DNA of 55,587 nt from a virus. Its lineage: Duplodnaviria; Caudoviricetes. A model generated the notes under the pieces. It made no database searches and was not told the origin of the DNA. It was given only the letters and a program-made list of their open reading frames with translations. This document shows, in pieces, positions 1 to 55,587 of the stretch; position 1 is the stretch's first letter, and each line of letters starts with the position of its first letter. The position numbers were made by a program, and so were the translations under genes. The DNA lies in IMG/VR virus record IMGVR_UViG_3300032116_000250, positions 1 through 55,587 of that record. One strand, 5' to 3'.

Positions 1-972
1 CGACGTATCGCCACGGCTCCCGCCGGAGCCACCGCCACCCGGAGCAAACACGTACGCCTGAGCGTACTTCAACCCCGGCCGCTTCGTCCACGTCCCACCC
101 GCCAGGAACGTCTGCACATCGCTGCCGATGTGCCGCACCACCCACGTCCCGCCCGCCGCATCGGTCAACGCCAGCTCGCATTCGCCAGAGGCAAACACCT
201 GCGTGAGCGTGGCCACACCGATATCGTCCTTGATCGTCAGCGTGCCGGTGCCGTCGTTGATGATCCGGATGGTCCAGCCCGTGCCCATCGCCGTGCCATC
301 GGAGTAGGCCGGTCGCCGCACTTCCTGATCCGATGCGCCCGTGAATCGCTGGATCTGCTTGCTGCTGATCGTCAGCGAGGTCACACCGCCCGCCGTCACC
401 GTCGACTGGCTCGCCGTCCGCAGATTCGTGCTGACCTTGATGATCGTGCCCGTCAGCGTGCCGTCAATGTTTGCATCGTTGTCGATCTGCAGCGAACCGG
501 CCGCCATCGTGCTTGCCGATAGCAGCGTTCCATCCCACGTCAGGCCCGCATCGCCCGAAAACGTGGTTCCGTTGTTGTACTGAACATGCGTGGTCGAGCC
601 GCCAGGTGTCTGGTCGCCCGTGTTGGTACCAGATAGGGCCGTCACTGCTGCGGGCACGCCACTGGTGATGTCGCCCCATGCGTGCGTGTGCGTGGGCAGG
701 GCCCCGTTGACCCACTGGGAGCCGTTGTAGGACAGCACCTGATTGGTGCTGGGTGTCGTGATGGTAACGTCGGTGAGCCCATTGAGGTTGGTGGCACCTC
801 CACCACCCCCGGAGATAGCCGAGAGGCTGGTCCACGCGGTCACGCCGTCACCAAACTTGAGTTCCCCGGTGTCCGTGTCGTACCCGGGCTCTCCGTTGAG
901 GAGCACAGGGTCGTTGGTGGTCCACTGAACGGTGGTACCACGGCGAATCTGGATGGTAGTCGGACTGCTCAA
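1..972 (-). CDS. Tail fibre / receptor-binding protein: Mtd_N-like N-terminus, Gly-rich domain (3'-truncated by window edge; not in ORF track)
   Basis: Translated by hand from TTG at 972: MSSPTTIQIRRGTTVQWTTNDPVLLNGEPGYDTDTGELKFGDGVTAWTSL (Mtd_N/hyaluronidase-type N-terminus), open to base 1, ending DVQTFLAGGTWTKRPGLKYAQAYVFAPGGGGSGGS (start of a phage Gly-rich domain). Confidence 0.85.
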   Translation of the reverse strand, partial: MSSPTTIQIRRGTTVQWTTNDPVLLNGEPGYDTDTGELKFGDGVTAWTSLSAISGGGGGATNLNGLTDVTITTPSTNQVLSYNGSQWVNGALPTHTHAWGDITSGVPAAVTALSGTNTGDQTPGGSTTHVQYNNGTTFSGDAGLTWDGTLLSASTMAAGSLQIDNDANIDGTLTGTIIKVSTNLRTASQSTVTAGGVTSLTISSKQIQRFTGASDQEVRRPAYSDGTAMGTGWTIRIINDGTGTLTIKDDIGVATLTQVFASGECELALTDAAGGTWVVRHIGSDVQTFLAGGTWTKRPGLKYAQAYVFAPGGGGSGGSRGDTS

Positions 973-1949
973 GGAGTGCCTCCGTCGATGCCGCTGCCGG
1001 TGCCGGTGTCGCCCACCATGCCTGCACCGTACTGGGCGGACATCGTGGCGTAGTTCCGGTTGCGGTAGCTGTCCTTCTCGAAGTTCCGACCCTTCTGCAT
1101 GTTCTTGTGGGTGACCTCGTCGAGGGCAGTCTTCAGGTTGGTCTGGTAGACCTTCTGAAGGTTGGCGAGGTGTGCCTGCGAGGTCTTCTTCGCCACACAG
1201 AGGTTGTAGCTGGCGAGGACCGCCACGGTCTGGTAGTACGCGAAGTCCAGGGGCGGGGCCACCTCATAGCGTTGGAGCCCCGCCAGCGTATCACTGAACG
1301 GTGTCAGGACGCTCACGTTCCAGTAGGTGCCGTCCCAGGAGCTACTCGTGATGAGGCGTTCTTCGACTACGCCGGTGGCGGGCAGCATCCTCAGGTACAT
1401 ACCTACGAGGGAGTTCTCCCGCCGGTCGATGATCCCGTAGGTGGGGGTGCTGTTAGTCAGTTGGAAGACGTCCTTGGCGGCGGAGAGCGTGCCCCGCTTG
1501 TCGTCGGCTAGGCAGGCGTGGGGCCAGCAATCAAAGCTGGGCACATACTCCATCTCCAGCGTACCCGTCGTCAGCGTGAGGGGAGGGATGATGAGGGTGC
1601 GGTCCTGGATCTCGAAGCCGGGCTGCTTGAAGTTGTACCGCGACTTGCTCACCATCTCGCTGGTGACGTTCCCCAGGGAGTCCCGGATAACCACCCGCGA
1701 TACCTCCTGCACGTTCGGAGGCATGGTGAACTTGGTGCTCTGCGTGCCACTGAACCCCGTCAACACCATCGAGGTATATACCGGGGTGTCCGTCGCCAGG
1801 TTAAGGCGGGACTGCACCGTCTTCATCGCGGGCAACACAAACAACCGAATGAGGTCCGAGTCCTGATACTTGGCAAACACATCAGGATCATCCGCGTACA
1901 CCCGGATGTAGTCCACCATGCTGGCCAGGAATGAGTAGTTGGTGTTCAT
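969..1949 (-). CDS. Putative head-tail adaptor / tail tubular protein
   Basis: 326 aa ORF downstream of the capsid gene; helical N-terminus (VDYIRVYADD...DSDLIR) resembles podovirus adaptors. Function is inferred from position. Confidence 0.5.
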   Translation of the reverse strand: MNTNYSFLASMVDYIRVYADDPDVFAKYQDSDLIRLFVLPAMKTVQSRLNLATDTPVYTSMVLTGFSGTQSTKFTMPPNVQEVSRVVIRDSLGNVTSEMVSKSRYNFKQPGFEIQDRTLIIPPLTLTTGTLEMEYVPSFDCWPHACLADDKRGTLSAAKDVFQLTNSTPTYGIIDRRENSLVGMYLRMLPATGVVEERLITSSSWDGTYWNVSVLTPFSDTLAGLQRYEVAPPLDFAYYQTVAVLASYNLCVAKKTSQAHLANLQKVYQTNLKTALDEVTHKNMQKGRNFEKDSYRNRNYATMSAQYGAGMVGDTGTGSGIDGGTP

Positions 1950-2494
1950 GAGGTGCCATCACTACCACTGACAATCTTGTTGCCTTCGCTCATGATCTTA
2001 CGCATGTCCTTCAGTTGGTCGCCACCCTGACGCTCCGTGGTCCAGGGAGTACGGCCCTGGAGGATATCGTCGGCGGCAGCATCCAGACCCTTCTTCCTGA
2101 GGGTCCTCGCCATCTCCTTGCGTTCCAGCATTTCTTCCTGCTGGGTGAGACGCTTCTCGACGACACGCTCGCGGGCCCCCGCGAACTGCTCCTTGAGGTG
2201 CTCCTCCTTGTGGCGGAACCTCCGGTGCATCCACTCCTTCGACAGAGAGTCCTGGGGCCGGTTCTCACCCGCCCACAGTTCGAGGCACAGCCCCCGGTAC
2301 GTGGGGGTCCGTTCCTGGATCCACTCGGCGAGGACGTACTTCTTCTTCAGGCGGTGCCAGTACACAAACAGCTTGGGCCGGTTGAAGGACTTCTTGACCC
2401 CTAGGAGCCACTCGGTCTCAGGAATGACCTCGTGGTGCTCCTGCATGTAGAGTGCTTCCTGGTCGTCGAGGTCGATGTCAAAGTCACCGTTCAC
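1946..2494 (-). CDS. Hypothetical protein (morphogenesis operon)
   Basis: 182 aa, GTG start with GGAG RBS, 4-bp overlap with the next gene. Confidence 0.7.
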   Translation of the reverse strand: MNGDFDIDLDDQEALYMQEHHEVIPETEWLLGVKKSFNRPKLFVYWHRLKKKYVLAEWIQERTPTYRGLCLELWAGENRPQDSLSKEWMHRRFRHKEEHLKEQFAGARERVVEKRLTQQEEMLERKEMARTLRKKGLDAAADDILQGRTPWTTERQGGDQLKDMRKIMSEGNKIVSGSDGTS

Positions 2495-2528
2495 GGGTAG
2501 TCTCCGGGGGTTCTGCCGGTGTGCGGGT

Positions 2529-2564
2529 AAAATGAAACCGGCTACCCAACAAGGATAGCCGGTT
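2529..2564 (-). terminator. Intrinsic terminator after the major capsid gene
   Basis: Minus strand AACCGGCTATCC-TTGTT-GGGTAGCCGGTT followed by TCATTTT. Confidence 0.7.
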
Positions 2565-2654
2565 CCTGGAGACCCCGCGTCATTGCCGCGTGGTGGGCTT
2601 CAAAATATCCCAGGCATGACCCGGGGGTTCCCGCTCCTTCCCTCTCAGCCCTTA

Positions 2655-4352
2655 TTAGTCACCGTAGGTACGATCCTCAGCGAGGTTCGTAAGCTTGATA
2701 CCCGTGACCTGATCCGGAACAAGCTGCATCCGCAGCTGACCCGGCATCTGAACCGCCTCAGTAACAAGGGTGTTACCGGGGGCAGCCGCCAGCCGCTGGA
2801 TCGGCATGAACAGGCTGGAGGTACCCGTGAGGGCCGGTGCCACGAACTCGAAGGGGATGAAGCTGGCCAGCTTATCGAACCCCTTGGTGCCCTTGGGCGA
2901 CGGGGGAGCATAACGCTTCCAGTTGTTACCACCCTTCTTGAACATGTAGCAGGAGCCAGCCTCCACATAGCTATCGGTCATGAAGGTGTAGGTGTCACCA
3001 TCGAACACAAAGGTCATGCCTTCCTTGGAGCCTTCGCTCGACAGGCTGCTGGTGCGGCCCGTACGGTCAAGGATCTCACGGCCGATCTTCTGCTGCTCAT
3101 AGGCCAGCAGCACACCATCGGACATCACAGCGAAGTCAATCGTGTGGCCGTACTTACGCTTGGCCATCTTGAAACGACGCAGGATCTTCCGAAGCTCATG
3201 CTCCGTCAGGGGCTGACCACCCATATCACGGGTAAGGCTCTTGAACTCCGGGTGGGTCAGAACGTTGATAGTGCCACCACCAAGACTGTCAGTAACCGCA
3301 TCATTACCAAGCAGTGAGTTCTGGGCAGCAGTACCGCCCACAACGCCACCCTTGATCCACGAGTTCAGACCCGCAATACCACGGAACGAACTGTTCTGGC
3401 GGGTATTAGCGGGCACAACAAAGAAGTAGTTAGCGGCCGTGGTACTGGCGGCACCGCTCGGGGGCAGCGAAGCAGCCGGAATAGTGATGGTGGAACCTGT
3501 TCGGTTCACAAAGTGAACAGTCACAGTACCCGCGATCTCATCAACGCGAGTGACGTACGCAGGCACGCGAACGCTGGACGCCTCGTTTACACGGACAGTA
3601 CCGTTACCCTGGTACATATCCACGCGCATACCCACCATGAAGCGGTCCACAGCAAGGTTGTGCGGGGTGAAGGTAATACGCAGCGTACCACCATTGATAG
3701 CAATCACGCGAGCCGTCGAACCATCCGGGGTAAAACCAGTTTCGGTGCCGTTGGCAGCAACGAGGGCGTAGCTGGCCGCAGTGGTGTAGTTGCCGTACGC
3801 AAGAGCGTAGTTATCGTTCTCGTTGACGTACCACTGGTTGCAGACGTTCTGCGTGATGTTGCGGGCAAAGCCCACCATCTTTGGAGCGATGACCTCGCCT
3901 AGAACCGCCGAGGTCGCATCAGCCTGCATCTCCGCCAGAGTCAACTGGAGGTTCGCAAGACTGGCGTTCAGCGGAATAGTCAGGCGATAGGACTTTGCCA
4001 TCGGACCATCACCCGCATCCGGGAAGGTATTGCTGACAGCGGGCTGCAACAGCAGCTTATCCAAACCACCGGGGGCTGCACCCGCATCGTTGTCACCAAA
4101 CAGACCGAACTGGCTGTTTCGGTCCGTACCAGCCCACGGAGACTGCTCGATCACACCGGCCAGGCTGCCCTGGTAGGTCTTACGGATCAGCAGATCGCGG
4201 CCCAGTTCATCGGCAGAGCCGACGCCCTGCGAGCTAGCGATACTGTCCTTCCACACGGGAGAGACAGCCGCCATGAACTGAGTGATGTTGTTGTTGAGGA
4301 CTTCCTTGACCTTAGACGAGTTGTTTGCAAACCATTGGCCGACGTTAGGCAT
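2655..4352 (-). CDS. Major capsid protein (large, probably with insertion domain)
   Basis: 565 aa; follows portal and scaffold; AAGGA RBS, double TAA, followed by a terminator; FRGIAGLNSWI-type segment seen in HK97-fold capsids. Confidence 0.7.
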   Translation of the reverse strand: MPNVGQWFANNSSKVKEVLNNNITQFMAAVSPVWKDSIASSQGVGSADELGRDLLIRKTYQGSLAGVIEQSPWAGTDRNSQFGLFGDNDAGAAPGGLDKLLLQPAVSNTFPDAGDGPMAKSYRLTIPLNASLANLQLTLAEMQADATSAVLGEVIAPKMVGFARNITQNVCNQWYVNENDNYALAYGNYTTAASYALVAANGTETGFTPDGSTARVIAINGGTLRITFTPHNLAVDRFMVGMRVDMYQGNGTVRVNEASSVRVPAYVTRVDEIAGTVTVHFVNRTGSTITIPAASLPPSGAASTTAANYFFVVPANTRQNSSFRGIAGLNSWIKGGVVGGTAAQNSLLGNDAVTDSLGGGTINVLTHPEFKSLTRDMGGQPLTEHELRKILRRFKMAKRKYGHTIDFAVMSDGVLLAYEQQKIGREILDRTGRTSSLSSEGSKEGMTFVFDGDTYTFMTDSYVEAGSCYMFKKGGNNWKRYAPPSPKGTKGFDKLASFIPFEFVAPALTGTSSLFMPIQRLAAAPGNTLVTEAVQMPGQLRMQLVPDQVTGIKLTNLAEDRTYGD

Positions 4353-4386
4353 GTGTTATTCCTTGACTGGATTGTGAGACTGTGTG

Positions 4387-5262
4387 TTAAGAGAACGCAT
4401 TAGGAGTGTTCTTCAAGGTCGAGATAAGCTCGAAGCTCGTCAGGTCCTTGATTGCGGCCTCCTGGTCCGCACGCGACATCCCCGGCTTGGGTCCGCTAGG
4501 CCGGTTCTTGGGCTCGAAGTAATCCAACTCGCTTTCTGTTTCCGATGCCCGGCCGAGACCGCCTGTAGCACCGATGACTGAAGCATACTTCTTCGCGTGA
4601 TGTGCAGTGGCCGACGCGATGGCCCGCTGCATCAGTGATTCTGAGTACCTCGCACCTTTATCCAGTTCAGCCGCGATAAGCTGCTTGGCGGACGCCTGAA
4701 TATCCTCGAAGGCATTCGCCATGAACTCCCGGGCCTGCTCCCCACCCTTCACCTCGCGGATAGTCTTCTGGATCTCAGCCAACTGGCTGCCTTCCATAGC
4801 GGCCTTCAGCCCATTGGTGAACTGGCTGCTGATCTTTTCCTTGACCTGCTGAACCTGCGACTCCTGAAGAGCCTTCAACTCACTGCGGATACTCCCCAGT
4901 TCATCGGGGTCCTCTTCGCCTTCGGTGCCCTTAGGACGTCCCTTACCCCGGGGACGTTCCTCGGGGGCCTCCTCTTGAGCACCCTCGCCGGTAAGCTCGC
5001 GGATGTGGGCCTCAATATCGGCCCGCCGCTCAGCACCCAGCCGCTTGGTCAGCATGGTCCGGAGGGCGTAGATCTTCTCATCCGTGGCGGCCTGCGGATC
5101 CGCCAGCTTCCACGCCACCTCCTGATCAGCTTCGAGGGCCCGGATCTTGGCCTGCGACTCCTCGTACTTGGCACGGAAGTCCTCGGGCGGCGGACCCTTG
5201 GGGGCACTCTCCACGGGTGCGGTGTTCTGAACGGGGGGATCGATCTTCAGTTCATCAGCCAT
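4387..5262 (-). CDS. Putative capsid scaffolding protein
   Basis: Start MADELK at 5262 with GGAG RBS; charged, helical/coiled-coil; lies between portal and capsid genes. Confidence 0.6.
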   Translation of the reverse strand: MADELKIDPPVQNTAPVESAPKGPPPEDFRAKYEESQAKIRALEADQEVAWKLADPQAATDEKIYALRTMLTKRLGAERRADIEAHIRELTGEGAQEEAPEERPRGKGRPKGTEGEEDPDELGSIRSELKALQESQVQQVKEKISSQFTNGLKAAMEGSQLAEIQKTIREVKGGEQAREFMANAFEDIQASAKQLIAAELDKGARYSESLMQRAIASATAHHAKKYASVIGATGGLGRASETESELDYFEPKNRPSGPKPGMSRADQEAAIKDLTSFELISTLKNTPNAFS

Positions 5263-5309
5263 ATGGGTCTCCAGGTGCGGGTGTGACTGCACTATGCAGC
5301 CATCTATAA

Positions 5310-5339
5310 ATACTAGCACTACCTCCCCTCACGTGGCAA
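5310..5339 (-). promoter_or_regulatory. Sigma70-like promoter for scaffold-capsid genes, with a GTGAGGGGAGG motif in its spacer
   Basis: TTGCCA-18 nt-TAGTAT with TGn extended -10; the spacer contains CGTGAGGGGAGG. Confidence 0.5.
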
Positions 5340-5351
5340 GGGGTTGTTAGG

Positions 5352-7427
5352 TTACATGGGGGGTTGCTGTCCGGGGGGTCCACCGGGTCCCGCCATCTGC
5401 ACCTGTGCGGCACCCGGCATCCCAGCCCCCGGACCCATCTGCATCATCTGGGCCTGCATCGCGGCATCCTCGGGGTTAGGAACTCCCGGGGGCAGGACAC
5501 CAGCCATCTGCTGCTGCAACATCTCCCTGTAATCGAGGAATGCATTCTGCACTTCCACGGACGCCACCGCCATCTTGGGGTCCGCCATGAACGCACTCAA
5601 CAACCGCAACTGAATATCCGGTCGGACCATCCCCGGCACAACCACGATCTCACCCGGTGACTGACCATCGCCATAGAGCAGCAGGATGTTCCTCACGATC
5701 ATCTCGTAGGCTGACCGCTCCTCGGTCACATCCATGGCGAAGTCCAGGCCTTCCCGCAGACTGAACAACACAAAGCTATCCCAGTCGGGCTTGCCCATCT
5801 TGGCCTTCATGTCGGCCATCTGGATAGCTTCCTGCTTACGAGCCACCTCACTCCGGGGGCTCTTCTCCTTGATGGAGAACGCCAACCGGCCCACCTCCGG
5901 GATGGGGTTCTCTCGGAACCTCACCTCATTCTTCTCCATATCAATGACGGCACCCACGAGGTCAGTCGTAAGCTCCCCAACCGGGAGAGCACGCCTGCTG
6001 AAGGTGATCTGGTGTGCCATCTGCTGGCACGCACTGCGATAGATGTCCGAGTAACACGCACTGATCCCATAGGTCGGGGCGGTCATTGCCTGGTTGACCT
6101 GCTCATCGAGGAACGAGAGGCCACTCGCGGAGTCAACCCGCCCCTTCTCCTGGATCAGATCCGCAATGGGCGACAACCCCTGCATGAGTTGCTTGGTCAT
6201 ACCCGCGACCTTACCCGGGAAGTCACCCGTGGTCGTAGGACTGATAGCGAACGGCCGGAACCCCTCGGTCATGGGGTCCGGCTCCCAGGGCAGAACCTTG
6301 AGGTCCTTACCAATCTCCTGGAGTGCCGCCCTGTTGTTGAACTGCCCATTGGGAATAACCAACAGACCGTAGTGGTTCATGTCGTTGACGTTGTTGAACA
6401 GGCTGGTGAGCAGCTTCTCATGCTGCCTTGCCAGGGGCCACAACAGGTCAAACATACCCGCCCCATACCACGTCCCATTGTTCATGAACCGTGCGACCTT
6501 CACCGACGGGTAGACCTCCGCCTGGCTGTGATCCTGATCCGCGAACACATAGTCACCGCTCGCCATGATGTACCGCGAGCACGTACCCCGGACTCCATCC
6601 AGCCACAACTCCCGGATCCTGACCATCTTGATATCAGTCTTGGCCGAGCTACCCCCACCATAATCACTGTCACCGGACATCACTTTGGTGCGGCTCAGAC
6701 CAGCCGCCCCCATGAGGGTCGTACTATCCATGGAGTCATTCACCCCCATGCTGGTAACGTAGGCCCCCGGGGCCACCGTGAAGTACTCCATGTCCTCCAA
6801 GTTGGCCATGAGCTTCTTCTTGGGGAAGAACTTCTCCAGGAAGTCCATCGAGACAATCCGCTGACGCATCACACCCCGGCACTTTGTGTAGTCCTGCCCC
6901 AGGTTTGGGAAGGGGAACAACTCCCGGGGATGGATGACCTCCATATCGGCCGTGAGCCCCACCACCGGGTGATCAACCGCCTTAACGGACAACCCTGCGA
7001 ACCCCAGCGTGGTGAGCAACCACGTGAACTCATCATGGAGTTTGACCAGTTGGTTGTCACTGATGCCGCTGTTGAGGATGATCTGGGCCACACTGCGGTT
7101 ACGGATCCCATCCAGCGACATACCCGTACGCTTGACCACAGGTCGGACATCGAGGGAACTCAGGCGTCCCTGCACTCGGTTGCATTCCTTCAGGAGTTCC
7201 TGGGATTGGAACTCCAGCTTGCCATCACTGTCGGTGTACTCACCCAGGACGGTGCCCGTGTTCATGTCGAAGGTTGTGAACTTGCGGATGCCCTGCATGT
7301 AGTACCATGCGAGCATCCACCACATCCGCTTGAAAACGTACAGGGACTCACTCCGGACCGCATGGGTCCGCATGATCCGTGCGATCTCCTTGGGGTCCGT
7401 GGGCAGGTTATAGTTATCAAGCGACAT
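5352..7427 (-). CDS. Portal protein
   Basis: 691 aa, downstream of TerL; GTWYGAGMFDLLWPL and SASGLSFLDEQ segments and a Gln/Pro/Met-rich C-terminal tail typical of P22-like portals. Confidence 0.8.
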   Translation of the reverse strand: MSLDNYNLPTDPKEIARIMRTHAVRSESLYVFKRMWWMLAWYYMQGIRKFTTFDMNTGTVLGEYTDSDGKLEFQSQELLKECNRVQGRLSSLDVRPVVKRTGMSLDGIRNRSVAQIILNSGISDNQLVKLHDEFTWLLTTLGFAGLSVKAVDHPVVGLTADMEVIHPRELFPFPNLGQDYTKCRGVMRQRIVSMDFLEKFFPKKKLMANLEDMEYFTVAPGAYVTSMGVNDSMDSTTLMGAAGLSRTKVMSGDSDYGGGSSAKTDIKMVRIRELWLDGVRGTCSRYIMASGDYVFADQDHSQAEVYPSVKVARFMNNGTWYGAGMFDLLWPLARQHEKLLTSLFNNVNDMNHYGLLVIPNGQFNNRAALQEIGKDLKVLPWEPDPMTEGFRPFAISPTTTGDFPGKVAGMTKQLMQGLSPIADLIQEKGRVDSASGLSFLDEQVNQAMTAPTYGISACYSDIYRSACQQMAHQITFSRRALPVGELTTDLVGAVIDMEKNEVRFRENPIPEVGRLAFSIKEKSPRSEVARKQEAIQMADMKAKMGKPDWDSFVLFSLREGLDFAMDVTEERSAYEMIVRNILLLYGDGQSPGEIVVVPGMVRPDIQLRLLSAFMADPKMAVASVEVQNAFLDYREMLQQQMAGVLPPGVPNPEDAAMQAQMMQMGPGAGMPGAAQVQMAGPGGPPGQQPPM

Positions 7428-7439
7428 AGGGTAGTTTCC

Positions 7440-8102
7440 TTACCGACGACTGCCAAACACACGGGCCAACGCTTCCTTTAGCTTAGCACTTCGGGGATCC
7501 GCCATCTCCGCCCTCCTCTGGGCGACCAACTCGTTACTTTGCCTTGAAATATCCCGAGGGTGCATGTCCGCCTCTAAACCTGCTTGAATGTGTTCTGGGA
7601 TTCCCATACGACCGGGCATCTCATACCTGCGACCGTAGATAAGTTCGTTTAACGCCTCGGTTTTACCCTGCCTCAACTCATTCAACATAAAATCCAAGTA
7701 AGGTTCTCTTTGCTGTTCTATGTAGGTGTTGTAGTAATCAAAGTCTTGCCAAGGCGGCTTAGTCCCTATAAAGGGTTGATCCCCCAGATAAGACGCTTGA
7801 TGTTTTTGAGTTTGTTCAATTTCTTTAGCCAACCCAGGATCGTCGAAACCATTAAGAGTATCTACTTTTTTGAGTCCTAGTATCTTTTCAGAAGCTATCT
7901 TGGTATTAATGGACGTGATTGGTTGGAACCTTGACTTCTCCCGGAGGTCCTTCACGTAGTCCCGCCTGCGGGTCTTTGAGACCATCTTCTCGTAGTTTCT
8001 ACCATGGGGGTATGACTCTTCGAGAAAGCGATAGGCCGCCGCCTCCAACGGATGCATCACCGGCGGGATACTCGGTATCGGGATGGGCTTCTTCAAGGAC
8101 AT
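7440..8102 (-). CDS. Hypothetical protein, AT-richer than flanking genes
   Basis: 220 aa ORF filling the gap before the portal gene; visibly lower GC at about 7500-7920. Confidence 0.7.
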   Translation of the reverse strand: MSLKKPIPIPSIPPVMHPLEAAAYRFLEESYPHGRNYEKMVSKTRRRDYVKDLREKSRFQPITSINTKIASEKILGLKKVDTLNGFDDPGLAKEIEQTQKHQASYLGDQPFIGTKPPWQDFDYYNTYIEQQREPYLDFMLNELRQGKTEALNELIYGRRYEMPGRMGIPEHIQAGLEADMHPRDISRQSNELVAQRRAEMADPRSAKLKEALARVFGSRR

Positions 8103-8108
8103 GACAAC

Positions 8109-8357
8109 TCATCCTGTGGGTTGGGTACGAGCTTTACCCCCGGGGGTCCAGCCCTTCACACCCGATTGTAGCGTGTACGCCACCGGAGCCCCCGAGGTAG
8201 GACCCACGGGTGCAACCTGTGTGAGGGGAGGAGCACCCCGCTCCTGCACACCAGCGGCACGATCCCCACCACCCCAGTAGCACGCCGCCAACCTACAGAA
8301 CAACGCCATTGGCACCATCACATGGGTCTCAGTGGACGGTAAGTTCGGGGTCTCCAA
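8109..8357 (-). CDS. Hypothetical protein
   Basis: 82 aa, TTG start with GGAG RBS directly after the TerL stop. Confidence 0.55.
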   Translation of the reverse strand: METPNLPSTETHVMVPMALFCRLAACYWGGGDRAAGVQERGAPPLTQVAPVGPTSGAPVAYTLQSGVKGWTPGGKARTQPTG

Positions 8358-8372
8358 GGTTGTACTCCGGGG

Positions 8373-10232
8373 TCAGATGAGGTTGACTGCGTCCTTCGGG
8401 CGTTGTTCTCCGAGGAACTTTAGCACCCGCTCCAACGGCAGCGTCGTGATGTCCACTATCCGCGAGAGATTTCCCAACCCCTCCACCTGCTCATTGCGTT
8501 CAATGAGGTCCATAATGGTGGACTCCACCACATCATCCGTCCCCGTGGGTGTGGCCTTCCACCCCACCACGGACTCACCCATGGCGACCACGTCGAGGGC
8601 GTCGTCGTGGTCAATACCTCCGTTGGGGGCGTCCGCATTGAACGCCCCGATCTCCCGGAACAACTCATTCCAGGGGGCCTTATTCCTCAGGTGCACCGGC
8701 AACCTGATCTTGTTGTGCTCAAACCGATAGCTGAGCGAACTATCAATCCTCTTGGTCTTATCCCCCGTGGGCGTAATCGGGCGTAGGGCGGGCACAAAGC
8801 TCAACCCCTTGAGGGTGGACGCCCGAGTCCTCAGCTTGTTGAGGATGCTCGCGATCAAGTTCTTGGAGCCCTTCTCCTTTTCAGGGCACAGCAGGGGTAC
8901 TTTCCACCGCTCGGCGAAGGTGAAGATGGCGGCCTCCAGTTCGCTTTCGGGGCACCTCTTACAGAACAGATCCAGAACGAACAACTCATTCGTCGTGGGC
9001 AGGTGCAGTAGGCAGGCCGCCGCCTTGTAGTCACTGGTTGGTCCGTGGGTGTCGCTGGTATCTGCTGTGATGGCGAGCCTCCCCTCACGTAGCACTTCGG
9101 CGAGTGACCGGGTGGTGGAGCCCCAGCGGATCTCGTCGCCCTCGATGGAGTAGCCCCACCGGTCGATGGCGTCGCTCTCGTCGAACGTCGGGAACTTCCT
9201 ACCCTCAACATCACCGGGTCGGCCCTGGTACTCACTCTGGAAGACTGCCTCACCGAGGCCCTCGCGGATCTCCACCAGGGTCCTGCGGTTGGGCACCTTG
9301 AGCCGGATCCGCTCCTCATTGTCCACGGGCCACATATGCGGCCACGCACTAATAGCCTCACCATTGGGCCCGTGGTAGAGGGCCTGTACAAAGAACCTAT
9401 TCCAGAAGTTGAACCGGGGGTCTCGTGCCATCCCCCGCTCATCGACCAGCATGGCCTGCCACGCATAGTGACGCTTGCTGACAAACGTATTGGTCCACCG
9501 CACCCCGGTGTTACCTCTCATCACCATGGGCATCACCAACTTGAACAGCAACCGCTGCATGTAGTCACGCAACATACTCACATCGGTGGACTTCTTCTCA
9601 TCAAACTCGGGGTCATCGAGGTGGAACCACCGGGGGCGGATACCACGCATCTTGCTCTCCACCGACATACACCGCAGCCAACTCCCATTCTCCAGGTAGA
9701 AGAACTTATCCCCCGTAGGCTTGACCCCTCGGGCGGGCTTCATGCGTCCGAAGTCCGCCGTGATCCGCTCGTTGTAGTACAGTTGCTGCTTGCACGCGAT
9801 ACCCGTACCCACGGCGTTATCATTCGACGACGTCGCATACACAAAGCTGTTGGTGGGCCTCGTGAGCATGTCCTGGATCTGGACCTTCCGCTTCAGGTTG
9901 GTCTTGGCAGAACCCCGGGGTGCCGTCGCAATACACAGGTCATGAAGGGTCCACTCACTGAGTAGGGCGTAGTGGAAGTCGGGTGATGGGCACGGAACCT
10001 CGTCGTAGAACTGAGGATCGAAGTCCTGTTCCACGTCGGCATGAAGGTACCACAGGTCGAAGAACCTGGTACTCGCCGTACGACAGAGCATCTTGAGGTC
10101 CGGGTCGCTCGTGGGGTACTGCCACAACGCACTCGCATTGACCCTTGCCATCCGCTGGCCCTCGCTGCTGAGGTCCGCGTAGTCGTGCGGCAACGGGAAG
10201 ATCGGACTCTCCCGGAACAACTTGAGTCCCAT
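8373..10232 (-). CDS. terL: Terminase large subunit
   Basis: Walker A-like APRGSAKT, RGIRP followed by Walker B WFHLDDPE, FQSEYQG linker, RuvC-like ITADTS ... HDDALD. Confidence 0.9.
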   Translation of the reverse strand: MGLKLFRESPIFPLPHDYADLSSEGQRMARVNASALWQYPTSDPDLKMLCRTASTRFFDLWYLHADVEQDFDPQFYDEVPCPSPDFHYALLSEWTLHDLCIATAPRGSAKTNLKRKVQIQDMLTRPTNSFVYATSSNDNAVGTGIACKQQLYYNERITADFGRMKPARGVKPTGDKFFYLENGSWLRCMSVESKMRGIRPRWFHLDDPEFDEKKSTDVSMLRDYMQRLLFKLVMPMVMRGNTGVRWTNTFVSKRHYAWQAMLVDERGMARDPRFNFWNRFFVQALYHGPNGEAISAWPHMWPVDNEERIRLKVPNRRTLVEIREGLGEAVFQSEYQGRPGDVEGRKFPTFDESDAIDRWGYSIEGDEIRWGSTTRSLAEVLREGRLAITADTSDTHGPTSDYKAAACLLHLPTTNELFVLDLFCKRCPESELEAAIFTFAERWKVPLLCPEKEKGSKNLIASILNKLRTRASTLKGLSFVPALRPITPTGDKTKRIDSSLSYRFEHNKIRLPVHLRNKAPWNELFREIGAFNADAPNGGIDHDDALDVVAMGESVVGWKATPTGTDDVVESTIMDLIERNEQVEGLGNLSRIVDITTLPLERVLKFLGEQRPKDAVNLI

Positions 10233-10795
10233 TAGCTATGACCTCGGGTGACCCACGACGTGACGATGAGGTGCATCGTGGCCAACCGTGCGAGTGCTCG
10301 CATCGCTACGTTGGGGTCATAGCGGTGAGGGGTCCACTCGCTGATCATGGCGGTCCACTGGGTGAACAACAGGGTCGGCTCGTTGGACTTCGTCAACAGG
10401 ACCCCCCGCACCTCCCGGCCCAACGCTGTCAGACCCCCCAACCGGTTCAACGTGTGGGACATGTCCGCCAGGTAGATGTCCTGGAGTAGCCCCAGGGAGG
10501 TCCGCAGGAGATCCTCCGGAGGCATGGACAGCAGAGCCTGGTGCAGCGACGCCCCCAAGGCCGTAAGCCTGGGGCTTGTAGATGAGGGCTGCTGGGGTGC
10601 TAGTTGGGGGGAGTCCTTCCCCGAGGCTGCTGAGGAATCTTGTGGTGCTGATGCTGGCTGTTCCGCTTTCAAGCTGCTGGGTTGCGGTGGCGGTGCCGAT
10701 CTTGCCTTCAAGGGTTGCAAGCTCCCGGAGGTAGCGGGTGAGTTGGTTGCTTGCGGCGAGGCTGACGTGGGGGTCTGGGTTTCTGACATGGTCAA
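10232..10795 (-). CDS. Hypothetical protein (start uncertain; N-terminal half overlaps upstream ORF)
   Basis: Stop overlaps the TerL ATG (TAATG); C-terminal ~110 aa look globular, N-terminal part is low-complexity. Confidence 0.5.
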   Translation of the reverse strand: MTMSETQTPTSASPQATNSPATSGSLQPLKARSAPPPQPSSLKAEQPASAPQDSSAASGKDSPQLAPQQPSSTSPRLTALGASLHQALLSMPPEDLLRTSLGLLQDIYLADMSHTLNRLGGLTALGREVRGVLLTKSNEPTLLFTQWTAMISEWTPHRYDPNVAMRALARLATMHLIVTSWVTRGHS

Positions 10796-10955
10796 TGAGT
10801 CCTTCTACGAGTTCTTGCTGGGTGAACGCTTGAGCCCTCAGGGCGAGGTCTGCTCCCTCACTGTTGAAGAAGCTGTCGAATCCTGTGCTTCGGGCGATTT
10901 TGCTTGTGTTGATTCGGGGGTTTCGGGCACCTTGTCCCGGGTAGGAGGGTTCCAT
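10317..10955 (-). CDS. Hypothetical protein, candidate terminase small subunit
   Basis: First ~130 aa helical (QELVEGLIDHVRNPDPHVSLAASNQLTRYLRE); upstream of TerL; tail overlaps the next ORF. Confidence 0.45.
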   Translation of the reverse strand: MEPSYPGQGARNPRINTSKIARSTGFDSFFNSEGADLALRAQAFTQQELVEGLIDHVRNPDPHVSLAASNQLTRYLRELATLEGKIGTATATQQLESGTASISTTRFLSSLGEGLPPTSTPAALIYKPQAYGLGGVAAPGSAVHASGGSPADLPGATPGHLPGGHVPHVEPVGGSDSVGPGGAGGPVDEVQRADPVVHPVDRHDQRVDPSPL

Positions 10956-11485
10956 GGGATGACATCCTTGAGGTCTCGGAGGGCTTGTTTGGTGAACGCA
11001 CGCAACTCAGCGGGTGTCGGCGGGTTCTTCTCATAGAGCAACCGCATCGACTCCTTGAACTGATCCTGAAACTCCTTGAGGGCAATCCCCTTGGTAAGGT
11101 TACGTGCAATCAGGAGTTCCGCCAGCAGGGGGATGACCTTCGAGTGCTCAGCAAACCTGTCGGGCTTGATGCGGCCCTTCACGATCTCCTTGAGGGCGAA
11201 GTTGGGGGAGCCCGGCCGCCCACACTTGAACAGGGCGACCTCCACCCAGAACCCGTGGTAGTACCTCACCCCATCGGGCATCAGTACGTAGGGGACCCCC
11301 AGGTAGTACATGAAGGTCCGCACTCCCTCCAGACTGTCGATGCCGCACCCCTGAAGCATCTTGTAGTAGTGGCCTTCGCTGTAGTACCGGTTACCCACAG
11401 AGGTAGCGAAGAACCCCAGTGGAATAGTTGTGCGGTCCTTGTAGCCAACGTTGGTTTTGAAGGGATATTTGCCTTTTCGAGCCAT
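10838..11485 (-). CDS. Hypothetical protein, first gene of the packaging/head operon
   Basis: 215 aa, AAGGA RBS, divergent from the helicase gene. Confidence 0.7.
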   Translation of the reverse strand: MARKGKYPFKTNVGYKDRTTIPLGFFATSVGNRYYSEGHYYKMLQGCGIDSLEGVRTFMYYLGVPYVLMPDGVRYYHGFWVEVALFKCGRPGSPNFALKEIVKGRIKPDRFAEHSKVIPLLAELLIARNLTKGIALKEFQDQFKESMRLLYEKNPPTPAELRAFTKQALRDLKDVIPWNPPTRDKVPETPESTQAKSPEAQDSTASSTVREQTSP

Positions 11486-11549
11486 TTTCCTTGGGGTCCA
11501 GAGGGTGAGGAACTATACTTCAGTCCGTCCCAAAAACTTAAAAACACGT

Positions 11550-11564
11550 GTGTACTCGTGTACT
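11550..11564. repeat. Single iteron pair in the divergent promoter region
   Basis: GTGTACTCGTGTACT, the reverse complement of AGTACACGAGTACAC at 13231. Confidence 0.75.
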
Positions 11565-11606
11565 GTTCCCCAGAGCATATCCCCCCTGACCCCCGGAGTC
11601 TACCCC

Positions 11607-13076
11607 TTGACCACCTTGAGTCTTCCTGTCACCCGTCCGGTCCTCGTGGCCAAGTTCCTCGTCAACAAGTTCTTCCGTACACCCGGGGGTAAGCAGGGCA
11701 TCTGGTACCACAAGGGCAAGTTCTGGTGCTGGCGGGCCGAGGTCTGGAAGGAGTACACCCGCGACCAGATGCGTGCCGAGATATCCCGCACCCTCATGGA
11801 CGCCACCGTCATCAAGGAGGACGGCAGCACCAGCCCCCTGAACCCCGGCACGTCCACGGTTGAGGACGTGACCACCTTCGTACAGGACCTCTGCGAGTGT
11901 CCCTACGAGAGGTTGCCCGTGTGGTTGCACGGCACGACCCCCGACGGTCTGAACCCCGATCTCGTCGTTGCGTTCCGCGACAAGCTCGTCAGCGTCGAGG
12001 GGGGTGAGTTCAAGTTGATGGACCGCACCGAGGACTGGCTGGACAACGGCGTGCTCGATGCCTCATGGGAGGACGGCCAGTCCGGGGAGTGCCCCACGTG
12101 GATGCGGTGCCTAGCCGAGTGGTCCGGGGGTGACCCCCAGTGGATCGCCCTCATGCAGCAGTGGATGGGCTACAACTTGGTTCCGTCCCGTAGGCGTGCC
12201 CGTTGGATGCTGAAGCACGGCAGCATCCGTGGCGGTAAGGGCACCAGCGACCGGGTGTTGCAGCGGATCATGGGTCCCACAGTGTGCCGGGGCATGTCCA
12301 TGATGGGGCTGACGCGGCAGTTTGGTCTCACGGGGCTGGTCCACGCACGGAGTATCCTCATCTCGGAGTGCCACGAGATGCAGAGTGCCCAGGGGAGCCA
12401 GCTTGCCAGCCTCATCAAGAGTGCTCTGGGTGAGGACCCCCTCGATGTGGATGTGAAGTACGGGGCGGTGCTCCAGAATGTGGTGCTCCGATGTGCCATC
12501 ACGGTGTCCTCCAATGAGATCCCCACCATGCCCAACAAGGGGTCCGGGTTGTCGGGCAAGATGCTGGTCCTCCCCTTCGTACATAGCTTCGTGGACCGCG
12601 AGGACTTCAACCTTGAGGACAAGTTGGCAGCGGAACGGTCCGCCATCGCCGTGTGGGCCATGCAGGGGGCCCTTCAGGTGAGTGGTGCATCGTCCCGGTG
12701 GGCCGTCGCCAACGGGACCCGCGAGGTGATGCTGGAGTACACCACCTACAAGAACCCCGTGGGCCAATTTCTGGAGGACGCCATGTCCGTCCGCGTGGGT
12801 AACCGGGTGGATTTCAACGAGGTGGTGTGGCCCCGCTGGCAGAAGTGGTGTGCGGAGAACAAGCACACCGAGAACACCTCGAAGAAGGAGTTGCAGACCC
12901 GCCTCAAAGAGCAGGCCGGATGGCATCTGAAGGTCGTTAGGCCTGTAGCCGGGGGTCCCTACTACCTTGAGGGTGCTATCCCCAAGTCGTGGGATGTCAG
13001 GCAGGGCCCCGTTGGGCCCGTGGTAGGTGTGGAGGACCGCGAGGACACCGACCTTCAGGAAGGCCCCAACGATTAA
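11607..13076 (+). CDS. D5-like / P4-alpha-like SF3 helicase (D5_N + P-loop), no primase domain seen
   Basis: WYHKGKFWCW N-terminus, CPTWMRCL, Walker A HGSIRGGKGT, Walker B ILISE, motif C ITVSSNEIP; TTG start at 11607 with GGAG RBS. Confidence 0.85.
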   Translation: MTTLSLPVTRPVLVAKFLVNKFFRTPGGKQGIWYHKGKFWCWRAEVWKEYTRDQMRAEISRTLMDATVIKEDGSTSPLNPGTSTVEDVTTFVQDLCECPYERLPVWLHGTTPDGLNPDLVVAFRDKLVSVEGGEFKLMDRTEDWLDNGVLDASWEDGQSGECPTWMRCLAEWSGGDPQWIALMQQWMGYNLVPSRRRARWMLKHGSIRGGKGTSDRVLQRIMGPTVCRGMSMMGLTRQFGLTGLVHARSILISECHEMQSAQGSQLASLIKSALGEDPLDVDVKYGAVLQNVVLRCAITVSSNEIPTMPNKGSGLSGKMLVLPFVHSFVDREDFNLEDKLAAERSAIAVWAMQGALQVSGASSRWAVANGTREVMLEYTTYKNPVGQFLEDAMSVRVGNRVDFNEVVWPRWQKWCAENKHTENTSKKELQTRLKEQAGWHLKVVRPVAGGPYYLEGAIPKSWDVRQGPVGPVVGVEDREDTDLQEGPND

Positions 13077-13230
13077 TTGTGGGGCGTACCCCGGGGGGTC
13101 GATCTACGGACCCCTAGGAGCCTCCCCTCACGTGGCTGGGAGGTGGCAAGAAACGGCCCTAGCGTCGAAACGTACCCCCGGGGACAATGACCCGGGGGTA
13201 CTTGTCGTTCTGGGGGCACATGACCCCGGG

Positions 13231-13380
13231 AGTACACGAGTACACGTGTCATTACGTATTCTTTTATATATTACTTTACTTTTACTTTTAGAAAAGAGAG
13301 ATGTACTCATGTACTAGGAGGTATTACACATGAGATATGACCTTTTGGAGGCGTGTAGTCCCCGTGTACTGATTTGTACT
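13231..13380. other. Origin-like element A
   Basis: AGTACACGAGTACAC, 55 bp AT-rich core, inverted ATGTACTCATGTACT, plus two auxiliary TGTACT sites; directly downstream of the helicase gene. Confidence 0.7.
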
Positions 13381-13780
13381 GGCGATATTGGGTCACCAGC
13401 GGGCACATTATTGGTCAATTAGGGGGACGTTAGGTTTCATAGGGTCAGGAATTCTGGTAGAAAAGGGGGGTCCAACCCCACCAAACACCTGACCCTCTGG
13501 GGGCCGACGGGGGCTACCCTTTGACAGGGATCTAACAGATGCACACTGCTCGTATACTCTTCCATGCGAGTGCCTCGCATACTAAGACATCACACCTTCC
13601 AACCACCAAGTCCTCCGTTCGGTTCTCGTTCACTACACACGGACTACACGTTTAGTACACCCCGGCGTTATCGGACGGCCCCCTGACCCCACCTACTAGG
13701 TTATCGTTTGGTTGTGCGTTAGTAGTCTGTTTGTTGGGCTACTAAAGACACAAACCCTCAAACCCCGGAGCACACAAGTC

Positions 13781-14056
13781 ATGAAACGACTGACCGCGAT
13801 GGCTAAGCACTACCAAACCCACACCCAACCCCACCTCGACACCCAGTGCAAACGCCACCTCGACCTCGCCATCACCCACCACACCAAGTCCCTCACCACC
13901 CCATCACACACCGACGCCGTCGCCCACCACAACACCGCCCTTTACCACCTAGAAACCGCCTCCCTTTACAACTTCGACCTAACCCTTACAACAACCTACA
14001 ACGGACAACTCCTCGTTGACCTCCTCGGCAAACGTCAGCACATGCCTCCAATGTAA
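13781..14056 (+). CDS. Hypothetical early protein (His/Thr-rich)
   Basis: ATG at 13781 with GGAG RBS. Confidence 0.6.
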   Translation: MKRLTAMAKHYQTHTQPHLDTQCKRHLDLAITHHTKSLTTPSHTDAVAHHNTALYHLETASLYNFDLTLTTTYNGQLLVDLLGKRQHMPPM

Positions 14057-14098
14057 CCGCTTACACAAGATGTAACCGCTTACATGTAACCGCTTACA
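14052..14098. repeat. Three copies of the near-palindrome TGTAACCGCTTACA (LacI/GalR-type operator-like)
   Basis: Exact copies at 14052-14065, 14071-14084 and 14085-14098. Confidence 0.85.
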
Positions 14099-14251
14099 CC
14101 CACCACCTCACCCCCAGCACCATCCCACCCAACGGTGGCTTGGTGCTTTCGTAGATAGCTTGGTTATGGGGCTATGAGAACCTGAATCCAGCGTGCATGT
14201 TGCACCCTGAGGTTGCTCACCCCATCCCCGGCACTACTTGGAGTCCTAGTT

Positions 14252-14713
14252 ATGAAGTCCATCTTCTCAGCCCCCCTGGCCCCCATCTCCTCGACCTACA
14301 CCGTCATGGAGATCACCTTCTACGAGGGCAACAACCGCCAGGTCCTCAAGTTCAACGGCACCAACGAAGACACCGTCGCCCGCAAGGCCGAGTCCATCAC
14401 CGAAGCCCTCGGCTCCCCCGAGTGGATCGGCATCGCCCGTGCAGTGAACACCAACCCGCAGGCCCTCGCCGAGTTGTACGCATGGGCGACCGCCAACGCC
14501 GTGACCGACAACCCGCCCGCCGACAAGGTCCGCAGCACCTTGACCTACGTCACCACGATGGTTCCCACCTCCTGCTACATCACCGACCGCCGAGCAGCCG
14601 TCACAGCGGCCTTCTCCGGCGGCTCACGCAAGTCCAACGCCGCCGCCGACCTCGCCAGTTCAGTCAAGCGGCCCACCGCCCTGAACGTCGCCCCCGGCGA
14701 AATCCCCTTCTAA
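14252..14713 (+). CDS. Hypothetical early protein ending in -GEIPF
   Basis: GGAG RBS, strong codon bias, followed by a hairpin. Confidence 0.75.
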   Translation: MKSIFSAPLAPISSTYTVMEITFYEGNNRQVLKFNGTNEDTVARKAESITEALGSPEWIGIARAVNTNPQALAELYAWATANAVTDNPPADKVRSTLTYVTTMVPTSCYITDRRAAVTAAFSGGSRKSNAAADLASSVKRPTALNVAPGEIPF

Positions 14714-14744
14714 CGGTCCCATAGGTCAGCCAGCACAACCTCAG

Positions 14745-14778
14745 GACTCCACGGCCCACCAGCCGTGGAGTCTCTTTC
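14745..14778 (+). terminator. Putative intrinsic terminator
   Basis: GACTCCACGGC-CCACCA-GCCGTGGAGTC followed by TCTTTC. Confidence 0.55.
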
Positions 14779-14835
14779 GTCGGAAGCCGCACGTGCGTCT
14801 CCCAACTTACAGCACCTCTCTCCAGGAGCACTCGC

Positions 14836-15078
14836 ATGACACTCAGCGTTAGCCGTCCCCACCTCAAGACCCCCGCCCAGATCCACAGCTACCTCATCAG
14901 CTACTACCCCAACGAGCAGGTACTCGCCGAACTCGACCGCTTCACCGGCGAGACCACCGAAGCCCTCACCGAATGTGCCGTCCAAAAAGCCCTCACCATC
15001 GCCAAGTCAGGCCGTCACCACAGCATCCGCATCCTCATCACAGCACAGCGTGCCATCATCCTCGGCCAGCACCACTAA
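14836..15078 (+). CDS. Hypothetical protein
   Basis: 80 aa, AGGAG RBS. Confidence 0.7.
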   Translation: MTLSVSRPHLKTPAQIHSYLISYYPNEQVLAELDRFTGETTEALTECAVQKALTIAKSGRHHSIRILITAQRAIILGQHH

Positions 15079-15093
15079 CTCAAGGACCCCCAC

Positions 15094-15447
15094 ATGTCAA
15101 TCCCCACCTCCCAGTGCCAGTACCTCCTGACCCGACTGACAGCCCTGAGCATCGCCGTCGAGGCCAACATCCGCACCCTCAACACCTACCTCGCTGACCC
15201 CACGGACACCTCCGCTCTCCGTGACTACCTCCGCACCTCTGCCGACCTCGAACGCCTCTCCCCTGACTTCCACAGGTCAGCCGCCGACGACTACTTCCAT
15301 GGCCAGGAAGACGTCCCCAGCAACCCCACACACGAAGAGGAGATCGCCTACCAAGCCTACCTCGACAGCAAGGAACGCGAGCACGACGCCCAGTACGGCA
15401 ACCCCCACGGCGAGTCCCCCGAACGCTTCGACACATCCGCCCAATAA
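15094..15447 (+). CDS. Hypothetical protein (acidic C-terminus)
   Basis: 117 aa, AAGGA RBS. Confidence 0.7.
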   Translation: MSIPTSQCQYLLTRLTALSIAVEANIRTLNTYLADPTDTSALRDYLRTSADLERLSPDFHRSAADDYFHGQEDVPSNPTHEEEIAYQAYLDSKEREHDAQYGNPHGESPERFDTSAQ

Positions 15448-15552
15448 CACCACCACCCCAGCACATCGAGCCCAACGGCTCCCTGTGCTTTTTCCCGGGA
15501 CTACATCGTGTACTCCCGAACTTACCCCAACTCCCATCCAGGAGTCCTGACC

Positions 15553-16521
15553 GTGTCCAAAAAGCCCCTCCCCCGCCGCAACCCCCTAACCCCTTCCACC
15601 AACTTGTCACCCGCAGACCTACCGGGTCAAACAGAGATCTTCACAAAGCGACTCCTCCCATCGGGCAAACCCGCCATCCACCTGAACATACCGGTCCCCA
15701 TCTCCACCACCCGCTCTCACTGGTCCCAACGTCCTCCCACCCAACTCAAGAACCCCACCACAGGCCAGCCCCTCTACGACCACAACGGCGAGCCCCGCTA
15801 CCTCTACCCCAATCCGGAAATCGGACGCCTCACCCTCAACACGAGCACCCCCATCACCTACACAGACGACGACGGCACCAAACGCACGGGCACCATCGGC
15901 TGCTACATCAGCTTCCACGTGGTCCTCCCCGAGACCCCCCTCGCCCACAGGTTGGAGAGCGAGACCCTCAACAACGACACCATCAGCGACCCCGACCCAA
16001 CATCACCCGCCTACGCCCAGCGTGACAAGGACAACCCCCTACGCAAACTCGCCGACAACAACGGGTCCTTCGCACCAACCATCGACGCTCAGGTCAGTCC
16101 TGTGCAAGCCCGCCAGCAGGAACTCACCGCCAACATGACCAAGCGTGCCGCCCCCCTACCCACCTACACCAGCAGGTCCACCAAGAAGAAGATCTCCACC
16201 TCCGTGTTCTCCACCTACACCACCAAGTTCAATGACCTCCGCGACTCCTACGGTGGGTCCAAGATCCCCCCCGAACTCTACGCCACCGAACTCCGAGCAC
16301 TCTACGAACTCCTGGAACCCCCCTACCTGACCCCCGAGGACGCCCTCGTCGGCCCCAACCTCCAGGACAAGATCTCCAGCGAACTCTCGACGGTAGAGGT
16401 CCTCCTCGTCAACCCCGAGGTCAGCGACTCCGACCAACAGGTGAGTTCCACCCTGGCCAACGACGTCTCCAACATCTCACCGGTCATCCCCGTGACTGAC
16501 TCCTACGACAGCGACGAATAA
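15553..16521 (+). CDS. Hypothetical protein
   Basis: GTG start after AGGAG; acidic tail DSYDSDE. Confidence 0.7.
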   Translation: MSKKPLPRRNPLTPSTNLSPADLPGQTEIFTKRLLPSGKPAIHLNIPVPISTTRSHWSQRPPTQLKNPTTGQPLYDHNGEPRYLYPNPEIGRLTLNTSTPITYTDDDGTKRTGTIGCYISFHVVLPETPLAHRLESETLNNDTISDPDPTSPAYAQRDKDNPLRKLADNNGSFAPTIDAQVSPVQARQQELTANMTKRAAPLPTYTSRSTKKKISTSVFSTYTTKFNDLRDSYGGSKIPPELYATELRALYELLEPPYLTPEDALVGPNLQDKISSELSTVEVLLVNPEVSDSDQQVSSTLANDVSNISPVIPVTDSYDSDE

Positions 16522-16595
16522 CACCAACCCCATAGGTGGGTCCCCCGAGAGGAGGACCCCCCACTTCCCGTACCCTTACCCCCTGGAGCCCCAAC

Positions 16596-16949
16596 ATGCT
16601 AACGTTTTTCCACTGGTCCCCTGACACCGTCACAACTCCTGGCCACACCAACACCCCTGTCCAAGTCCGCTCTCTCACACCGGGCACTCTCTTCATCATC
16701 GACAACGGTGACCCCCACCCCCACATCTACCTCCTCATCAAACCCTCTTACCGCGTGGACGTCGGCATCTACGACAAGGTCCCTCTGACCGGCCAACCCC
16801 GAGCCACCCGCTACGAATTCCTCGCAGTACGCCTGACCGCAACAACCAGCGAAAGCTTCCACATCACCGGCGACCACTACACCGAAGTCCTCCCCCTAAC
16901 CCAACAGAACCTCCTCGTCATCCTCCCCGAGGTCAAAGCCCCGGAATAA
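16596..16949 (+). CDS. Hypothetical protein
   Basis: ATG after GGAG RBS. Confidence 0.65.
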   Translation: MLTFFHWSPDTVTTPGHTNTPVQVRSLTPGTLFIIDNGDPHPHIYLLIKPSYRVDVGIYDKVPLTGQPRATRYEFLAVRLTATTSESFHITGDHYTEVLPLTQQNLLVILPEVKAPE

Positions 16950-17186
16950 CTGTGGGGTGTGTTGCGGCCCTGTGGGGGGGCCCCAACACAAGGGGGTGTG
17001 TAGGTCCAACAACTCAACGGCCCAACGGCCACCACCCCAACTCCTGGAACCCTCCCCTTGCACAGGTAATCCCCAGCACATCCCCCGCGATGTGCGACGG
17101 CCACACCATGTGAGGGGAGGGTTTTCTTTTGCGCAACCCTGGGCTATCATTGGCCCAACTTTTACCCCCTTGTTCCGGAGACCTGT

Positions 17187-17441
17187 ATGCCCGACGATCC
17201 CACCCCTGCAACTACCAAGCACATCGAGAACCTGCCTCTCCGTGATGTCCCCCCACTCGCCACCACCTACTACGCCTTCCAAGGACTCTTCAGCACCAAC
17301 ACCAAGGAATGGGGCCTCTACACCTTTGCCACCCTCAAGCAGGCCCACCAGATGCACGCCTACTACATCAAACAGGGCTTCACAGTACATCCCGCCATCC
17401 ACGAAATCACCCTGACCCACCAATCCCACCCCGGAGAATAA
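17187..17441 (+). CDS. Hypothetical protein
   Basis: 84 aa, GGAG RBS. Confidence 0.7.
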   Translation: MPDDPTPATTKHIENLPLRDVPPLATTYYAFQGLFSTNTKEWGLYTFATLKQAHQMHAYYIKQGFTVHPAIHEITLTHQSHPGE

Positions 17442-17445
17442 CCCC

Positions 17446-17700
17446 ATGACCATCACCATAGACCCCCAGGACATCTTCATCCTCAAACAACGGGACGAGT
17501 GCGACTTCTACCTCATCCAGCAACGCCGCAACAAGTTCCGAAACGTCGGCGACTCCAAGTAGTACCCCGGCTACCACGACGACATCCCCCTCTCCCCCAC
17601 CGTCGCATTTGCTCTGATCTTTTCGATGGGCCACACCCTCAAATCCAACACGCTTCCCAGTTTCAACCCCAACGCATGTATGCGTAAACCCAAGGACTAA
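17446..17700 (+). pseudogene. 84-codon ORF interrupted by an in-frame TAG at 17560-17562 (pseudogene or readthrough)
   Basis: MTITIDPQDIFILKQRDECDFYLIQQRRNKFRNVGDSK*YPGYHDDIPLSPTVAFALIFSMGHTLKSNTLPSFNPNACMRKPKD; ends at TAA 4 nt before the next ATG. Confidence 0.55.
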
Positions 17701-17704
17701 CCCC

Positions 17705-17767
17705 ATGACCATCGACATCCACCCCGGCGACACGTTCAACCTCCTCGCCGAAGGCGGTGCCGCGTGA
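17705..17767 (+). pseudogene. 20-codon ORF, probable truncated paralogue of the preceding gene
   Basis: MTIDIHPGDTFNLLAEGGAA; shares the TAACCCCATGACCATC start context with 17446. Confidence 0.4.
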
Positions 17768-18045
17768 AGCAAGGGAAGAAACGCAACAAGCCATTAGGCA
17801 GCCGGGCCATTGACTACGCCGCGAAACGGATAGCACCGGACGGACACATCGGGCTGGAACAGATCGACGACGCCCGGTACTACGGACTGATTCAGGGCTA
17901 CCTCGCAGGATTCAGGGCGTGTTCCGCCCAGCGTGCCGCACGGAAGGCGAAGCCCCGCAAAGAGAAATGCACCCGCGATGCGGCGTGCCGCGTTCACACC
18001 CACAGCGATTGTCCGGGCGGACACAAATCAAGGAGCGAGAAGTGA
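17764..18045 (+). CDS. Hypothetical protein
   Basis: 93 aa, GTGA overlaps at both ends. Confidence 0.6.
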   Translation: MKQGKKRNKPLGSRAIDYAAKRIAPDGHIGLEQIDDARYYGLIQGYLAGFRACSAQRAARKAKPRKEKCTRDAACRVHTHSDCPGGHKSRSEK

Positions 18046-18473
18046 ACGACAAACCCGACCTGCTGAACATCATCGAAGCCGCGATGAACACCTGCCATGC
18101 GGAAGGTGACTACGACCCGGAGAACGACTACATCAAAGACCCGCTCTGCCGTCGCGTATATCACGCTCTCGGCCAGTCCGCCGCCGAGATCACACGTCTC
18201 CGCGATGCCGTCCGCGTGCTGGGGGCGGATTTGCTAGTGTGTCGCAAGATAGCTGCTTTCCCAATCAAGTATCACGTTTACCTCAACGGTGTAAAGTGCG
18301 GATGCTGCGGGCAAATGACGCACGGGGTTTATGAAGACGATGAAGGCCGGATTGATCACAGCAAGGTTTATCACAGTACAAACTGCCTTGTAACCGAGAG
18401 GAAAAAGACCTTTGCTGCCGTCGAATCCGACCCCATCGCCGCCGCCGCCGTGCGGGGGGAGGTGAAGGAATGA
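18042..18473 (+). CDS. Hypothetical protein (CGCCG motif)
   Basis: GTG start after AAGGAG. Confidence 0.65.
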   Translation: MNDKPDLLNIIEAAMNTCHAEGDYDPENDYIKDPLCRRVYHALGQSAAEITRLRDAVRVLGADLLVCRKIAAFPIKYHVYLNGVKCGCCGQMTHGVYEDDEGRIDHSKVYHSTNCLVTERKKTFAAVESDPIAAAAVRGEVKE

Positions 18474-18679
18474 GCGAACCATCAAGAACGTTCCAACACG
18501 CCGACAAGAGCGGCACAACGAAGATCGGCCGGAACTCCACCAGCACTGGAATCCTCATCGTCCAGCAACGTCCCATGACCGACACCGAGCGAGTCATCAT
18601 CCCGTGGGCGGACTGGCCGACGTTCCGCGATGCGATGGAGCGGTACTACGTCGAACACACAGCAAAGGAGAGCAAATGA
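18470..18679 (+). CDS. Hypothetical protein
   Basis: 69 aa, GGAGG RBS, ATGA overlaps. Confidence 0.65.
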   Translation: MSEPSRTFQHADKSGTTKIGRNSTSTGILIVQQRPMTDTERVIIPWADWPTFRDAMERYYVEHTAKESK

Positions 18680-19053
18680 ACCCCGACACGATGAGCCTTG
18701 TCGAACTTCGAGCATGGTTGGCGATAGATGACGGCTGGACGTACGTAAACAGCGCGCGGCACGTCGGATGGTGGATGCACGCCACCCTGAACGATTGCAA
18801 CGACGGCGACCATCCGCACCGGGACAGCATTGACGGTGCGGCGGCAGCGATGCCAGCGGGATGGTTTTGGATGAGAGATGGCGGAAGCGAGGCGAACCCG
18901 CAGGGACTACTGCTAAAGTGGGTTGCTTGCCAAATCGGGGCAACCCGCTGGGGCATTGTCTCAACCCTTGACACTGGCGACGAGATCACGGATCGTTATC
19001 GCCTTGCTGTCAAGTGCCGCATCGCGGAGAAGGAGTCCAAGCATGGAAACTGA
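18676..19053 (+). CDS. Hypothetical protein (Trp-rich)
   Basis: ATG after AAGGAG. Confidence 0.65.
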   Translation: MNPDTMSLVELRAWLAIDDGWTYVNSARHVGWWMHATLNDCNDGDHPHRDSIDGAAAAMPAGWFWMRDGGSEANPQGLLLKWVACQIGATRWGIVSTLDTGDEITDRYRLAVKCRIAEKESKHGN

Positions 19054-19288
19054 ACTGCACTTTGTCGTTCGTACATTCCTCGAAGCGTACCTCAAACTGG
19101 ACGACGCCGACAAGGGTAGCGTCGATGTTCTGATTAGTCTGATCCGCACCGACCCCGACGAGTGCAAGACCGATCCCAGCACGTTCAACGGCATCGTTCA
19201 CACCGTATGGGAAGTCATGGACCGCACCCCACCCCAGCCGCCCATCATCATCTGCGAACGCGACAAGGAGTCCCCCAATGGAAACTAA
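19043..19288 (+). CDS. Hypothetical protein
   Basis: METELHF... after AAGGAG. Confidence 0.65.
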   Translation: METELHFVVRTFLEAYLKLDDADKGSVDVLISLIRTDPDECKTDPSTFNGIVHTVWEVMDRTPPQPPIIICERDKESPNGN

Positions 19289-19640
19289 CCTCCCCGAACT
19301 CTGCCGCCGCGTGTGGGGGAGGGTGCCCGCCGTGATCCCATACGACACCGAAGATCACCTCTCGGTGGTGGTGCCCAAGCGACCGGACGAAGACCCCGTG
19401 TGGTACATCCCCGGCCGCACGCACGCGATCAGCGACGACATGGCCGAGTCCATGATCTGCGATTCGTGCCACATTTGGTTGTTAGATCGTGGGTGTGCCA
19501 CATCTAGCGGCCCCAACTACACCTATCGAGTCTACCCCACCAGTGGCCGAGACTCATGGGAAGTGTGTCATTCTGACCTCACCACCTGCCTCCTCCTCGC
19601 CGTGGAGCGGTGCCATGAGTACAAGGAGTCGAAGCAGTGA
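19278..19640 (+). CDS. Hypothetical protein
   Basis: METNLPE... after AAGGAG. Confidence 0.65.
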   Translation: METNLPELCRRVWGRVPAVIPYDTEDHLSVVVPKRPDEDPVWYIPGRTHAISDDMAESMICDSCHIWLLDRGCATSSGPNYTYRVYPTSGRDSWEVCHSDLTTCLLLAVERCHEYKESKQ

Positions 19641-19834
19641 TTATCGACAAGATCATCGAGCGTGTGAAGTACGCCAACGTCGTCGGGGCCATCGCGGGCA
19701 TGGTCCTCGCAGGCTACCTCTACAAAGTCTTCTACGACCGTGGTGCCATCGCCCACCACGAAGGCCGCGTAGCCGTCACCGTGCTACCGGACGGGTCGAA
19801 GGTGTTGACAACTGTGAAGGAGAACAGCAAGTGA
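19637..19834 (+). CDS. Small membrane protein
   Basis: 65 aa with one hydrophobic segment (VVGAIAGMVLAGYLY). Confidence 0.65.
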   Translation: MIIDKIIERVKYANVVGAIAGMVLAGYLYKVFYDRGAIAHHEGRVAVTVLPDGSKVLTTVKENSK

Positions 19835-20193
19835 AGATCGACGAACTGATCCATGACCTGACCGAACACGCAGACAAGATCACCGACCAGAACTACCGCG
19901 ACGAGGGCCTAGACGTTCGCACTGCCGCCCGCCTCCTCCGCGAGTGCCACGCGGCGGGGTTCATCACGGACAGCGGAGGGGTGAGGAGGGTGCTGGGGAC
20001 GCTGCCGCTTACGGCGGATGGGTGCATCGCCTGCCAAGACTCCGTGATATGGCACCCAACGGACGGGGCGTGCTACCCGGTCCCAGACGGGTTGAACGTA
20101 TCAGCAAAGGTGTACGGCGGTGCAAGACTTGTACCCACCAACGAATGTTTCAAGACCCGCGAAGCCGCCCAGACCGCAAGAGAGAAGAACTAA
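19831..20193 (+). CDS. Hypothetical protein
   Basis: GTG start after AAGGAG. Confidence 0.65.
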   Translation: MKIDELIHDLTEHADKITDQNYRDEGLDVRTAARLLRECHAAGFITDSGGVRRVLGTLPLTADGCIACQDSVIWHPTDGACYPVPDGLNVSAKVYGGARLVPTNECFKTREAAQTAREKN

Positions 20194-20196
20194 CCC

Positions 20197-20874
20197 ATGA
20201 TCACCCATACCACCAGCACCCTCACCTACATCGACCACATGGGCGACGACCGACGCATTGCGGAGGCCGCCTGGGTCTCCAGCAGCAGAGGCTCCAACCG
20301 CACCGACGAAGAGGTCGCCCGCGTCATCCGCTACCTCGCCCGCAACAACCACTGGACCCCCTTCGGCCAAACCAGCATCACCATCCGTTTCCACGTACCC
20401 ATCTTCGTCGCCCGCCAACTCCTGAGGTCAAACGTCGGCATCGTCTGGAACGAAGAATCCCGGCGTTACATCACCAACGAACCCGAGTTCTACATCCCCA
20501 AGTTCAGGGAACGCAGCCCCAGTATGAAGCAGGGCAGCGGCGGACCCCTGGGTGAAGCCCTCAACCAGACCATCGGTACGACCTACCGCGACATGACTGA
20601 ACAAGCCCTGATCTTCTACAACCTCATGCTCCTCCAAGGGGTAGCCCCCGAACAGGCAAGGACAATCCTCCCCCAGAACATGTTCACCAGCATCATGGGA
20701 ACGTTCTCTCTGGCGGCACTCGCGAGGCTCTACTCCCTGCGTTCTCACCCCCACGCCCAGCAGGAAATCCAGGAGGTCGCGGGGTCAATCAACCAACTCA
20801 TGGGAGAACAACCCCTGGGTAATGCCTTCGCCGTGTCCTGGCCCGCCCTCACCACAGGAGCAACCCTTGAGTAA
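20197..20874 (+). CDS. thyX: Flavin-dependent thymidylate synthase
   Basis: HWTPF, VPIFVARQLLR...WNEESRRY, GVAPEQARTILP, LRSHPHAQQEIQ. Confidence 0.92.
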   Translation: MITHTTSTLTYIDHMGDDRRIAEAAWVSSSRGSNRTDEEVARVIRYLARNNHWTPFGQTSITIRFHVPIFVARQLLRSNVGIVWNEESRRYITNEPEFYIPKFRERSPSMKQGSGGPLGEALNQTIGTTYRDMTEQALIFYNLMLLQGVAPEQARTILPQNMFTSIMGTFSLAALARLYSLRSHPHAQQEIQEVAGSINQLMGEQPLGNAFAVSWPALTTGATLE

Positions 20875-21154
20875 AGGCCTCAACACCTCCCACATCTATG
20901 CCCTCATGACGGCCTGTTCCGACCTCGCCGACTGGATCCGCCTGCACCATCCCCAACATGTACGACTTGCCGAATCCAACTTCCTTACCGCTTGGGACAC
21001 CTTTCATGACAGCCAAACCCAAAACCGATATCGTCGGGTTAAGCGACCTAAAGGACCCACCACCCCTGAAAGCCTTAAGGAACCTCCCCAAGAACGAGAC
21101 CCCGACCCAGTTCCTGACCCGCCTGAGGAACCGCCGGGCCCGCCCCCAACCTGA
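20867..21154 (+). CDS. Hypothetical protein
   Basis: TTG start after AGGAG; tail overlaps the next ORF. Confidence 0.5.
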   Translation: MSKGLNTSHIYALMTACSDLADWIRLHHPQHVRLAESNFLTAWDTFHDSQTQNRYRRVKRPKGPTTPESLKEPPQERDPDPVPDPPEEPPGPPPT

Positions 21155-21353
21155 CGGCACCACCTGGTGGCTCTGCAAGGGCTGCTCCATCCCCAAACCC
21201 CCGCTGATGTTCGACAAGAACTACCGCTCCCACAACGGAATCAACTCCATATGCAAAGTCTGCACCAAACTCCGAGCCCCCCGCAAACCCCGGCGTCCTG
21301 CCCCTACTGCCGCCTCAACCGCCAGCACTTCATCGAACTCGTCATCGCCGTGA
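21006..21353 (+). CDS. Zn-finger protein (CxxC...CxxC)
   Basis: CKGCSIPKPPLMFDKNYRSHNGINSICKVC resembles the Zn-binding module found N-terminal in phage HNH proteins; no nuclease domain seen. Confidence 0.6.
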   Translation: MTAKPKTDIVGLSDLKDPPPLKALRNLPKNETPTQFLTRLRNRRARPQPDGTTWWLCKGCSIPKPPLMFDKNYRSHNGINSICKVCTKLRAPRKPRRPAPTAASTASTSSNSSSP

Positions 21354-21589
21354 TGCTGACCTTCACAGGTGCCATCGTGTGTGCCCGCTGGTCACCACCC
21401 ACGATCTTCACCGACATCGCCGCTTACCTCCTCATGCTCACCTCCAGCTTCCTCTTCGGAGCCCTCATCCTCTCGTACAGCATCCACGCACGAAGGTCGG
21501 GGGTGTGTGGTGCGGGCCCTGACGGGGGGCCCGCACCATCTGGTGGTGTGAAAGGTCCAACCCCAAGCCTAACCAAGGAGTCCCCATGA
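21251..21589 (+). CDS. Putative two-TM membrane protein
   Basis: Two hydrophobic segments; start uncertain. Confidence 0.5.
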   Translation: MQSLHQTPSPPQTPASCPYCRLNRQHFIELVIAVMLTFTGAIVCARWSPPTIFTDIAAYLLMLTSSFLFGALILSYSIHARRSGVCGAGPDGGPAPSGGVKGPTPSLTKESP

Positions 21590-21984
21590 ACAATCCCCCC
21601 GACGTCACCATCTCCTACGAACTCGCAGCCCGCATCGACTGGGTCCTCCAGGAGTTCAGCAACGTCCTCGCAAGGGCCGAATCCAGTTCCGGACGCCTCA
21701 TCCAGATGAACGGCTACGTCGCCTCCCTCTCCCTCAAACTCGCCGAATCCGCAGGCTGCCCATCCACCTCCGTCACCGACCCCCTGGTCATTATCATGCG
21801 TGACAAGGTCATCGAGATCTTCACCCGCAAGAACCCCGAGTGCCTCCAGCACGACCGCTTCGCCGACTCCCCCAACAACCTTAACCCGGAGACCTCCCAT
21901 GACAACGCCGAACCCACCGACAGCACCTTCTTCGAGTTCAAACTCACCCGTGACCATCCCCCGGGCCCTTCTCCGCAGGGCTGA
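21586..21984 (+). CDS. Hypothetical protein
   Basis: AAGGAG RBS. Confidence 0.65.
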   Translation: MNNPPDVTISYELAARIDWVLQEFSNVLARAESSSGRLIQMNGYVASLSLKLAESAGCPSTSVTDPLVIIMRDKVIEIFTRKNPECLQHDRFADSPNNLNPETSHDNAEPTDSTFFEFKLTRDHPPGPSPQG

Positions 21985-22231
21985 AGGGTTAGCCACCCAG
22001 TTCCCCTGGGTCGCAGGCCTCGCCACCGGCGAAAACCCCATCAGCAGTTTCAAGGACGACTGGGTAACCAACTTCTCCAGCAGCCATGGCCGCATGATGA
22101 TGCAACGCAACCCCGGGGAAACCTCCGAGATGGCCCACCTCATCTTCGAGATGCACACCCTCATGACCGAGTTGAAGGACCTCAACCGTCAGTACGACCA
22201 GCACAACAAGCTCCTACACAGCGGGATCTAA
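21899..22231 (+). CDS. Hypothetical protein
   Basis: ATG after CCCGGAG RBS; overlaps the upstream gene by 86 bp. Confidence 0.55.
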   Translation: MTTPNPPTAPSSSSNSPVTIPRALLRRAEGLATQFPWVAGLATGENPISSFKDDWVTNFSSSHGRMMMQRNPGETSEMAHLIFEMHTLMTELKDLNRQYDQHNKLLHSGI

Positions 22232-22232
22232 C

Positions 22233-22520
22233 ATGGCAATACTCTGGAAAACCGCTTCCGGCCAACACCTCCTCCTCAAGGAGATGTCCACCGAACACAT
22301 CACCAACACCATCCTCATGTTGATCCGCAAAATCTACAATATCACCAAGAAACGCCCATCCTGGGACATCCGCGATCTCCGTGTGAACGACTACACTTGT
22401 CTTGTCTGGATCCAAGCCTTCCAGCGGGAACTCCGCGACCGTCACGCCCAAGACATCAACATGATGAACTGGGACACTGACAACATGGGTGATGACGACG
22501 ACATCCGCGACGAGCACTAA
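22233..22520 (+). CDS. Hypothetical protein
   Basis: 95 aa; WKTASGQHLLLKEMSTEHITN resembles a common small phage family. Confidence 0.7.
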   Translation: MAILWKTASGQHLLLKEMSTEHITNTILMLIRKIYNITKKRPSWDIRDLRVNDYTCLVWIQAFQRELRDRHAQDINMMNWDTDNMGDDDDIRDEH

Positions 22521-22601
22521 CCAACCTTGATCTCTCTCCTCGCCACCTCCCCCACGTCCAACGATGTGAGGGGAGGTTTATCACATCCAAGGACCTACCC
22601 C

Positions 22602-23975
22602 ATGAACCACCTCCCATGCCCCCTCTGCTCCACAGAACCCCGCATCCCTGAAACCAACAACAAGTGCTACAAGTGCGGCTTCGAGTACGACGACGACGCC
22701 GCCAACTTCATCGCAATCGACCCCAACACCCTCCCCACGGGCGACTCCAACCTCTGGACCCGCATCCACGTGTATGGCATGTCCAGCACCCACAACTCCC
22801 ACCCCGAGTGGCCCCTCTTCAACGGGGTAGCCTCCCTGCTCGCCCACCTCAACCGCATGTACCCCGTACCGCATCCCGCCCTCAAGCGGATCGCTACAAC
22901 AAGTGCCAACTACGTCAGCGACCGAGAGTGCGGCAGGCTGTACGTCAGCAGCAACCCCTGGCTAGGCCTTTCCGAACTTCTCAACAACGTCAGCGACCTT
23001 CCCGACGACGATCTCATCCGCATCGCAAGCTCTCCCACCCCCGTACTTATCCACAGGTACGCCTTCGAGGGGGCCATGTACAACTTCTCCTCCCGTTCCG
23101 TCAAAGGCCTCAACCAAGACCTGGAATCCCGACGTCCAGGTGCCCGAGCCCAAGGCCTCCTCGTCTACAGCAACGAGTACAAGGGTAACTACCGCCTGGG
23201 TCTGAACGCAAGCTCCCTCAAGCGCAATGTCACCCGCAACGCCAACAAAGACGTCAAGAAGTCCCTCGCCAACCATCGCTCCACCCGCATCGACCACTGG
23301 ACCCCCGAGTCCTTCAACACCCTTTACAGATTCTTCGAAGGTATCAACCGCAAGTTCACCTACCTCAAGGAATACCAACCCTACTACCGCAGCTACCACA
23401 ACAAACCCCCCCTCAGCTACAAAGTCACCGACCTCATCGACCTCATGGGAGACCCCCAGACCTACACCACCCGCTGGATCAACGGCACCGACCCCAGCGG
23501 CATCACGAACCTCCAAAGCTGCTTCGCCCGCTACGTCATGAACACCCTACACGCAGCCGACAAACGCCCCGGCCTCCTCAGGTCCATCCACAGGGTCATG
23601 GGCCCCGGCACCCTCGTACTCATGTACGCCATCTACCTCGACGGCTGGGCCCGACGCTACGGTTACCCAGCAGCCCCCCGCTCGGGCGACCCCACAACTT
23701 ATCCCCAATGTGCCCTGCGTTATCTCAACCGCGTGACAACCAGCACCTTGGACACTACAATCCCCGACTGGTGGTCCAAATACATACCCCCTCGCTATAC
23801 CGAGGCCGACCTCCTCAACGACTTCCCCGAACTCAAACCCAAGAAGTCCAAGAGGTCCCTGATAAACAGCACCCTACCAGGCAATGACATCCTCATCGAC
23901 GTCACCCTGAACAGCACACCGGCCCAATGTGGGTCGGATTCCATTGCACCGGAGGCACTGACCTCCACCGTTTGA
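22602..23975 (+). CDS. Hypothetical protein with N-terminal Zn ribbon
   Basis: CPLC...CYKC; ATG after AAGGA. Confidence 0.75.
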   Translation: MNHLPCPLCSTEPRIPETNNKCYKCGFEYDDDAANFIAIDPNTLPTGDSNLWTRIHVYGMSSTHNSHPEWPLFNGVASLLAHLNRMYPVPHPALKRIATTSANYVSDRECGRLYVSSNPWLGLSELLNNVSDLPDDDLIRIASSPTPVLIHRYAFEGAMYNFSSRSVKGLNQDLESRRPGARAQGLLVYSNEYKGNYRLGLNASSLKRNVTRNANKDVKKSLANHRSTRIDHWTPESFNTLYRFFEGINRKFTYLKEYQPYYRSYHNKPPLSYKVTDLIDLMGDPQTYTTRWINGTDPSGITNLQSCFARYVMNTLHAADKRPGLLRSIHRVMGPGTLVLMYAIYLDGWARRYGYPAAPRSGDPTTYPQCALRYLNRVTTSTLDTTIPDWWSKYIPPRYTEADLLNDFPELKPKKSKRSLINSTLPGNDILIDVTLNSTPAQCGSDSIAPEALTSTV

Positions 23976-23988
23976 AGCGAGAACCCCT

Positions 23989-24702
23989 ATGACCGACAGC
24001 ACCACCGTGACCAACGCCACTCCCTCCAACACTCCCTTCAACGGGAACGCCGTGGGCAACAACTCCCAGATGGCGATGCTCAGCAACATCCAACTGGGTG
24101 TTTCCGACATCACCAGCATCGCCACCGCCAAGCAGGAACGCTCCCTCAAGGAGGCCCTCGAAGCCGCCCTCAAGGTCGTCCGTCAGGCCGAGGACCTCCT
24201 CACCAAGTGCCGCAAGCACTACGACACCTACCTCGCCGACCAGGAGGCCGAGGCCCGCCGCATCGTCAAGGGCACCTTCATCAATCTCTACCTCAACGGC
24301 CAGTACGTCGGCATCAACGACAAGACCGCCGACATCACCAACGTGACCTGCCGCACCGTGACCAACAACATCGGCGAGACCATCTACGACCTCTCCGTCA
24401 CTGCCATCTACAAGAGCAAGACCACCAACATCACGTGGTCCGAGACTTTCACCCAGCCCTACCCCACGGCCGAGGTCCGCAAGCTCCAGGGCCTGATCGA
24501 CGACGCCCAGACCAACGTGACCGTCGCCACCCGCGAGGCCACCCGCATCCGCCACCAACTCGCCGACCTCCCGGCTCTGGAACGCCAGGCCAAGGCCGCC
24601 CTCGCGGGTGCCGTCCTCCAGTCCCAGGGCGACAACGGCACTCGTCTCTTCAACGCCGTCACCCAGGGCGACGCCACCAAGGCCCTGCCCCCCGTCTCCT
24701 AA
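23989..24702 (+). CDS. Hypothetical coiled-coil protein
   Basis: 237 aa, strong codon bias. Confidence 0.75.
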   Translation: MTDSTTVTNATPSNTPFNGNAVGNNSQMAMLSNIQLGVSDITSIATAKQERSLKEALEAALKVVRQAEDLLTKCRKHYDTYLADQEAEARRIVKGTFINLYLNGQYVGINDKTADITNVTCRTVTNNIGETIYDLSVTAIYKSKTTNITWSETFTQPYPTAEVRKLQGLIDDAQTNVTVATREATRIRHQLADLPALERQAKAALAGAVLQSQGDNGTRLFNAVTQGDATKALPPVS

Positions 24703-24715
24703 CACAAGGAATCCT

Positions 24716-24868
24716 ATGAGCCAGACCAAAATCGTTTCCTGCACCTGCAAGCACGAGTACCAGGACAAAACCTACGGCCCCTACAAGCGTGTTGCCAACG
24801 CCAAGAAGACCGGCAAGGACTCCAAACCTGAGTACGTCTGCACCGTGTGCACCCGTACCCACTCCTAA
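24716..24868 (+). CDS. Small Zn-ribbon protein
   Basis: MSQTKIVSCTCKHEYQDKTYG...YVCTVC; AAGGA RBS. Confidence 0.7.
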   Translation: MSQTKIVSCTCKHEYQDKTYGPYKRVANAKKTGKDSKPEYVCTVCTRTHS

Positions 24869-24953
24869 GTTCTGAAACCTGACCCCCGGGTCAGATCCCC
24901 CGGCACACCCCAACGGATGTGCCGGGACTTCCCCCCACAACCCGAGAACCAAC

Positions 24954-25274
24954 ATGCCCACCCCCATCACACCCGACGACCTCTACCCCTGGGACCCTGC
25001 CGCACCCCAGTACATCACAACCCGCTTCGCCGACTCCAACCCCGTGGTCCCACTACCCGGACTCCCTTGCATCATCCTCTCGATGGACCTCCCCTACGTC
25101 GCAGTCTCTGTCCTCACTGAGAACGGCACCTTCGAGAACCCCCGGATCCTCGATACCAGGGATATCAAGTTTGCCCGCCTGACCACCGAGTTCGTCGAAC
25201 GCATCACAGCCCACATCCGCTCACCCCATGAATACCCCACTGCCCCAGTTCTACCCCGGGATCAACCCGAGTGA
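24954..25274 (+). CDS. Hypothetical protein
   Basis: 106 aa. Confidence 0.65.
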   Translation: MPTPITPDDLYPWDPAAPQYITTRFADSNPVVPLPGLPCIILSMDLPYVAVSVLTENGTFENPRILDTRDIKFARLTTEFVERITAHIRSPHEYPTAPVLPRDQPE

Positions 25275-26001
25275 AGGCTGCACCCACTGCACCCTCAACA
25301 CCGGCTGCAAACGCCCCGGCATCTCCAGCACCATCAGGGGCCCCTGGGACTCCCACCGCCCCACCCTCTACGTCCTCGGTATGAACCCCGGGCTGGAAGA
25401 AGACACCTACGGCGTCCCCTTCATAGGTCCATCCGGCAAGCTCCTCACCAACACCTACCTCGGGTCCACGGGCATCGACAAGCTCGCCAACATCATCATC
25501 GCCAACACCGCCCGCTGCTACACCAGCACCAAACCTCCCACCGCCAAACAGTTCCGCGAGTGCACCACCCGGTGGAACCTCCCCGAGCTAGCTCATCTGC
25601 ACGGCGTCTCCCGTTCCCTGAGCATACTGGCACTAGGTTCTCACGCCATCGGCACGTTGACCAAACTGTTCGACGGCAAGGCCCTACCCCTGGCAAGTGC
25701 CATCAAGTCCCAACCCCTGAGCATTGCCGTGGGTGACGACAACGTCCCCGTGTTCATTACCTACCACCCCGCCGCACTCCTCCGCGATAACTCCCTGATC
25801 CAGGCCGTGCGTGACCACCTGCACCACCTGCACAATCACCTCCTGGGTCACGAGCCCTTCGCCAGCACCCCCACCATCGTACCTCCAGCACCTCCCCTCA
25901 CGAAGGATGATGACACATGCACACCCCTGGTCCCTGGAAGATCTACACCGCACGATCCGACAACATCTACATCGGAACCATCAACCCTGACCCTGAGCTA
26001 G
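25228..26001 (+). CDS. udg: Uracil-DNA glycosylase, family 4 / SPO1-type (Fe-S)
   Basis: CTHCTL, GMNPGLEED..GVPFIGPSGKLL, NTARC, YHPAALLR. Confidence 0.88.
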   Translation: MNTPLPQFYPGINPSEGCTHCTLNTGCKRPGISSTIRGPWDSHRPTLYVLGMNPGLEEDTYGVPFIGPSGKLLTNTYLGSTGIDKLANIIIANTARCYTSTKPPTAKQFRECTTRWNLPELAHLHGVSRSLSILALGSHAIGTLTKLFDGKALPLASAIKSQPLSIAVGDDNVPVFITYHPAALLRDNSLIQAVRDHLHHLHNHLLGHEPFASTPTIVPPAPPLTKDDDTCTPLVPGRSTPHDPTTSTSEPSTLTLS

Positions 26002-26249
26002 GCTGGAAGCATGACGACATCTGCTACTTCTACGAAGACATCAGTGAACGCGATGAAAACCCCGAGTACCTCAACGCCCCCAATCACCTGGCCAACGCAA
26101 GGTTGATCGCCGCAGCCCCCGACCTCCTCGCCGCCCTGCGTGCCGCATACCCCATGCTGGAAGCGCACGAGCACACCGGCTGTGACTGCCCCGATACCGA
26201 AGCCTCCCGTCTTGCACGTGCCGCCCTCCGCAAGGCCACCTCAGGTTGA
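25917..26249 (+). CDS. Hypothetical phage protein (HTPGPW...ANARLIAAAPDLL family)
   Basis: Widespread phage motif pair recognised. Confidence 0.8.
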   Translation: MHTPGPWKIYTARSDNIYIGTINPDPELGWKHDDICYFYEDISERDENPEYLNAPNHLANARLIAAAPDLLAALRAAYPMLEAHEHTGCDCPDTEASRLARAALRKATSG

Positions 26250-26265
26250 CCCACAGGTTGAACCC

Positions 26266-28314
26266 ATGACGTCCTCACGCCTGATCTCACTGGACACTGA
26301 ATCCTATGGAAGCGTCACCCACACCCACCTCGGTACACCTCTCACCCGGCAAAACCATTTCCATCCTCTGCGATGCATGGTACAAGACCACCCCCCTGGT
26401 CCTGACTATCTCGCTCACACGGTTACCATCACAGAGATACTACATGGTCGAGATCCTGGAGACATCACCCTCTGGGAACCCGGCACCACACAAGTCCTAC
26501 ATCCCTACCTCCCAGGTCATAGAAGAATCCTCATCCAGTGGCTGCGACATGCAACGACAATCCTCGGGACCAATGTACCGTACGACATCAAAATGCTCTG
26601 GGCTGCATTCCCCGAAGTGCGTTCCTCCCTCTCTCGGCTCACCCACCGGTTGGTGGACGTTACAGTCCTGAACTACCTCCACAGCGAACTCCGACCAGAG
26701 CGTTCTTTGAAATCCCTCGGTCCACTGCTGGGTACCCACCGCTACGACCGCACCCTCAACGCCGACGGTCGCTTCCCCCGGCCCAGTGACCCGGCCCACG
26801 AGAGCTACGCCGCCCAGGACTCCCACAACAACATCCTCGCCGCCAACGCCCTCGCAAGAGGCATCCTCAGGGACCACCCGGGTAGTGCCAAGCTCACCCC
26901 CTACTCCCAGAACTTCTACAGCAACACCCTCTGGACCTGTATCGAGATGTCATACGCCGGGGTCCCCTTCGTAGGGTCCAAGCTCACCAAGCTCCACGAG
27001 GACATGCTCGCGAAGCACTCCACCCTCGGTGAGGCCCTCCGCCCCTACGACCTCCACCCCGACGGCCCCGAACCCCAGATCCGCAGGAACAAATTCCTGA
27101 CCCAGTGCGTGGACCAACTCGTCGAGCACAACCCTACCGCCATGGACCGTCTGGAACTCACCGACAAGACCAAGGCCATCCGCTTCAGCAGTGCCAACAG
27201 GTCCATCCTTCGTACGAGCATCCCCCAGAACTCGCCCCTCCAGCAGGCACTCACCCTGTTCGATGAGTTCAGCTACGCCGACAAACTCCTCGGCACCTAC
27301 ACCTGGAAACGCCTGCACCACAAACGCAAGGACCCCACCAACCAGCGGGACAAACTCCTTCCCCACCCTACCTTCCCCGATACATTGATGGCGTACCCCT
27401 CATGGTACCCCACACCTGCTCCCGAGAAGGACGGGCAGGGCGATGAAGGTGGTACCAAGCAGGCCCGCATCACCGCAAAGTATCCAACCTTGCAGACCGA
27501 CCCCCCGGAACTCCAAGCCTGCCTCCAACCCCTCATCTCCTGCGACCTCTCCCAGATCGAACTGCGTGTACCTGGCATCCTCTCCGGTGAGCCCGCCATG
27601 CTCCGTGCGTACAACGAGGGCATCGACCTCCACTACGAACGCGGCGACTCCATGGCGGCGATATTGCTTGACTACAACCCCGAGATGTACCACGAGCTGC
27701 TCACCAAACTGGGTGATAAGTTCCGCAAGGTCTTCCGTCAGGGTGGCAAGGGCATCAACTTCGCCGACCTCTTCTGGAGTTCAGCAGCCACCATGCAAGC
27801 CCAGGTCGCAGGGCTCATGGGCATCGTCCTGCCCCTTGACTTCTTCCAACGCATCGCCGACAACAGGTCCAAAGACCGACCCGTCCTGTACGCCTGGCAG
27901 GAATCCCTGGTACGTGAGGCCCACAGCACCAACAAGCTCACCCTACCCCTGGTCGGGCAGTCCCGTTACTTCTGGCCCAAACAGAAGAAGGGTCGTCGCA
28001 CCGCGTGGCCCACCAACGAGATCGTGAACTTCCCCGTACAAGCCACCGCAGGCAACGTCATGCTCGACTTCCAGTCCCGGGTCCAGACCCACTTCCTACA
28101 GCACAACCTCCCCTACCGCGTGTGCCTCAACATCTACGACGCCTTCTACATACGGCATCTCTTGAGGCCAACGTTCACGGGGTCTGAGAGCACCCGCATC
28201 ACAGGCATCATCAACGAGTGCCTCCACGAGGTTACTACCCGGGGGTACTGGCATGACCTCCAGCAGCACTACGGCCGCACCCTCCCCCTCGTTATTGAGA
28301 TCAAAACCCCATGA
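26266..28314 (+). CDS. polA: Family A DNA polymerase with 3'-5' exonuclease, divergent motifs
   Basis: ExoI SLDTE, ExoII GTNVPYD, ExoIII YAAQD; motif A DLSQIELRV, motif B RQGGKGINF, NFPVQATA, motif C NIYDA. Confidence 0.88.
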   Translation: MTSSRLISLDTESYGSVTHTHLGTPLTRQNHFHPLRCMVQDHPPGPDYLAHTVTITEILHGRDPGDITLWEPGTTQVLHPYLPGHRRILIQWLRHATTILGTNVPYDIKMLWAAFPEVRSSLSRLTHRLVDVTVLNYLHSELRPERSLKSLGPLLGTHRYDRTLNADGRFPRPSDPAHESYAAQDSHNNILAANALARGILRDHPGSAKLTPYSQNFYSNTLWTCIEMSYAGVPFVGSKLTKLHEDMLAKHSTLGEALRPYDLHPDGPEPQIRRNKFLTQCVDQLVEHNPTAMDRLELTDKTKAIRFSSANRSILRTSIPQNSPLQQALTLFDEFSYADKLLGTYTWKRLHHKRKDPTNQRDKLLPHPTFPDTLMAYPSWYPTPAPEKDGQGDEGGTKQARITAKYPTLQTDPPELQACLQPLISCDLSQIELRVPGILSGEPAMLRAYNEGIDLHYERGDSMAAILLDYNPEMYHELLTKLGDKFRKVFRQGGKGINFADLFWSSAATMQAQVAGLMGIVLPLDFFQRIADNRSKDRPVLYAWQESLVREAHSTNKLTLPLVGQSRYFWPKQKKGRRTAWPTNEIVNFPVQATAGNVMLDFQSRVQTHFLQHNLPYRVCLNIYDAFYIRHLLRPTFTGSESTRITGIINECLHEVTTRGYWHDLQQHYGRTLPLVIEIKTP

Positions 28315-28556
28315 GCCACATCAAACCCACCCGTACTTACTACTACGAGATTATCGACATGTACAACCACGAGCGTGTGCATGATGGCTACTACGCCACC
28401 CACTATGAAGCCCTCCTCGGGTGGTTCGACAGGTCCAATATACCCGCTATCCACCCCGTCACCTACAAACGCATCAAAAGGTCTCACGTCTACAGCATGA
28501 CAGTCCACGGCAAACCCCTCGCCCTCATCGTCCGCAGGTCCAAGAACACCCACTAG
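28311..28556 (+). CDS. Hypothetical protein
   Basis: 81 aa, ATGA overlap. Confidence 0.6.
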   Translation: MSHIKPTRTYYYEIIDMYNHERVHDGYYATHYEALLGWFDRSNIPAIHPVTYKRIKRSHVYSMTVHGKPLALIVRRSKNTH

Positions 28557-28621
28557 GTCATCCACCTCAACCATGTGAGGGGAGGTACCCCGGGTCTGAC
28601 CGCTGAGGTCTATACTGACCC

Positions 28622-29155
28622 ATGCACCGCGACTGGACCATCATCGTCGATGACCGGGAGAAGAAACCCCTACCCTTCCCCGAGCACCTAGTCATAGCAG
28701 ATGAGATCGGCAACCCCTGCACCATCCGCCTACACACCACCTCCCAACGTATCCACAAGGGTGACTACCACCTACTAGGTTACGAACGACACTGCGTCAT
28801 CGAACGCAAGGGCTCCCTAGGCGAGGTCCTCAACAACCTCAACACACCCGCGGCGGCAAAGAGGTTGGAGGACGAGATGTTCTACCTCCGGACCCACGTG
28901 GCTCACCCCGTGCTTCTGTTTGAGGGGGACTTCGGCCACCTCAACCCCAACCTCAGGGACGGCACACCCGCAGGTGCCGTCACCTACGGCCTCCTCGCAA
29001 TGCTGGCCCGCCACCGGATCACCCCGCTGTTCATGAGTTGTGCTACACTTGCCCAACGTCGTACGTTCGCGGAGAACACCGCCAGGTTACTGATCGCGGG
29101 TGCTCTCCACCTCAGCCAGCCTCAACCCCAACCTCAGGTGACTCATGCCACGTAA
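28622..29155 (+). CDS. ERCC4/XPF-domain nuclease (resolvase-like)
   Basis: IIVDDRE...GDY...VIERKGSLGE. Confidence 0.85.
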   Translation: MHRDWTIIVDDREKKPLPFPEHLVIADEIGNPCTIRLHTTSQRIHKGDYHLLGYERHCVIERKGSLGEVLNNLNTPAAAKRLEDEMFYLRTHVAHPVLLFEGDFGHLNPNLRDGTPAGAVTYGLLAMLARHRITPLFMSCATLAQRRTFAENTARLLIAGALHLSQPQPQPQVTHAT

Positions 29156-29555
29156 CTCAGTAACGGTACTCCCTGTAGCAGGTACTCGAACCCGCATCTT
29201 CAAGTCGGCAGGTCTCACTCCCGCCGATCACCCGGGTGGTGCCGCCAAACTCACAGGCCCCGTCGGTGGCATCATCATTAAGCACACCGGCTCCACCACT
29301 GACACCTTCAACAACCTCGCAACGGGCATCATCATGGTCGAGGTGGTTACGTTGGGTCACGAAACTGGCGGCACCGCAGGCATCCGCACCCTAGGCTACC
29401 CCCTGCGTCCCAACGAGGACGTCGAATACTGGTCCTACGACGGCCAGCCTCCCATCACCGAGGTCTGGGCATGGGTCGCCACCGGCACAACCCCAACCCC
29501 TACGGACTGCTGCGTAGCCGTAACTGTGAGTGCTGGTCGCGGAAGTTCCTGCTAA
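29145..29555 (+). CDS. Hypothetical protein
   Basis: 136 aa, beta-rich. Confidence 0.65.
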   Translation: MPRNSVTVLPVAGTRTRIFKSAGLTPADHPGGAAKLTGPVGGIIIKHTGSTTDTFNNLATGIIMVEVVTLGHETGGTAGIRTLGYPLRPNEDVEYWSYDGQPPITEVWAWVATGTTPTPTDCCVAVTVSAGRGSSC

Positions 29556-29572
29556 CCAACTCCGGAGAGAAC

Positions 29573-29878
29573 ATGACGACCAACAGTACCATCACTGAGG
29601 AGCAGGACTCCTCCGTCACAGTCAAGCTCAGCCGTGCCGAGTGGCTCAAGATCCTCGGCGTATTCATGACAGGTTGTATTTCCCTGGGCACACTGGGCTG
29701 GTCGTGGGCCACCCGCCTCTCCAACGAGGTCAACGACCACAACTACCGGCTCCAAGCTCTCGAACAGTTCAAGCAAGAGACCCGCAGTGACATGAAGGAA
29801 CTCCTCGTCGAGATGAAGGCCATGCGTACAGCCCTCGACATCCTCACCGGTCGCACCTTCCCCGGAAACCCCCGATGA
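29573..29878 (+). CDS. Single-TM coiled-coil protein (holin-like)
   Basis: TM ILGVFMTGCISLGTLGWSWA then coiled coil; GGAG RBS. Confidence 0.55.
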   Translation: MTTNSTITEEQDSSVTVKLSRAEWLKILGVFMTGCISLGTLGWSWATRLSNEVNDHNYRLQALEQFKQETRSDMKELLVEMKAMRTALDILTGRTFPGNPR

Positions 29879-30537
29879 AAACTCCGCACTGGTTCCTCGA
29901 ACTCGTCAACGCGGTCAAGTACCTCTTCACCACCGAGCCCGTCCGCAGGGGCAAGCCCTCCCGCAGGTGGACCTACGCCGCCATCGGAGCCTGCATCACC
30001 CTGCTCCTCATCTCCCTGCTCCTCGCTCTCGGGGGCTGCGAGAGTGCGACCTCCAACATCTCCGAGGCTAACACCTCCATCACCAATCACGCCCAAGCGG
30101 CGACCGCCGACATCAAAGAGGCCATCGCAACCAACGACGTGGGCCCCCTCGCACTGCCCCACCTCAACAGTGCCACCGGCCACATGGCCGCCATCCAGGG
30201 CGACACCATCAAGGTCAGTCGTAACCTCACCAAGGTCAAAGACATCACCCCCTGGTGGGCCACCCTCATGGGCAACATCGCCCTCATCGTCCTCGTGATC
30301 GCCGTGTTCCTGGGGTCCCTCTACCTGGGTCTCTTCCCCGTGGTCAGGGCCGCCATCGCGGTGACCTTCGGCTGGTTGAAGTTCCTCCCCAAGTCAGACA
30401 CCACCAGTGCGAAGTTCGACCTGGAGTATCTCCAGACGAACCCCAACGACGGTCCTGCCCGCGAACGCATCGCGGCACGACGCTCCAGCGACCCCACCTA
30501 CGACGCGGCCTTCCGCTTGCTCAAGCCCCGCAAGTAA
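29875..30537 (+). CDS. Putative lipoprotein with second TM (spanin-like)
   Basis: Hydrophobic leader ending LALGG-C, then a helical region and a second TM segment. Confidence 0.55.
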   Translation: MKTPHWFLELVNAVKYLFTTEPVRRGKPSRRWTYAAIGACITLLLISLLLALGGCESATSNISEANTSITNHAQAATADIKEAIATNDVGPLALPHLNSATGHMAAIQGDTIKVSRNLTKVKDITPWWATLMGNIALIVLVIAVFLGSLYLGLFPVVRAAIAVTFGWLKFLPKSDTTSAKFDLEYLQTNPNDGPARERIAARRSSDPTYDAAFRLLKPRK

Positions 30538-30594
30538 CGGTTGTGGGGTTGTGGGCCCTTACGGGGGGCCCACAACCGGGTTGGAGTTTAACCT

Positions 30595-30966
30595 ATGAGT
30601 ACACGCACATACCAGTGGGTTGATGGAGTCATCACCCGCAAAGACCTCCGCTGCAACCCCCGACTTGCTTACATCTTTGGGGACAACCTCATCAGTCAGG
30701 GCCGTGGAGGCATGGCAGGTGAGATGCGGGGCGAACCCAACGCCTTCGGCATCCCCACCAAGAGGTTTCCAGCAATGACCCCCGAGTCATTCTTCTCCGA
30801 CAACCACTACGACGAAAACATCCGCTGCATCATCGCAGCCATCGACACCATCCCCGGGTCATTCACAACGGTGATTGTTCCCAAGGGTCTGGGTCGTGGT
30901 CTTGCACAACTCCACTCACGTGCTCCCCGGACTTACGCCAAGCTCGTCGAGCTTCTCACCTCCTGA
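30595..30966 (+). CDS. Conserved phage protein, possibly Macro-like fold
   Basis: YIFGDNL..QGRGGMA.EMRGEPNAFGIPTK...GLGRGLAQL motif; fold assignment is inference. Confidence 0.6.
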   Translation: MSTRTYQWVDGVITRKDLRCNPRLAYIFGDNLISQGRGGMAGEMRGEPNAFGIPTKRFPAMTPESFFSDNHYDENIRCIIAAIDTIPGSFTTVIVPKGLGRGLAQLHSRAPRTYAKLVELLTS

Positions 30967-31032
30967 CCTCCCCTCACGTGGGGTTGCTCCCTTAACGGGG
31001 GGCACCCCCTTTACCCCAACACAAGGACTCAT

Positions 31033-31680
31033 ATGGCATTTCACCCTTACACCGGTATCGGTTCGCGTAAGACGCCACCCGCTGTCCTTGCGAAGATGGA
31101 GGCCATCGCCCAGTTCCTCGGCGAGAAGGGCCTCGGTCTTCGCAGTGGTGGTGCCATTGGTGCTGACGCTGCCTTTGAACGTGGAGCCCTCCGCAGCAAA
31201 GGTCCCATCGCCAGCTACCGCATCCCGGGGAACAACGGCATGACCCTCAGGCCTGACGAAGTACGCGGAGGCCCCCAGCCCTGGATGCAGGACTCCACCC
31301 AACTCCCCGGGTGGAAGGACACCGCCAGCATTCTCGACCAACTGGGACGCATGGTCTACCACAACATCCCCAGGTTCCCCATCTCAGAGAACTCCTACCC
31401 CCAACGCCTGCAACGCCGCAACATCTTCCAGGTTGTTGGTCCCAAGCTGGACACCCCCAGCAAGTTCACCGTGGCATACACACCAACAGGTTACAAGGGT
31501 CAGGGCCTCCTCGACTACAACAACCCCGACCAACGCAGCGGTACCAACACCGCCATCAAGATGTCCGCCGCGAACGACGTGCCCGTCTTCAACCTGCACA
31601 ACCCCGAGTACCCGGACCTCCCCAACGAGCAAGAACTCGCCGCCCTGCGAGCCTTCCTCCGGGACACTCACCTCATCTAA
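31033..31680 (+). CDS. DprA/Smf-like SLOG-family protein
   Basis: YTGIGSRKTP, LRSGGAIGADAAFERGA, RRNIFQVVG, GTNTAI...VPVFNL. Confidence 0.8.
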   Translation: MAFHPYTGIGSRKTPPAVLAKMEAIAQFLGEKGLGLRSGGAIGADAAFERGALRSKGPIASYRIPGNNGMTLRPDEVRGGPQPWMQDSTQLPGWKDTASILDQLGRMVYHNIPRFPISENSYPQRLQRRNIFQVVGPKLDTPSKFTVAYTPTGYKGQGLLDYNNPDQRSGTNTAIKMSAANDVPVFNLHNPEYPDLPNEQELAALRAFLRDTHLI

Positions 31681-31703
31681 CAACTGACCCCGGAGACTCA
31701 CCC

Positions 31704-33107
31704 TTGGAACCCCCCATTGGCAGTGGCCAATCCGCTATCGACTGGATGTCCCACCACGGGTACACCCCCTGCACCCCCAACTGCTCCCCCAGTGCCCTGG
31801 ACACCGCGATGTCCAATCCCTTCGTTTACCTCCTGTCCTCACGGTACCGCCTGGCCCCCCGCTATGAACGCATCGAGGCTTTCTCCCGGGGCATCTGGTT
31901 CCACAAGCGGTTCGAGTACCTCCTCTACCCCGACAACGAAGCCCGCACCATGATGTCCCGGGCCTGGTCCCTCCACCAACGGGCCCTCCTGAGCGACCTC
32001 CGCACCAGCGGCGTGTCCCGGGACAAACAATCCCAGATCCTCGAAGAGGACCGCCACGACATGCAAACCACCACGGCATGGTTCGATGCGGCCCGCACCA
32101 TCCCCATCGGCAGGCACGGCACCTTCGAGCACATCCTCAAGAACGGACACTTCACCATCTTGGACCAGGAGGTCACCCTGGTCCATCAGGCTGAGGCCCG
32201 CAAGTCCCAGGGGTCCTACCCCCTGAAGGGCCGCATCGACGGCCTGCTCCTCAACAACAAAGACAACACCCTCTGGGTCCTTGACCTCAAGACCACGGGT
32301 AAGCAGACCCCTCCGCTCGACCGGATGGCTCAGTGTCCATACGACACCCAGACCCTCCACTACATCCGGATGCTGCACCTCATGCAGGGTCACATCATCG
32401 ACACCTACAAGCTGGACCCCAGCACCACCGTCGGCGGCATGATCCACCTGGTCGTCGCCAAGCCCCCCATCGAGTACGGTGAGAAGGACCGCCAGTACAC
32501 GTTGGATACCTCACCCTTCAAGAGCGGTCCCCGGAAGGGCCAGCCCCGCAACGAACGCATCTACACCGGTGACCCCAACCTCGCCATGTACACGGCCCGC
32601 TGCCGTGAATGGTTCCTCGGGGAGGGTGACTACCTCCACGAAAACGAAGATCGAAAGTTATCCCCGAAGATCAACATTTCGTACACGAAAATCTCTCCCG
32701 AGTTTGACCACGATGACTGGTTTTCCTATCATCAACTCCTGCACAACTTCGAACGCCTCTCCATGGGACCTGCTCTCCTCCAACGTTTCTATAAGCACCC
32801 CAGTGGAGCCTCCGGACCCTATGCCCCGTTCTATCCGGCACACCCCCGTGACTGGCCCAGCATCATCCAAGAGCATGGCTTCCGCTATCGGCCTATCACG
32901 GCCGACGAGCCCGGCCTCTCCTCGGACAACCTCAAGAACCCCAACCTCCTGACCGACATGTACAGTGTCGCAGAGGTCTTCGCAGATCCATATTCCCCCG
33001 CACCCCTAACACTGGAGACCCCCGATGGCAGCCAAGAAGACAGCCCGCAAGAAGACCCCCCGACGCAAGACCCCCAGGACCCTCCCCTGGATCAAGGGGT
33101 TCAATGA
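31704..33107 (+). CDS. PD-(D/E)XK (RecB/Cas4-like) exonuclease
   Basis: SPSAL, RGIWFH, GRIDGLL...WVLDLKTT, QTLHY; TTG start with GGAG RBS. Confidence 0.8.
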   Translation: MEPPIGSGQSAIDWMSHHGYTPCTPNCSPSALDTAMSNPFVYLLSSRYRLAPRYERIEAFSRGIWFHKRFEYLLYPDNEARTMMSRAWSLHQRALLSDLRTSGVSRDKQSQILEEDRHDMQTTTAWFDAARTIPIGRHGTFEHILKNGHFTILDQEVTLVHQAEARKSQGSYPLKGRIDGLLLNNKDNTLWVLDLKTTGKQTPPLDRMAQCPYDTQTLHYIRMLHLMQGHIIDTYKLDPSTTVGGMIHLVVAKPPIEYGEKDRQYTLDTSPFKSGPRKGQPRNERIYTGDPNLAMYTARCREWFLGEGDYLHENEDRKLSPKINISYTKISPEFDHDDWFSYHQLLHNFERLSMGPALLQRFYKHPSGASGPYAPFYPAHPRDWPSIIQEHGFRYRPITADEPGLSSDNLKNPNLLTDMYSVAEVFADPYSPAPLTLETPDGSQEDSPQEDPPTQDPQDPPLDQGVQ

Positions 33108-33621
33108 GGTTATCGTCAACGAGGTGATTGCACCCCGCCTCAATAACACCATTGCGAGTTCCGACGAACCCATCACCACGATGAAGCAGTTCCGGGGGTC
33201 ATTCGAGCGGACCTACGCCGTGAAGGTCTCACCGCCTGTGTTCCGTGAGTGGTGCAACCACCTCGGCTACTCCTTCAAGGCGGCCCTTGCGACCCGTGCC
33301 CAGACCCCCTACGACCAGGACGGCAGCGTCTTCCGCAACCCCCGCACAACGGGTATCCTCACCGATGTACTCCAGCAGGCCTTCACCAAGTCCGAACTCC
33401 TCAACGCCAGCACCTTCGTCACCCCCGAGTCAGAGCCCGAGGGTGAACTCCTCGACGACGGTGATCCCGAGACCGACGCCATGGGGCCCCTGGGCGGACC
33501 ACCCGCTCCCGTCCGGCAGCCGGTCGATAACGACCCGTGGGGCGTTGACTACCGCACGGCAGTCGCCAGCCGGTCGGACACCCCCGGTGTGACCCTCGCA
33601 CCTCGCCACCCCGGGTCCTAA
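33025..33621 (+). CDS. Hypothetical protein, basic N-terminus
   Basis: MAAKKTARKKTPRRKTPR; GGAG RBS. Confidence 0.7.
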   Translation: MAAKKTARKKTPRRKTPRTLPWIKGFNEVIVNEVIAPRLNNTIASSDEPITTMKQFRGSFERTYAVKVSPPVFREWCNHLGYSFKAALATRAQTPYDQDGSVFRNPRTTGILTDVLQQAFTKSELLNASTFVTPESEPEGELLDDGDPETDAMGPLGGPPAPVRQPVDNDPWGVDYRTAVASRSDTPGVTLAPRHPGS

Positions 33622-33633
33622 CAGGAGAACCCC

Positions 33634-34560
33634 ATGCAGCAATCGTTCCAAGTGGGCACCCCCAAGTGGGGTACCGCCCTCGGTGGCATGACAAACTCGG
33701 TGATGGGGGCACCCGCCCACGCTATCCGTGCCATGATCCTCGGACGTCCCAAGGTCGGCAAGTCCACCTTCCTCCAGACCAACCCCGACGCCTTCATCTT
33801 CAACTTCGACGTGTCCCCCACCGTCACCAACGGGCCTGCTCCCGCCACCATCTGGCCCGGCGTCTCCAACGAAGGCCAACCCATTGAGTTCGATGGGAAG
33901 CCCTTCATCTTCCACTACAAGGAAGTGCTCCGCAAGATCATGGTCCTCAAGGAGTTGGCCGCCAAGGGCCAGGCTCGCCCCAAGACCATCGTGTTCGACA
34001 CCATCACGGTGTGGATCAAATTGCTCCGCGAGTATGTCACCCAGAACTCCGTGGTGCTGGGCCTCACCAAGGACGAAGTCAAAGAGTTCCGCCACCTCGA
34101 CGGACGCAGTGCCCACGACCTCGTCAACAACCTCATCCGCAACACCATCCTGGAACTGCACGCCTGCGGATACGGCGTCTACGTGGTGGGCCACATCGCC
34201 AATGCCAAGATCGCCCTGGCCGACGACATCACCAGCTACATCCCCGAGTTGAAGGGTGTGAGTGACGGCCTGTGGGCCTCCCTCCAAGGGCACCTCGACC
34301 TCATCGCGGCGTTCGAGAGCACCGTCCAACTGGTGAAAGAGCCCGTCTACAGCACCTCCAACCCCGGGATCAAGACCGGGGAACGCACGGTGTCCGTCAG
34401 CAAGCGTCAGATCGTCCTCAACAGTCCCGCATACGCAGGGTTGTGCGGCAAACGTGTCCGCACACTCCCTGATGCAATCCCCCTCGAAGCCGACACGGCT
34501 TGGGCAGACTTCGAGAAGGTTTACAACAACGCCCTCGCACAGCAGAAAGGTCTCGTATGA
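33634..34560 (+). CDS. AAA_24 / Sak4-like recombinase ATPase
   Basis: Walker A GRPKVGKST, Walker B TIVFDT, VVGH; lies between the exonuclease and the putative SSB. Confidence 0.8.
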   Translation: MQQSFQVGTPKWGTALGGMTNSVMGAPAHAIRAMILGRPKVGKSTFLQTNPDAFIFNFDVSPTVTNGPAPATIWPGVSNEGQPIEFDGKPFIFHYKEVLRKIMVLKELAAKGQARPKTIVFDTITVWIKLLREYVTQNSVVLGLTKDEVKEFRHLDGRSAHDLVNNLIRNTILELHACGYGVYVVGHIANAKIALADDITSYIPELKGVSDGLWASLQGHLDLIAAFESTVQLVKEPVYSTSNPGIKTGERTVSVSKRQIVLNSPAYAGLCGKRVRTLPDAIPLEADTAWADFEKVYNNALAQQKGLV

Positions 34561-35075
34561 GTTTCTCAGACAACGACATCATGAATCAGTTCAAGGAAGA
34601 CGTCTCCAAGATCGAGACGCAGGGAGGTCTCCCGGACGACGGCGAGTACGTCGCCCAGGTCACCGGCCTGAACCTCAACCCCAAGACCGTCATGGGCAAC
34701 AAGGGGGCCACCGTGCCGGTCACCTACGCCAGCTTCTCCTACAAGCTGGTCGATGACCCCCTGAGCCCCACCGACGGCCGGGCCTTCCGTGGGTCCCTCT
34801 TCTCCATCATCAAGGCCAGCGACATCGACACGGCCTTCGAGGGTGGTCAGAAGCAGTCCAAGGAAATCTCCAAGCAGCAGTTCATCGGAGCCCTCGCCGC
34901 CATCACCGGTGAGAAGCCCACCGACCTGGGCACCTCCATGCTCCAGGCCAAGGAACTCTTCGCCAGTGCAACCCCGCCCGTGGTGAAGCTGCGTGTCTCG
35001 ACCCGCAAGTACCCCAAGAAGGACGGCACCACGGGGTCCGATACCAGCGAACGCATCATCACCCGGGTCTCTTAA
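34557..35075 (+). CDS. Putative ssDNA-binding protein (DUF669-like)
   Basis: LPDDGEYVAQV N-terminal pattern; position directly after the Sak4-like gene. Confidence 0.6.
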   Translation: MSFSDNDIMNQFKEDVSKIETQGGLPDDGEYVAQVTGLNLNPKTVMGNKGATVPVTYASFSYKLVDDPLSPTDGRAFRGSLFSIIKASDIDTAFEGGQKQSKEISKQQFIGALAAITGEKPTDLGTSMLQAKELFASATPPVVKLRVSTRKYPKKDGTTGSDTSERIITRVS

Positions 35076-35113
35076 CCCCAGCAACCCGAGACCTTGTTGG
35101 TCTCTGCACACGG

Positions 35114-35145
35114 GGTACCCGGGGGTAAAACCTCGGGTACCTTTT
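35114..35145 (+). terminator. Putative intrinsic terminator
   Basis: GGTACCCGGGG-GTAAAA-CCTCGGGTACC-TTTT. Confidence 0.6.
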
Positions 35146-35196
35146 CCCCACCCCCTCCCGTAGGGTCCGTCTTTCTAACCGGGGACGGACCCCTTA

Positions 35197-35277
35197 GGCC
35201 CTGTAGCACAATGGTAGTGCGACGGCTCCGTAACCATCCGGGCCGACGAAGTGTGGGTTCGACTCCCACCAGGGCCA
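35197..35277 (+). tRNA. tRNA-like gene with abnormal 15-nt anticodon loop (isotype undetermined)
   Basis: Acceptor GGCCCTG/CAGGGCC, D arm GCAC/GTGC, T arm GTGGG-TTCGACT-CCCAC; anticodon stem CGGC/GCCG encloses TCCGTAACCATCCGG. Confidence 0.7.
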
Positions 35278-35280
35278 TTC

Positions 35281-35378
35281 CCCCAGAGCGTGGCGGGCAA
35301 GCGCCTCCTGTCCTTTCGGTCCGCAACCCGGCAACTCACGGCGTCAGGGTAAACACAAACGATCAATCGTCTCTGGGG
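35281..35378 (+). ncRNA. Unknown structured RNA between the tRNA genes
   Basis: Closing stem CCCCAGAG/CTCTGGGG; internal stems GGCG/CGCC, CCTG/CAGG, ACGAT/ATCGT. Confidence 0.4.
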
Positions 35379-35381
35379 TTT

Positions 35382-35453
35382 TCCCGGGTAGCACAATGGC
35401 GGTGCATCGGCCTTTGGAGCCGAGGGTTGTGGGTTCAAGTCCCACCCCGGGGG
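35382..35453 (+). tRNA. tRNA-Gln(UUG), CCA not encoded
   Basis: TCCCGGG/CCCGGGG acceptor, G discriminator, TCGGC-CT TTG GA-GCCGA anticodon arm, GTGGG-TTCAAGT-CCCAC T arm. Confidence 0.92.
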
Positions 35454-35455
35454 TT

Positions 35456-35605
35456 AGTACACGGGAGTACATGGTTAGTACACGGCGTTTCCGACCTAGG
35501 AAACAAGGCCTTTACCCCCGAGTACATTAGTACATGTCTCTTTTTGTAAAGTAAAGTAGAGATATATAGTAGAAGTAATCCCAAACCCCCGTGTACTCAT
35601 GTACT
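35456..35605. other. Origin-like element B (inverted homologue of element A)
   Basis: Three auxiliary AGTACA sites, then AGTACATTAGTACAT, a 55 bp AT-rich core, and GTGTACTCATGTACT. Confidence 0.7.
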
Positions 35606-35630
35606 ACGGCCTACCCTAAGGAGATCCCCC

Positions 35631-36095
35631 ATGACTCAGCTTATGACTCGTTGTTTCCGTGACGTCCCCAACGGCTATGTCCTCGACGCAGGCAGCTTGC
35701 CTTCCAACTGGATCGGCATGTACAAGGGTGAGCACGAGAAGCACCTCGAAATCACCGTGGGCAACGCAGATGAGGGACACTCCGCCAGGGTCCTCATCGA
35801 CAAGCACCAGGCCTACATCCTGAGCGTTAAGCTCCGGGAGTACGCCCGCACCAGCAGCTTCAGTAGGGGTAACCCCCGGGTCATTCCGTGGCTGGGTGGC
35901 CACATGCTGGTCAGCAACCTGGAACTCGGCGTGGACGTCGAAATCCCAGACACCTACACCCCAACCTGCGGTAAACCTTCCACCGCACCCCGCAAGCGGA
36001 AGGCACGCACCCCCAGCACAAGGAAGTGCACTATGGCCAAGAAGCCCGCACCGAAGAAGCCCGCCCCCAAGGGTGGCAAGAAGACCGCCTGCTAA
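35631..36095 (+). CDS. Hypothetical protein with Lys/Pro/Ala-rich tail
   Basis: TAAGGAG RBS; ends MAKKPAPKKPAPKGGKKTAC. Confidence 0.7.
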   Translation: MTQLMTRCFRDVPNGYVLDAGSLPSNWIGMYKGEHEKHLEITVGNADEGHSARVLIDKHQAYILSVKLREYARTSSFSRGNPRVIPWLGGHMLVSNLELGVDVEIPDTYTPTCGKPSTAPRKRKARTPSTRKCTMAKKPAPKKPAPKGGKKTAC

Positions 36096-36161
36096 TCCCA
36101 GGTCAACTCCCACTCCCCCACACGCAACCGCATGTGAGGGGAGGTTCCTCAGGTACGATAT

Positions 36162-36590
36162 ATGCCCACCAACATGACCCTCAGCGGTAGTGGTTATCCC
36201 CTGCTCAACGTCAGGGACCCCCTGCGGGGGCCACCCTACACCTTCAACAAGAAGGTCCAGGGGTACCTGTGCCTCCGGGGTGAGACCTCCTGGATCCAGG
36301 TGTCAGCCGTAGGCGTACCTCCCCTCACGAAGTCGCCTGAGGGGCTGGTGGTGCCCTTGGGACCCCTGAAGGTCGAGCACCGTACCGTCGCCACCCACAA
36401 GGGCGTACCCCGCACCCTCATCCGGCTGGGCGAACCCGCCACCAACCTCCTCACGGAGGTCCTCACCCCCAGGGTCATCTGGCCCCGCCTCCTGGACGAC
36501 CGGGTCGATAGGTACCTGTGGGTCGTACTACTGAGCGGAGAAGTCTCCGAAGTCCCCGAACTGCCCGAAGCTGGACCTATCCCGGCCTGA
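36162..36590 (+). CDS. Hypothetical protein
   Basis: 142 aa; last plus-strand gene; 63 bp convergent overlap with the next gene. Confidence 0.6.
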   Translation: MPTNMTLSGSGYPLLNVRDPLRGPPYTFNKKVQGYLCLRGETSWIQVSAVGVPPLTKSPEGLVVPLGPLKVEHRTVATHKGVPRTLIRLGEPATNLLTEVLTPRVIWPRLLDDRVDRYLWVVLLSGEVSEVPELPEAGPIPA

Positions 36591-39500
36591 CCCCGGGAGC
36601 CCCTGCTCCTTCGCCAGCCGGTCACGGGCCTCCTTGGACATGCTCTCATAGCCCGGCCGCAGGTCGTTCCGGTCGTTCGCGGTACCAGAGGCGAGGGCCT
36701 CCGCAGGTACGTTGAACCTGTTGGCGTTCTCCTGGGCCAGCGGGCTATACATGCTCCGCAACTCGGGGGGCAACCTATCCAGGATACGCTCGGGACGTGG
36801 CGTGACCCGCTGCTTGACGTAGCCGTCGAGTTGGGCCCGCGTCACCGTGAGGGGGATGCCCTTCTTGGTGGTGGGATCCTTGAACCGCTTGCTGAACTCC
36901 TGACTGACGGCTTGGGCCTCACGGGTGTTCCCGTCCACGACGTGCTGGATGTACTTCTGCTTGTACTTGAGGATCTCCTCACGCTGCTTCACGAGGTAGT
37001 TGTCCAGTTCGCTGCCCGCGTTGAAGTTACCGAGGTCCACACCCACGGCACGCATAACCAACTGACCGGGGGTCCGGTAGTCGATGAGGGTTCCGTCCGC
37101 CTTGTACAGGGGGACACGCCCGTCAGGGAGGGCGGCCGAGTAGTCCGCGTAGGTCTTCTGGAGCAACCCATCACCGGGTAGTTCGGGTGCGACACCCAGC
37201 ATCTTGCTGAGGTGGATACCCCCGGGGATAGTCCTTGCGATGCTGGTCTGCAACATCGCACGGTCACCCAACGCCACACCTCGCACCAGCCCCACACCAA
37301 TATCGATGGCGGGCGGCAACGGATAGGGGTTACCCTCGGACTTCTCGAACAGGGCGTTGTTACCCGTGGCAAGACCCGTCGCGGCGTCGTAGTAGAGGCC
37401 CTTGCTGAGGTCAATCCCGAAGGCATTCCGACCCAACTCATAGGCAATCGCAGACACACCCACTCCACGCAAGGTCGTGCTCATCAACCCCTTGAGGTAG
37501 CTGCTCTCGTGCATGCGGGGCAGGTCCCACACGGCTGCCGTCAGCGACTTCATGGGGAACGCCAGGAACTGCCGGATCACGGGGTCACCGAACAGGTTGC
37601 TGGAGTGAAAGAGTGTGGGACTGCCGAACTTGTCGGCTGCAAACTGGAACCTGTTGACGGCTTCGCTGGAGTCCGTGAGGAACTTACCCAGGAGTTGGGG
37701 ACTGAAGGGGTTCAACCCGTCCTTGAGGTAGGACCGCTTGACCATGTGGGCAGTGACGTTGCGGTTCAACCACTCGGACTGCTGGAACCCCAGCATCATG
37801 AAGTCCTGCACCTTATCCAAGGTCGAACGCCGCCCAGCCTCGATACCTCCGCTACCAATAGCGTCCACCAGACCCATGGCGGACTGGGGGTTGATGCGGA
37901 TCACATCCACTCCACGGGTCACACCCTCTTTGAGGCCCCGGGCGATGTCCTTGGTGGCACCCGCCATCGAGAAGTGCTTCATGATCAGGGCCTCCTGGAT
38001 GTCATTCTCCAGGGGGCGAAGACCATAGCGTCCGATGCGGTCCTTCCAGTAGGAGAACTGCTCGCCGAGGGCGTCCACGTACGCGGGGATCAGGTTGCCG
38101 TAGCCACCCGCGTTACCTGCGAGCACGAAGGGTTGGAGCAGGTTGACGGCTACGCTCGCGGGGTTGAGACCCAGGTGGCTGGTGTACAACCACCGGGCCA
38201 CATCATGGGTGAGACCGCTGCCCCCGTACACGACGTTCCGGGGGTCGGCGAGCATGTCCACTTTGTTCATGAGGGAGCGGCCCCAGTCACCCGCACCCCG
38301 GATCTTCTTACCCAACTCGCTCTTGGAGATGCCCGCGAGGAGGCCCTTGGCCTCGTAGATCTGGCCCTTTGCGATGGCGAGGTCCACGCCACCACGTCCC
38401 ATGGTGACGTCCATCCAGGAGTTGCGGTACTTGGCGGCGGCCCAGTCGTTACCCACGTTCTGGAGCATCTTGTAGTTGGTGTCGTAGAGGTCCATCGGGC
38501 TCATGGACCTGCGGAACTGCTCACCCACGGCATCCTGCCGGTTGAAGGCCGCCATGAACTGCTCCTCGTTGAGGGGTTTCAGGCGGGTCTTCGGTCGGCC
38601 CAGACTCACGGGGTTCCGGGTAGTGTTATCCACGAGGGTCCGTTGGCCGGTACCCAGGGGATCCTCCAGCAGGGTCACGGCGGGCTGCTTGTCGGGGTGC
38701 TTGCGGAGGTAGTCCTCGTAGGCGGGGCTCTTGGGGACCTCCTGCCACTCCATCATGCCGGGGTTGTCGAAGGAGATGCCCTGGGGTGAGCGGCCCTTGA
38801 CCGCCTGCAACTCCCGCATCGACTTCTCCAGAGATTCGATCTCCAACCGCGTCACGGGACGGGTCACGTGGCTGGCGGTACGGGCATTGTTGGTGAGGCT
38901 CGACACCATCACCTCATGGAAGTTCATATTCAGCGTGAGGGGAGGCCTCTTCGACACATCACTCATGACCTCTTCCACCGCCTTGTTGGTGGACTCACGG
39001 AGTCCGTTGGCGGTGCCCTCGTCGATGAAGCCCTTCCGCTGCCACGAATCAATGACGTCGTGGTTGAATAGCACACTGTCGCCCTGTTGGGGGGCATACC
39101 GGTCCATGCGGGTGGTCCGCAGGTAGGCGGCCTCCTCCAGTGAGTGGGCCCCCTTGAGGTCAGCACCCCCAACACGCAGCGGTGTATCCTGGAACACGGG
39201 AACGTAGGTGTTGCCCCGGGCGTTGTTATCGAACAGCTTGACGATCTCCTGCCTGAGGTCGTCGGCTTTCATCTCGCCACGGGCGATCTTCCCGATCTGG
39301 TCCTCATCGAGCAGGCCGTACACAAAGTCCATGCCCTGGATGGCATCCTTGGAGAGGCCCTCCCGGCGCAGGACCTCAGGCGGGGTCATGATTCCCCGGA
39401 CCAGCTTGTCAACCTTGGCCCGGTCCACGGGCATAACACCTTGGCCGCTACGGATCCACGTGTCCATATCGGCGTGGTCCATGAGGCCCAGGAGTGCGGC

Positions 39501-40673
39501 GTTCGTGCGGCGGGCTGACCGCTGCATCCCCTCCATGTAGCCCTCCACGAGGTCGAGGGGGGCGTACTTACTGAGGGAGGCGTCCACGGCCGCCATGTTG
39601 AAGCCCTTGCCCTCCCCCAGGATGGGCCGAATGCTCTGGAAGGTAGACCCGTCGTACTTGAGGTCGCCGTCCCGGAGGACTTTGGGCTTCTTGTAGAACC
39701 TCACGAACTCCCACGTGTCGCCCTCGGCACGGAAACTACCCGGATCATCAACCTTGGGGCGGTTCAGGAGGCTTTGCTTGAGCTTCTCAGCTTCGGCAGC
39801 GGGCATGGTGATGCCGTCCTTGCTGAGGAACTTCTTGAGGTAGACCTCCATGTTGTGATCGGTCTCAGCAACCTTGGCGTCCATCTCGTTATACCACCGG
39901 GAGATGTACGCTTGGTCAAGACTTCCCGAAGGAGTCTCGGGCTCGGGGGTGTTCTCCCCGAGGTACTTGGCACGCACCTGTCCAGTGTCGTTACCGGCCT
40001 CGTCGAGGACCTTCTCAAACTTCACCTTGTTGTAGGTGCTGTAATATTCATTCTGGAGTTCGGCGACCCGCTTGCCCGCATTGAGGTTCTTGACCCGCAT
40101 AGCCTCCATGATGTCAGTCATGATGACCTGAGCTTCACCTGTAAGGTCCGAGGGCCTCAAGCTATCAATGCGGAGGTGGGGGAACTTGGCCTGAAGATGT
40201 TCCAGGAGCTTACCCATCTCGGGGAGGTATTCGCTGGCGGCGGCTACCGAGAGCTTCTCTGATTCCCGGGCACTGATACGACCCGCCATCGTACCCACGG
40301 GGGTAATCGCGGAGTCCATACCCGTGAGTCCAAGCACCTGGAACACGCTGGGGAACTTGGAGGTCCACGTCTTGAAGACCTTGGCGGAGAACATCTCACC
40401 AGCATGTTTGACGGCAGAACCTCCCACGGGCGAGGTGATGAATGCCAACCACGTGAAGGGGTTAAGGAGGACGCCCGCCACTGCTTTCATCAGGGGGTTA
40501 TCCCCTGTGATGCTGGCGACCTTGTCCTTCAGGGTTGAGCGTTCGTCGGGGGTGAGTTCTTCCGGTGCGAGAGCCAGCTTCTTGAAGGTCTCGAAGTTGC
40601 CCTCCCCGTCGAGGATCATGCTCAGGGCGATGCTGGGCTTATCGTACACGGTGATAGGCTGAAACTGGCTCAT
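36528..40673 (-). CDS. Large internal virion / DNA ejection protein (putative)
   Basis: ~1380 aa, helical; last gene of the tail/ejection operon; no catalytic motif recognised. Confidence 0.6.
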   Translation of the reverse strand: MSQFQPITVYDKPSIALSMILDGEGNFETFKKLALAPEELTPDERSTLKDKVASITGDNPLMKAVAGVLLNPFTWLAFITSPVGGSAVKHAGEMFSAKVFKTWTSKFPSVFQVLGLTGMDSAITPVGTMAGRISARESEKLSVAAASEYLPEMGKLLEHLQAKFPHLRIDSLRPSDLTGEAQVIMTDIMEAMRVKNLNAGKRVAELQNEYYSTYNKVKFEKVLDEAGNDTGQVRAKYLGENTPEPETPSGSLDQAYISRWYNEMDAKVAETDHNMEVYLKKFLSKDGITMPAAEAEKLKQSLLNRPKVDDPGSFRAEGDTWEFVRFYKKPKVLRDGDLKYDGSTFQSIRPILGEGKGFNMAAVDASLSKYAPLDLVEGYMEGMQRSARRTNAALLGLMDHADMDTWIRSGQGVMPVDRAKVDKLVRGIMTPPEVLRREGLSKDAIQGMDFVYGLLDEDQIGKIARGEMKADDLRQEIVKLFDNNARGNTYVPVFQDTPLRVGGADLKGAHSLEEAAYLRTTRMDRYAPQQGDSVLFNHDVIDSWQRKGFIDEGTANGLRESTNKAVEEVMSDVSKRPPLTLNMNFHEVMVSSLTNNARTASHVTRPVTRLEIESLEKSMRELQAVKGRSPQGISFDNPGMMEWQEVPKSPAYEDYLRKHPDKQPAVTLLEDPLGTGQRTLVDNTTRNPVSLGRPKTRLKPLNEEQFMAAFNRQDAVGEQFRRSMSPMDLYDTNYKMLQNVGNDWAAAKYRNSWMDVTMGRGGVDLAIAKGQIYEAKGLLAGISKSELGKKIRGAGDWGRSLMNKVDMLADPRNVVYGGSGLTHDVARWLYTSHLGLNPASVAVNLLQPFVLAGNAGGYGNLIPAYVDALGEQFSYWKDRIGRYGLRPLENDIQEALIMKHFSMAGATKDIARGLKEGVTRGVDVIRINPQSAMGLVDAIGSGGIEAGRRSTLDKVQDFMMLGFQQSEWLNRNVTAHMVKRSYLKDGLNPFSPQLLGKFLTDSSEAVNRFQFAADKFGSPTLFHSSNLFGDPVIRQFLAFPMKSLTAAVWDLPRMHESSYLKGLMSTTLRGVGVSAIAYELGRNAFGIDLSKGLYYDAATGLATGNNALFEKSEGNPYPLPPAIDIGVGLVRGVALGDRAMLQTSIARTIPGGIHLSKMLGVAPELPGDGLLQKTYADYSAALPDGRVPLYKADGTLIDYRTPGQLVMRAVGVDLGNFNAGSELDNYLVKQREEILKYKQKYIQHVVDGNTREAQAVSQEFSKRFKDPTTKKGIPLTVTRAQLDGYVKQRVTPRPERILDRLPPELRSMYSPLAQENANRFNVPAEALASGTANDRNDLRPGYESMSKEARDRLAKEQGLPGSGRDRSSFGQFGDFGDFSAQ

Positions 40674-40737
40674 AGTTAAATGATAAGCCCCCACCTTGTC
40701 TAAAGGAGGGGGCCTACCACAGCGAGAAAGTCACAGG

Positions 40738-41577
40738 TTAAGAACGACGTTGACGGACACGAACACTCACAAGGACCGGGGTGCCGTTGAGGTTGGCGTT
40801 GCCCAGGTTAGTACCACCAGAGAACGCATTGGTACCCCAGTTACCCGAAGACAAGGTTGCAGCAGCCGTGATCGTGATGCGGCCCCAAAGGACATCGCCG
40901 GGGTTCATCACGTTGTCTGAGATGTTGAACACGCGACCACCAACGGTGGCACGTGACCCATCGGACGCGAGGAGCGGTTGATCCGCAGGACCCGCAATAC
41001 CAGCGGTACCCGGATCAATCGGCACACCCAGAACAGCGGGCGGCAGGACACCACCACCAGCGACGGCAATGGTGGACCCATAGAGAGCGGTGGTGCGGGG
41101 CTTGTAGTACGTCGAGGGCACACCAGGGTTGACGTCAAACCCGAACGGACCCGTGGCACCCACGAGTTGCAGAGGCTGGCTCACAGGAACCAGAAGACCC
41201 GGGGTACCAATGGTTGTGAGGGTGGCGTTCGCGGAACTGCGATTGACAAAGACACCCAACCGGCTGACGTTCAGGGTGGCAGCCGTAGCCGCAGCAAACA
41301 TCTCAGGGCACTGCTTACCAAGCTGGAAGCTCATACCCGTGATGGCCTGGTTGGCGGTAGCATCACAATACACAGCAGGGATACGCACCAGACACTCATC
41401 AACGATGTACCGCAGACCCGGGAGGATCGGCAGCGGCACGTTGATCGTGAGGGGGGTGGTTGCAGCCGCCTGAGCCGTAGACCTGTTAATCAGGTCCAGC
41501 CAGGGGAACTCAAAGTTGAAGCGGTCACTGACAAAGTCAGGGACTTCACGGTTCAGAATCGGACGGTCAAAGGCCAT
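40738..41577 (-). CDS. Putative virion structural protein (beta-rich)
   Basis: MAFDRP start with AAGGAG; Ala/Gly/Thr-rich. Confidence 0.6.
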   Translation of the reverse strand: MAFDRPILNREVPDFVSDRFNFEFPWLDLINRSTAQAAATTPLTINVPLPILPGLRYIVDECLVRIPAVYCDATANQAITGMSFQLGKQCPEMFAAATAATLNVSRLGVFVNRSSANATLTTIGTPGLLVPVSQPLQLVGATGPFGFDVNPGVPSTYYKPRTTALYGSTIAVAGGGVLPPAVLGVPIDPGTAGIAGPADQPLLASDGSRATVGGRVFNISDNVMNPGDVLWGRITITAAATLSSGNWGTNAFSGGTNLGNANLNGTPVLVSVRVRQRRS

Positions 41578-41642
41578 GGCGGACTCCTTCGTTGGGTGCG
41601 GGTTCCAGGGGTAAGCCCTCAAGCATAGGCGGGCTCAGGGGC

Positions 41643-44447
41643 TCAGGGGCGTACGGGGATCAGGGAGGCACGCTTGCGGGTCTTGCGGATGATGTTGAAT
41701 TTCTCGACTTCCTCCGGGGAAGCATTGGAACGGGGACCACCCGTGGTGACGAGCTTCTTCTCGTCGAATTCATTGAGGCGGGGTTTACCCTTAGGACGAC
41801 GCTTAGCAGCGAAGGCCTCGGCCCACCGCATCAGAGCCTGCGTGACCGCCACACCCTTGGCCATTTCGGGCTTATCCGGGGACAGTGGCCGTGCCTTGCT
41901 GGACACCACCGGAACCTCGGGGGCAGCCTGCTTCTTGCGTTCAACGGGTTGACCTTCCCGAGTAATTGCGGTTTTCACAGGGGGCTTGTCCCGCAGGGTC
42001 CGGGCCCTCTGGAACGGGTTAAACACACGCACGATCCGGTCCTTGGGTTCGGGGGTTTCCAGCTTACGGGTGACCGGAGTAACCTGACCAACTCCCGGAC
42101 CCTTATCCACCTCATAGGGCTTACCCTCAGGAGGTGGGGGCCCCTTGATGACCATCCGTCGAAGGAAAGACTTCTTGCGGTAGGGCTCCATGGACTCAGA
42201 CCGTTTGAGCTTGGACTGGAAGCTCTCCGGGTCCTTGAGGGCTTTGTTAATGTCGCTCTTGGCCTTAAGCCCGGGGAGGTTCTTGTAGAAGTAGCGGTTA
42301 CGGGCCTCAGGGGTCACCTGGGACTTGAGCTTCTGGTCGATGTAGGTGGCTTGCTCGGTCTTGGCCTTCTTGTTGCTCTGGGCCGCGATCTTATTGATAA
42401 CCACGCTCTGGTGGCTGGCGGGCCACGTGTCGAAGTCGGGGTGCATCTTCCGGGCCACACTCAAGAACCCCTGCACAGTGCGGGGCTTGGTCTGAAGGGG
42501 TCGGTCGGGAAACTCCTTGGCGGTGTCCTTGGCCTGGAGGTCGAAAAGGGCCGCGTCACTGGGCTTATTGATCTTGCGTTTACGGGCACGCTCACCACCG
42601 TAACCGCCTTGCTCGCGGTCGTAGCGGGTGATCCAGTTGTAGAGGTCGTTGGTGGGTTGTTCTCCACGACCCTGCTGGATGTAACGCACCCGTTGGGTGA
42701 GGTCCGCTTCGAGGGCCTTACGCTTCTCAGGGTCTTGGGTGTTGGCCATCGCCCGGAGGTCCTCTACCAGCTTGCGGGGGTGCAGGGGCTGGTTGGGGTA
42801 CATCGCGGAAACGGCAAACTCCTCGTCCTTGATGGACTTGTCAAATCGGCGTTGCTCGTAAGTTTCTTTGCCGTGGTTCTTGAGGAAGGACTTACCCGTT
42901 TTGAACCGCTCACCCTTGATGACGGATTGGAGCAACTCCCTGCGGGTGGGCTGCTTGCGGTCCTCCATCTCGACCATGTCCTCGGGCTTCTGGTACTGGA
43001 CCCGGTCATCGGGGGCCTCGGTGTTGTCCCGGGACCTCTGGATCTCACGCTCCATGAGGTCCTGCTTGAACTCCCTATCCAGGAACACCCCATGCGACCG
43101 TGAGGGGAGGCCCGTGTGATACCGAGATGGATCCGCAGCGAACTGATCCTGGAGTTCGGTGACAACCTTCCGGGCGTGCTCAGTAGCGGCCGAGTCCCTG
43201 AGCCCATCAAGCTGGTTGAGGACGTTATCCCGCACGTGAACCCCGTTACCACGGGCCACCATGGCGGCGTTCATGAGGTCGTTGGCGGCGTACGCAGAGA
43301 GCATGGCACGTCCGGGGTGCGTCTTCATCTGACGACCCTGAAGCGTGAGAATGGGGAATCCGGCCTTGTTCTTGGAGAACATTGCCAGCTTGCTCCAGTC
43401 ACCACCATCTTTGAAGTGGTCGAAGATACGACGCTTCAGGGGGTCCGTCAGACTGGACTCCATGCCCTTACGGTTCAGAGTGTTGTGGAGTTGAACATAC
43501 TTCAACTCAGGACCAAGGGCACCACCTCCGAGCAACTTCATCATGAGGGCGAGTTCTGCCCCATCAACGGTCTGACTACCGAGGTTGTTGTCGGCCTTGA
43601 TCTGGGGGTCAATGCGGTCGATGGGGAGGATGCCGAAGAGCTTCTGCATCATCTTGGCAAGGACCGGTGACTTCCGGGGGTCAACACCTTCAGCCAACCC
43701 GTAGTAGTTGCTCTCGGCCCCCGGCAGCGGACGATACACCTGAGCCCGTGGAGGACGTGCCCTCAACCTGTTGTGGTCGGGGTCCACCAGAGTGTCTCGA
43801 ATGCCCCTCTGAGACTGTACCTGGTTTCGTTGCCAGCGGAGGGAATCATCGAAGCTGTTGGCTTTGCCCTGAATTTCCTCGTGGTAGCCCTTGAGGTCAC
43901 GGGCGAAGTGGCTCTCGGCGGCATCAGCGGCAGCACCCAAGATTTTGAACTCCAGGTCTTCACGCATACCTGGGATTTCAATGTTGTCAAGGAGTTGGAG
44001 GGCCTCTGCGTTGGACATACCGGGGGTTACCCCGGCTTTGCGGAGTATCAACTCTTCGGCACCGGCCCCCAAATCGGGGATCCCCATGTCCTTCCCATAG
44101 AAGTGGTTGCGGTCAGGGGCACGCCCCGGGTGTGGAACCCCCTGAAACCGCTCATGGTTCTGGAGTTTGAGGTTATAGTCCCGGAGGGCTTCCTCGAACT
44201 CAATCTGGTCCGCTAGCTCACTCCCTGTAAACGCATAGGGGTCCGTCTCCCGGAGGTTGGTGGGTGCAGGACCTCGGGGACGCACAGGACCCTCAAACAC
44301 AGGGGTGGGAAGGTTCATCTCACCCCGGGTCATAGGGCCTTGGTGGCGGGCAGCCACAACCGCCGGATGCTGATTGAGAGCCCCACCCTTGGACTTAATC
44401 AGGGCGGCCACGATCTTGTCCAACTTGGGTGTACGTGACCTTGCCAT
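41643..44447 (-). CDS. Large hypothetical protein with very basic C-terminal third
   Basis: 934 aa ORF in the virion operon. Confidence 0.75.
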   Translation of the reverse strand: MARSRTPKLDKIVAALIKSKGGALNQHPAVVAARHQGPMTRGEMNLPTPVFEGPVRPRGPAPTNLRETDPYAFTGSELADQIEFEEALRDYNLKLQNHERFQGVPHPGRAPDRNHFYGKDMGIPDLGAGAEELILRKAGVTPGMSNAEALQLLDNIEIPGMREDLEFKILGAAADAAESHFARDLKGYHEEIQGKANSFDDSLRWQRNQVQSQRGIRDTLVDPDHNRLRARPPRAQVYRPLPGAESNYYGLAEGVDPRKSPVLAKMMQKLFGILPIDRIDPQIKADNNLGSQTVDGAELALMMKLLGGGALGPELKYVQLHNTLNRKGMESSLTDPLKRRIFDHFKDGGDWSKLAMFSKNKAGFPILTLQGRQMKTHPGRAMLSAYAANDLMNAAMVARGNGVHVRDNVLNQLDGLRDSAATEHARKVVTELQDQFAADPSRYHTGLPSRSHGVFLDREFKQDLMEREIQRSRDNTEAPDDRVQYQKPEDMVEMEDRKQPTRRELLQSVIKGERFKTGKSFLKNHGKETYEQRRFDKSIKDEEFAVSAMYPNQPLHPRKLVEDLRAMANTQDPEKRKALEADLTQRVRYIQQGRGEQPTNDLYNWITRYDREQGGYGGERARKRKINKPSDAALFDLQAKDTAKEFPDRPLQTKPRTVQGFLSVARKMHPDFDTWPASHQSVVINKIAAQSNKKAKTEQATYIDQKLKSQVTPEARNRYFYKNLPGLKAKSDINKALKDPESFQSKLKRSESMEPYRKKSFLRRMVIKGPPPPEGKPYEVDKGPGVGQVTPVTRKLETPEPKDRIVRVFNPFQRARTLRDKPPVKTAITREGQPVERKKQAAPEVPVVSSKARPLSPDKPEMAKGVAVTQALMRWAEAFAAKRRPKGKPRLNEFDEKKLVTTGGPRSNASPEEVEKFNIIRKTRKRASLIPVRP

Positions 44448-44449
44448 GG

Positions 44450-45310
44450 TTAGGCTCCGCGTGGGATGCTTGCAGCCAGTCGTTCCAGGGCGTCCGGGAG
44501 TTGGGTGCCCCCGATGATACGTCCACCACGGGGCACACTCCTGCCGTACACAACCTTCTGGTAGAGTTCGGGTTGCATCTGCATCATCAGTTGGGCGTTC
44601 TGGGCGGCTGCCTGCTGCAACCGCTGCATGTCCATCTGACGCTTGCGTTCGTTGAGGGCAGCTTGGATCTGGGCGTCCACGGCGGCGTTCTGCTGACGCC
44701 GACCGGGAGACTGGTAGCCAGTGAAGTCCCCCGCTACTTGGGCGTAGAGTTCCTTGGCGAGATCAGCCCCCAAGTCACCCACCAGACCAACGGTACTGAT
44801 AGCACCGAGGGCTCCGAGGGCTACGTTCCCGGGGTTGTTCTTGGCGTAGGAGCCCGCCTTCCGGAGGAGGTTCCACGACTTCACCGAGGGCTTCCCGGGT
44901 CCTTCCACCTTGTTAGAGGACACCTGGAGTGGGGTGTTCGGATCCCACGACCCGATGGGTGCAGCCGTGGGAGCGGGAGGCCCCATCTGGTCAGAGGGAC
45001 CGAAGCCCTTAGCCATCATGTAGCGGTCGGGACCACTCGTCGGCATAGCTCCCTTCTGCAACACGTGAGGGGAGGCATCACTGGCGGCCTTCAACTGAGC
45101 AAAGTAGTCGGCCTTCGCAAGGTCCTGCTCCTCAATCATCTGACGCAGGGCATCCAGGGACTGCTTGTCGGCTTGCTTCTTGTTGGAGTCAGCCGCCATC
45201 TGCTTGTACACGCTCTCCTCGGGAGCCGGTGCCTCAAATAGACTACCCGTGGGCTCCTTGGGTTTGGCCTTGCGGGTACGGGGCTTGGAGGTTGAAGGCT
45301 TCTTTGCCAT
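44450..45310 (-). CDS. Putative internal virion protein
   Basis: Gly/Ala hydrophobic segment plus Gln-rich helix. Confidence 0.6.
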   Translation of the reverse strand: MAKKPSTSKPRTRKAKPKEPTGSLFEAPAPEESVYKQMAADSNKKQADKQSLDALRQMIEEQDLAKADYFAQLKAASDASPHVLQKGAMPTSGPDRYMMAKGFGPSDQMGPPAPTAAPIGSWDPNTPLQVSSNKVEGPGKPSVKSWNLLRKAGSYAKNNPGNVALGALGAISTVGLVGDLGADLAKELYAQVAGDFTGYQSPGRRQQNAAVDAQIQAALNERKRQMDMQRLQQAAAQNAQLMMQMQPELYQKVVYGRSVPRGGRIIGGTQLPDALERLAASIPRGA

Positions 45311-45312
45311 GG

Positions 45313-45795
45313 TTAGTCCGGCCACACACCTGCTTGACGCAGGAATGACTCAAGGGGGTTAGTGGTAGGAGCCTGAGGCTGCATCGACTGGAGGGCGTGC
45401 TGCTCAATAGCAGTGAGGTTCAACTGGCTCATGAGGTCGGAGAGTTCACTCTGGTAAGGGTTACCCGCACGCTGCCGCAGGATGTCCGTCATGGTGGAGT
45501 TGCTCCGCTCCATGATGTCGGCCTCACCCGCGTACGACTCCGGAGCACTCGCAAGTGCAATTCGTGCGGCCTGATCCGCAGCGGACTGCTTCTCACCCCC
45601 GACGTCGGCACCAAACATGTTGGCGATGGGCTTGTACGAGAGGGCAGCACCAGCGGTGGCACCAATCCCAAGGGCGATTTTGCCTTTTCGAGATCCAAGA
45701 AAACTCTTACCCTTGGCGATCATGCCGGGCTGGGCGGGTGTAACCCCTGGAACGGGTTGGTACAAGGGATCGTTGAAGGGGTTGTGTGTGCTCAT
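45313..45795 (-). CDS. Putative internal virion protein
   Basis: 160 aa, IALGIGATAGAAL segment; GGAGG RBS. Confidence 0.6.
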   Translation of the reverse strand: MSTHNPFNDPLYQPVPGVTPAQPGMIAKGKSFLGSRKGKIALGIGATAGAALSYKPIANMFGADVGGEKQSAADQAARIALASAPESYAGEADIMERSNSTMTDILRQRAGNPYQSELSDLMSQLNLTAIEQHALQSMQPQAPTTNPLESFLRQAGVWPD

Positions 45796-46058
45796 CGGGG
45801 GCCTCCGTAGAACTGGCGGGCAATCTCCTGCATCTCCATCCGGCGACGATCACTGAGGGCACCCCGGGGCTGCTTCTTCCGAAGTTGACCATCGGGTCCG
45901 ATCTCATAACCCGGGGGAATACCCTCGTCGGGGTTACCTTCGCCACCTCCGAAGAAGCCCTTGCCCATGTCGTAAGCGAACAGGCCGGTGCCGAGGGCGT
46001 TCAACCCCGTCATCGCGTAGTTGCCTGCTGTTGCTAGTGCTGCAAGTGGTAGGGGCAT
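45792..46058 (-). CDS. Putative small ejection protein
   Basis: MPLPLAALATAG hydrophobic N-terminus; AAGGAG RBS. Confidence 0.55.
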   Translation of the reverse strand: MPLPLAALATAGNYAMTGLNALGTGLFAYDMGKGFFGGGEGNPDEGIPPGYEIGPDGQLRKKQPRGALSDRRRMEMQEIARQFYGGPR

Positions 46059-46060
46059 CG

Positions 46061-46339
46061 TTACTCCTTGGTGAGGTGGCCAGCCCGCAGGCTCCAGACC
46101 CTCCCCTCACGTTGGAGGAGGAGTAGGTCGGGGGGTTGTTTGCGGGTGTTCCAGAACCATGTGCGTACTACTTTAGGCGTCAACCGCTCCACGAACACAG
46201 GCTCGACCTCCAGGGAGCAGGTGGCCCCACCCTCGGGTACGGGACCCAGGAAGTGCCAGAACACCCGGGTGCCCTCGACGGCATACTCCCGGAGACTATC
46301 TTCCGCGATACACCGTGCGATCTCCCGATGGGTCATCAT
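46061..46339 (-). CDS. Hypothetical protein
   Basis: MMTHREIARC..., starts 5 nt after the upstream stop. Confidence 0.6.
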   Translation of the reverse strand: MMTHREIARCIAEDSLREYAVEGTRVFWHFLGPVPEGGATCSLEVEPVFVERLTPKVVRTWFWNTRKQPPDLLLLQREGRVWSLRAGHLTKE

Positions 46340-46343
46340 GGGG

Positions 46344-48008
46344 TTACTTCTTCCAGGGGTTTTTTGTGAGTAGGCCTTCCGCCAGGGCACGTTCTTCGGC
46401 GTTCTTCTTTTCGATTTCCTTACGCTTGGTACTGACCGTGGTGTAGAACTCGTCGTCAAGCTGGCCTTCACGCTGCATGGTCTTTGTGCCTGAGGCTTTC
46501 TTGGCTTCACGCTCCTGACGGTTGAGGTCACGACGCTTAGCCCCAAGATTAACCCGTTGACCGGTACGCACCTGAACCTGAGGACCAACTTCACCTTCAG
46601 GCAGAGTATTCTCAGACTTCATCTTGAACAAGCCATCCATGTCCTCAGGGGTCAGGCCCTCATTGCGGAGGGGCTCAGACTGACTCATGACTTCACCCGT
46701 AAGTGAGTCAACAATTTCACCTTGGAGTTTGGGGGACATGGACTGCCCCGACTCCTGAACCTGACGAGCCACAAGCGTTTCCAACATGGTCTTGATTCCC
46801 TCACGGTCATCAACGAGGCCCATACTGATAAGCTGAGGTAGATTAGCCTTGATGTGTTGACTGACTTTGGCGAGGTCCTTATCGAGGGCAGCGAGGTTGG
46901 TCTTGCGGAGGAAGCTGAGATCAACCCCCTTAACCCTCTCGTAGGTTTTGCCCATGTAGGTGTTTATGTCACTGTTCAGTGCTTTGGGGTCGGCCGCAAG
47001 GTTACGGATCTGCTCAGAAGCGTTTGTATTCAGGGACTGGTGGATGCTTGCAATGTCATCATCAGTAATACCCGAAGCGTTCAAGGTTTTCTGGGCTGCC
47101 TGCTGAGCTTCCTTAGTACCTGTGAACATGGTGTACAACAGGCCCGCGACCGTGGGATGACTAATACCCCCACTTTCAGGTACAAGAACCTGAGCCACAT
47201 CTCCGAGGACAGACTTCAGGATCTGATCTTCATTAGGGTTGGCTACTTGCTGTTGAATGTCTTGGGGCATCTTACCCGCTTGACGGCCAGCTTCTGTAAT
47301 CCATTCACCCCAACTACGAGAAGCTGTTTTTGCCTGACCCTCAGCCTTAAACCGAGCACCCGCTGTACCAAGACCCTCTTTGATCTTCATGTTGATCCGC
47401 TCATCGGAGTTTTTCCGCTGGGTAATAAGGGGATCAAGGGTGTCCTTGTACCGGACAAGCACCTTGATCCCGCCCTCCCCAAGGGCTGCTGAGAACAAGC
47501 CCTGCTGATGCATCATGGACTGAACCTCATCACCTTGTTCCTGGATGCTCCCAATCTTTTCATCAAGGAGACGGGCTTCATCGAGGCGGTTGTCCATCTT
47601 TGCCTTGTCACGGCGTTGCGCAAGGTCCTGCATGTCCTGTTGAAAGGTCTGCCAGCGTTCACCGGTACGTTGGTTCATCTGCTGGAACACAGACTGTTGC
47701 ACACCCATGGAGGTGGCAAACTCCTGCTGCTGCTGCTGCATCGCAAGCTGCTGCTGGGCAATAGTCTGCTGGAACGCATCATTCTTCTTCTGCTGGAGGG
47801 CCTGATCGACGGCCATCTTCTGCTGGAAGTTCTGTCCCTGAACTTGTAAACCCAAAGACTGCTGGGCAAGTTGATTACTCTGGGAAGCTGAGTTAGCCGC
47901 CCCGGGGTTACCCCTCTGAGAGTTGGCCATACCAACCTGCACAGCCGAGTTGATGGCTTGGCTGGTGTCAACACCCGTAGTAGGATTCGTCGAGTCAAGA
48001 AGGGGCAT
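46344..48008 (-). CDS. Putative internal virion protein (Gln-rich coiled coil)
   Basis: 554 aa; GGAG RBS. Confidence 0.65.
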   Translation of the reverse strand: MPLLDSTNPTTGVDTSQAINSAVQVGMANSQRGNPGAANSASQSNQLAQQSLGLQVQGQNFQQKMAVDQALQQKKNDAFQQTIAQQQLAMQQQQQEFATSMGVQQSVFQQMNQRTGERWQTFQQDMQDLAQRRDKAKMDNRLDEARLLDEKIGSIQEQGDEVQSMMHQQGLFSAALGEGGIKVLVRYKDTLDPLITQRKNSDERINMKIKEGLGTAGARFKAEGQAKTASRSWGEWITEAGRQAGKMPQDIQQQVANPNEDQILKSVLGDVAQVLVPESGGISHPTVAGLLYTMFTGTKEAQQAAQKTLNASGITDDDIASIHQSLNTNASEQIRNLAADPKALNSDINTYMGKTYERVKGVDLSFLRKTNLAALDKDLAKVSQHIKANLPQLISMGLVDDREGIKTMLETLVARQVQESGQSMSPKLQGEIVDSLTGEVMSQSEPLRNEGLTPEDMDGLFKMKSENTLPEGEVGPQVQVRTGQRVNLGAKRRDLNRQEREAKKASGTKTMQREGQLDDEFYTTVSTKRKEIEKKNAEERALAEGLLTKNPWKK

Positions 48009-48023
48009 ACTAGTTCTCCAAGA

Positions 48024-49658
48024 TCAGGTGTTCATGTACGGGACAGACCCACCAATATTGTTTTCCGGGTTGTTAAACGGACGTAAGCCATTATCCCAAC
48101 CATAGGAACCCTGAGGCATGTTCCAGGGCTCTACATAATTGCGTTCATTTCGTGGACCTCGGGGTTCCCGAAGTGAGACATTAGGTTGGTACGGGTTCTG
48201 AGCCTGCTGAGCTTGAGGCTGCTGTTGGGGGGTCGGTTGGTCATATTGATCCCCGCCATAAGCATTGCCACCATAGGGGTTGCCCCCGCGACCCGAACTA
48301 CCTTGAGCCACCGTCATAGAGGGCATGTTGACCCTGCCGAACCCTGACTCCTCAACACTAGCAATCTGGAGAAGACCCGCACCAATAGCAAGTTGCGGGG
48401 GCGGATTGTTCTGGAGGGCCTGAGCATACCCCGTGAGACCGTTCATGATGAAGCTCGCAGCCTGCAACACACCCGCCGACTCCAACGAGCTAATACTCTG
48501 GTTGTATGCCTGACGATTGGCGATGTCCTGCTGCACAATCTGGGCCGACGTGGTGGCACCACGGCTGGCAAAGTCCGTGCGTTGGGACTCTGCCTGCAAC
48601 CCACTATTGGCGAGGTTGTTGAACTGCTGACCAGCGTTAGCCTGAGTCTGTGAGAGTCCCATCTGAAGTTGAGACATGCCCTGCATAAACTGCTGGAACA
48701 ACGGAGCCTGTGCCTGCTGCTGCTGGGTACGAGCCGTACTCTGGATGTTGAAGAGGGCCTGCTCCCGCTGAGTAGGATCCATGCCTGGGTTGGAGTACAG
48801 GGCCTTCATCGAGTCGTTGAGGGCCTGGCCAATGGACTGAGCCACAGCACTCGCGTTCTGGACGCTGTAGTCTTTGAAGTCGGTGACGGCCTTACGAGCA
48901 CTCTCAACAGAACTGCGGATGTTACCTGCGGCCTCACCAGCCCACGCATAGAACGGATCCGTGTTCAGGGTCGCTGCCTGACGGACGCCTGCTGCGGATG
49001 CCTCGCTGCGAGAGGTGGCGGCATCTCGCTCACCACGCATCTCCTGACCCGAGCGTTGGGACTGATCACGGATGGCAGCGGCCTGATCCTGAGAACCCTG
49101 AAGTGCCGCACCATTAGCGGCGTCCACTCGTTCGTACTGCTGTTGGGCACGACGTTGGTTCTCAACTACCTCGTTCCGCATGAGGTCCATGGTGCCTTGG
49201 TAGGGATTGTTCTGCTGGAGAGCAAGGGTGCGTGCGGTATCGTTGACGGCACCGTTGTTGATGATGCGGTAGGTCGTCTGACCAAAGGTGTTGCCACCCT
49301 CGGGCACCATGAGGTCGCCGTTGGGAGCGAAGTACGACCCCGGATACTGCTGACGGACAGTCTCACGCTGGGTGGTTAGGTTACCGGAGGCAGACTGCTG
49401 GAGGACGTTCCGCTGGCCAGGGTCATTACGACCCTGAGCGGTGTTCATGGCCTGCTGACCAGTTTGCTGGTTGTAGCCTCCAATGGGCCCACTCGGGGCA
49501 TAGGGGTTACCAGCCGACTGAGTGGTCGGAGAGTACACGGGATTGTTGGTGGGGGCTGAGTTCCGATTACCCAGCGTGGGAAGCACGGAGCCACTACCCC
49601 CTGTGTTCCAGGGGTTCTGCACGGGACCCATACCACTTGCTGCATCGTTCAGGGGCAT
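48024..49658 (-). CDS. Putative DNA pilot/ejection protein (Gln/Asn/Ala-rich)
   Basis: 544 aa; composition typical of podovirus ejection proteins. Confidence 0.6.
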   Translation of the reverse strand: MPLNDAASGMGPVQNPWNTGGSGSVLPTLGNRNSAPTNNPVYSPTTQSAGNPYAPSGPIGGYNQQTGQQAMNTAQGRNDPGQRNVLQQSASGNLTTQRETVRQQYPGSYFAPNGDLMVPEGGNTFGQTTYRIINNGAVNDTARTLALQQNNPYQGTMDLMRNEVVENQRRAQQQYERVDAANGAALQGSQDQAAAIRDQSQRSGQEMRGERDAATSRSEASAAGVRQAATLNTDPFYAWAGEAAGNIRSSVESARKAVTDFKDYSVQNASAVAQSIGQALNDSMKALYSNPGMDPTQREQALFNIQSTARTQQQQAQAPLFQQFMQGMSQLQMGLSQTQANAGQQFNNLANSGLQAESQRTDFASRGATTSAQIVQQDIANRQAYNQSISSLESAGVLQAASFIMNGLTGYAQALQNNPPPQLAIGAGLLQIASVEESGFGRVNMPSMTVAQGSSGRGGNPYGGNAYGGDQYDQPTPQQQPQAQQAQNPYQPNVSLREPRGPRNERNYVEPWNMPQGSYGWDNGLRPFNNPENNIGGSVPYMNT

Positions 49659-49666
49659 ACATCACC

Positions 49667-52477
49667 TCAGATACTGGAACTCAGGGAACTTGCGAGCACC
49701 GACCCACGCACGGTAAAGCTCACCAGATCGTAGGACGTTCCCAGGGTACACATCTCCACCCCCGGGCTAATGATGAGGGCCTGCACACCATGGCGGGTAC
49801 CAGCACCCCCGGTACCAAAGCGGCTGAAGTTCCACTCCACGGGGTTGTTCGCATCCCGGATAGACCCATCGATCACCGTACCGGACCTGTCCGTGGGGAA
49901 GGCCCCATGGAGGTATTCGGTGTTGTTGCCGATGGCGACAACCCCCCGGTACTTCCCGGTGCCCGTCACCCCTGTGAACAGGGCCCCGATGGAATCTACC
50001 TTGCGGACCCGGGAGAAGCCCGTGTCGAACACCTGGCCCTGCTCCGCCTGGGGCATGATGGGCCGTGACATCACCCGGGTGTAAATACCCCCGAGTAACC
50101 CGCTGGTGAGGCTCTCGCTGGACCAGGACACCCAGGGGTCGGTCTCGGTGTACTTCCAGGTGGCGATCCGGTCGGACCCCGAGACGGCACCATCTACGTA
50201 GATGAGCTTGCGGGTCTCCGAACCTGAGGCCGCCCCATTGGAGTACATGGTCCACCCGTTGAAGATGTTCCAAGTACCGGCAGCCCCACCCGTCACCGTA
50301 ACGGGCACATTCCCCCCGCTCGCAGTCCCGTTCGTCCCCAACGTGAGGGGAGACGCATTAACCGCCGAGGACGAACCCACGTAGTAACCCACCACCGTGG
50401 AATCCACCCGGGGCAACCACACCCGACAGTGCTTCGGGGGATCTGTAAGCGTCCCACTGGCACGGAGGGTCGTGTCCTGAAAGAACAGGGCCCTCTGCGT
50501 CAGGGGCTTCTGAATCGCAGGCGTCGGCCCCATGGAATAATCGGCATCGGGTCCCGTGTTGCCCGGCCACTTCCCTGACCGCACAATGCGGCACGGCACA
50601 TCCAGCAACTCACCCGTACTCGCAGTGTTGAAGTTGTACTGCACCACCTGCTGGTGGGCCGAGTTAAACACATAGAGCGTGCCCTTGAGTACGTCGTATC
50701 CCATGCTGACGTAGTTGAGGTCGTCCGCCCACGGGCCAATAAACAGGCTGTTGTACGACCTCACGTCATCCACCTGACCGTTGACATCGACGGCCTTCAT
50801 GCCCTTCTCGTTGAGGAAGTAACACAACGTACCCACCACCTCGCAGGCGTTCTTACCCACCGTACCGAACCCCACGTGCTTCTCCACCCACTGGATATCC
50901 AACTGCTCATCGCGGTACAACCAATACTGGCGGTCCCGTGAGAACCCCACCATCTGGTTATCAAGGGTGACCCACCGGATCACAGTGTTACCCGGGGTTG
51001 AGGGCACCAGCTTGTTCATCGGGGGGAACAACTCCGGGGATTCCTGGTACAGGCTGCTGTACCGGGTCTCCCCAATCTGACCCATGAGGGTGGCGGGCAT
51101 CAGGTCGGCCGCACGACCTCCCGTCACAAGGGGCCCCTTGATATTACTTGCCAGCATGGTCTTGCCCCACATGGCAATCTCACCAGCGGCAGGCACCTCC
51201 GGATCAAAGAGTTCCCGGTCATCCCAGGTCGGCCGGTACACCAGGGCCTGATCCCCGAACCTGTAGAAGTAAATCGCCCGCTTCACGGGGGATGTGGGCT
51301 GCAAACACGTCGAGAAGTTAGCGAGGTCGATGATGCGGTCCGTGTGGAGGATACCCGCTTGGTAGCTACCACCCACGCCCTCGACCCGCACACTCCGGTA
51401 GATGATGGCACGGTCATACAGGTTGGAGTTGTAAACGATCTCGATGTAGGCCTGCTTCTGCCGGGCCACATACGTCTCAGGGTCCGTACTCACAGTGACC
51501 GCGAAGTCCGACGACGTCACGTACACGATGTCGGAGATGGCGGACCTACGCCCACTCTTGGAGTCCACGAGTTGGTAGGCGAACGCATAGCTGCCGGGGA
51601 GCAAGGTGACGAAGTCCCCCGTGAACATGTTCTCACCGAAGTCGTCATCGGGGACGGCCGCCGTCTTCAAACTAGCACAATCCCCAGAAACCCCCTCAAA
51701 GTCCGCAAGCACCAACCCGTGGGCAATCTCATACTTCCACACCTTGAGAGCCGTAGTCGTTGTGCCCTTGGGGAGTGCATCCGTGAGGTTGACCTGACCG
51801 ATGGCAGGGTAAGTCACACCGGCCTGTGTAAGTGAGTTCACCGTGAGGGGGGTGTTCCCATTGGCCTGGGTGAACATCTTGGGGCGTTGACCAGGTCCCA
51901 TGGGTTTGGTCACACGGGTGGTGGCCGTCACCGCCGTACCCGTGGTGTCAAAGTACCACACCAAAGGATCCTGTAGCCCACTAGGGGACTGTACCGTTAC
52001 GTAGAGGAATCGTCCGTAGGTGGTAACCCCCATCTCGTAGTTACTGGGGATGCCCGCACCACTAAGCCCGTCGTGGATAAGGACGGCACGGTCGGCGTTG
52101 GGGTACCACGAGGCCGTGTCACTACGCCACAACCGCAGGAAGATATCACTGACGTCAGGACTCGCCTCCCGGCTATACCTCAGGACGTACCCGTAGGCAT
52201 AGTCCGTAGCTCCAATCCGCAGGTGGATAGGTCTTGCATCGAGGAGGCGGCTCCGCTCATCGTGGTTGCTGTTGGCGGCACCTGTAGCATCACCCAGGTC
52301 GAACTGGTCCCCGAGTTCAAACCCCTTGAAGGGGGTGGCGGCACCTTCAGCACCGACGTCTGTACCAATGATCTCCCAGAAGGCCCCCTGGTCCACGGAG
52401 CTACGGACGCCCTGCTTGTCCACACGGGTCTCTGCACAGGAGATTTCCCAGGTCACATTGGGGATTTCAGTTGCCAT
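49667..52477 (-). CDS. Putative tail nozzle/hub protein (T7 gp12 / P22 gp10-like)
   Basis: 936 aa, beta-rich; RYSSLYQESPELFP, GFGTVGKNA, YFLNEKG segments typical of nozzle beta-propellers. Confidence 0.65.
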   Translation of the reverse strand: MATEIPNVTWEISCAETRVDKQGVRSSVDQGAFWEIIGTDVGAEGAATPFKGFELGDQFDLGDATGAANSNHDERSRLLDARPIHLRIGATDYAYGYVLRYSREASPDVSDIFLRLWRSDTASWYPNADRAVLIHDGLSGAGIPSNYEMGVTTYGRFLYVTVQSPSGLQDPLVWYFDTTGTAVTATTRVTKPMGPGQRPKMFTQANGNTPLTVNSLTQAGVTYPAIGQVNLTDALPKGTTTTALKVWKYEIAHGLVLADFEGVSGDCASLKTAAVPDDDFGENMFTGDFVTLLPGSYAFAYQLVDSKSGRRSAISDIVYVTSSDFAVTVSTDPETYVARQKQAYIEIVYNSNLYDRAIIYRSVRVEGVGGSYQAGILHTDRIIDLANFSTCLQPTSPVKRAIYFYRFGDQALVYRPTWDDRELFDPEVPAAGEIAMWGKTMLASNIKGPLVTGGRAADLMPATLMGQIGETRYSSLYQESPELFPPMNKLVPSTPGNTVIRWVTLDNQMVGFSRDRQYWLYRDEQLDIQWVEKHVGFGTVGKNACEVVGTLCYFLNEKGMKAVDVNGQVDDVRSYNSLFIGPWADDLNYVSMGYDVLKGTLYVFNSAHQQVVQYNFNTASTGELLDVPCRIVRSGKWPGNTGPDADYSMGPTPAIQKPLTQRALFFQDTTLRASGTLTDPPKHCRVWLPRVDSTVVGYYVGSSSAVNASPLTLGTNGTASGGNVPVTVTGGAAGTWNIFNGWTMYSNGAASGSETRKLIYVDGAVSGSDRIATWKYTETDPWVSWSSESLTSGLLGGIYTRVMSRPIMPQAEQGQVFDTGFSRVRKVDSIGALFTGVTGTGKYRGVVAIGNNTEYLHGAFPTDRSGTVIDGSIRDANNPVEWNFSRFGTGGAGTRHGVQALIISPGVEMCTLGTSYDLVSFTVRGSVLASSLSSSI

Positions 52478-52483
52478 GCACGA

Positions 52484-52873
52484 TCATAGTCGTCGGAGCA
52501 AGGCTCCATAGGTCTCCAGAACTTCCGCGAGGGCATGACCCACACGCTCACTGAGGCCCCACCGGTCGGTTAGGGCCTTCAACCGGACCAGGCACCCACA
52601 ACCGGGCAGGGGTTCCCGCAGTTTGACCCCCTGCACGGAGAGCACCACCCGCCGGGGTGCGGGGACCCCCCACCACAGGAACCACTTCCACCGGACCTTG
52701 CCGTCCCGGGTGTGCCAGCCCTTGGGACACGCGACCCCTGTGCTGCAATCCGCGAGAGTCACGGTGCCTCCCCTCACACGGCACGCGCTGGTGGTGGGGT
52801 TGGGGCGGTAGAAGTGAGGGCACGAGCGGCACATAGCAGCATTGGTCCGCTGCCGGTCCATGGCGGCCCTCAT
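52484..52873 (-). CDS. Cys/Trp/Arg-rich small protein
   Basis: CRSCPH, ACPKGWH, GCGC. Confidence 0.6.
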   Translation of the reverse strand: MRAAMDRQRTNAAMCRSCPHFYRPNPTTSACRVRGGTVTLADCSTGVACPKGWHTRDGKVRWKWFLWWGVPAPRRVVLSVQGVKLREPLPGCGCLVRLKALTDRWGLSERVGHALAEVLETYGALLRRL

Positions 52874-52905
52874 AATCAGGCTGGATGTACTACAACCCCC
52901 ACAAC

Positions 52906-54039
52906 TCACAGGTAATCTCCGATGTAAGACTCCCCGGTACCTGAGCACGTGCGTACACAGGGCGACTGGGGGTTACAGAACAACGTAGCCGTCACGGTGC
53001 CAATCTTCGTCGTGGTGCTGAACTCATCACCAGTTACCTGGTTGCAGGTAGCCACATAGCTGTAGCAGCTTTCCGTCACGGTACCATCCAGCCCGAGGTC
53101 TGCAATGGCCTTGATAAATCCCCCATACAAGTCCAGCCCAATCGGTGGCGAGTCACAATTGAAAATCAAGCTCACCGTACTGGAACTCGTAGAACTTGAT
53201 GGGGCCGACGTGCTAAAGGTAGACTCTACCTCCCACGAGCTAGTGCCCACAATAGCAGCACCACTACCTGAACCACTAGCTTCTGTGAGAGTCCAACTTC
53301 CATCGCTGAACTCAGTGAGGTCACTCCAGAACACATCGTAACTATACGTACAATCCAACAGGTCACCCGTGCCCGGATCTATCCGCCCACAACAACAGTT
53401 GGAAAATTCTGTGCTACTCGCACAGTCTTCCAAACAGTCATTACAGCACGTGCTCGCCGCAATAGAGGTACCCCGGAGGTCCGTCACGAGGTCAGTCACA
53501 CCAATCGCCGTGGGGTACGCAAGGTACACGCACTCGGCACACGACCCGTCCATGCAGTACACCCGACGGTTACCCTCTTCAAGAGGTAACTCTTCGCCAT
53601 TACAGCCGGTAACCACCCATGCGACGTTCGCGGGGGTGCATTCGACGGCGGCACACCCGGCCCCTACCACGGGGAAGGTCGGGGCCCCCTCTACGTACCG
53701 AAACACAATGGGCACGCAGGGGATCCCATCGGTCCACTCGACTACCTGACACTTGCTCTTGTCGGTTGAACCTCCGAACGTAGCCGTGTAGCAGATCCCA
53801 TAGATGTTGTACACGTTACCATCGGCGGGTGTGTCGAGGAGCCGCTTGTCCACGATGATGCAGGGCACACTAGTAGTACCGACGTCATCGCATCCGGAGT
53901 ACGTGGCACTACATGGGGTGAGGCCTACGTAGTAGACCCCGGGCTCATCATCGAGGCAGGGCTTCGTGGCACAACAGCAGGTTCTATGACCCGTGGGACT
54001 GAGGATGATGCGGCCCGTGCTATCCAGCTTGCGTGTCAT
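52906..54039 (-). CDS. Cys-rich protein (about 30 Cys, two CCC motifs)
   Basis: ATGA overlap with the upstream gene. Confidence 0.7.
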   Translation of the reverse strand: MTRKLDSTGRIILSPTGHRTCCCATKPCLDDEPGVYYVGLTPCSATYSGCDDVGTTSVPCIIVDKRLLDTPADGNVYNIYGICYTATFGGSTDKSKCQVVEWTDGIPCVPIVFRYVEGAPTFPVVGAGCAAVECTPANVAWVVTGCNGEELPLEEGNRRVYCMDGSCAECVYLAYPTAIGVTDLVTDLRGTSIAASTCCNDCLEDCASSTEFSNCCCGRIDPGTGDLLDCTYSYDVFWSDLTEFSDGSWTLTEASGSGSGAAIVGTSSWEVESTFSTSAPSSSTSSSTVSLIFNCDSPPIGLDLYGGFIKAIADLGLDGTVTESCYSYVATCNQVTGDEFSTTTKIGTVTATLFCNPQSPCVRTCSGTGESYIGDYL

Positions 54040-55115
54040 GGGCAAGGATCAGTGTCGGGAACCTCAGCAACGTCCCAGAGCTTGAGCGTATCAATATCGT
54101 AGAACGCGATACCGTAGCTACCGGCGGCAGCCTCCGTGATTAGCCCGTTGGGGCGTGCCTTCTGCACCGGTACACTTGTACCCAGGATGTTATCATCGAG
54201 GTCCTTGACGGTGTAGGTCCAAGTGCTCGCCGTACTGGAGGTACCCACGACGCCCCCGTCCTTGGTGACCTTCACCGCAAAGGTGCTGCGGTACTTCTCC
54301 CAGAACGGATCCAGGTTGATGAGGGCCCACTTGAGGCCTGTGCCCGCTTGCTTCCAGATGACGCGGGCAGGACCCCAGGGAGCACTCAGGAGTTGGGTGG
54401 TACCGCTGTTGTACCTCGCGTACCTGTCGGTAGCAGCACCAAAGCTCACCTGGGCATACGTGAGGCCACCCCACACCGCCGTACCAATAGACCCCGCGTC
54501 GAGGTCCTGCTGGAGGATCACGACCTTGCGAGTATGCGAAAACGTACCGGGGAGCACCGCATTCAGGGTGAGTCCGCTGGCATAGCCCGTGGCGAGGGTG
54601 GGAGGAGTTCCTGCAAGGAGGAAGCTGGCCTCCGGGTCCTCAACCACCATGGGGTTGTATGCGAGGACGGTACCCCCGGTGTCGTTCTTGACCTTGACGA
54701 GGTACTTGTAGTCCTTGCCGGGGATGCTGTCACCCGAGCGACCCCGGGTGTTCTGTCCGTACCCGGGACCTGTCAGTGAACCACCACCTCCGGGATTACC
54801 CGTAGTTGTGGGCCGTGGTGGCTGGCCCCGGAACGGATAGGTCGTCTGGGTGGGATCCGGATTGAACCCCAGAGTGGACACCGTGAAGCCCGTAGCCACC
54901 CGGGAGTTAGGAACCCCCGGTGGCAATGTGAATGCTTGGTCCCATCCAGAGTAGGGTGTAAACCCCGGGGTACCTTGGCCCATACCCCCCGGGATAGCGG
55001 CCCGCCCACGCCCCACCGACCGCCCCCGCGTGAGGGGAGGACCCTGGCGTGCCGGATACTGGGAGAACCCCTGGGACAGCCACTGCTTCACAATGGACGA
55101 CCAGTCCTGTGTCAT
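54036..55115 (-). CDS. Putative virion/tail protein
   Basis: VKVKNDTGG...GPARVIWKQAGTGLKWALINL domain. Confidence 0.7.
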   Translation of the reverse strand: MTQDWSSIVKQWLSQGFSQYPARQGPPLTRGRSVGRGRAAIPGGMGQGTPGFTPYSGWDQAFTLPPGVPNSRVATGFTVSTLGFNPDPTQTTYPFRGQPPRPTTTGNPGGGGSLTGPGYGQNTRGRSGDSIPGKDYKYLVKVKNDTGGTVLAYNPMVVEDPEASFLLAGTPPTLATGYASGLTLNAVLPGTFSHTRKVVILQQDLDAGSIGTAVWGGLTYAQVSFGAATDRYARYNSGTTQLLSAPWGPARVIWKQAGTGLKWALINLDPFWEKYRSTFAVKVTKDGGVVGTSSTASTWTYTVKDLDDNILGTSVPVQKARPNGLITEAAAGSYGIAFYDIDTLKLWDVAEVPDTDPCP

Positions 55116-55534
55116 AGGGTGATCGCCACACGGAACATGTCATCAATCTGGTCCGACGTCAACCCCATCGCGGCCCCCACCTGCACCACAAAGGGGTTGT
55201 TCCGATAGAACTGCGAGGAGTAGTCCCAGAGGATACGAGCATTACTCCGTTGTTCTGCGGGAAGAGCGTCAATCATCTGGGTGATAACTGCCTCGGTGAT
55301 GCCCTGCGAGGCCAGCACCAGCCGGATCTGTGCCGGGCCGACGAACTCAGGCACCGGCACCACCACCGGCTCCGGCTCCGGTGCCGTGAAGTTCTCGCCG
55401 TCGAACGCGTGGCCCGGTCCAACCGGCGAATCGTCGGCCAGCTCCACGAACACCACACCCTCCGCCGCCGGGGGCTGCTCGCCCCACACTTCAACGTTGA
55501 TCACTGTGCCATTGACGATTCGTGCGTATCGCAT
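55112..55534 (-). CDS. Tail fibre assembly chaperone-like protein
   Basis: MRYARIVNGTVINV...QIRLVL...GLTSDQIDDMFRVA; follows the fibre C-terminus. Confidence 0.7.
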   Translation of the reverse strand: MRYARIVNGTVINVEVWGEQPPAAEGVVFVELADDSPVGPGHAFDGENFTAPEPEPVVVPVPEFVGPAQIRLVLASQGITEAVITQMIDALPAEQRSNARILWDYSSQFYRNNPFVVQVGAAMGLTSDQIDDMFRVAITL

Positions 55535-55540
55535 AGTTGT

Positions 55541-55587
55541 TCAGAAATAGCACACCACGTAGACCACACCGGCACCGCCCGCGCCAC
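55541..55587 (-). CDS. C-terminal fragment of the Gly-rich tail fibre (5'-truncated)
   Basis: ...GAGGAGVVYVVCYF-stop, the usual end of phage Gly-rich domains. Confidence 0.75.
   Translation of the reverse strand, partial: GAGGAGVVYVVCYF

Follow-up and report, generated by a model that had tools for sequence, protein, structure and literature searches.

Words associated with single-strand nicks are known from T5, phiKMV-like and LUZ24-like phages. In the LUZ24-like group the motif reads TACTRTGMC in phage tf and WACTRTGAC in Rembedalsseter (PMC3517423, PMC11780129). The genes of tf form two convergent sets, and a single strand carries all 14 of its nick sites (PMC3517423). According to the sections of a 2025 paper that treat such motifs, they are 9-mers present in 9-14 copies, compared with about 0.7 expected, and lie both inside and outside genes; the same word is kept across related phages, the sites are stated not to be evenly spread, and the phages that carry them show no methylation motif (PMC11780129). 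As far as the relevant sections of both sources go, every described nick motif is confined to one strand (PMC3517423, PMC11780129).

The genome of an uncultured freshwater phage that we analysed (the window, the whole stretch of 55,587 nucleotides) carries 18 exact copies of the word GTGAGGGGAGG, 10 on the plus strand and 8 on the minus strand, dispersed over its entire length. All 18 had been listed by eye in an earlier note, and each proved exact in position and strand. The near copy reported there at 50343 was also found, together with two further one-mismatch copies that the note had missed. The sites are as follows.

1576..1586, plus: exact copy inside gene 969-1949 (minus), antisense, frame PPLT
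5322..5332, minus: exact copy, intergenic, same sense as flanking genes; within the spacer of a promoter-like TTGCCA-18-TAGTAT
8221..8231, plus: exact copy, intergenic, ~140 nt beyond the terminase stop, pointing back at terminase
9078..9088, minus: exact copy within the gene for the terminase large subunit, in sense orientation, frame REGR (aa 382-385)
13121..13131, minus: exact copy, intergenic, 45 nt beyond the helicase stop, pointing back at helicase
17110..17120, plus: exact copy, intergenic, sense, 66 nt upstream of ORF 17187-17441
22566..22576, plus: exact copy, intergenic, sense, 25 nt upstream of gene 22602-23975; 3' arm of an imperfect hairpin
25891..25901, minus: exact copy in the tail of UDG-family gene 25228-26001, antisense, frame PPLT
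28575..28585, plus: exact copy, intergenic, sense, 36 nt upstream of ERCC4-like nuclease gene 28622-29155
30967..30977, minus: exact copy, intergenic, immediately after the stop of gene 30595-30966
36134..36144, plus: exact copy at the convergence of the two gene arms; 3' arm of an imperfect hairpin
36318..36328, minus: exact copy in the convergent zone; opposite-strand copy 36134 is 184 nt away; alternatively inside doubtful ORF 36162-36590
38935..38945, plus: exact copy in the middle of a 1388-aa gene (minus), antisense, frame PPLT
43100..43110, plus: exact copy in the middle of a 934-aa gene (minus), antisense, frame LPS
45065..45075, plus: exact copy inside gene 44450-45325 (minus), antisense, frame SPH
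46100..46110, minus: exact copy, sense, in ORF 46061-46339, which has weak support; 41 nt upstream of gene 45792-46058
52767..52777, minus: exact copy, sense, where no gene is called with confidence (ORF 52484-52948)
55030..55040, plus: exact copy, antisense, in the doubtful 5' end of ORF 54036-55115
50343..50353, plus: one-mismatch copy GTGAGGGGAGA, in the largest gap between exact copies
51117..51127, minus: one-mismatch copy GTGACGGGAGG, in the same gap
29448..29458, minus: one-mismatch copy GTGATGGGAGG

The preceding base is a pyrimidine in every copy, as had been noticed before (C in 12 of 18, T in 6 of 18), which makes a 12-letter word; C stands at position -4 in 15 of 18 copies, and a purine at position -2 likewise in 15 of 18. 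Markov models of orders 0-5 predict 0.06-0.17 copies of the 11-mer; from order 6 upward the motif itself dominates the models. Dinucleotide shuffles (n=100) gave a mean of 0.15 copies and a maximum of 2, none reaching 18, and the reversed word used as a control has 0 copies in this genome. When the called genes were shuffled among synonymous codons (n=500), the 7 intragenic copies fell to a mean of about 0.17. The Markov models and codon shuffles thus bear out the proposal that selection acts on nucleic acid rather than protein. The mismatch profile is also sharp, with 18 exact copies against only three with one mismatch, and 18 of the 23 GTGAGGGG words in the genome belong to the full 11-mer.

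Spacing of the 18 copies is more even than chance (CV 0.53, P=0.003). Taken separately, both strands also exceed chance in evenness (P=0.014 for either one), with intervals of 5.6-7 kb, and the strand labels are more even than under random relabelling (P=0.03). Called genes hold 7 of the 18 copies and 11 lie outside, an intergenic enrichment (P=2e-5) that depends on our own crude gene caller; acceptance of the longest ORFs raises the number of copies in ORFs to as many as 10. The frames previously read through the copies (PPLT, REGR, LPS, SPH and VRGG) are correct, but the count of eleven copies inside genes is therefore uncertain. Start codons follow sense copies at 17-66 nt, half of the copies are oriented against genes, and orientation is independent of transcription, here and in relatives, as the earlier note had held for this genome. 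The 30 nt upstream of the copies are C-rich, a feature that, like the intergenic enrichment, is peculiar to this genome.

Two copies adjoin mosaic junctions in natural variants, which were compared as assembled contigs only, in which molecule ends are invisible. The copy at 22566 is retained beside a heavily diverged stretch (from 22580 onward), and a 58-nt piece (30959-31016) with the copy at 30967 is retained in variants lacking both flanking genes, with a gene-sized replacement on each side of it. In this respect the copies resemble the PeSL cassettes of T4-type phages, conserved short intergenic elements that border such replacements. Unlike PeSLs, which are intergenic, in sense orientation and accompanied by a promoter, the word also occurs in mid-gene and antisense positions.

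The lattice had been described from one genome, and comparison with relatives showed that it is not unique to it. Among 48 related loci of at least 9 kb, the top 9-mer is significantly repeated in 27, and in 25 of these 27 it contains a G-run. Five complete relatives, whose terminases are 39-44% identical to that of this phage, each carry their own G-run word in 25-44 copies against 0.1-1.9 expected. These words include ACCTGGAGGGGG, CAGTGGGGG, GAGTGGGGG, GTGGGGGGA and GGAGGGGTT; a 13-mer occurs 25 times in relative G409, and the words of L256 and L242 are GTGGTGGGG and GGTGGAGGGGT. The lattice is thus a clade-wide trait of uncultured phages, with a lineage-specific word of 9-13 letters around a run of 4-6 G. 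Because the GAGTGGGGG word is common to related phages of 40% to 55% GC, the word appears tied to phage lineage and not to host composition. Three relatives (L231, L263 and L270) share the geometry of the site at 8221, just past the terminase stop. A search for genes shared by all lattice-bearing genomes yet missing from the lattice-poor relative G001 found none.

In the five complete relatives, called genes contain 122 of 161 copies (76%), of which 69 are sense and 53 antisense. The terminase-sense strand is the majority strand in all five (112 of 160 copies, ~70%), and this bias persists whichever way the gene blocks run, the minor strand still carrying 20-32%. The description of the lattice as not polarised therefore applies to the window (10:8) but not to its relatives.

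As far as the cited accounts describe them, the nick motifs of lytic phages are likewise short, asymmetric, strongly enriched, group-specific and indifferent to transcription direction, and the strand bias that tf maintains across convergent gene sets recurs in the relatives of this phage. The same accounts also differ from the present case. Nick motifs there occupy one strand, in contrast to 10:8 here and 70:30 in relatives, and their word is constant, whereas here it varies between lineages around the G-run; both differences count against nicking. Their uneven distribution contrasts with the even spacing of this lattice and is another point against nicking. Also counting against it, no nickase, HNH or other candidate enzyme family was recognised in the genome with Pfam, PHROGs and NCBIfam, no gene was found to follow the lattice between its bearers and G001, and nicking leaves the intergenic enrichment and the C-rich upstream 30 nt unexplained.

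On balance, we tentatively suggest that a DNA enzyme of the phage uses the copies as strand-specific sites, for which the nick-associated motifs of T5, phiKMV-like and LUZ24-like phages are the closest parallel. The enrichment, exactness and per-strand evenness of the copies, their indifference to transcription, the changing words across the clade and the strand polarity in relatives are observed; a phage protein as reader and a nick as event are inferred. A sequence-specific phage enzyme would recognise the extended word (C-N-R-)Y-GTGAGGGGAGG directly in DNA, and the word would mark a strand-specific single-strand event, for which site-specific nicking is our first choice. Also in favour of this reading are the retention of the copies at 22566 and 30967 in variants and the specificity of the word to the phage: none of 406 bacterial genomes had more than 6 copies, and no other IMG/VR contig with a CAC- or CAT-prefixed copy had more than 2. 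Such nicks might be made in replication or packaging, with each orientation serving one strand. A DNA-level signal read by a specific factor, as in the protein-DNA addressing proposed earlier, remains the simplest reading, and the process that uses the sites is what we infer. The label 'undescribed' attached to that proposal fits this form of the system but not the whole kind, since nick-associated motifs are known analogues.

A less probable reading is that the copies are priming or initiation sites, the only places at which new strands would be started by a primase of the phage (or by an RNA polymerase in that role) whose recognition word is unusually long. Priming only at sites means that both strands must carry them at Okazaki-like intervals, and the separate evenness of each strand at 5.6-7 kb agrees with this, as does a signal independent of transcription. 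The lineage-specific words would then reflect co-evolution with the DNA-reading domain of the enzyme. T7 primase sites are G-rich, and plasmid RSF1010 has a dedicated primase, RepB', with specific sites on opposite strands (ssiA and ssiB). That system is similar in joining a dedicated replication enzyme to long strand-specific sites on both strands, but the plasmid has two structured sites at one origin, unlike a genome-wide lattice of short words. The replication module of the window comprises PolA and an SF3/D5-type helicase; the helicase matches primase-helicase profiles in their helicase part only, and profile searches recognised no primase domain anywhere in the genome. The product of gene 22602-23975, which starts 25 nt downstream of a motif copy, has an invariant N-terminal Cys4 zinc ribbon; however, none of the five related genomes encodes a relative of this protein, it has no PDB or family match, and its predicted structure is poor (pLDDT 51.7). 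Known phage primases recognise about 3 bases, and we know of none needing 11-13.

Somewhat less likely again are Chi-like stops, where the word in the right orientation would switch off a translocating helicase-nuclease (host RecBCD/AddAB or a phage enzyme) and DNA ends would be protected from either direction. As with Chi, the words are G-rich, asymmetric, orientation-dependent, taxon-specific and dispersed over coding and intergenic DNA, and in this genome the two orientations are each evenly distributed. Relatives are polarised toward the terminase-sense strand whatever the direction of transcription, which is the active Chi orientation in lambda, and GTGGTGGGG and GGTGGAGGGGT hold cores like those of proteobacterial Chi variants. 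The two mosaic junctions beside motif copies and the encoded recombination proteins (PD-(D/E)XK, ERCC4-like and AAA_24) are also consistent with this idea. However, Chi sites are 5-8 letters long and enriched in the host chromosome, whereas invariance here extends over 11-13 letters, as the full 11-mers and the G409 13-mer illustrate. None of the bacterial genomes searched was enriched: across 406 of them GTGAGGGGAGG never exceeded 6 copies, a level similar to that of the reversed control, and the G409 13-mer never exceeded 3 in 401.

We consider it slightly less likely still that the copies are binding sites without strand chemistry, either dispersed operators or anchors that condense or organise the genome. 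Cluster A mycobacteriophage stoperators and P1 C1 operators similarly comprise many dispersed copies of an asymmetric protein-binding site, of 13-17 bp in those cases. The copies outside called genes, the sense copies shortly before starts and the copy at 5322 in a promoter-like spacer would suit a regulator, and even spacing and an H1-like Lys/Ala-repeat ORF (35631-36095) an architectural role. Stoperators, however, follow transcription direction and need the immunity repressor of a temperate phage, whereas orientation here ignores transcription, relatives' copies are mostly intragenic and in both orientations, and searches of Pfam, PHROGs and NCBIfam recognised no repressor, ParB, methylase, integrase or HNH family, in line with the earlier note for the first three. 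A genome-wide strand polarity would be meaningless for a simple binding anchor, and a classical operator-like triple repeat (14052-14098), separate from the lattice, would be a more ordinary regulator site.

Phage RNA polymerase promoters, or an RNA-level element such as a hairpin, a processing site or an internal Shine-Dalgarno-like pause, are improbable. The lattice resembles T7-type promoter sets in number and density, sigma-70-like promoters are not enriched (observed vs expected, 8 vs 5.3, 3 vs 4.0 and 0 vs 4.2), the word contains GGAGG, and four copies form hairpins with an upstream arm (22566, 36134, 36318 and 45065). But C-richness largely accounts for that pairing (P=0.077 when compared with shuffled flanks), no conserved second element was found downstream of the copies, and Rfam reported two tRNAs only. 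Half of the copies point against genes, most of those in relatives are intragenic, and the same family searches found no RNA polymerase.

Least probable is an uptake sequence or other host self-mark copied by the phage, as the earlier note had suggested: density and two-strand distribution resemble those of uptake sequences, but neither the 406 genomes nor a 14-mer scan of all species, which gave single matches only among the matches listed (at least 120), showed enrichment, and the GAGTGGGGG word spans phages of widely different GC.

Lattices built from different words in distant relatives point to an undescribed sequence-addressed step in phage DNA handling.

The invariant 11-mer GTGAGGGGAGG occurs in 18 exact copies along the 55,587 bases of this complete-looking, linear IMG/VR virus record, which lacks end repeats (CheckV 100%). 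Ten copies lie on the plus strand (1576, 8221, 17110, 22566, 28575, 36134, 38935, 43100, 45065 and 55030) and eight on the minus strand (5322, 9078, 13121, 25891, 30967, 36318, 46100 and 52767), precisely where an earlier note, made from the sequence without database searches, had placed them. The enrichment it claimed is also borne out. Markov models of orders 0 to 5 predict 0.06–0.17 copies, and 100 dinucleotide shuffles gave a mean of 0.15 and a maximum of 2; models of order above 5 are circular because the word itself supplies most of their sub-words. The reversed word, serving as a control, does not occur in the window. Copies are sharply bounded, with sub-words hardly commoner than the full 11-mer (23 versus 18) and just three one-mismatch copies (29448, 50343 and 51117) against 18 exact ones. 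A codon-preserving shuffle, in which every protein and each gene's codon usage were kept, reduced the seven intragenic copies to about 0.17, and therefore selection acts on the DNA word. Together, the shuffles, the Markov models of orders 0 to 5 and the synonymous-codon shuffles rule out chance or composition as the origin of the lattice.

The flanks of the word carry additional preferences. A pyrimidine precedes all 18 copies, as previously noticed, position −2 is A or G in 15 copies and position −4 is C in 15. The 30 bases upstream are rich in C (fraction 0.46 versus a background of 0.31), and the downstream side is neutral. Upstream-flank pairing of the word is better than at matched control positions (P<0.0025), but compared with shuffled flanks P=0.077, and the C-richness of the flank accounts for most of the effect. 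Hairpins are convincing at 22566, 36134, 36318 and 45065 only.

To place the copies relative to genes, we combined our own crude codon-usage caller with Pfam, PHROGs and NCBIfam. The genome has two arms, with late genes on the minus strand at 1-11485 and 36528-55504, and early and replication genes on the plus strand at 11607-36095.

Recognized genes of the window
8373-10232, minus, late arm: terminase large subunit
11451-13076, plus, early arm: SF3/D5-type helicase
20197-20874, plus, early arm: ThyX
25228-26001, plus, early arm: UDG-family protein
26140-28314, plus, early arm: PolA
28622-29155, plus, early arm: ERCC4-like nuclease
31033-31680, plus, early arm: DprA-like protein
31311-33107, plus, early arm: PD-(D/E)XK nuclease
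33634-34560, plus, early arm: AAA_24
35197-35277 and 35381-35454: tRNA genes, both above the Rfam tRNA threshold

Most of the proteins have no match in the three collections, and Rfam finds nothing beyond the two tRNAs. In agreement with the earlier note, no repressor, ParB or methylase gene was recognized among ORFs of at least 80 aa (Pfam, PHROGs, NCBIfam), nor was an integrase, HNH, primase domain or RNA polymerase family, in a scan that may miss remote homologues.

The note had counted eleven copies inside genes. Our gene calls place 7 of the 18 there (5 antisense, 2 sense), and up to three more would join them if the longest ORFs were accepted. The remaining 11 fall in the 16% of the genome outside called genes (binomial P=2e-5), a classification that depends on the crude caller. 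Orientation is independent of transcription, as had been proposed: not only are both senses present within genes, but both orientations also occur among the 11 copies outside them (for example, sense at 5322, 17110, 22566 and 28575; antisense at 8221, 13121 and 30967). All 18 copies are spaced more evenly than random points (CV 0.53, P=0.003), and they remain so when the null model fixes their division at 11 intergenic and 7 genic (P=0.0006). Evenness holds on each strand separately (plus CV 0.48, minus CV 0.42; P=0.014 each), and assigning strands at random to the same positions gives a less even arrangement than the real one (P=0.03). The largest gap (46100-52767) contains two of the three one-mismatch copies, and the mid-gene copies at 38935 and 43100 lie in long genes without intergenic DNA close by. 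This layout looks like a need for one site per orientation every few kilobases, intergenic where possible.

Several other features of the genome were recorded. The number of sigma-70-like promoters in the window does not exceed that expected from shuffles; in 40001-55587 there are none versus 4.2 expected, and terminator-like sites number 6 versus 11.4 expected. Three tandem copies of TGTAACCGCTTACA with inverted arms TGTAA/TTACA lie at 14052-14098, in the intergenic stretch ahead of the early genes. They differ from the lattice word and resemble a classical operator array to which a dimeric regulator would bind. Another word family, ACCCCCGG(G), is also over-represented; its 8-mer is present 29 times in the whole window (both strands summed), and it frequently lies within CCCCGGGG palindromes (e.g. 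13172-13201), one of which forms an 11-pair terminator-like hairpin 3′ of the helicase gene. In the early arm (14000-36000) the plus strand, which is the coding one, is strongly enriched in C and A, with GC skew of −0.22 to −0.37 and AT skew up to +0.21, and the late arm is nearly without skew. An Mtd_N domain (major tropism determinant, E=1e-16) forms the N-terminal part of the minus-strand ORF at 1-972, which overruns the record start; the contig probably breaks off there, within a variable tail-fibre gene. The window ORFs scanned did not include a reverse transcriptase. ARAGORN assigns a four-base anticodon (ccgt) to one tRNA and tRNA-Gln(TTG) to the other.

The phage is present, whole or in part, in 20 public runs from 16 studies, and no RNA run is among those listed. 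We compared contigs of four runs with the window over 22001-42000, a comparison that bears on two (22566 and 30967) of the seven copies there. Variants in two runs keep 22566-22576, with the adjacent 22580-22664 showing 19 differing positions and 4 insertions. In two to three runs, 28 letters stand in place of the DUF7831 gene (30595-30966) and 14 in place of the DprA-like gene, both fillers being short and unrelated (30577-31692), and a 58-nt piece (30959-31016) carrying motif 30967 is retained between the two replaced genes. A further 747 differences separate the variant contigs from the window in this region. Elsewhere in it, the ORF at 35631-36095, with Lys/Ala-rich repeats (KKAAPKKA-like between joints), differs in length among runs; one variant has a replacement for most of it (joint 35605 to 36006), and one variant contig jumps over 35271-35415 in the tRNA region.

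Searches with TerL and PolA among IMG/VR and JGI contigs returned no relative above 37% identity, TerL homologues step from 99–100% straight to at most 44%, and a 32-nt block around 30967 had no match. GenBank phages include no cultured relative (best TerL match 27%), and the only GenBank phage DNA match is 133 nt in Caulobacter phage Ccr5. A terminase-homologue profile yielded 80 loci of 289 IMG/VR relatives at 39–44% identity, and the lattice 11-mer is absent from all 80. CAC- or CAT-prefixed copies of the word also form no lattice in IMG/VR: CACGTGAGGGGAGG occurs once each in 32 viral stretches, and CATGTGAGGGGAGG in 28 stretches, two records having two copies 878 nt apart. In the contigs searched, the exact word makes no lattice outside the window phage; other lineages have lattices of their own G-run words. 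The commonest words in the relatives' loci are asymmetric and built on a run of 4–6 G, the same kind as that of the window. When loci of 9 kb or longer are considered (48 in all), a significantly repeated top 9-mer (at least 2 above the maximum of 10 Markov-1 simulations) is present in 27, 25 of these with a G-run; locus L200 is a 26th such locus, its top word being part of ACCTGGAGGGGG. Close sub-lineages use one word, such as CAGTGGGGG in 5 loci.

Lattice words of five complete relatives: copies, Markov-3 expectation, strands
G409: ACCTGGAGGGGG, 28 copies versus 0.13, 9 plus and 19 minus
G410: CAGTGGGGG, 35 copies versus 0.29, 12 plus and 23 minus
G411 (42% GC): GAGTGGGGG, 28 copies versus 0.50, 8 plus and 20 minus
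G412: GTGGGGGGA, 25 copies versus 0.77, 5 plus and 20 minus
G413: GGAGGGGTT, 44 copies versus 1.9, 14 plus and 30 minus

In G409 the word is extended to a 13-mer by a final T in 25 copies. Most copies in these relatives (122/161) lie in called genes (69 sense, 53 antisense), and the intergenic preference is therefore peculiar to the window phage. The majority strand is the terminase strand in all five (112/160 copies) and holds 68–80% of copies, making the 10:8 division of the window phage the unbiased extreme. Hence the earlier description of the lattice as not polarized fits the window but not its complete relatives. The bias persists in gene blocks of either direction; a plus-gene block of G412 has 9 minus and 2 plus copies. 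Site positions are mostly unconserved between lineages, with loose clusters in the terminase, helicase and AAA_24 genes. A conserved capsid-like gene (2655-4352, 565 aa) is free of sites in all six genomes, and the other shared genes have one to nine between them. In the window phage and in loci L231, L263 and L270, a site just beyond the terminase gene faces back toward it. One relative, G001 (loci L014-L016, terminase 37% identical), has a single GTGAGGGGAGG copy and no comparable word or clear lattice. Its best word, GGAGGGAGG, is present 12 times versus 3.8 expected, always on the terminase strand, and this genome could serve as a natural negative control.

The lattice is a trait of the whole clade with changing words, and its word is a DNA-level signal that is exact, strand-aware, phage-specific and independent of transcription and coding. 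From this we infer that the phage encodes the reader and that reader specificity and word co-evolve. No candidate protein is tied to the lattice, and gene presence or absence in lattice-bearing genomes versus lattice-poor G001 points to none. The gene at 22602-23975, 3′ of motif copy 22566, encodes a 457-aa protein with an invariant N-terminal Cys4 zinc ribbon (C6, C9, C22, C25) whose first ~20 codons are hypervariable in natural variants. It has four cluster representatives (its own sequence included) among 5.8 billion sequences, and homologues in the protein collection are 79, 72 and 51% identical to it. Neither a PDB profile search nor NCBIfam gave a match, its AF2 model (pLDDT 51.7) was too poor for a structure search, and two look-ups of candidate reader proteins in the ESM Atlas gave no usable match.

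Searches of the literature for the lattice word, its complement and the five relatives' words gave no phage paper with these words among the matches listed (20 of 20 and 40 of 672), all of which were unrelated, and a generic search found nothing similar or relevant. The closest described phenomenon appears to be the nick-associated motif of T5, phiKMV-like and LUZ24-like phages. Phage tf, whose two gene sets converge, has all 14 of its TACTRTGMC sites on a single strand (PMC3517423). In Rembedalsseter and 60 relatives, WACTRTGAC is enriched to about 9 copies versus 0.7, which occupy a single strand both within and outside genes, and its function is termed enigmatic (PMC11780129). As in those phages, the lattice word is asymmetric and well above chance (18 versus 0.06–0.17 in the window, 25–44 versus 0.13–1.9 in relatives), lies inside and outside coding sequence whatever the direction of transcription, and has, in relatives of the window phage, a genome-wide strand bias. 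In contrast, the described nick motifs, which mark ligase-repairable single-strand breaks at a fixed place in the word, all occupy one strand and keep one word across related phages, whereas lattice copies are divided 10:8 in the window and favour one strand by 68–80% in relatives, their word changes by lineage, and they are evenly spaced. These likenesses and differences set the order of the readings that follow, and by analogy we tentatively place site-specific nicking at the lattice sites first.

Ranked second, and rather unlikely, is that the sites serve for priming or initiation; no primase domain is recognizable beside PolA and the helicase. Less likely still, the sites could stop a nuclease as Chi does. 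Chi sites have 5–8 letters, unlike the 11 invariant letters plus Y at −1 of the lattice or the 13-mer of G409. Chi is enriched in the host chromosome; across the 406 genomes searched, counts of the lattice word never exceed 6 in a single genome, and the 14-mer matches listed are all single. Chi is also polar relative to DNA ends or replication; lattice copies are polar relative to the terminase gene in 5/5 relatives and are divided 10:8 in the window. Binding of a regulator or architectural protein is a fourth and improbable reading. The stoperators of Cluster A mycobacteriophages track transcription and accompany an immunity repressor in temperate phages, whereas lattice copies take both orientations in a phage without a recognized repressor or integrase (ORFs of at least 80 aa). 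A promoter or RNA-level element is highly improbable: T7-like RNA polymerase promoters point along genes, but about half of the lattice sites are antisense, and no large ORF of the window matches an RNA_pol family.

Least credible is a host-derived mark. Across 401 sampled Pseudomonadota and 5 genomes of other groups, the count of the 11-mer ranges from 0 to 6 per genome, with other phyla covered by 4 single genomes; the reversed control behaves alike. The count is 3 in G389, one of the 401, which is flagged unpublished and on which no conclusion depends. The G409 13-mer has at most 3 copies per genome in a like sample of 401 Pseudomonadota. A 14-mer search of one genome per species (185,579 species) gave at least 120 matches, single and in unrelated taxa among those listed. 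DNA uptake sequences, by comparison, number hundreds to thousands per host genome. The GAGTGGGGG word is common to phages of 40–55% GC and is therefore tied to phage lineage. Because no enrichment appears in the genomes searched, the mimicry of a host self-mark suggested in the earlier note is unsupported, with most phyla barely sampled.

What is new here is a variant of genome-wide phage recognition words, which are themselves already known. There is a modest but real chance that the process behind the lattice belongs to a class not described before. To our knowledge, site-specific nicks and similar genome-wide phage words have been known for some fifty years with no accepted function. We offer as a tentative proposal a clade-wide, sequence-addressed system of replication or self-recognition, in which a phage enzyme with a long, fast-evolving recognition word would act only at two-strand lattice sites. 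Such an enzyme could be a primase or an initiator, or else a helicase-nuclease switched off by the word. If so, the word would act as a private label, ‘this is my genome’, by which phage DNA is told apart from that of host or competitor.

This large uncultured environmental clade provides a natural experiment: the lattice is the same, words differ by lineage, polarity is partial and one or more members are lattice-poor. If changes in the word were matched to changes in candidate readers, the enzyme and the process that it serves could be revealed. Should the reader prove to be a nickase, primase or nuclease switch with a long word, it would be a new source of sequence-specific DNA tools and a new case of viral self-recognition.
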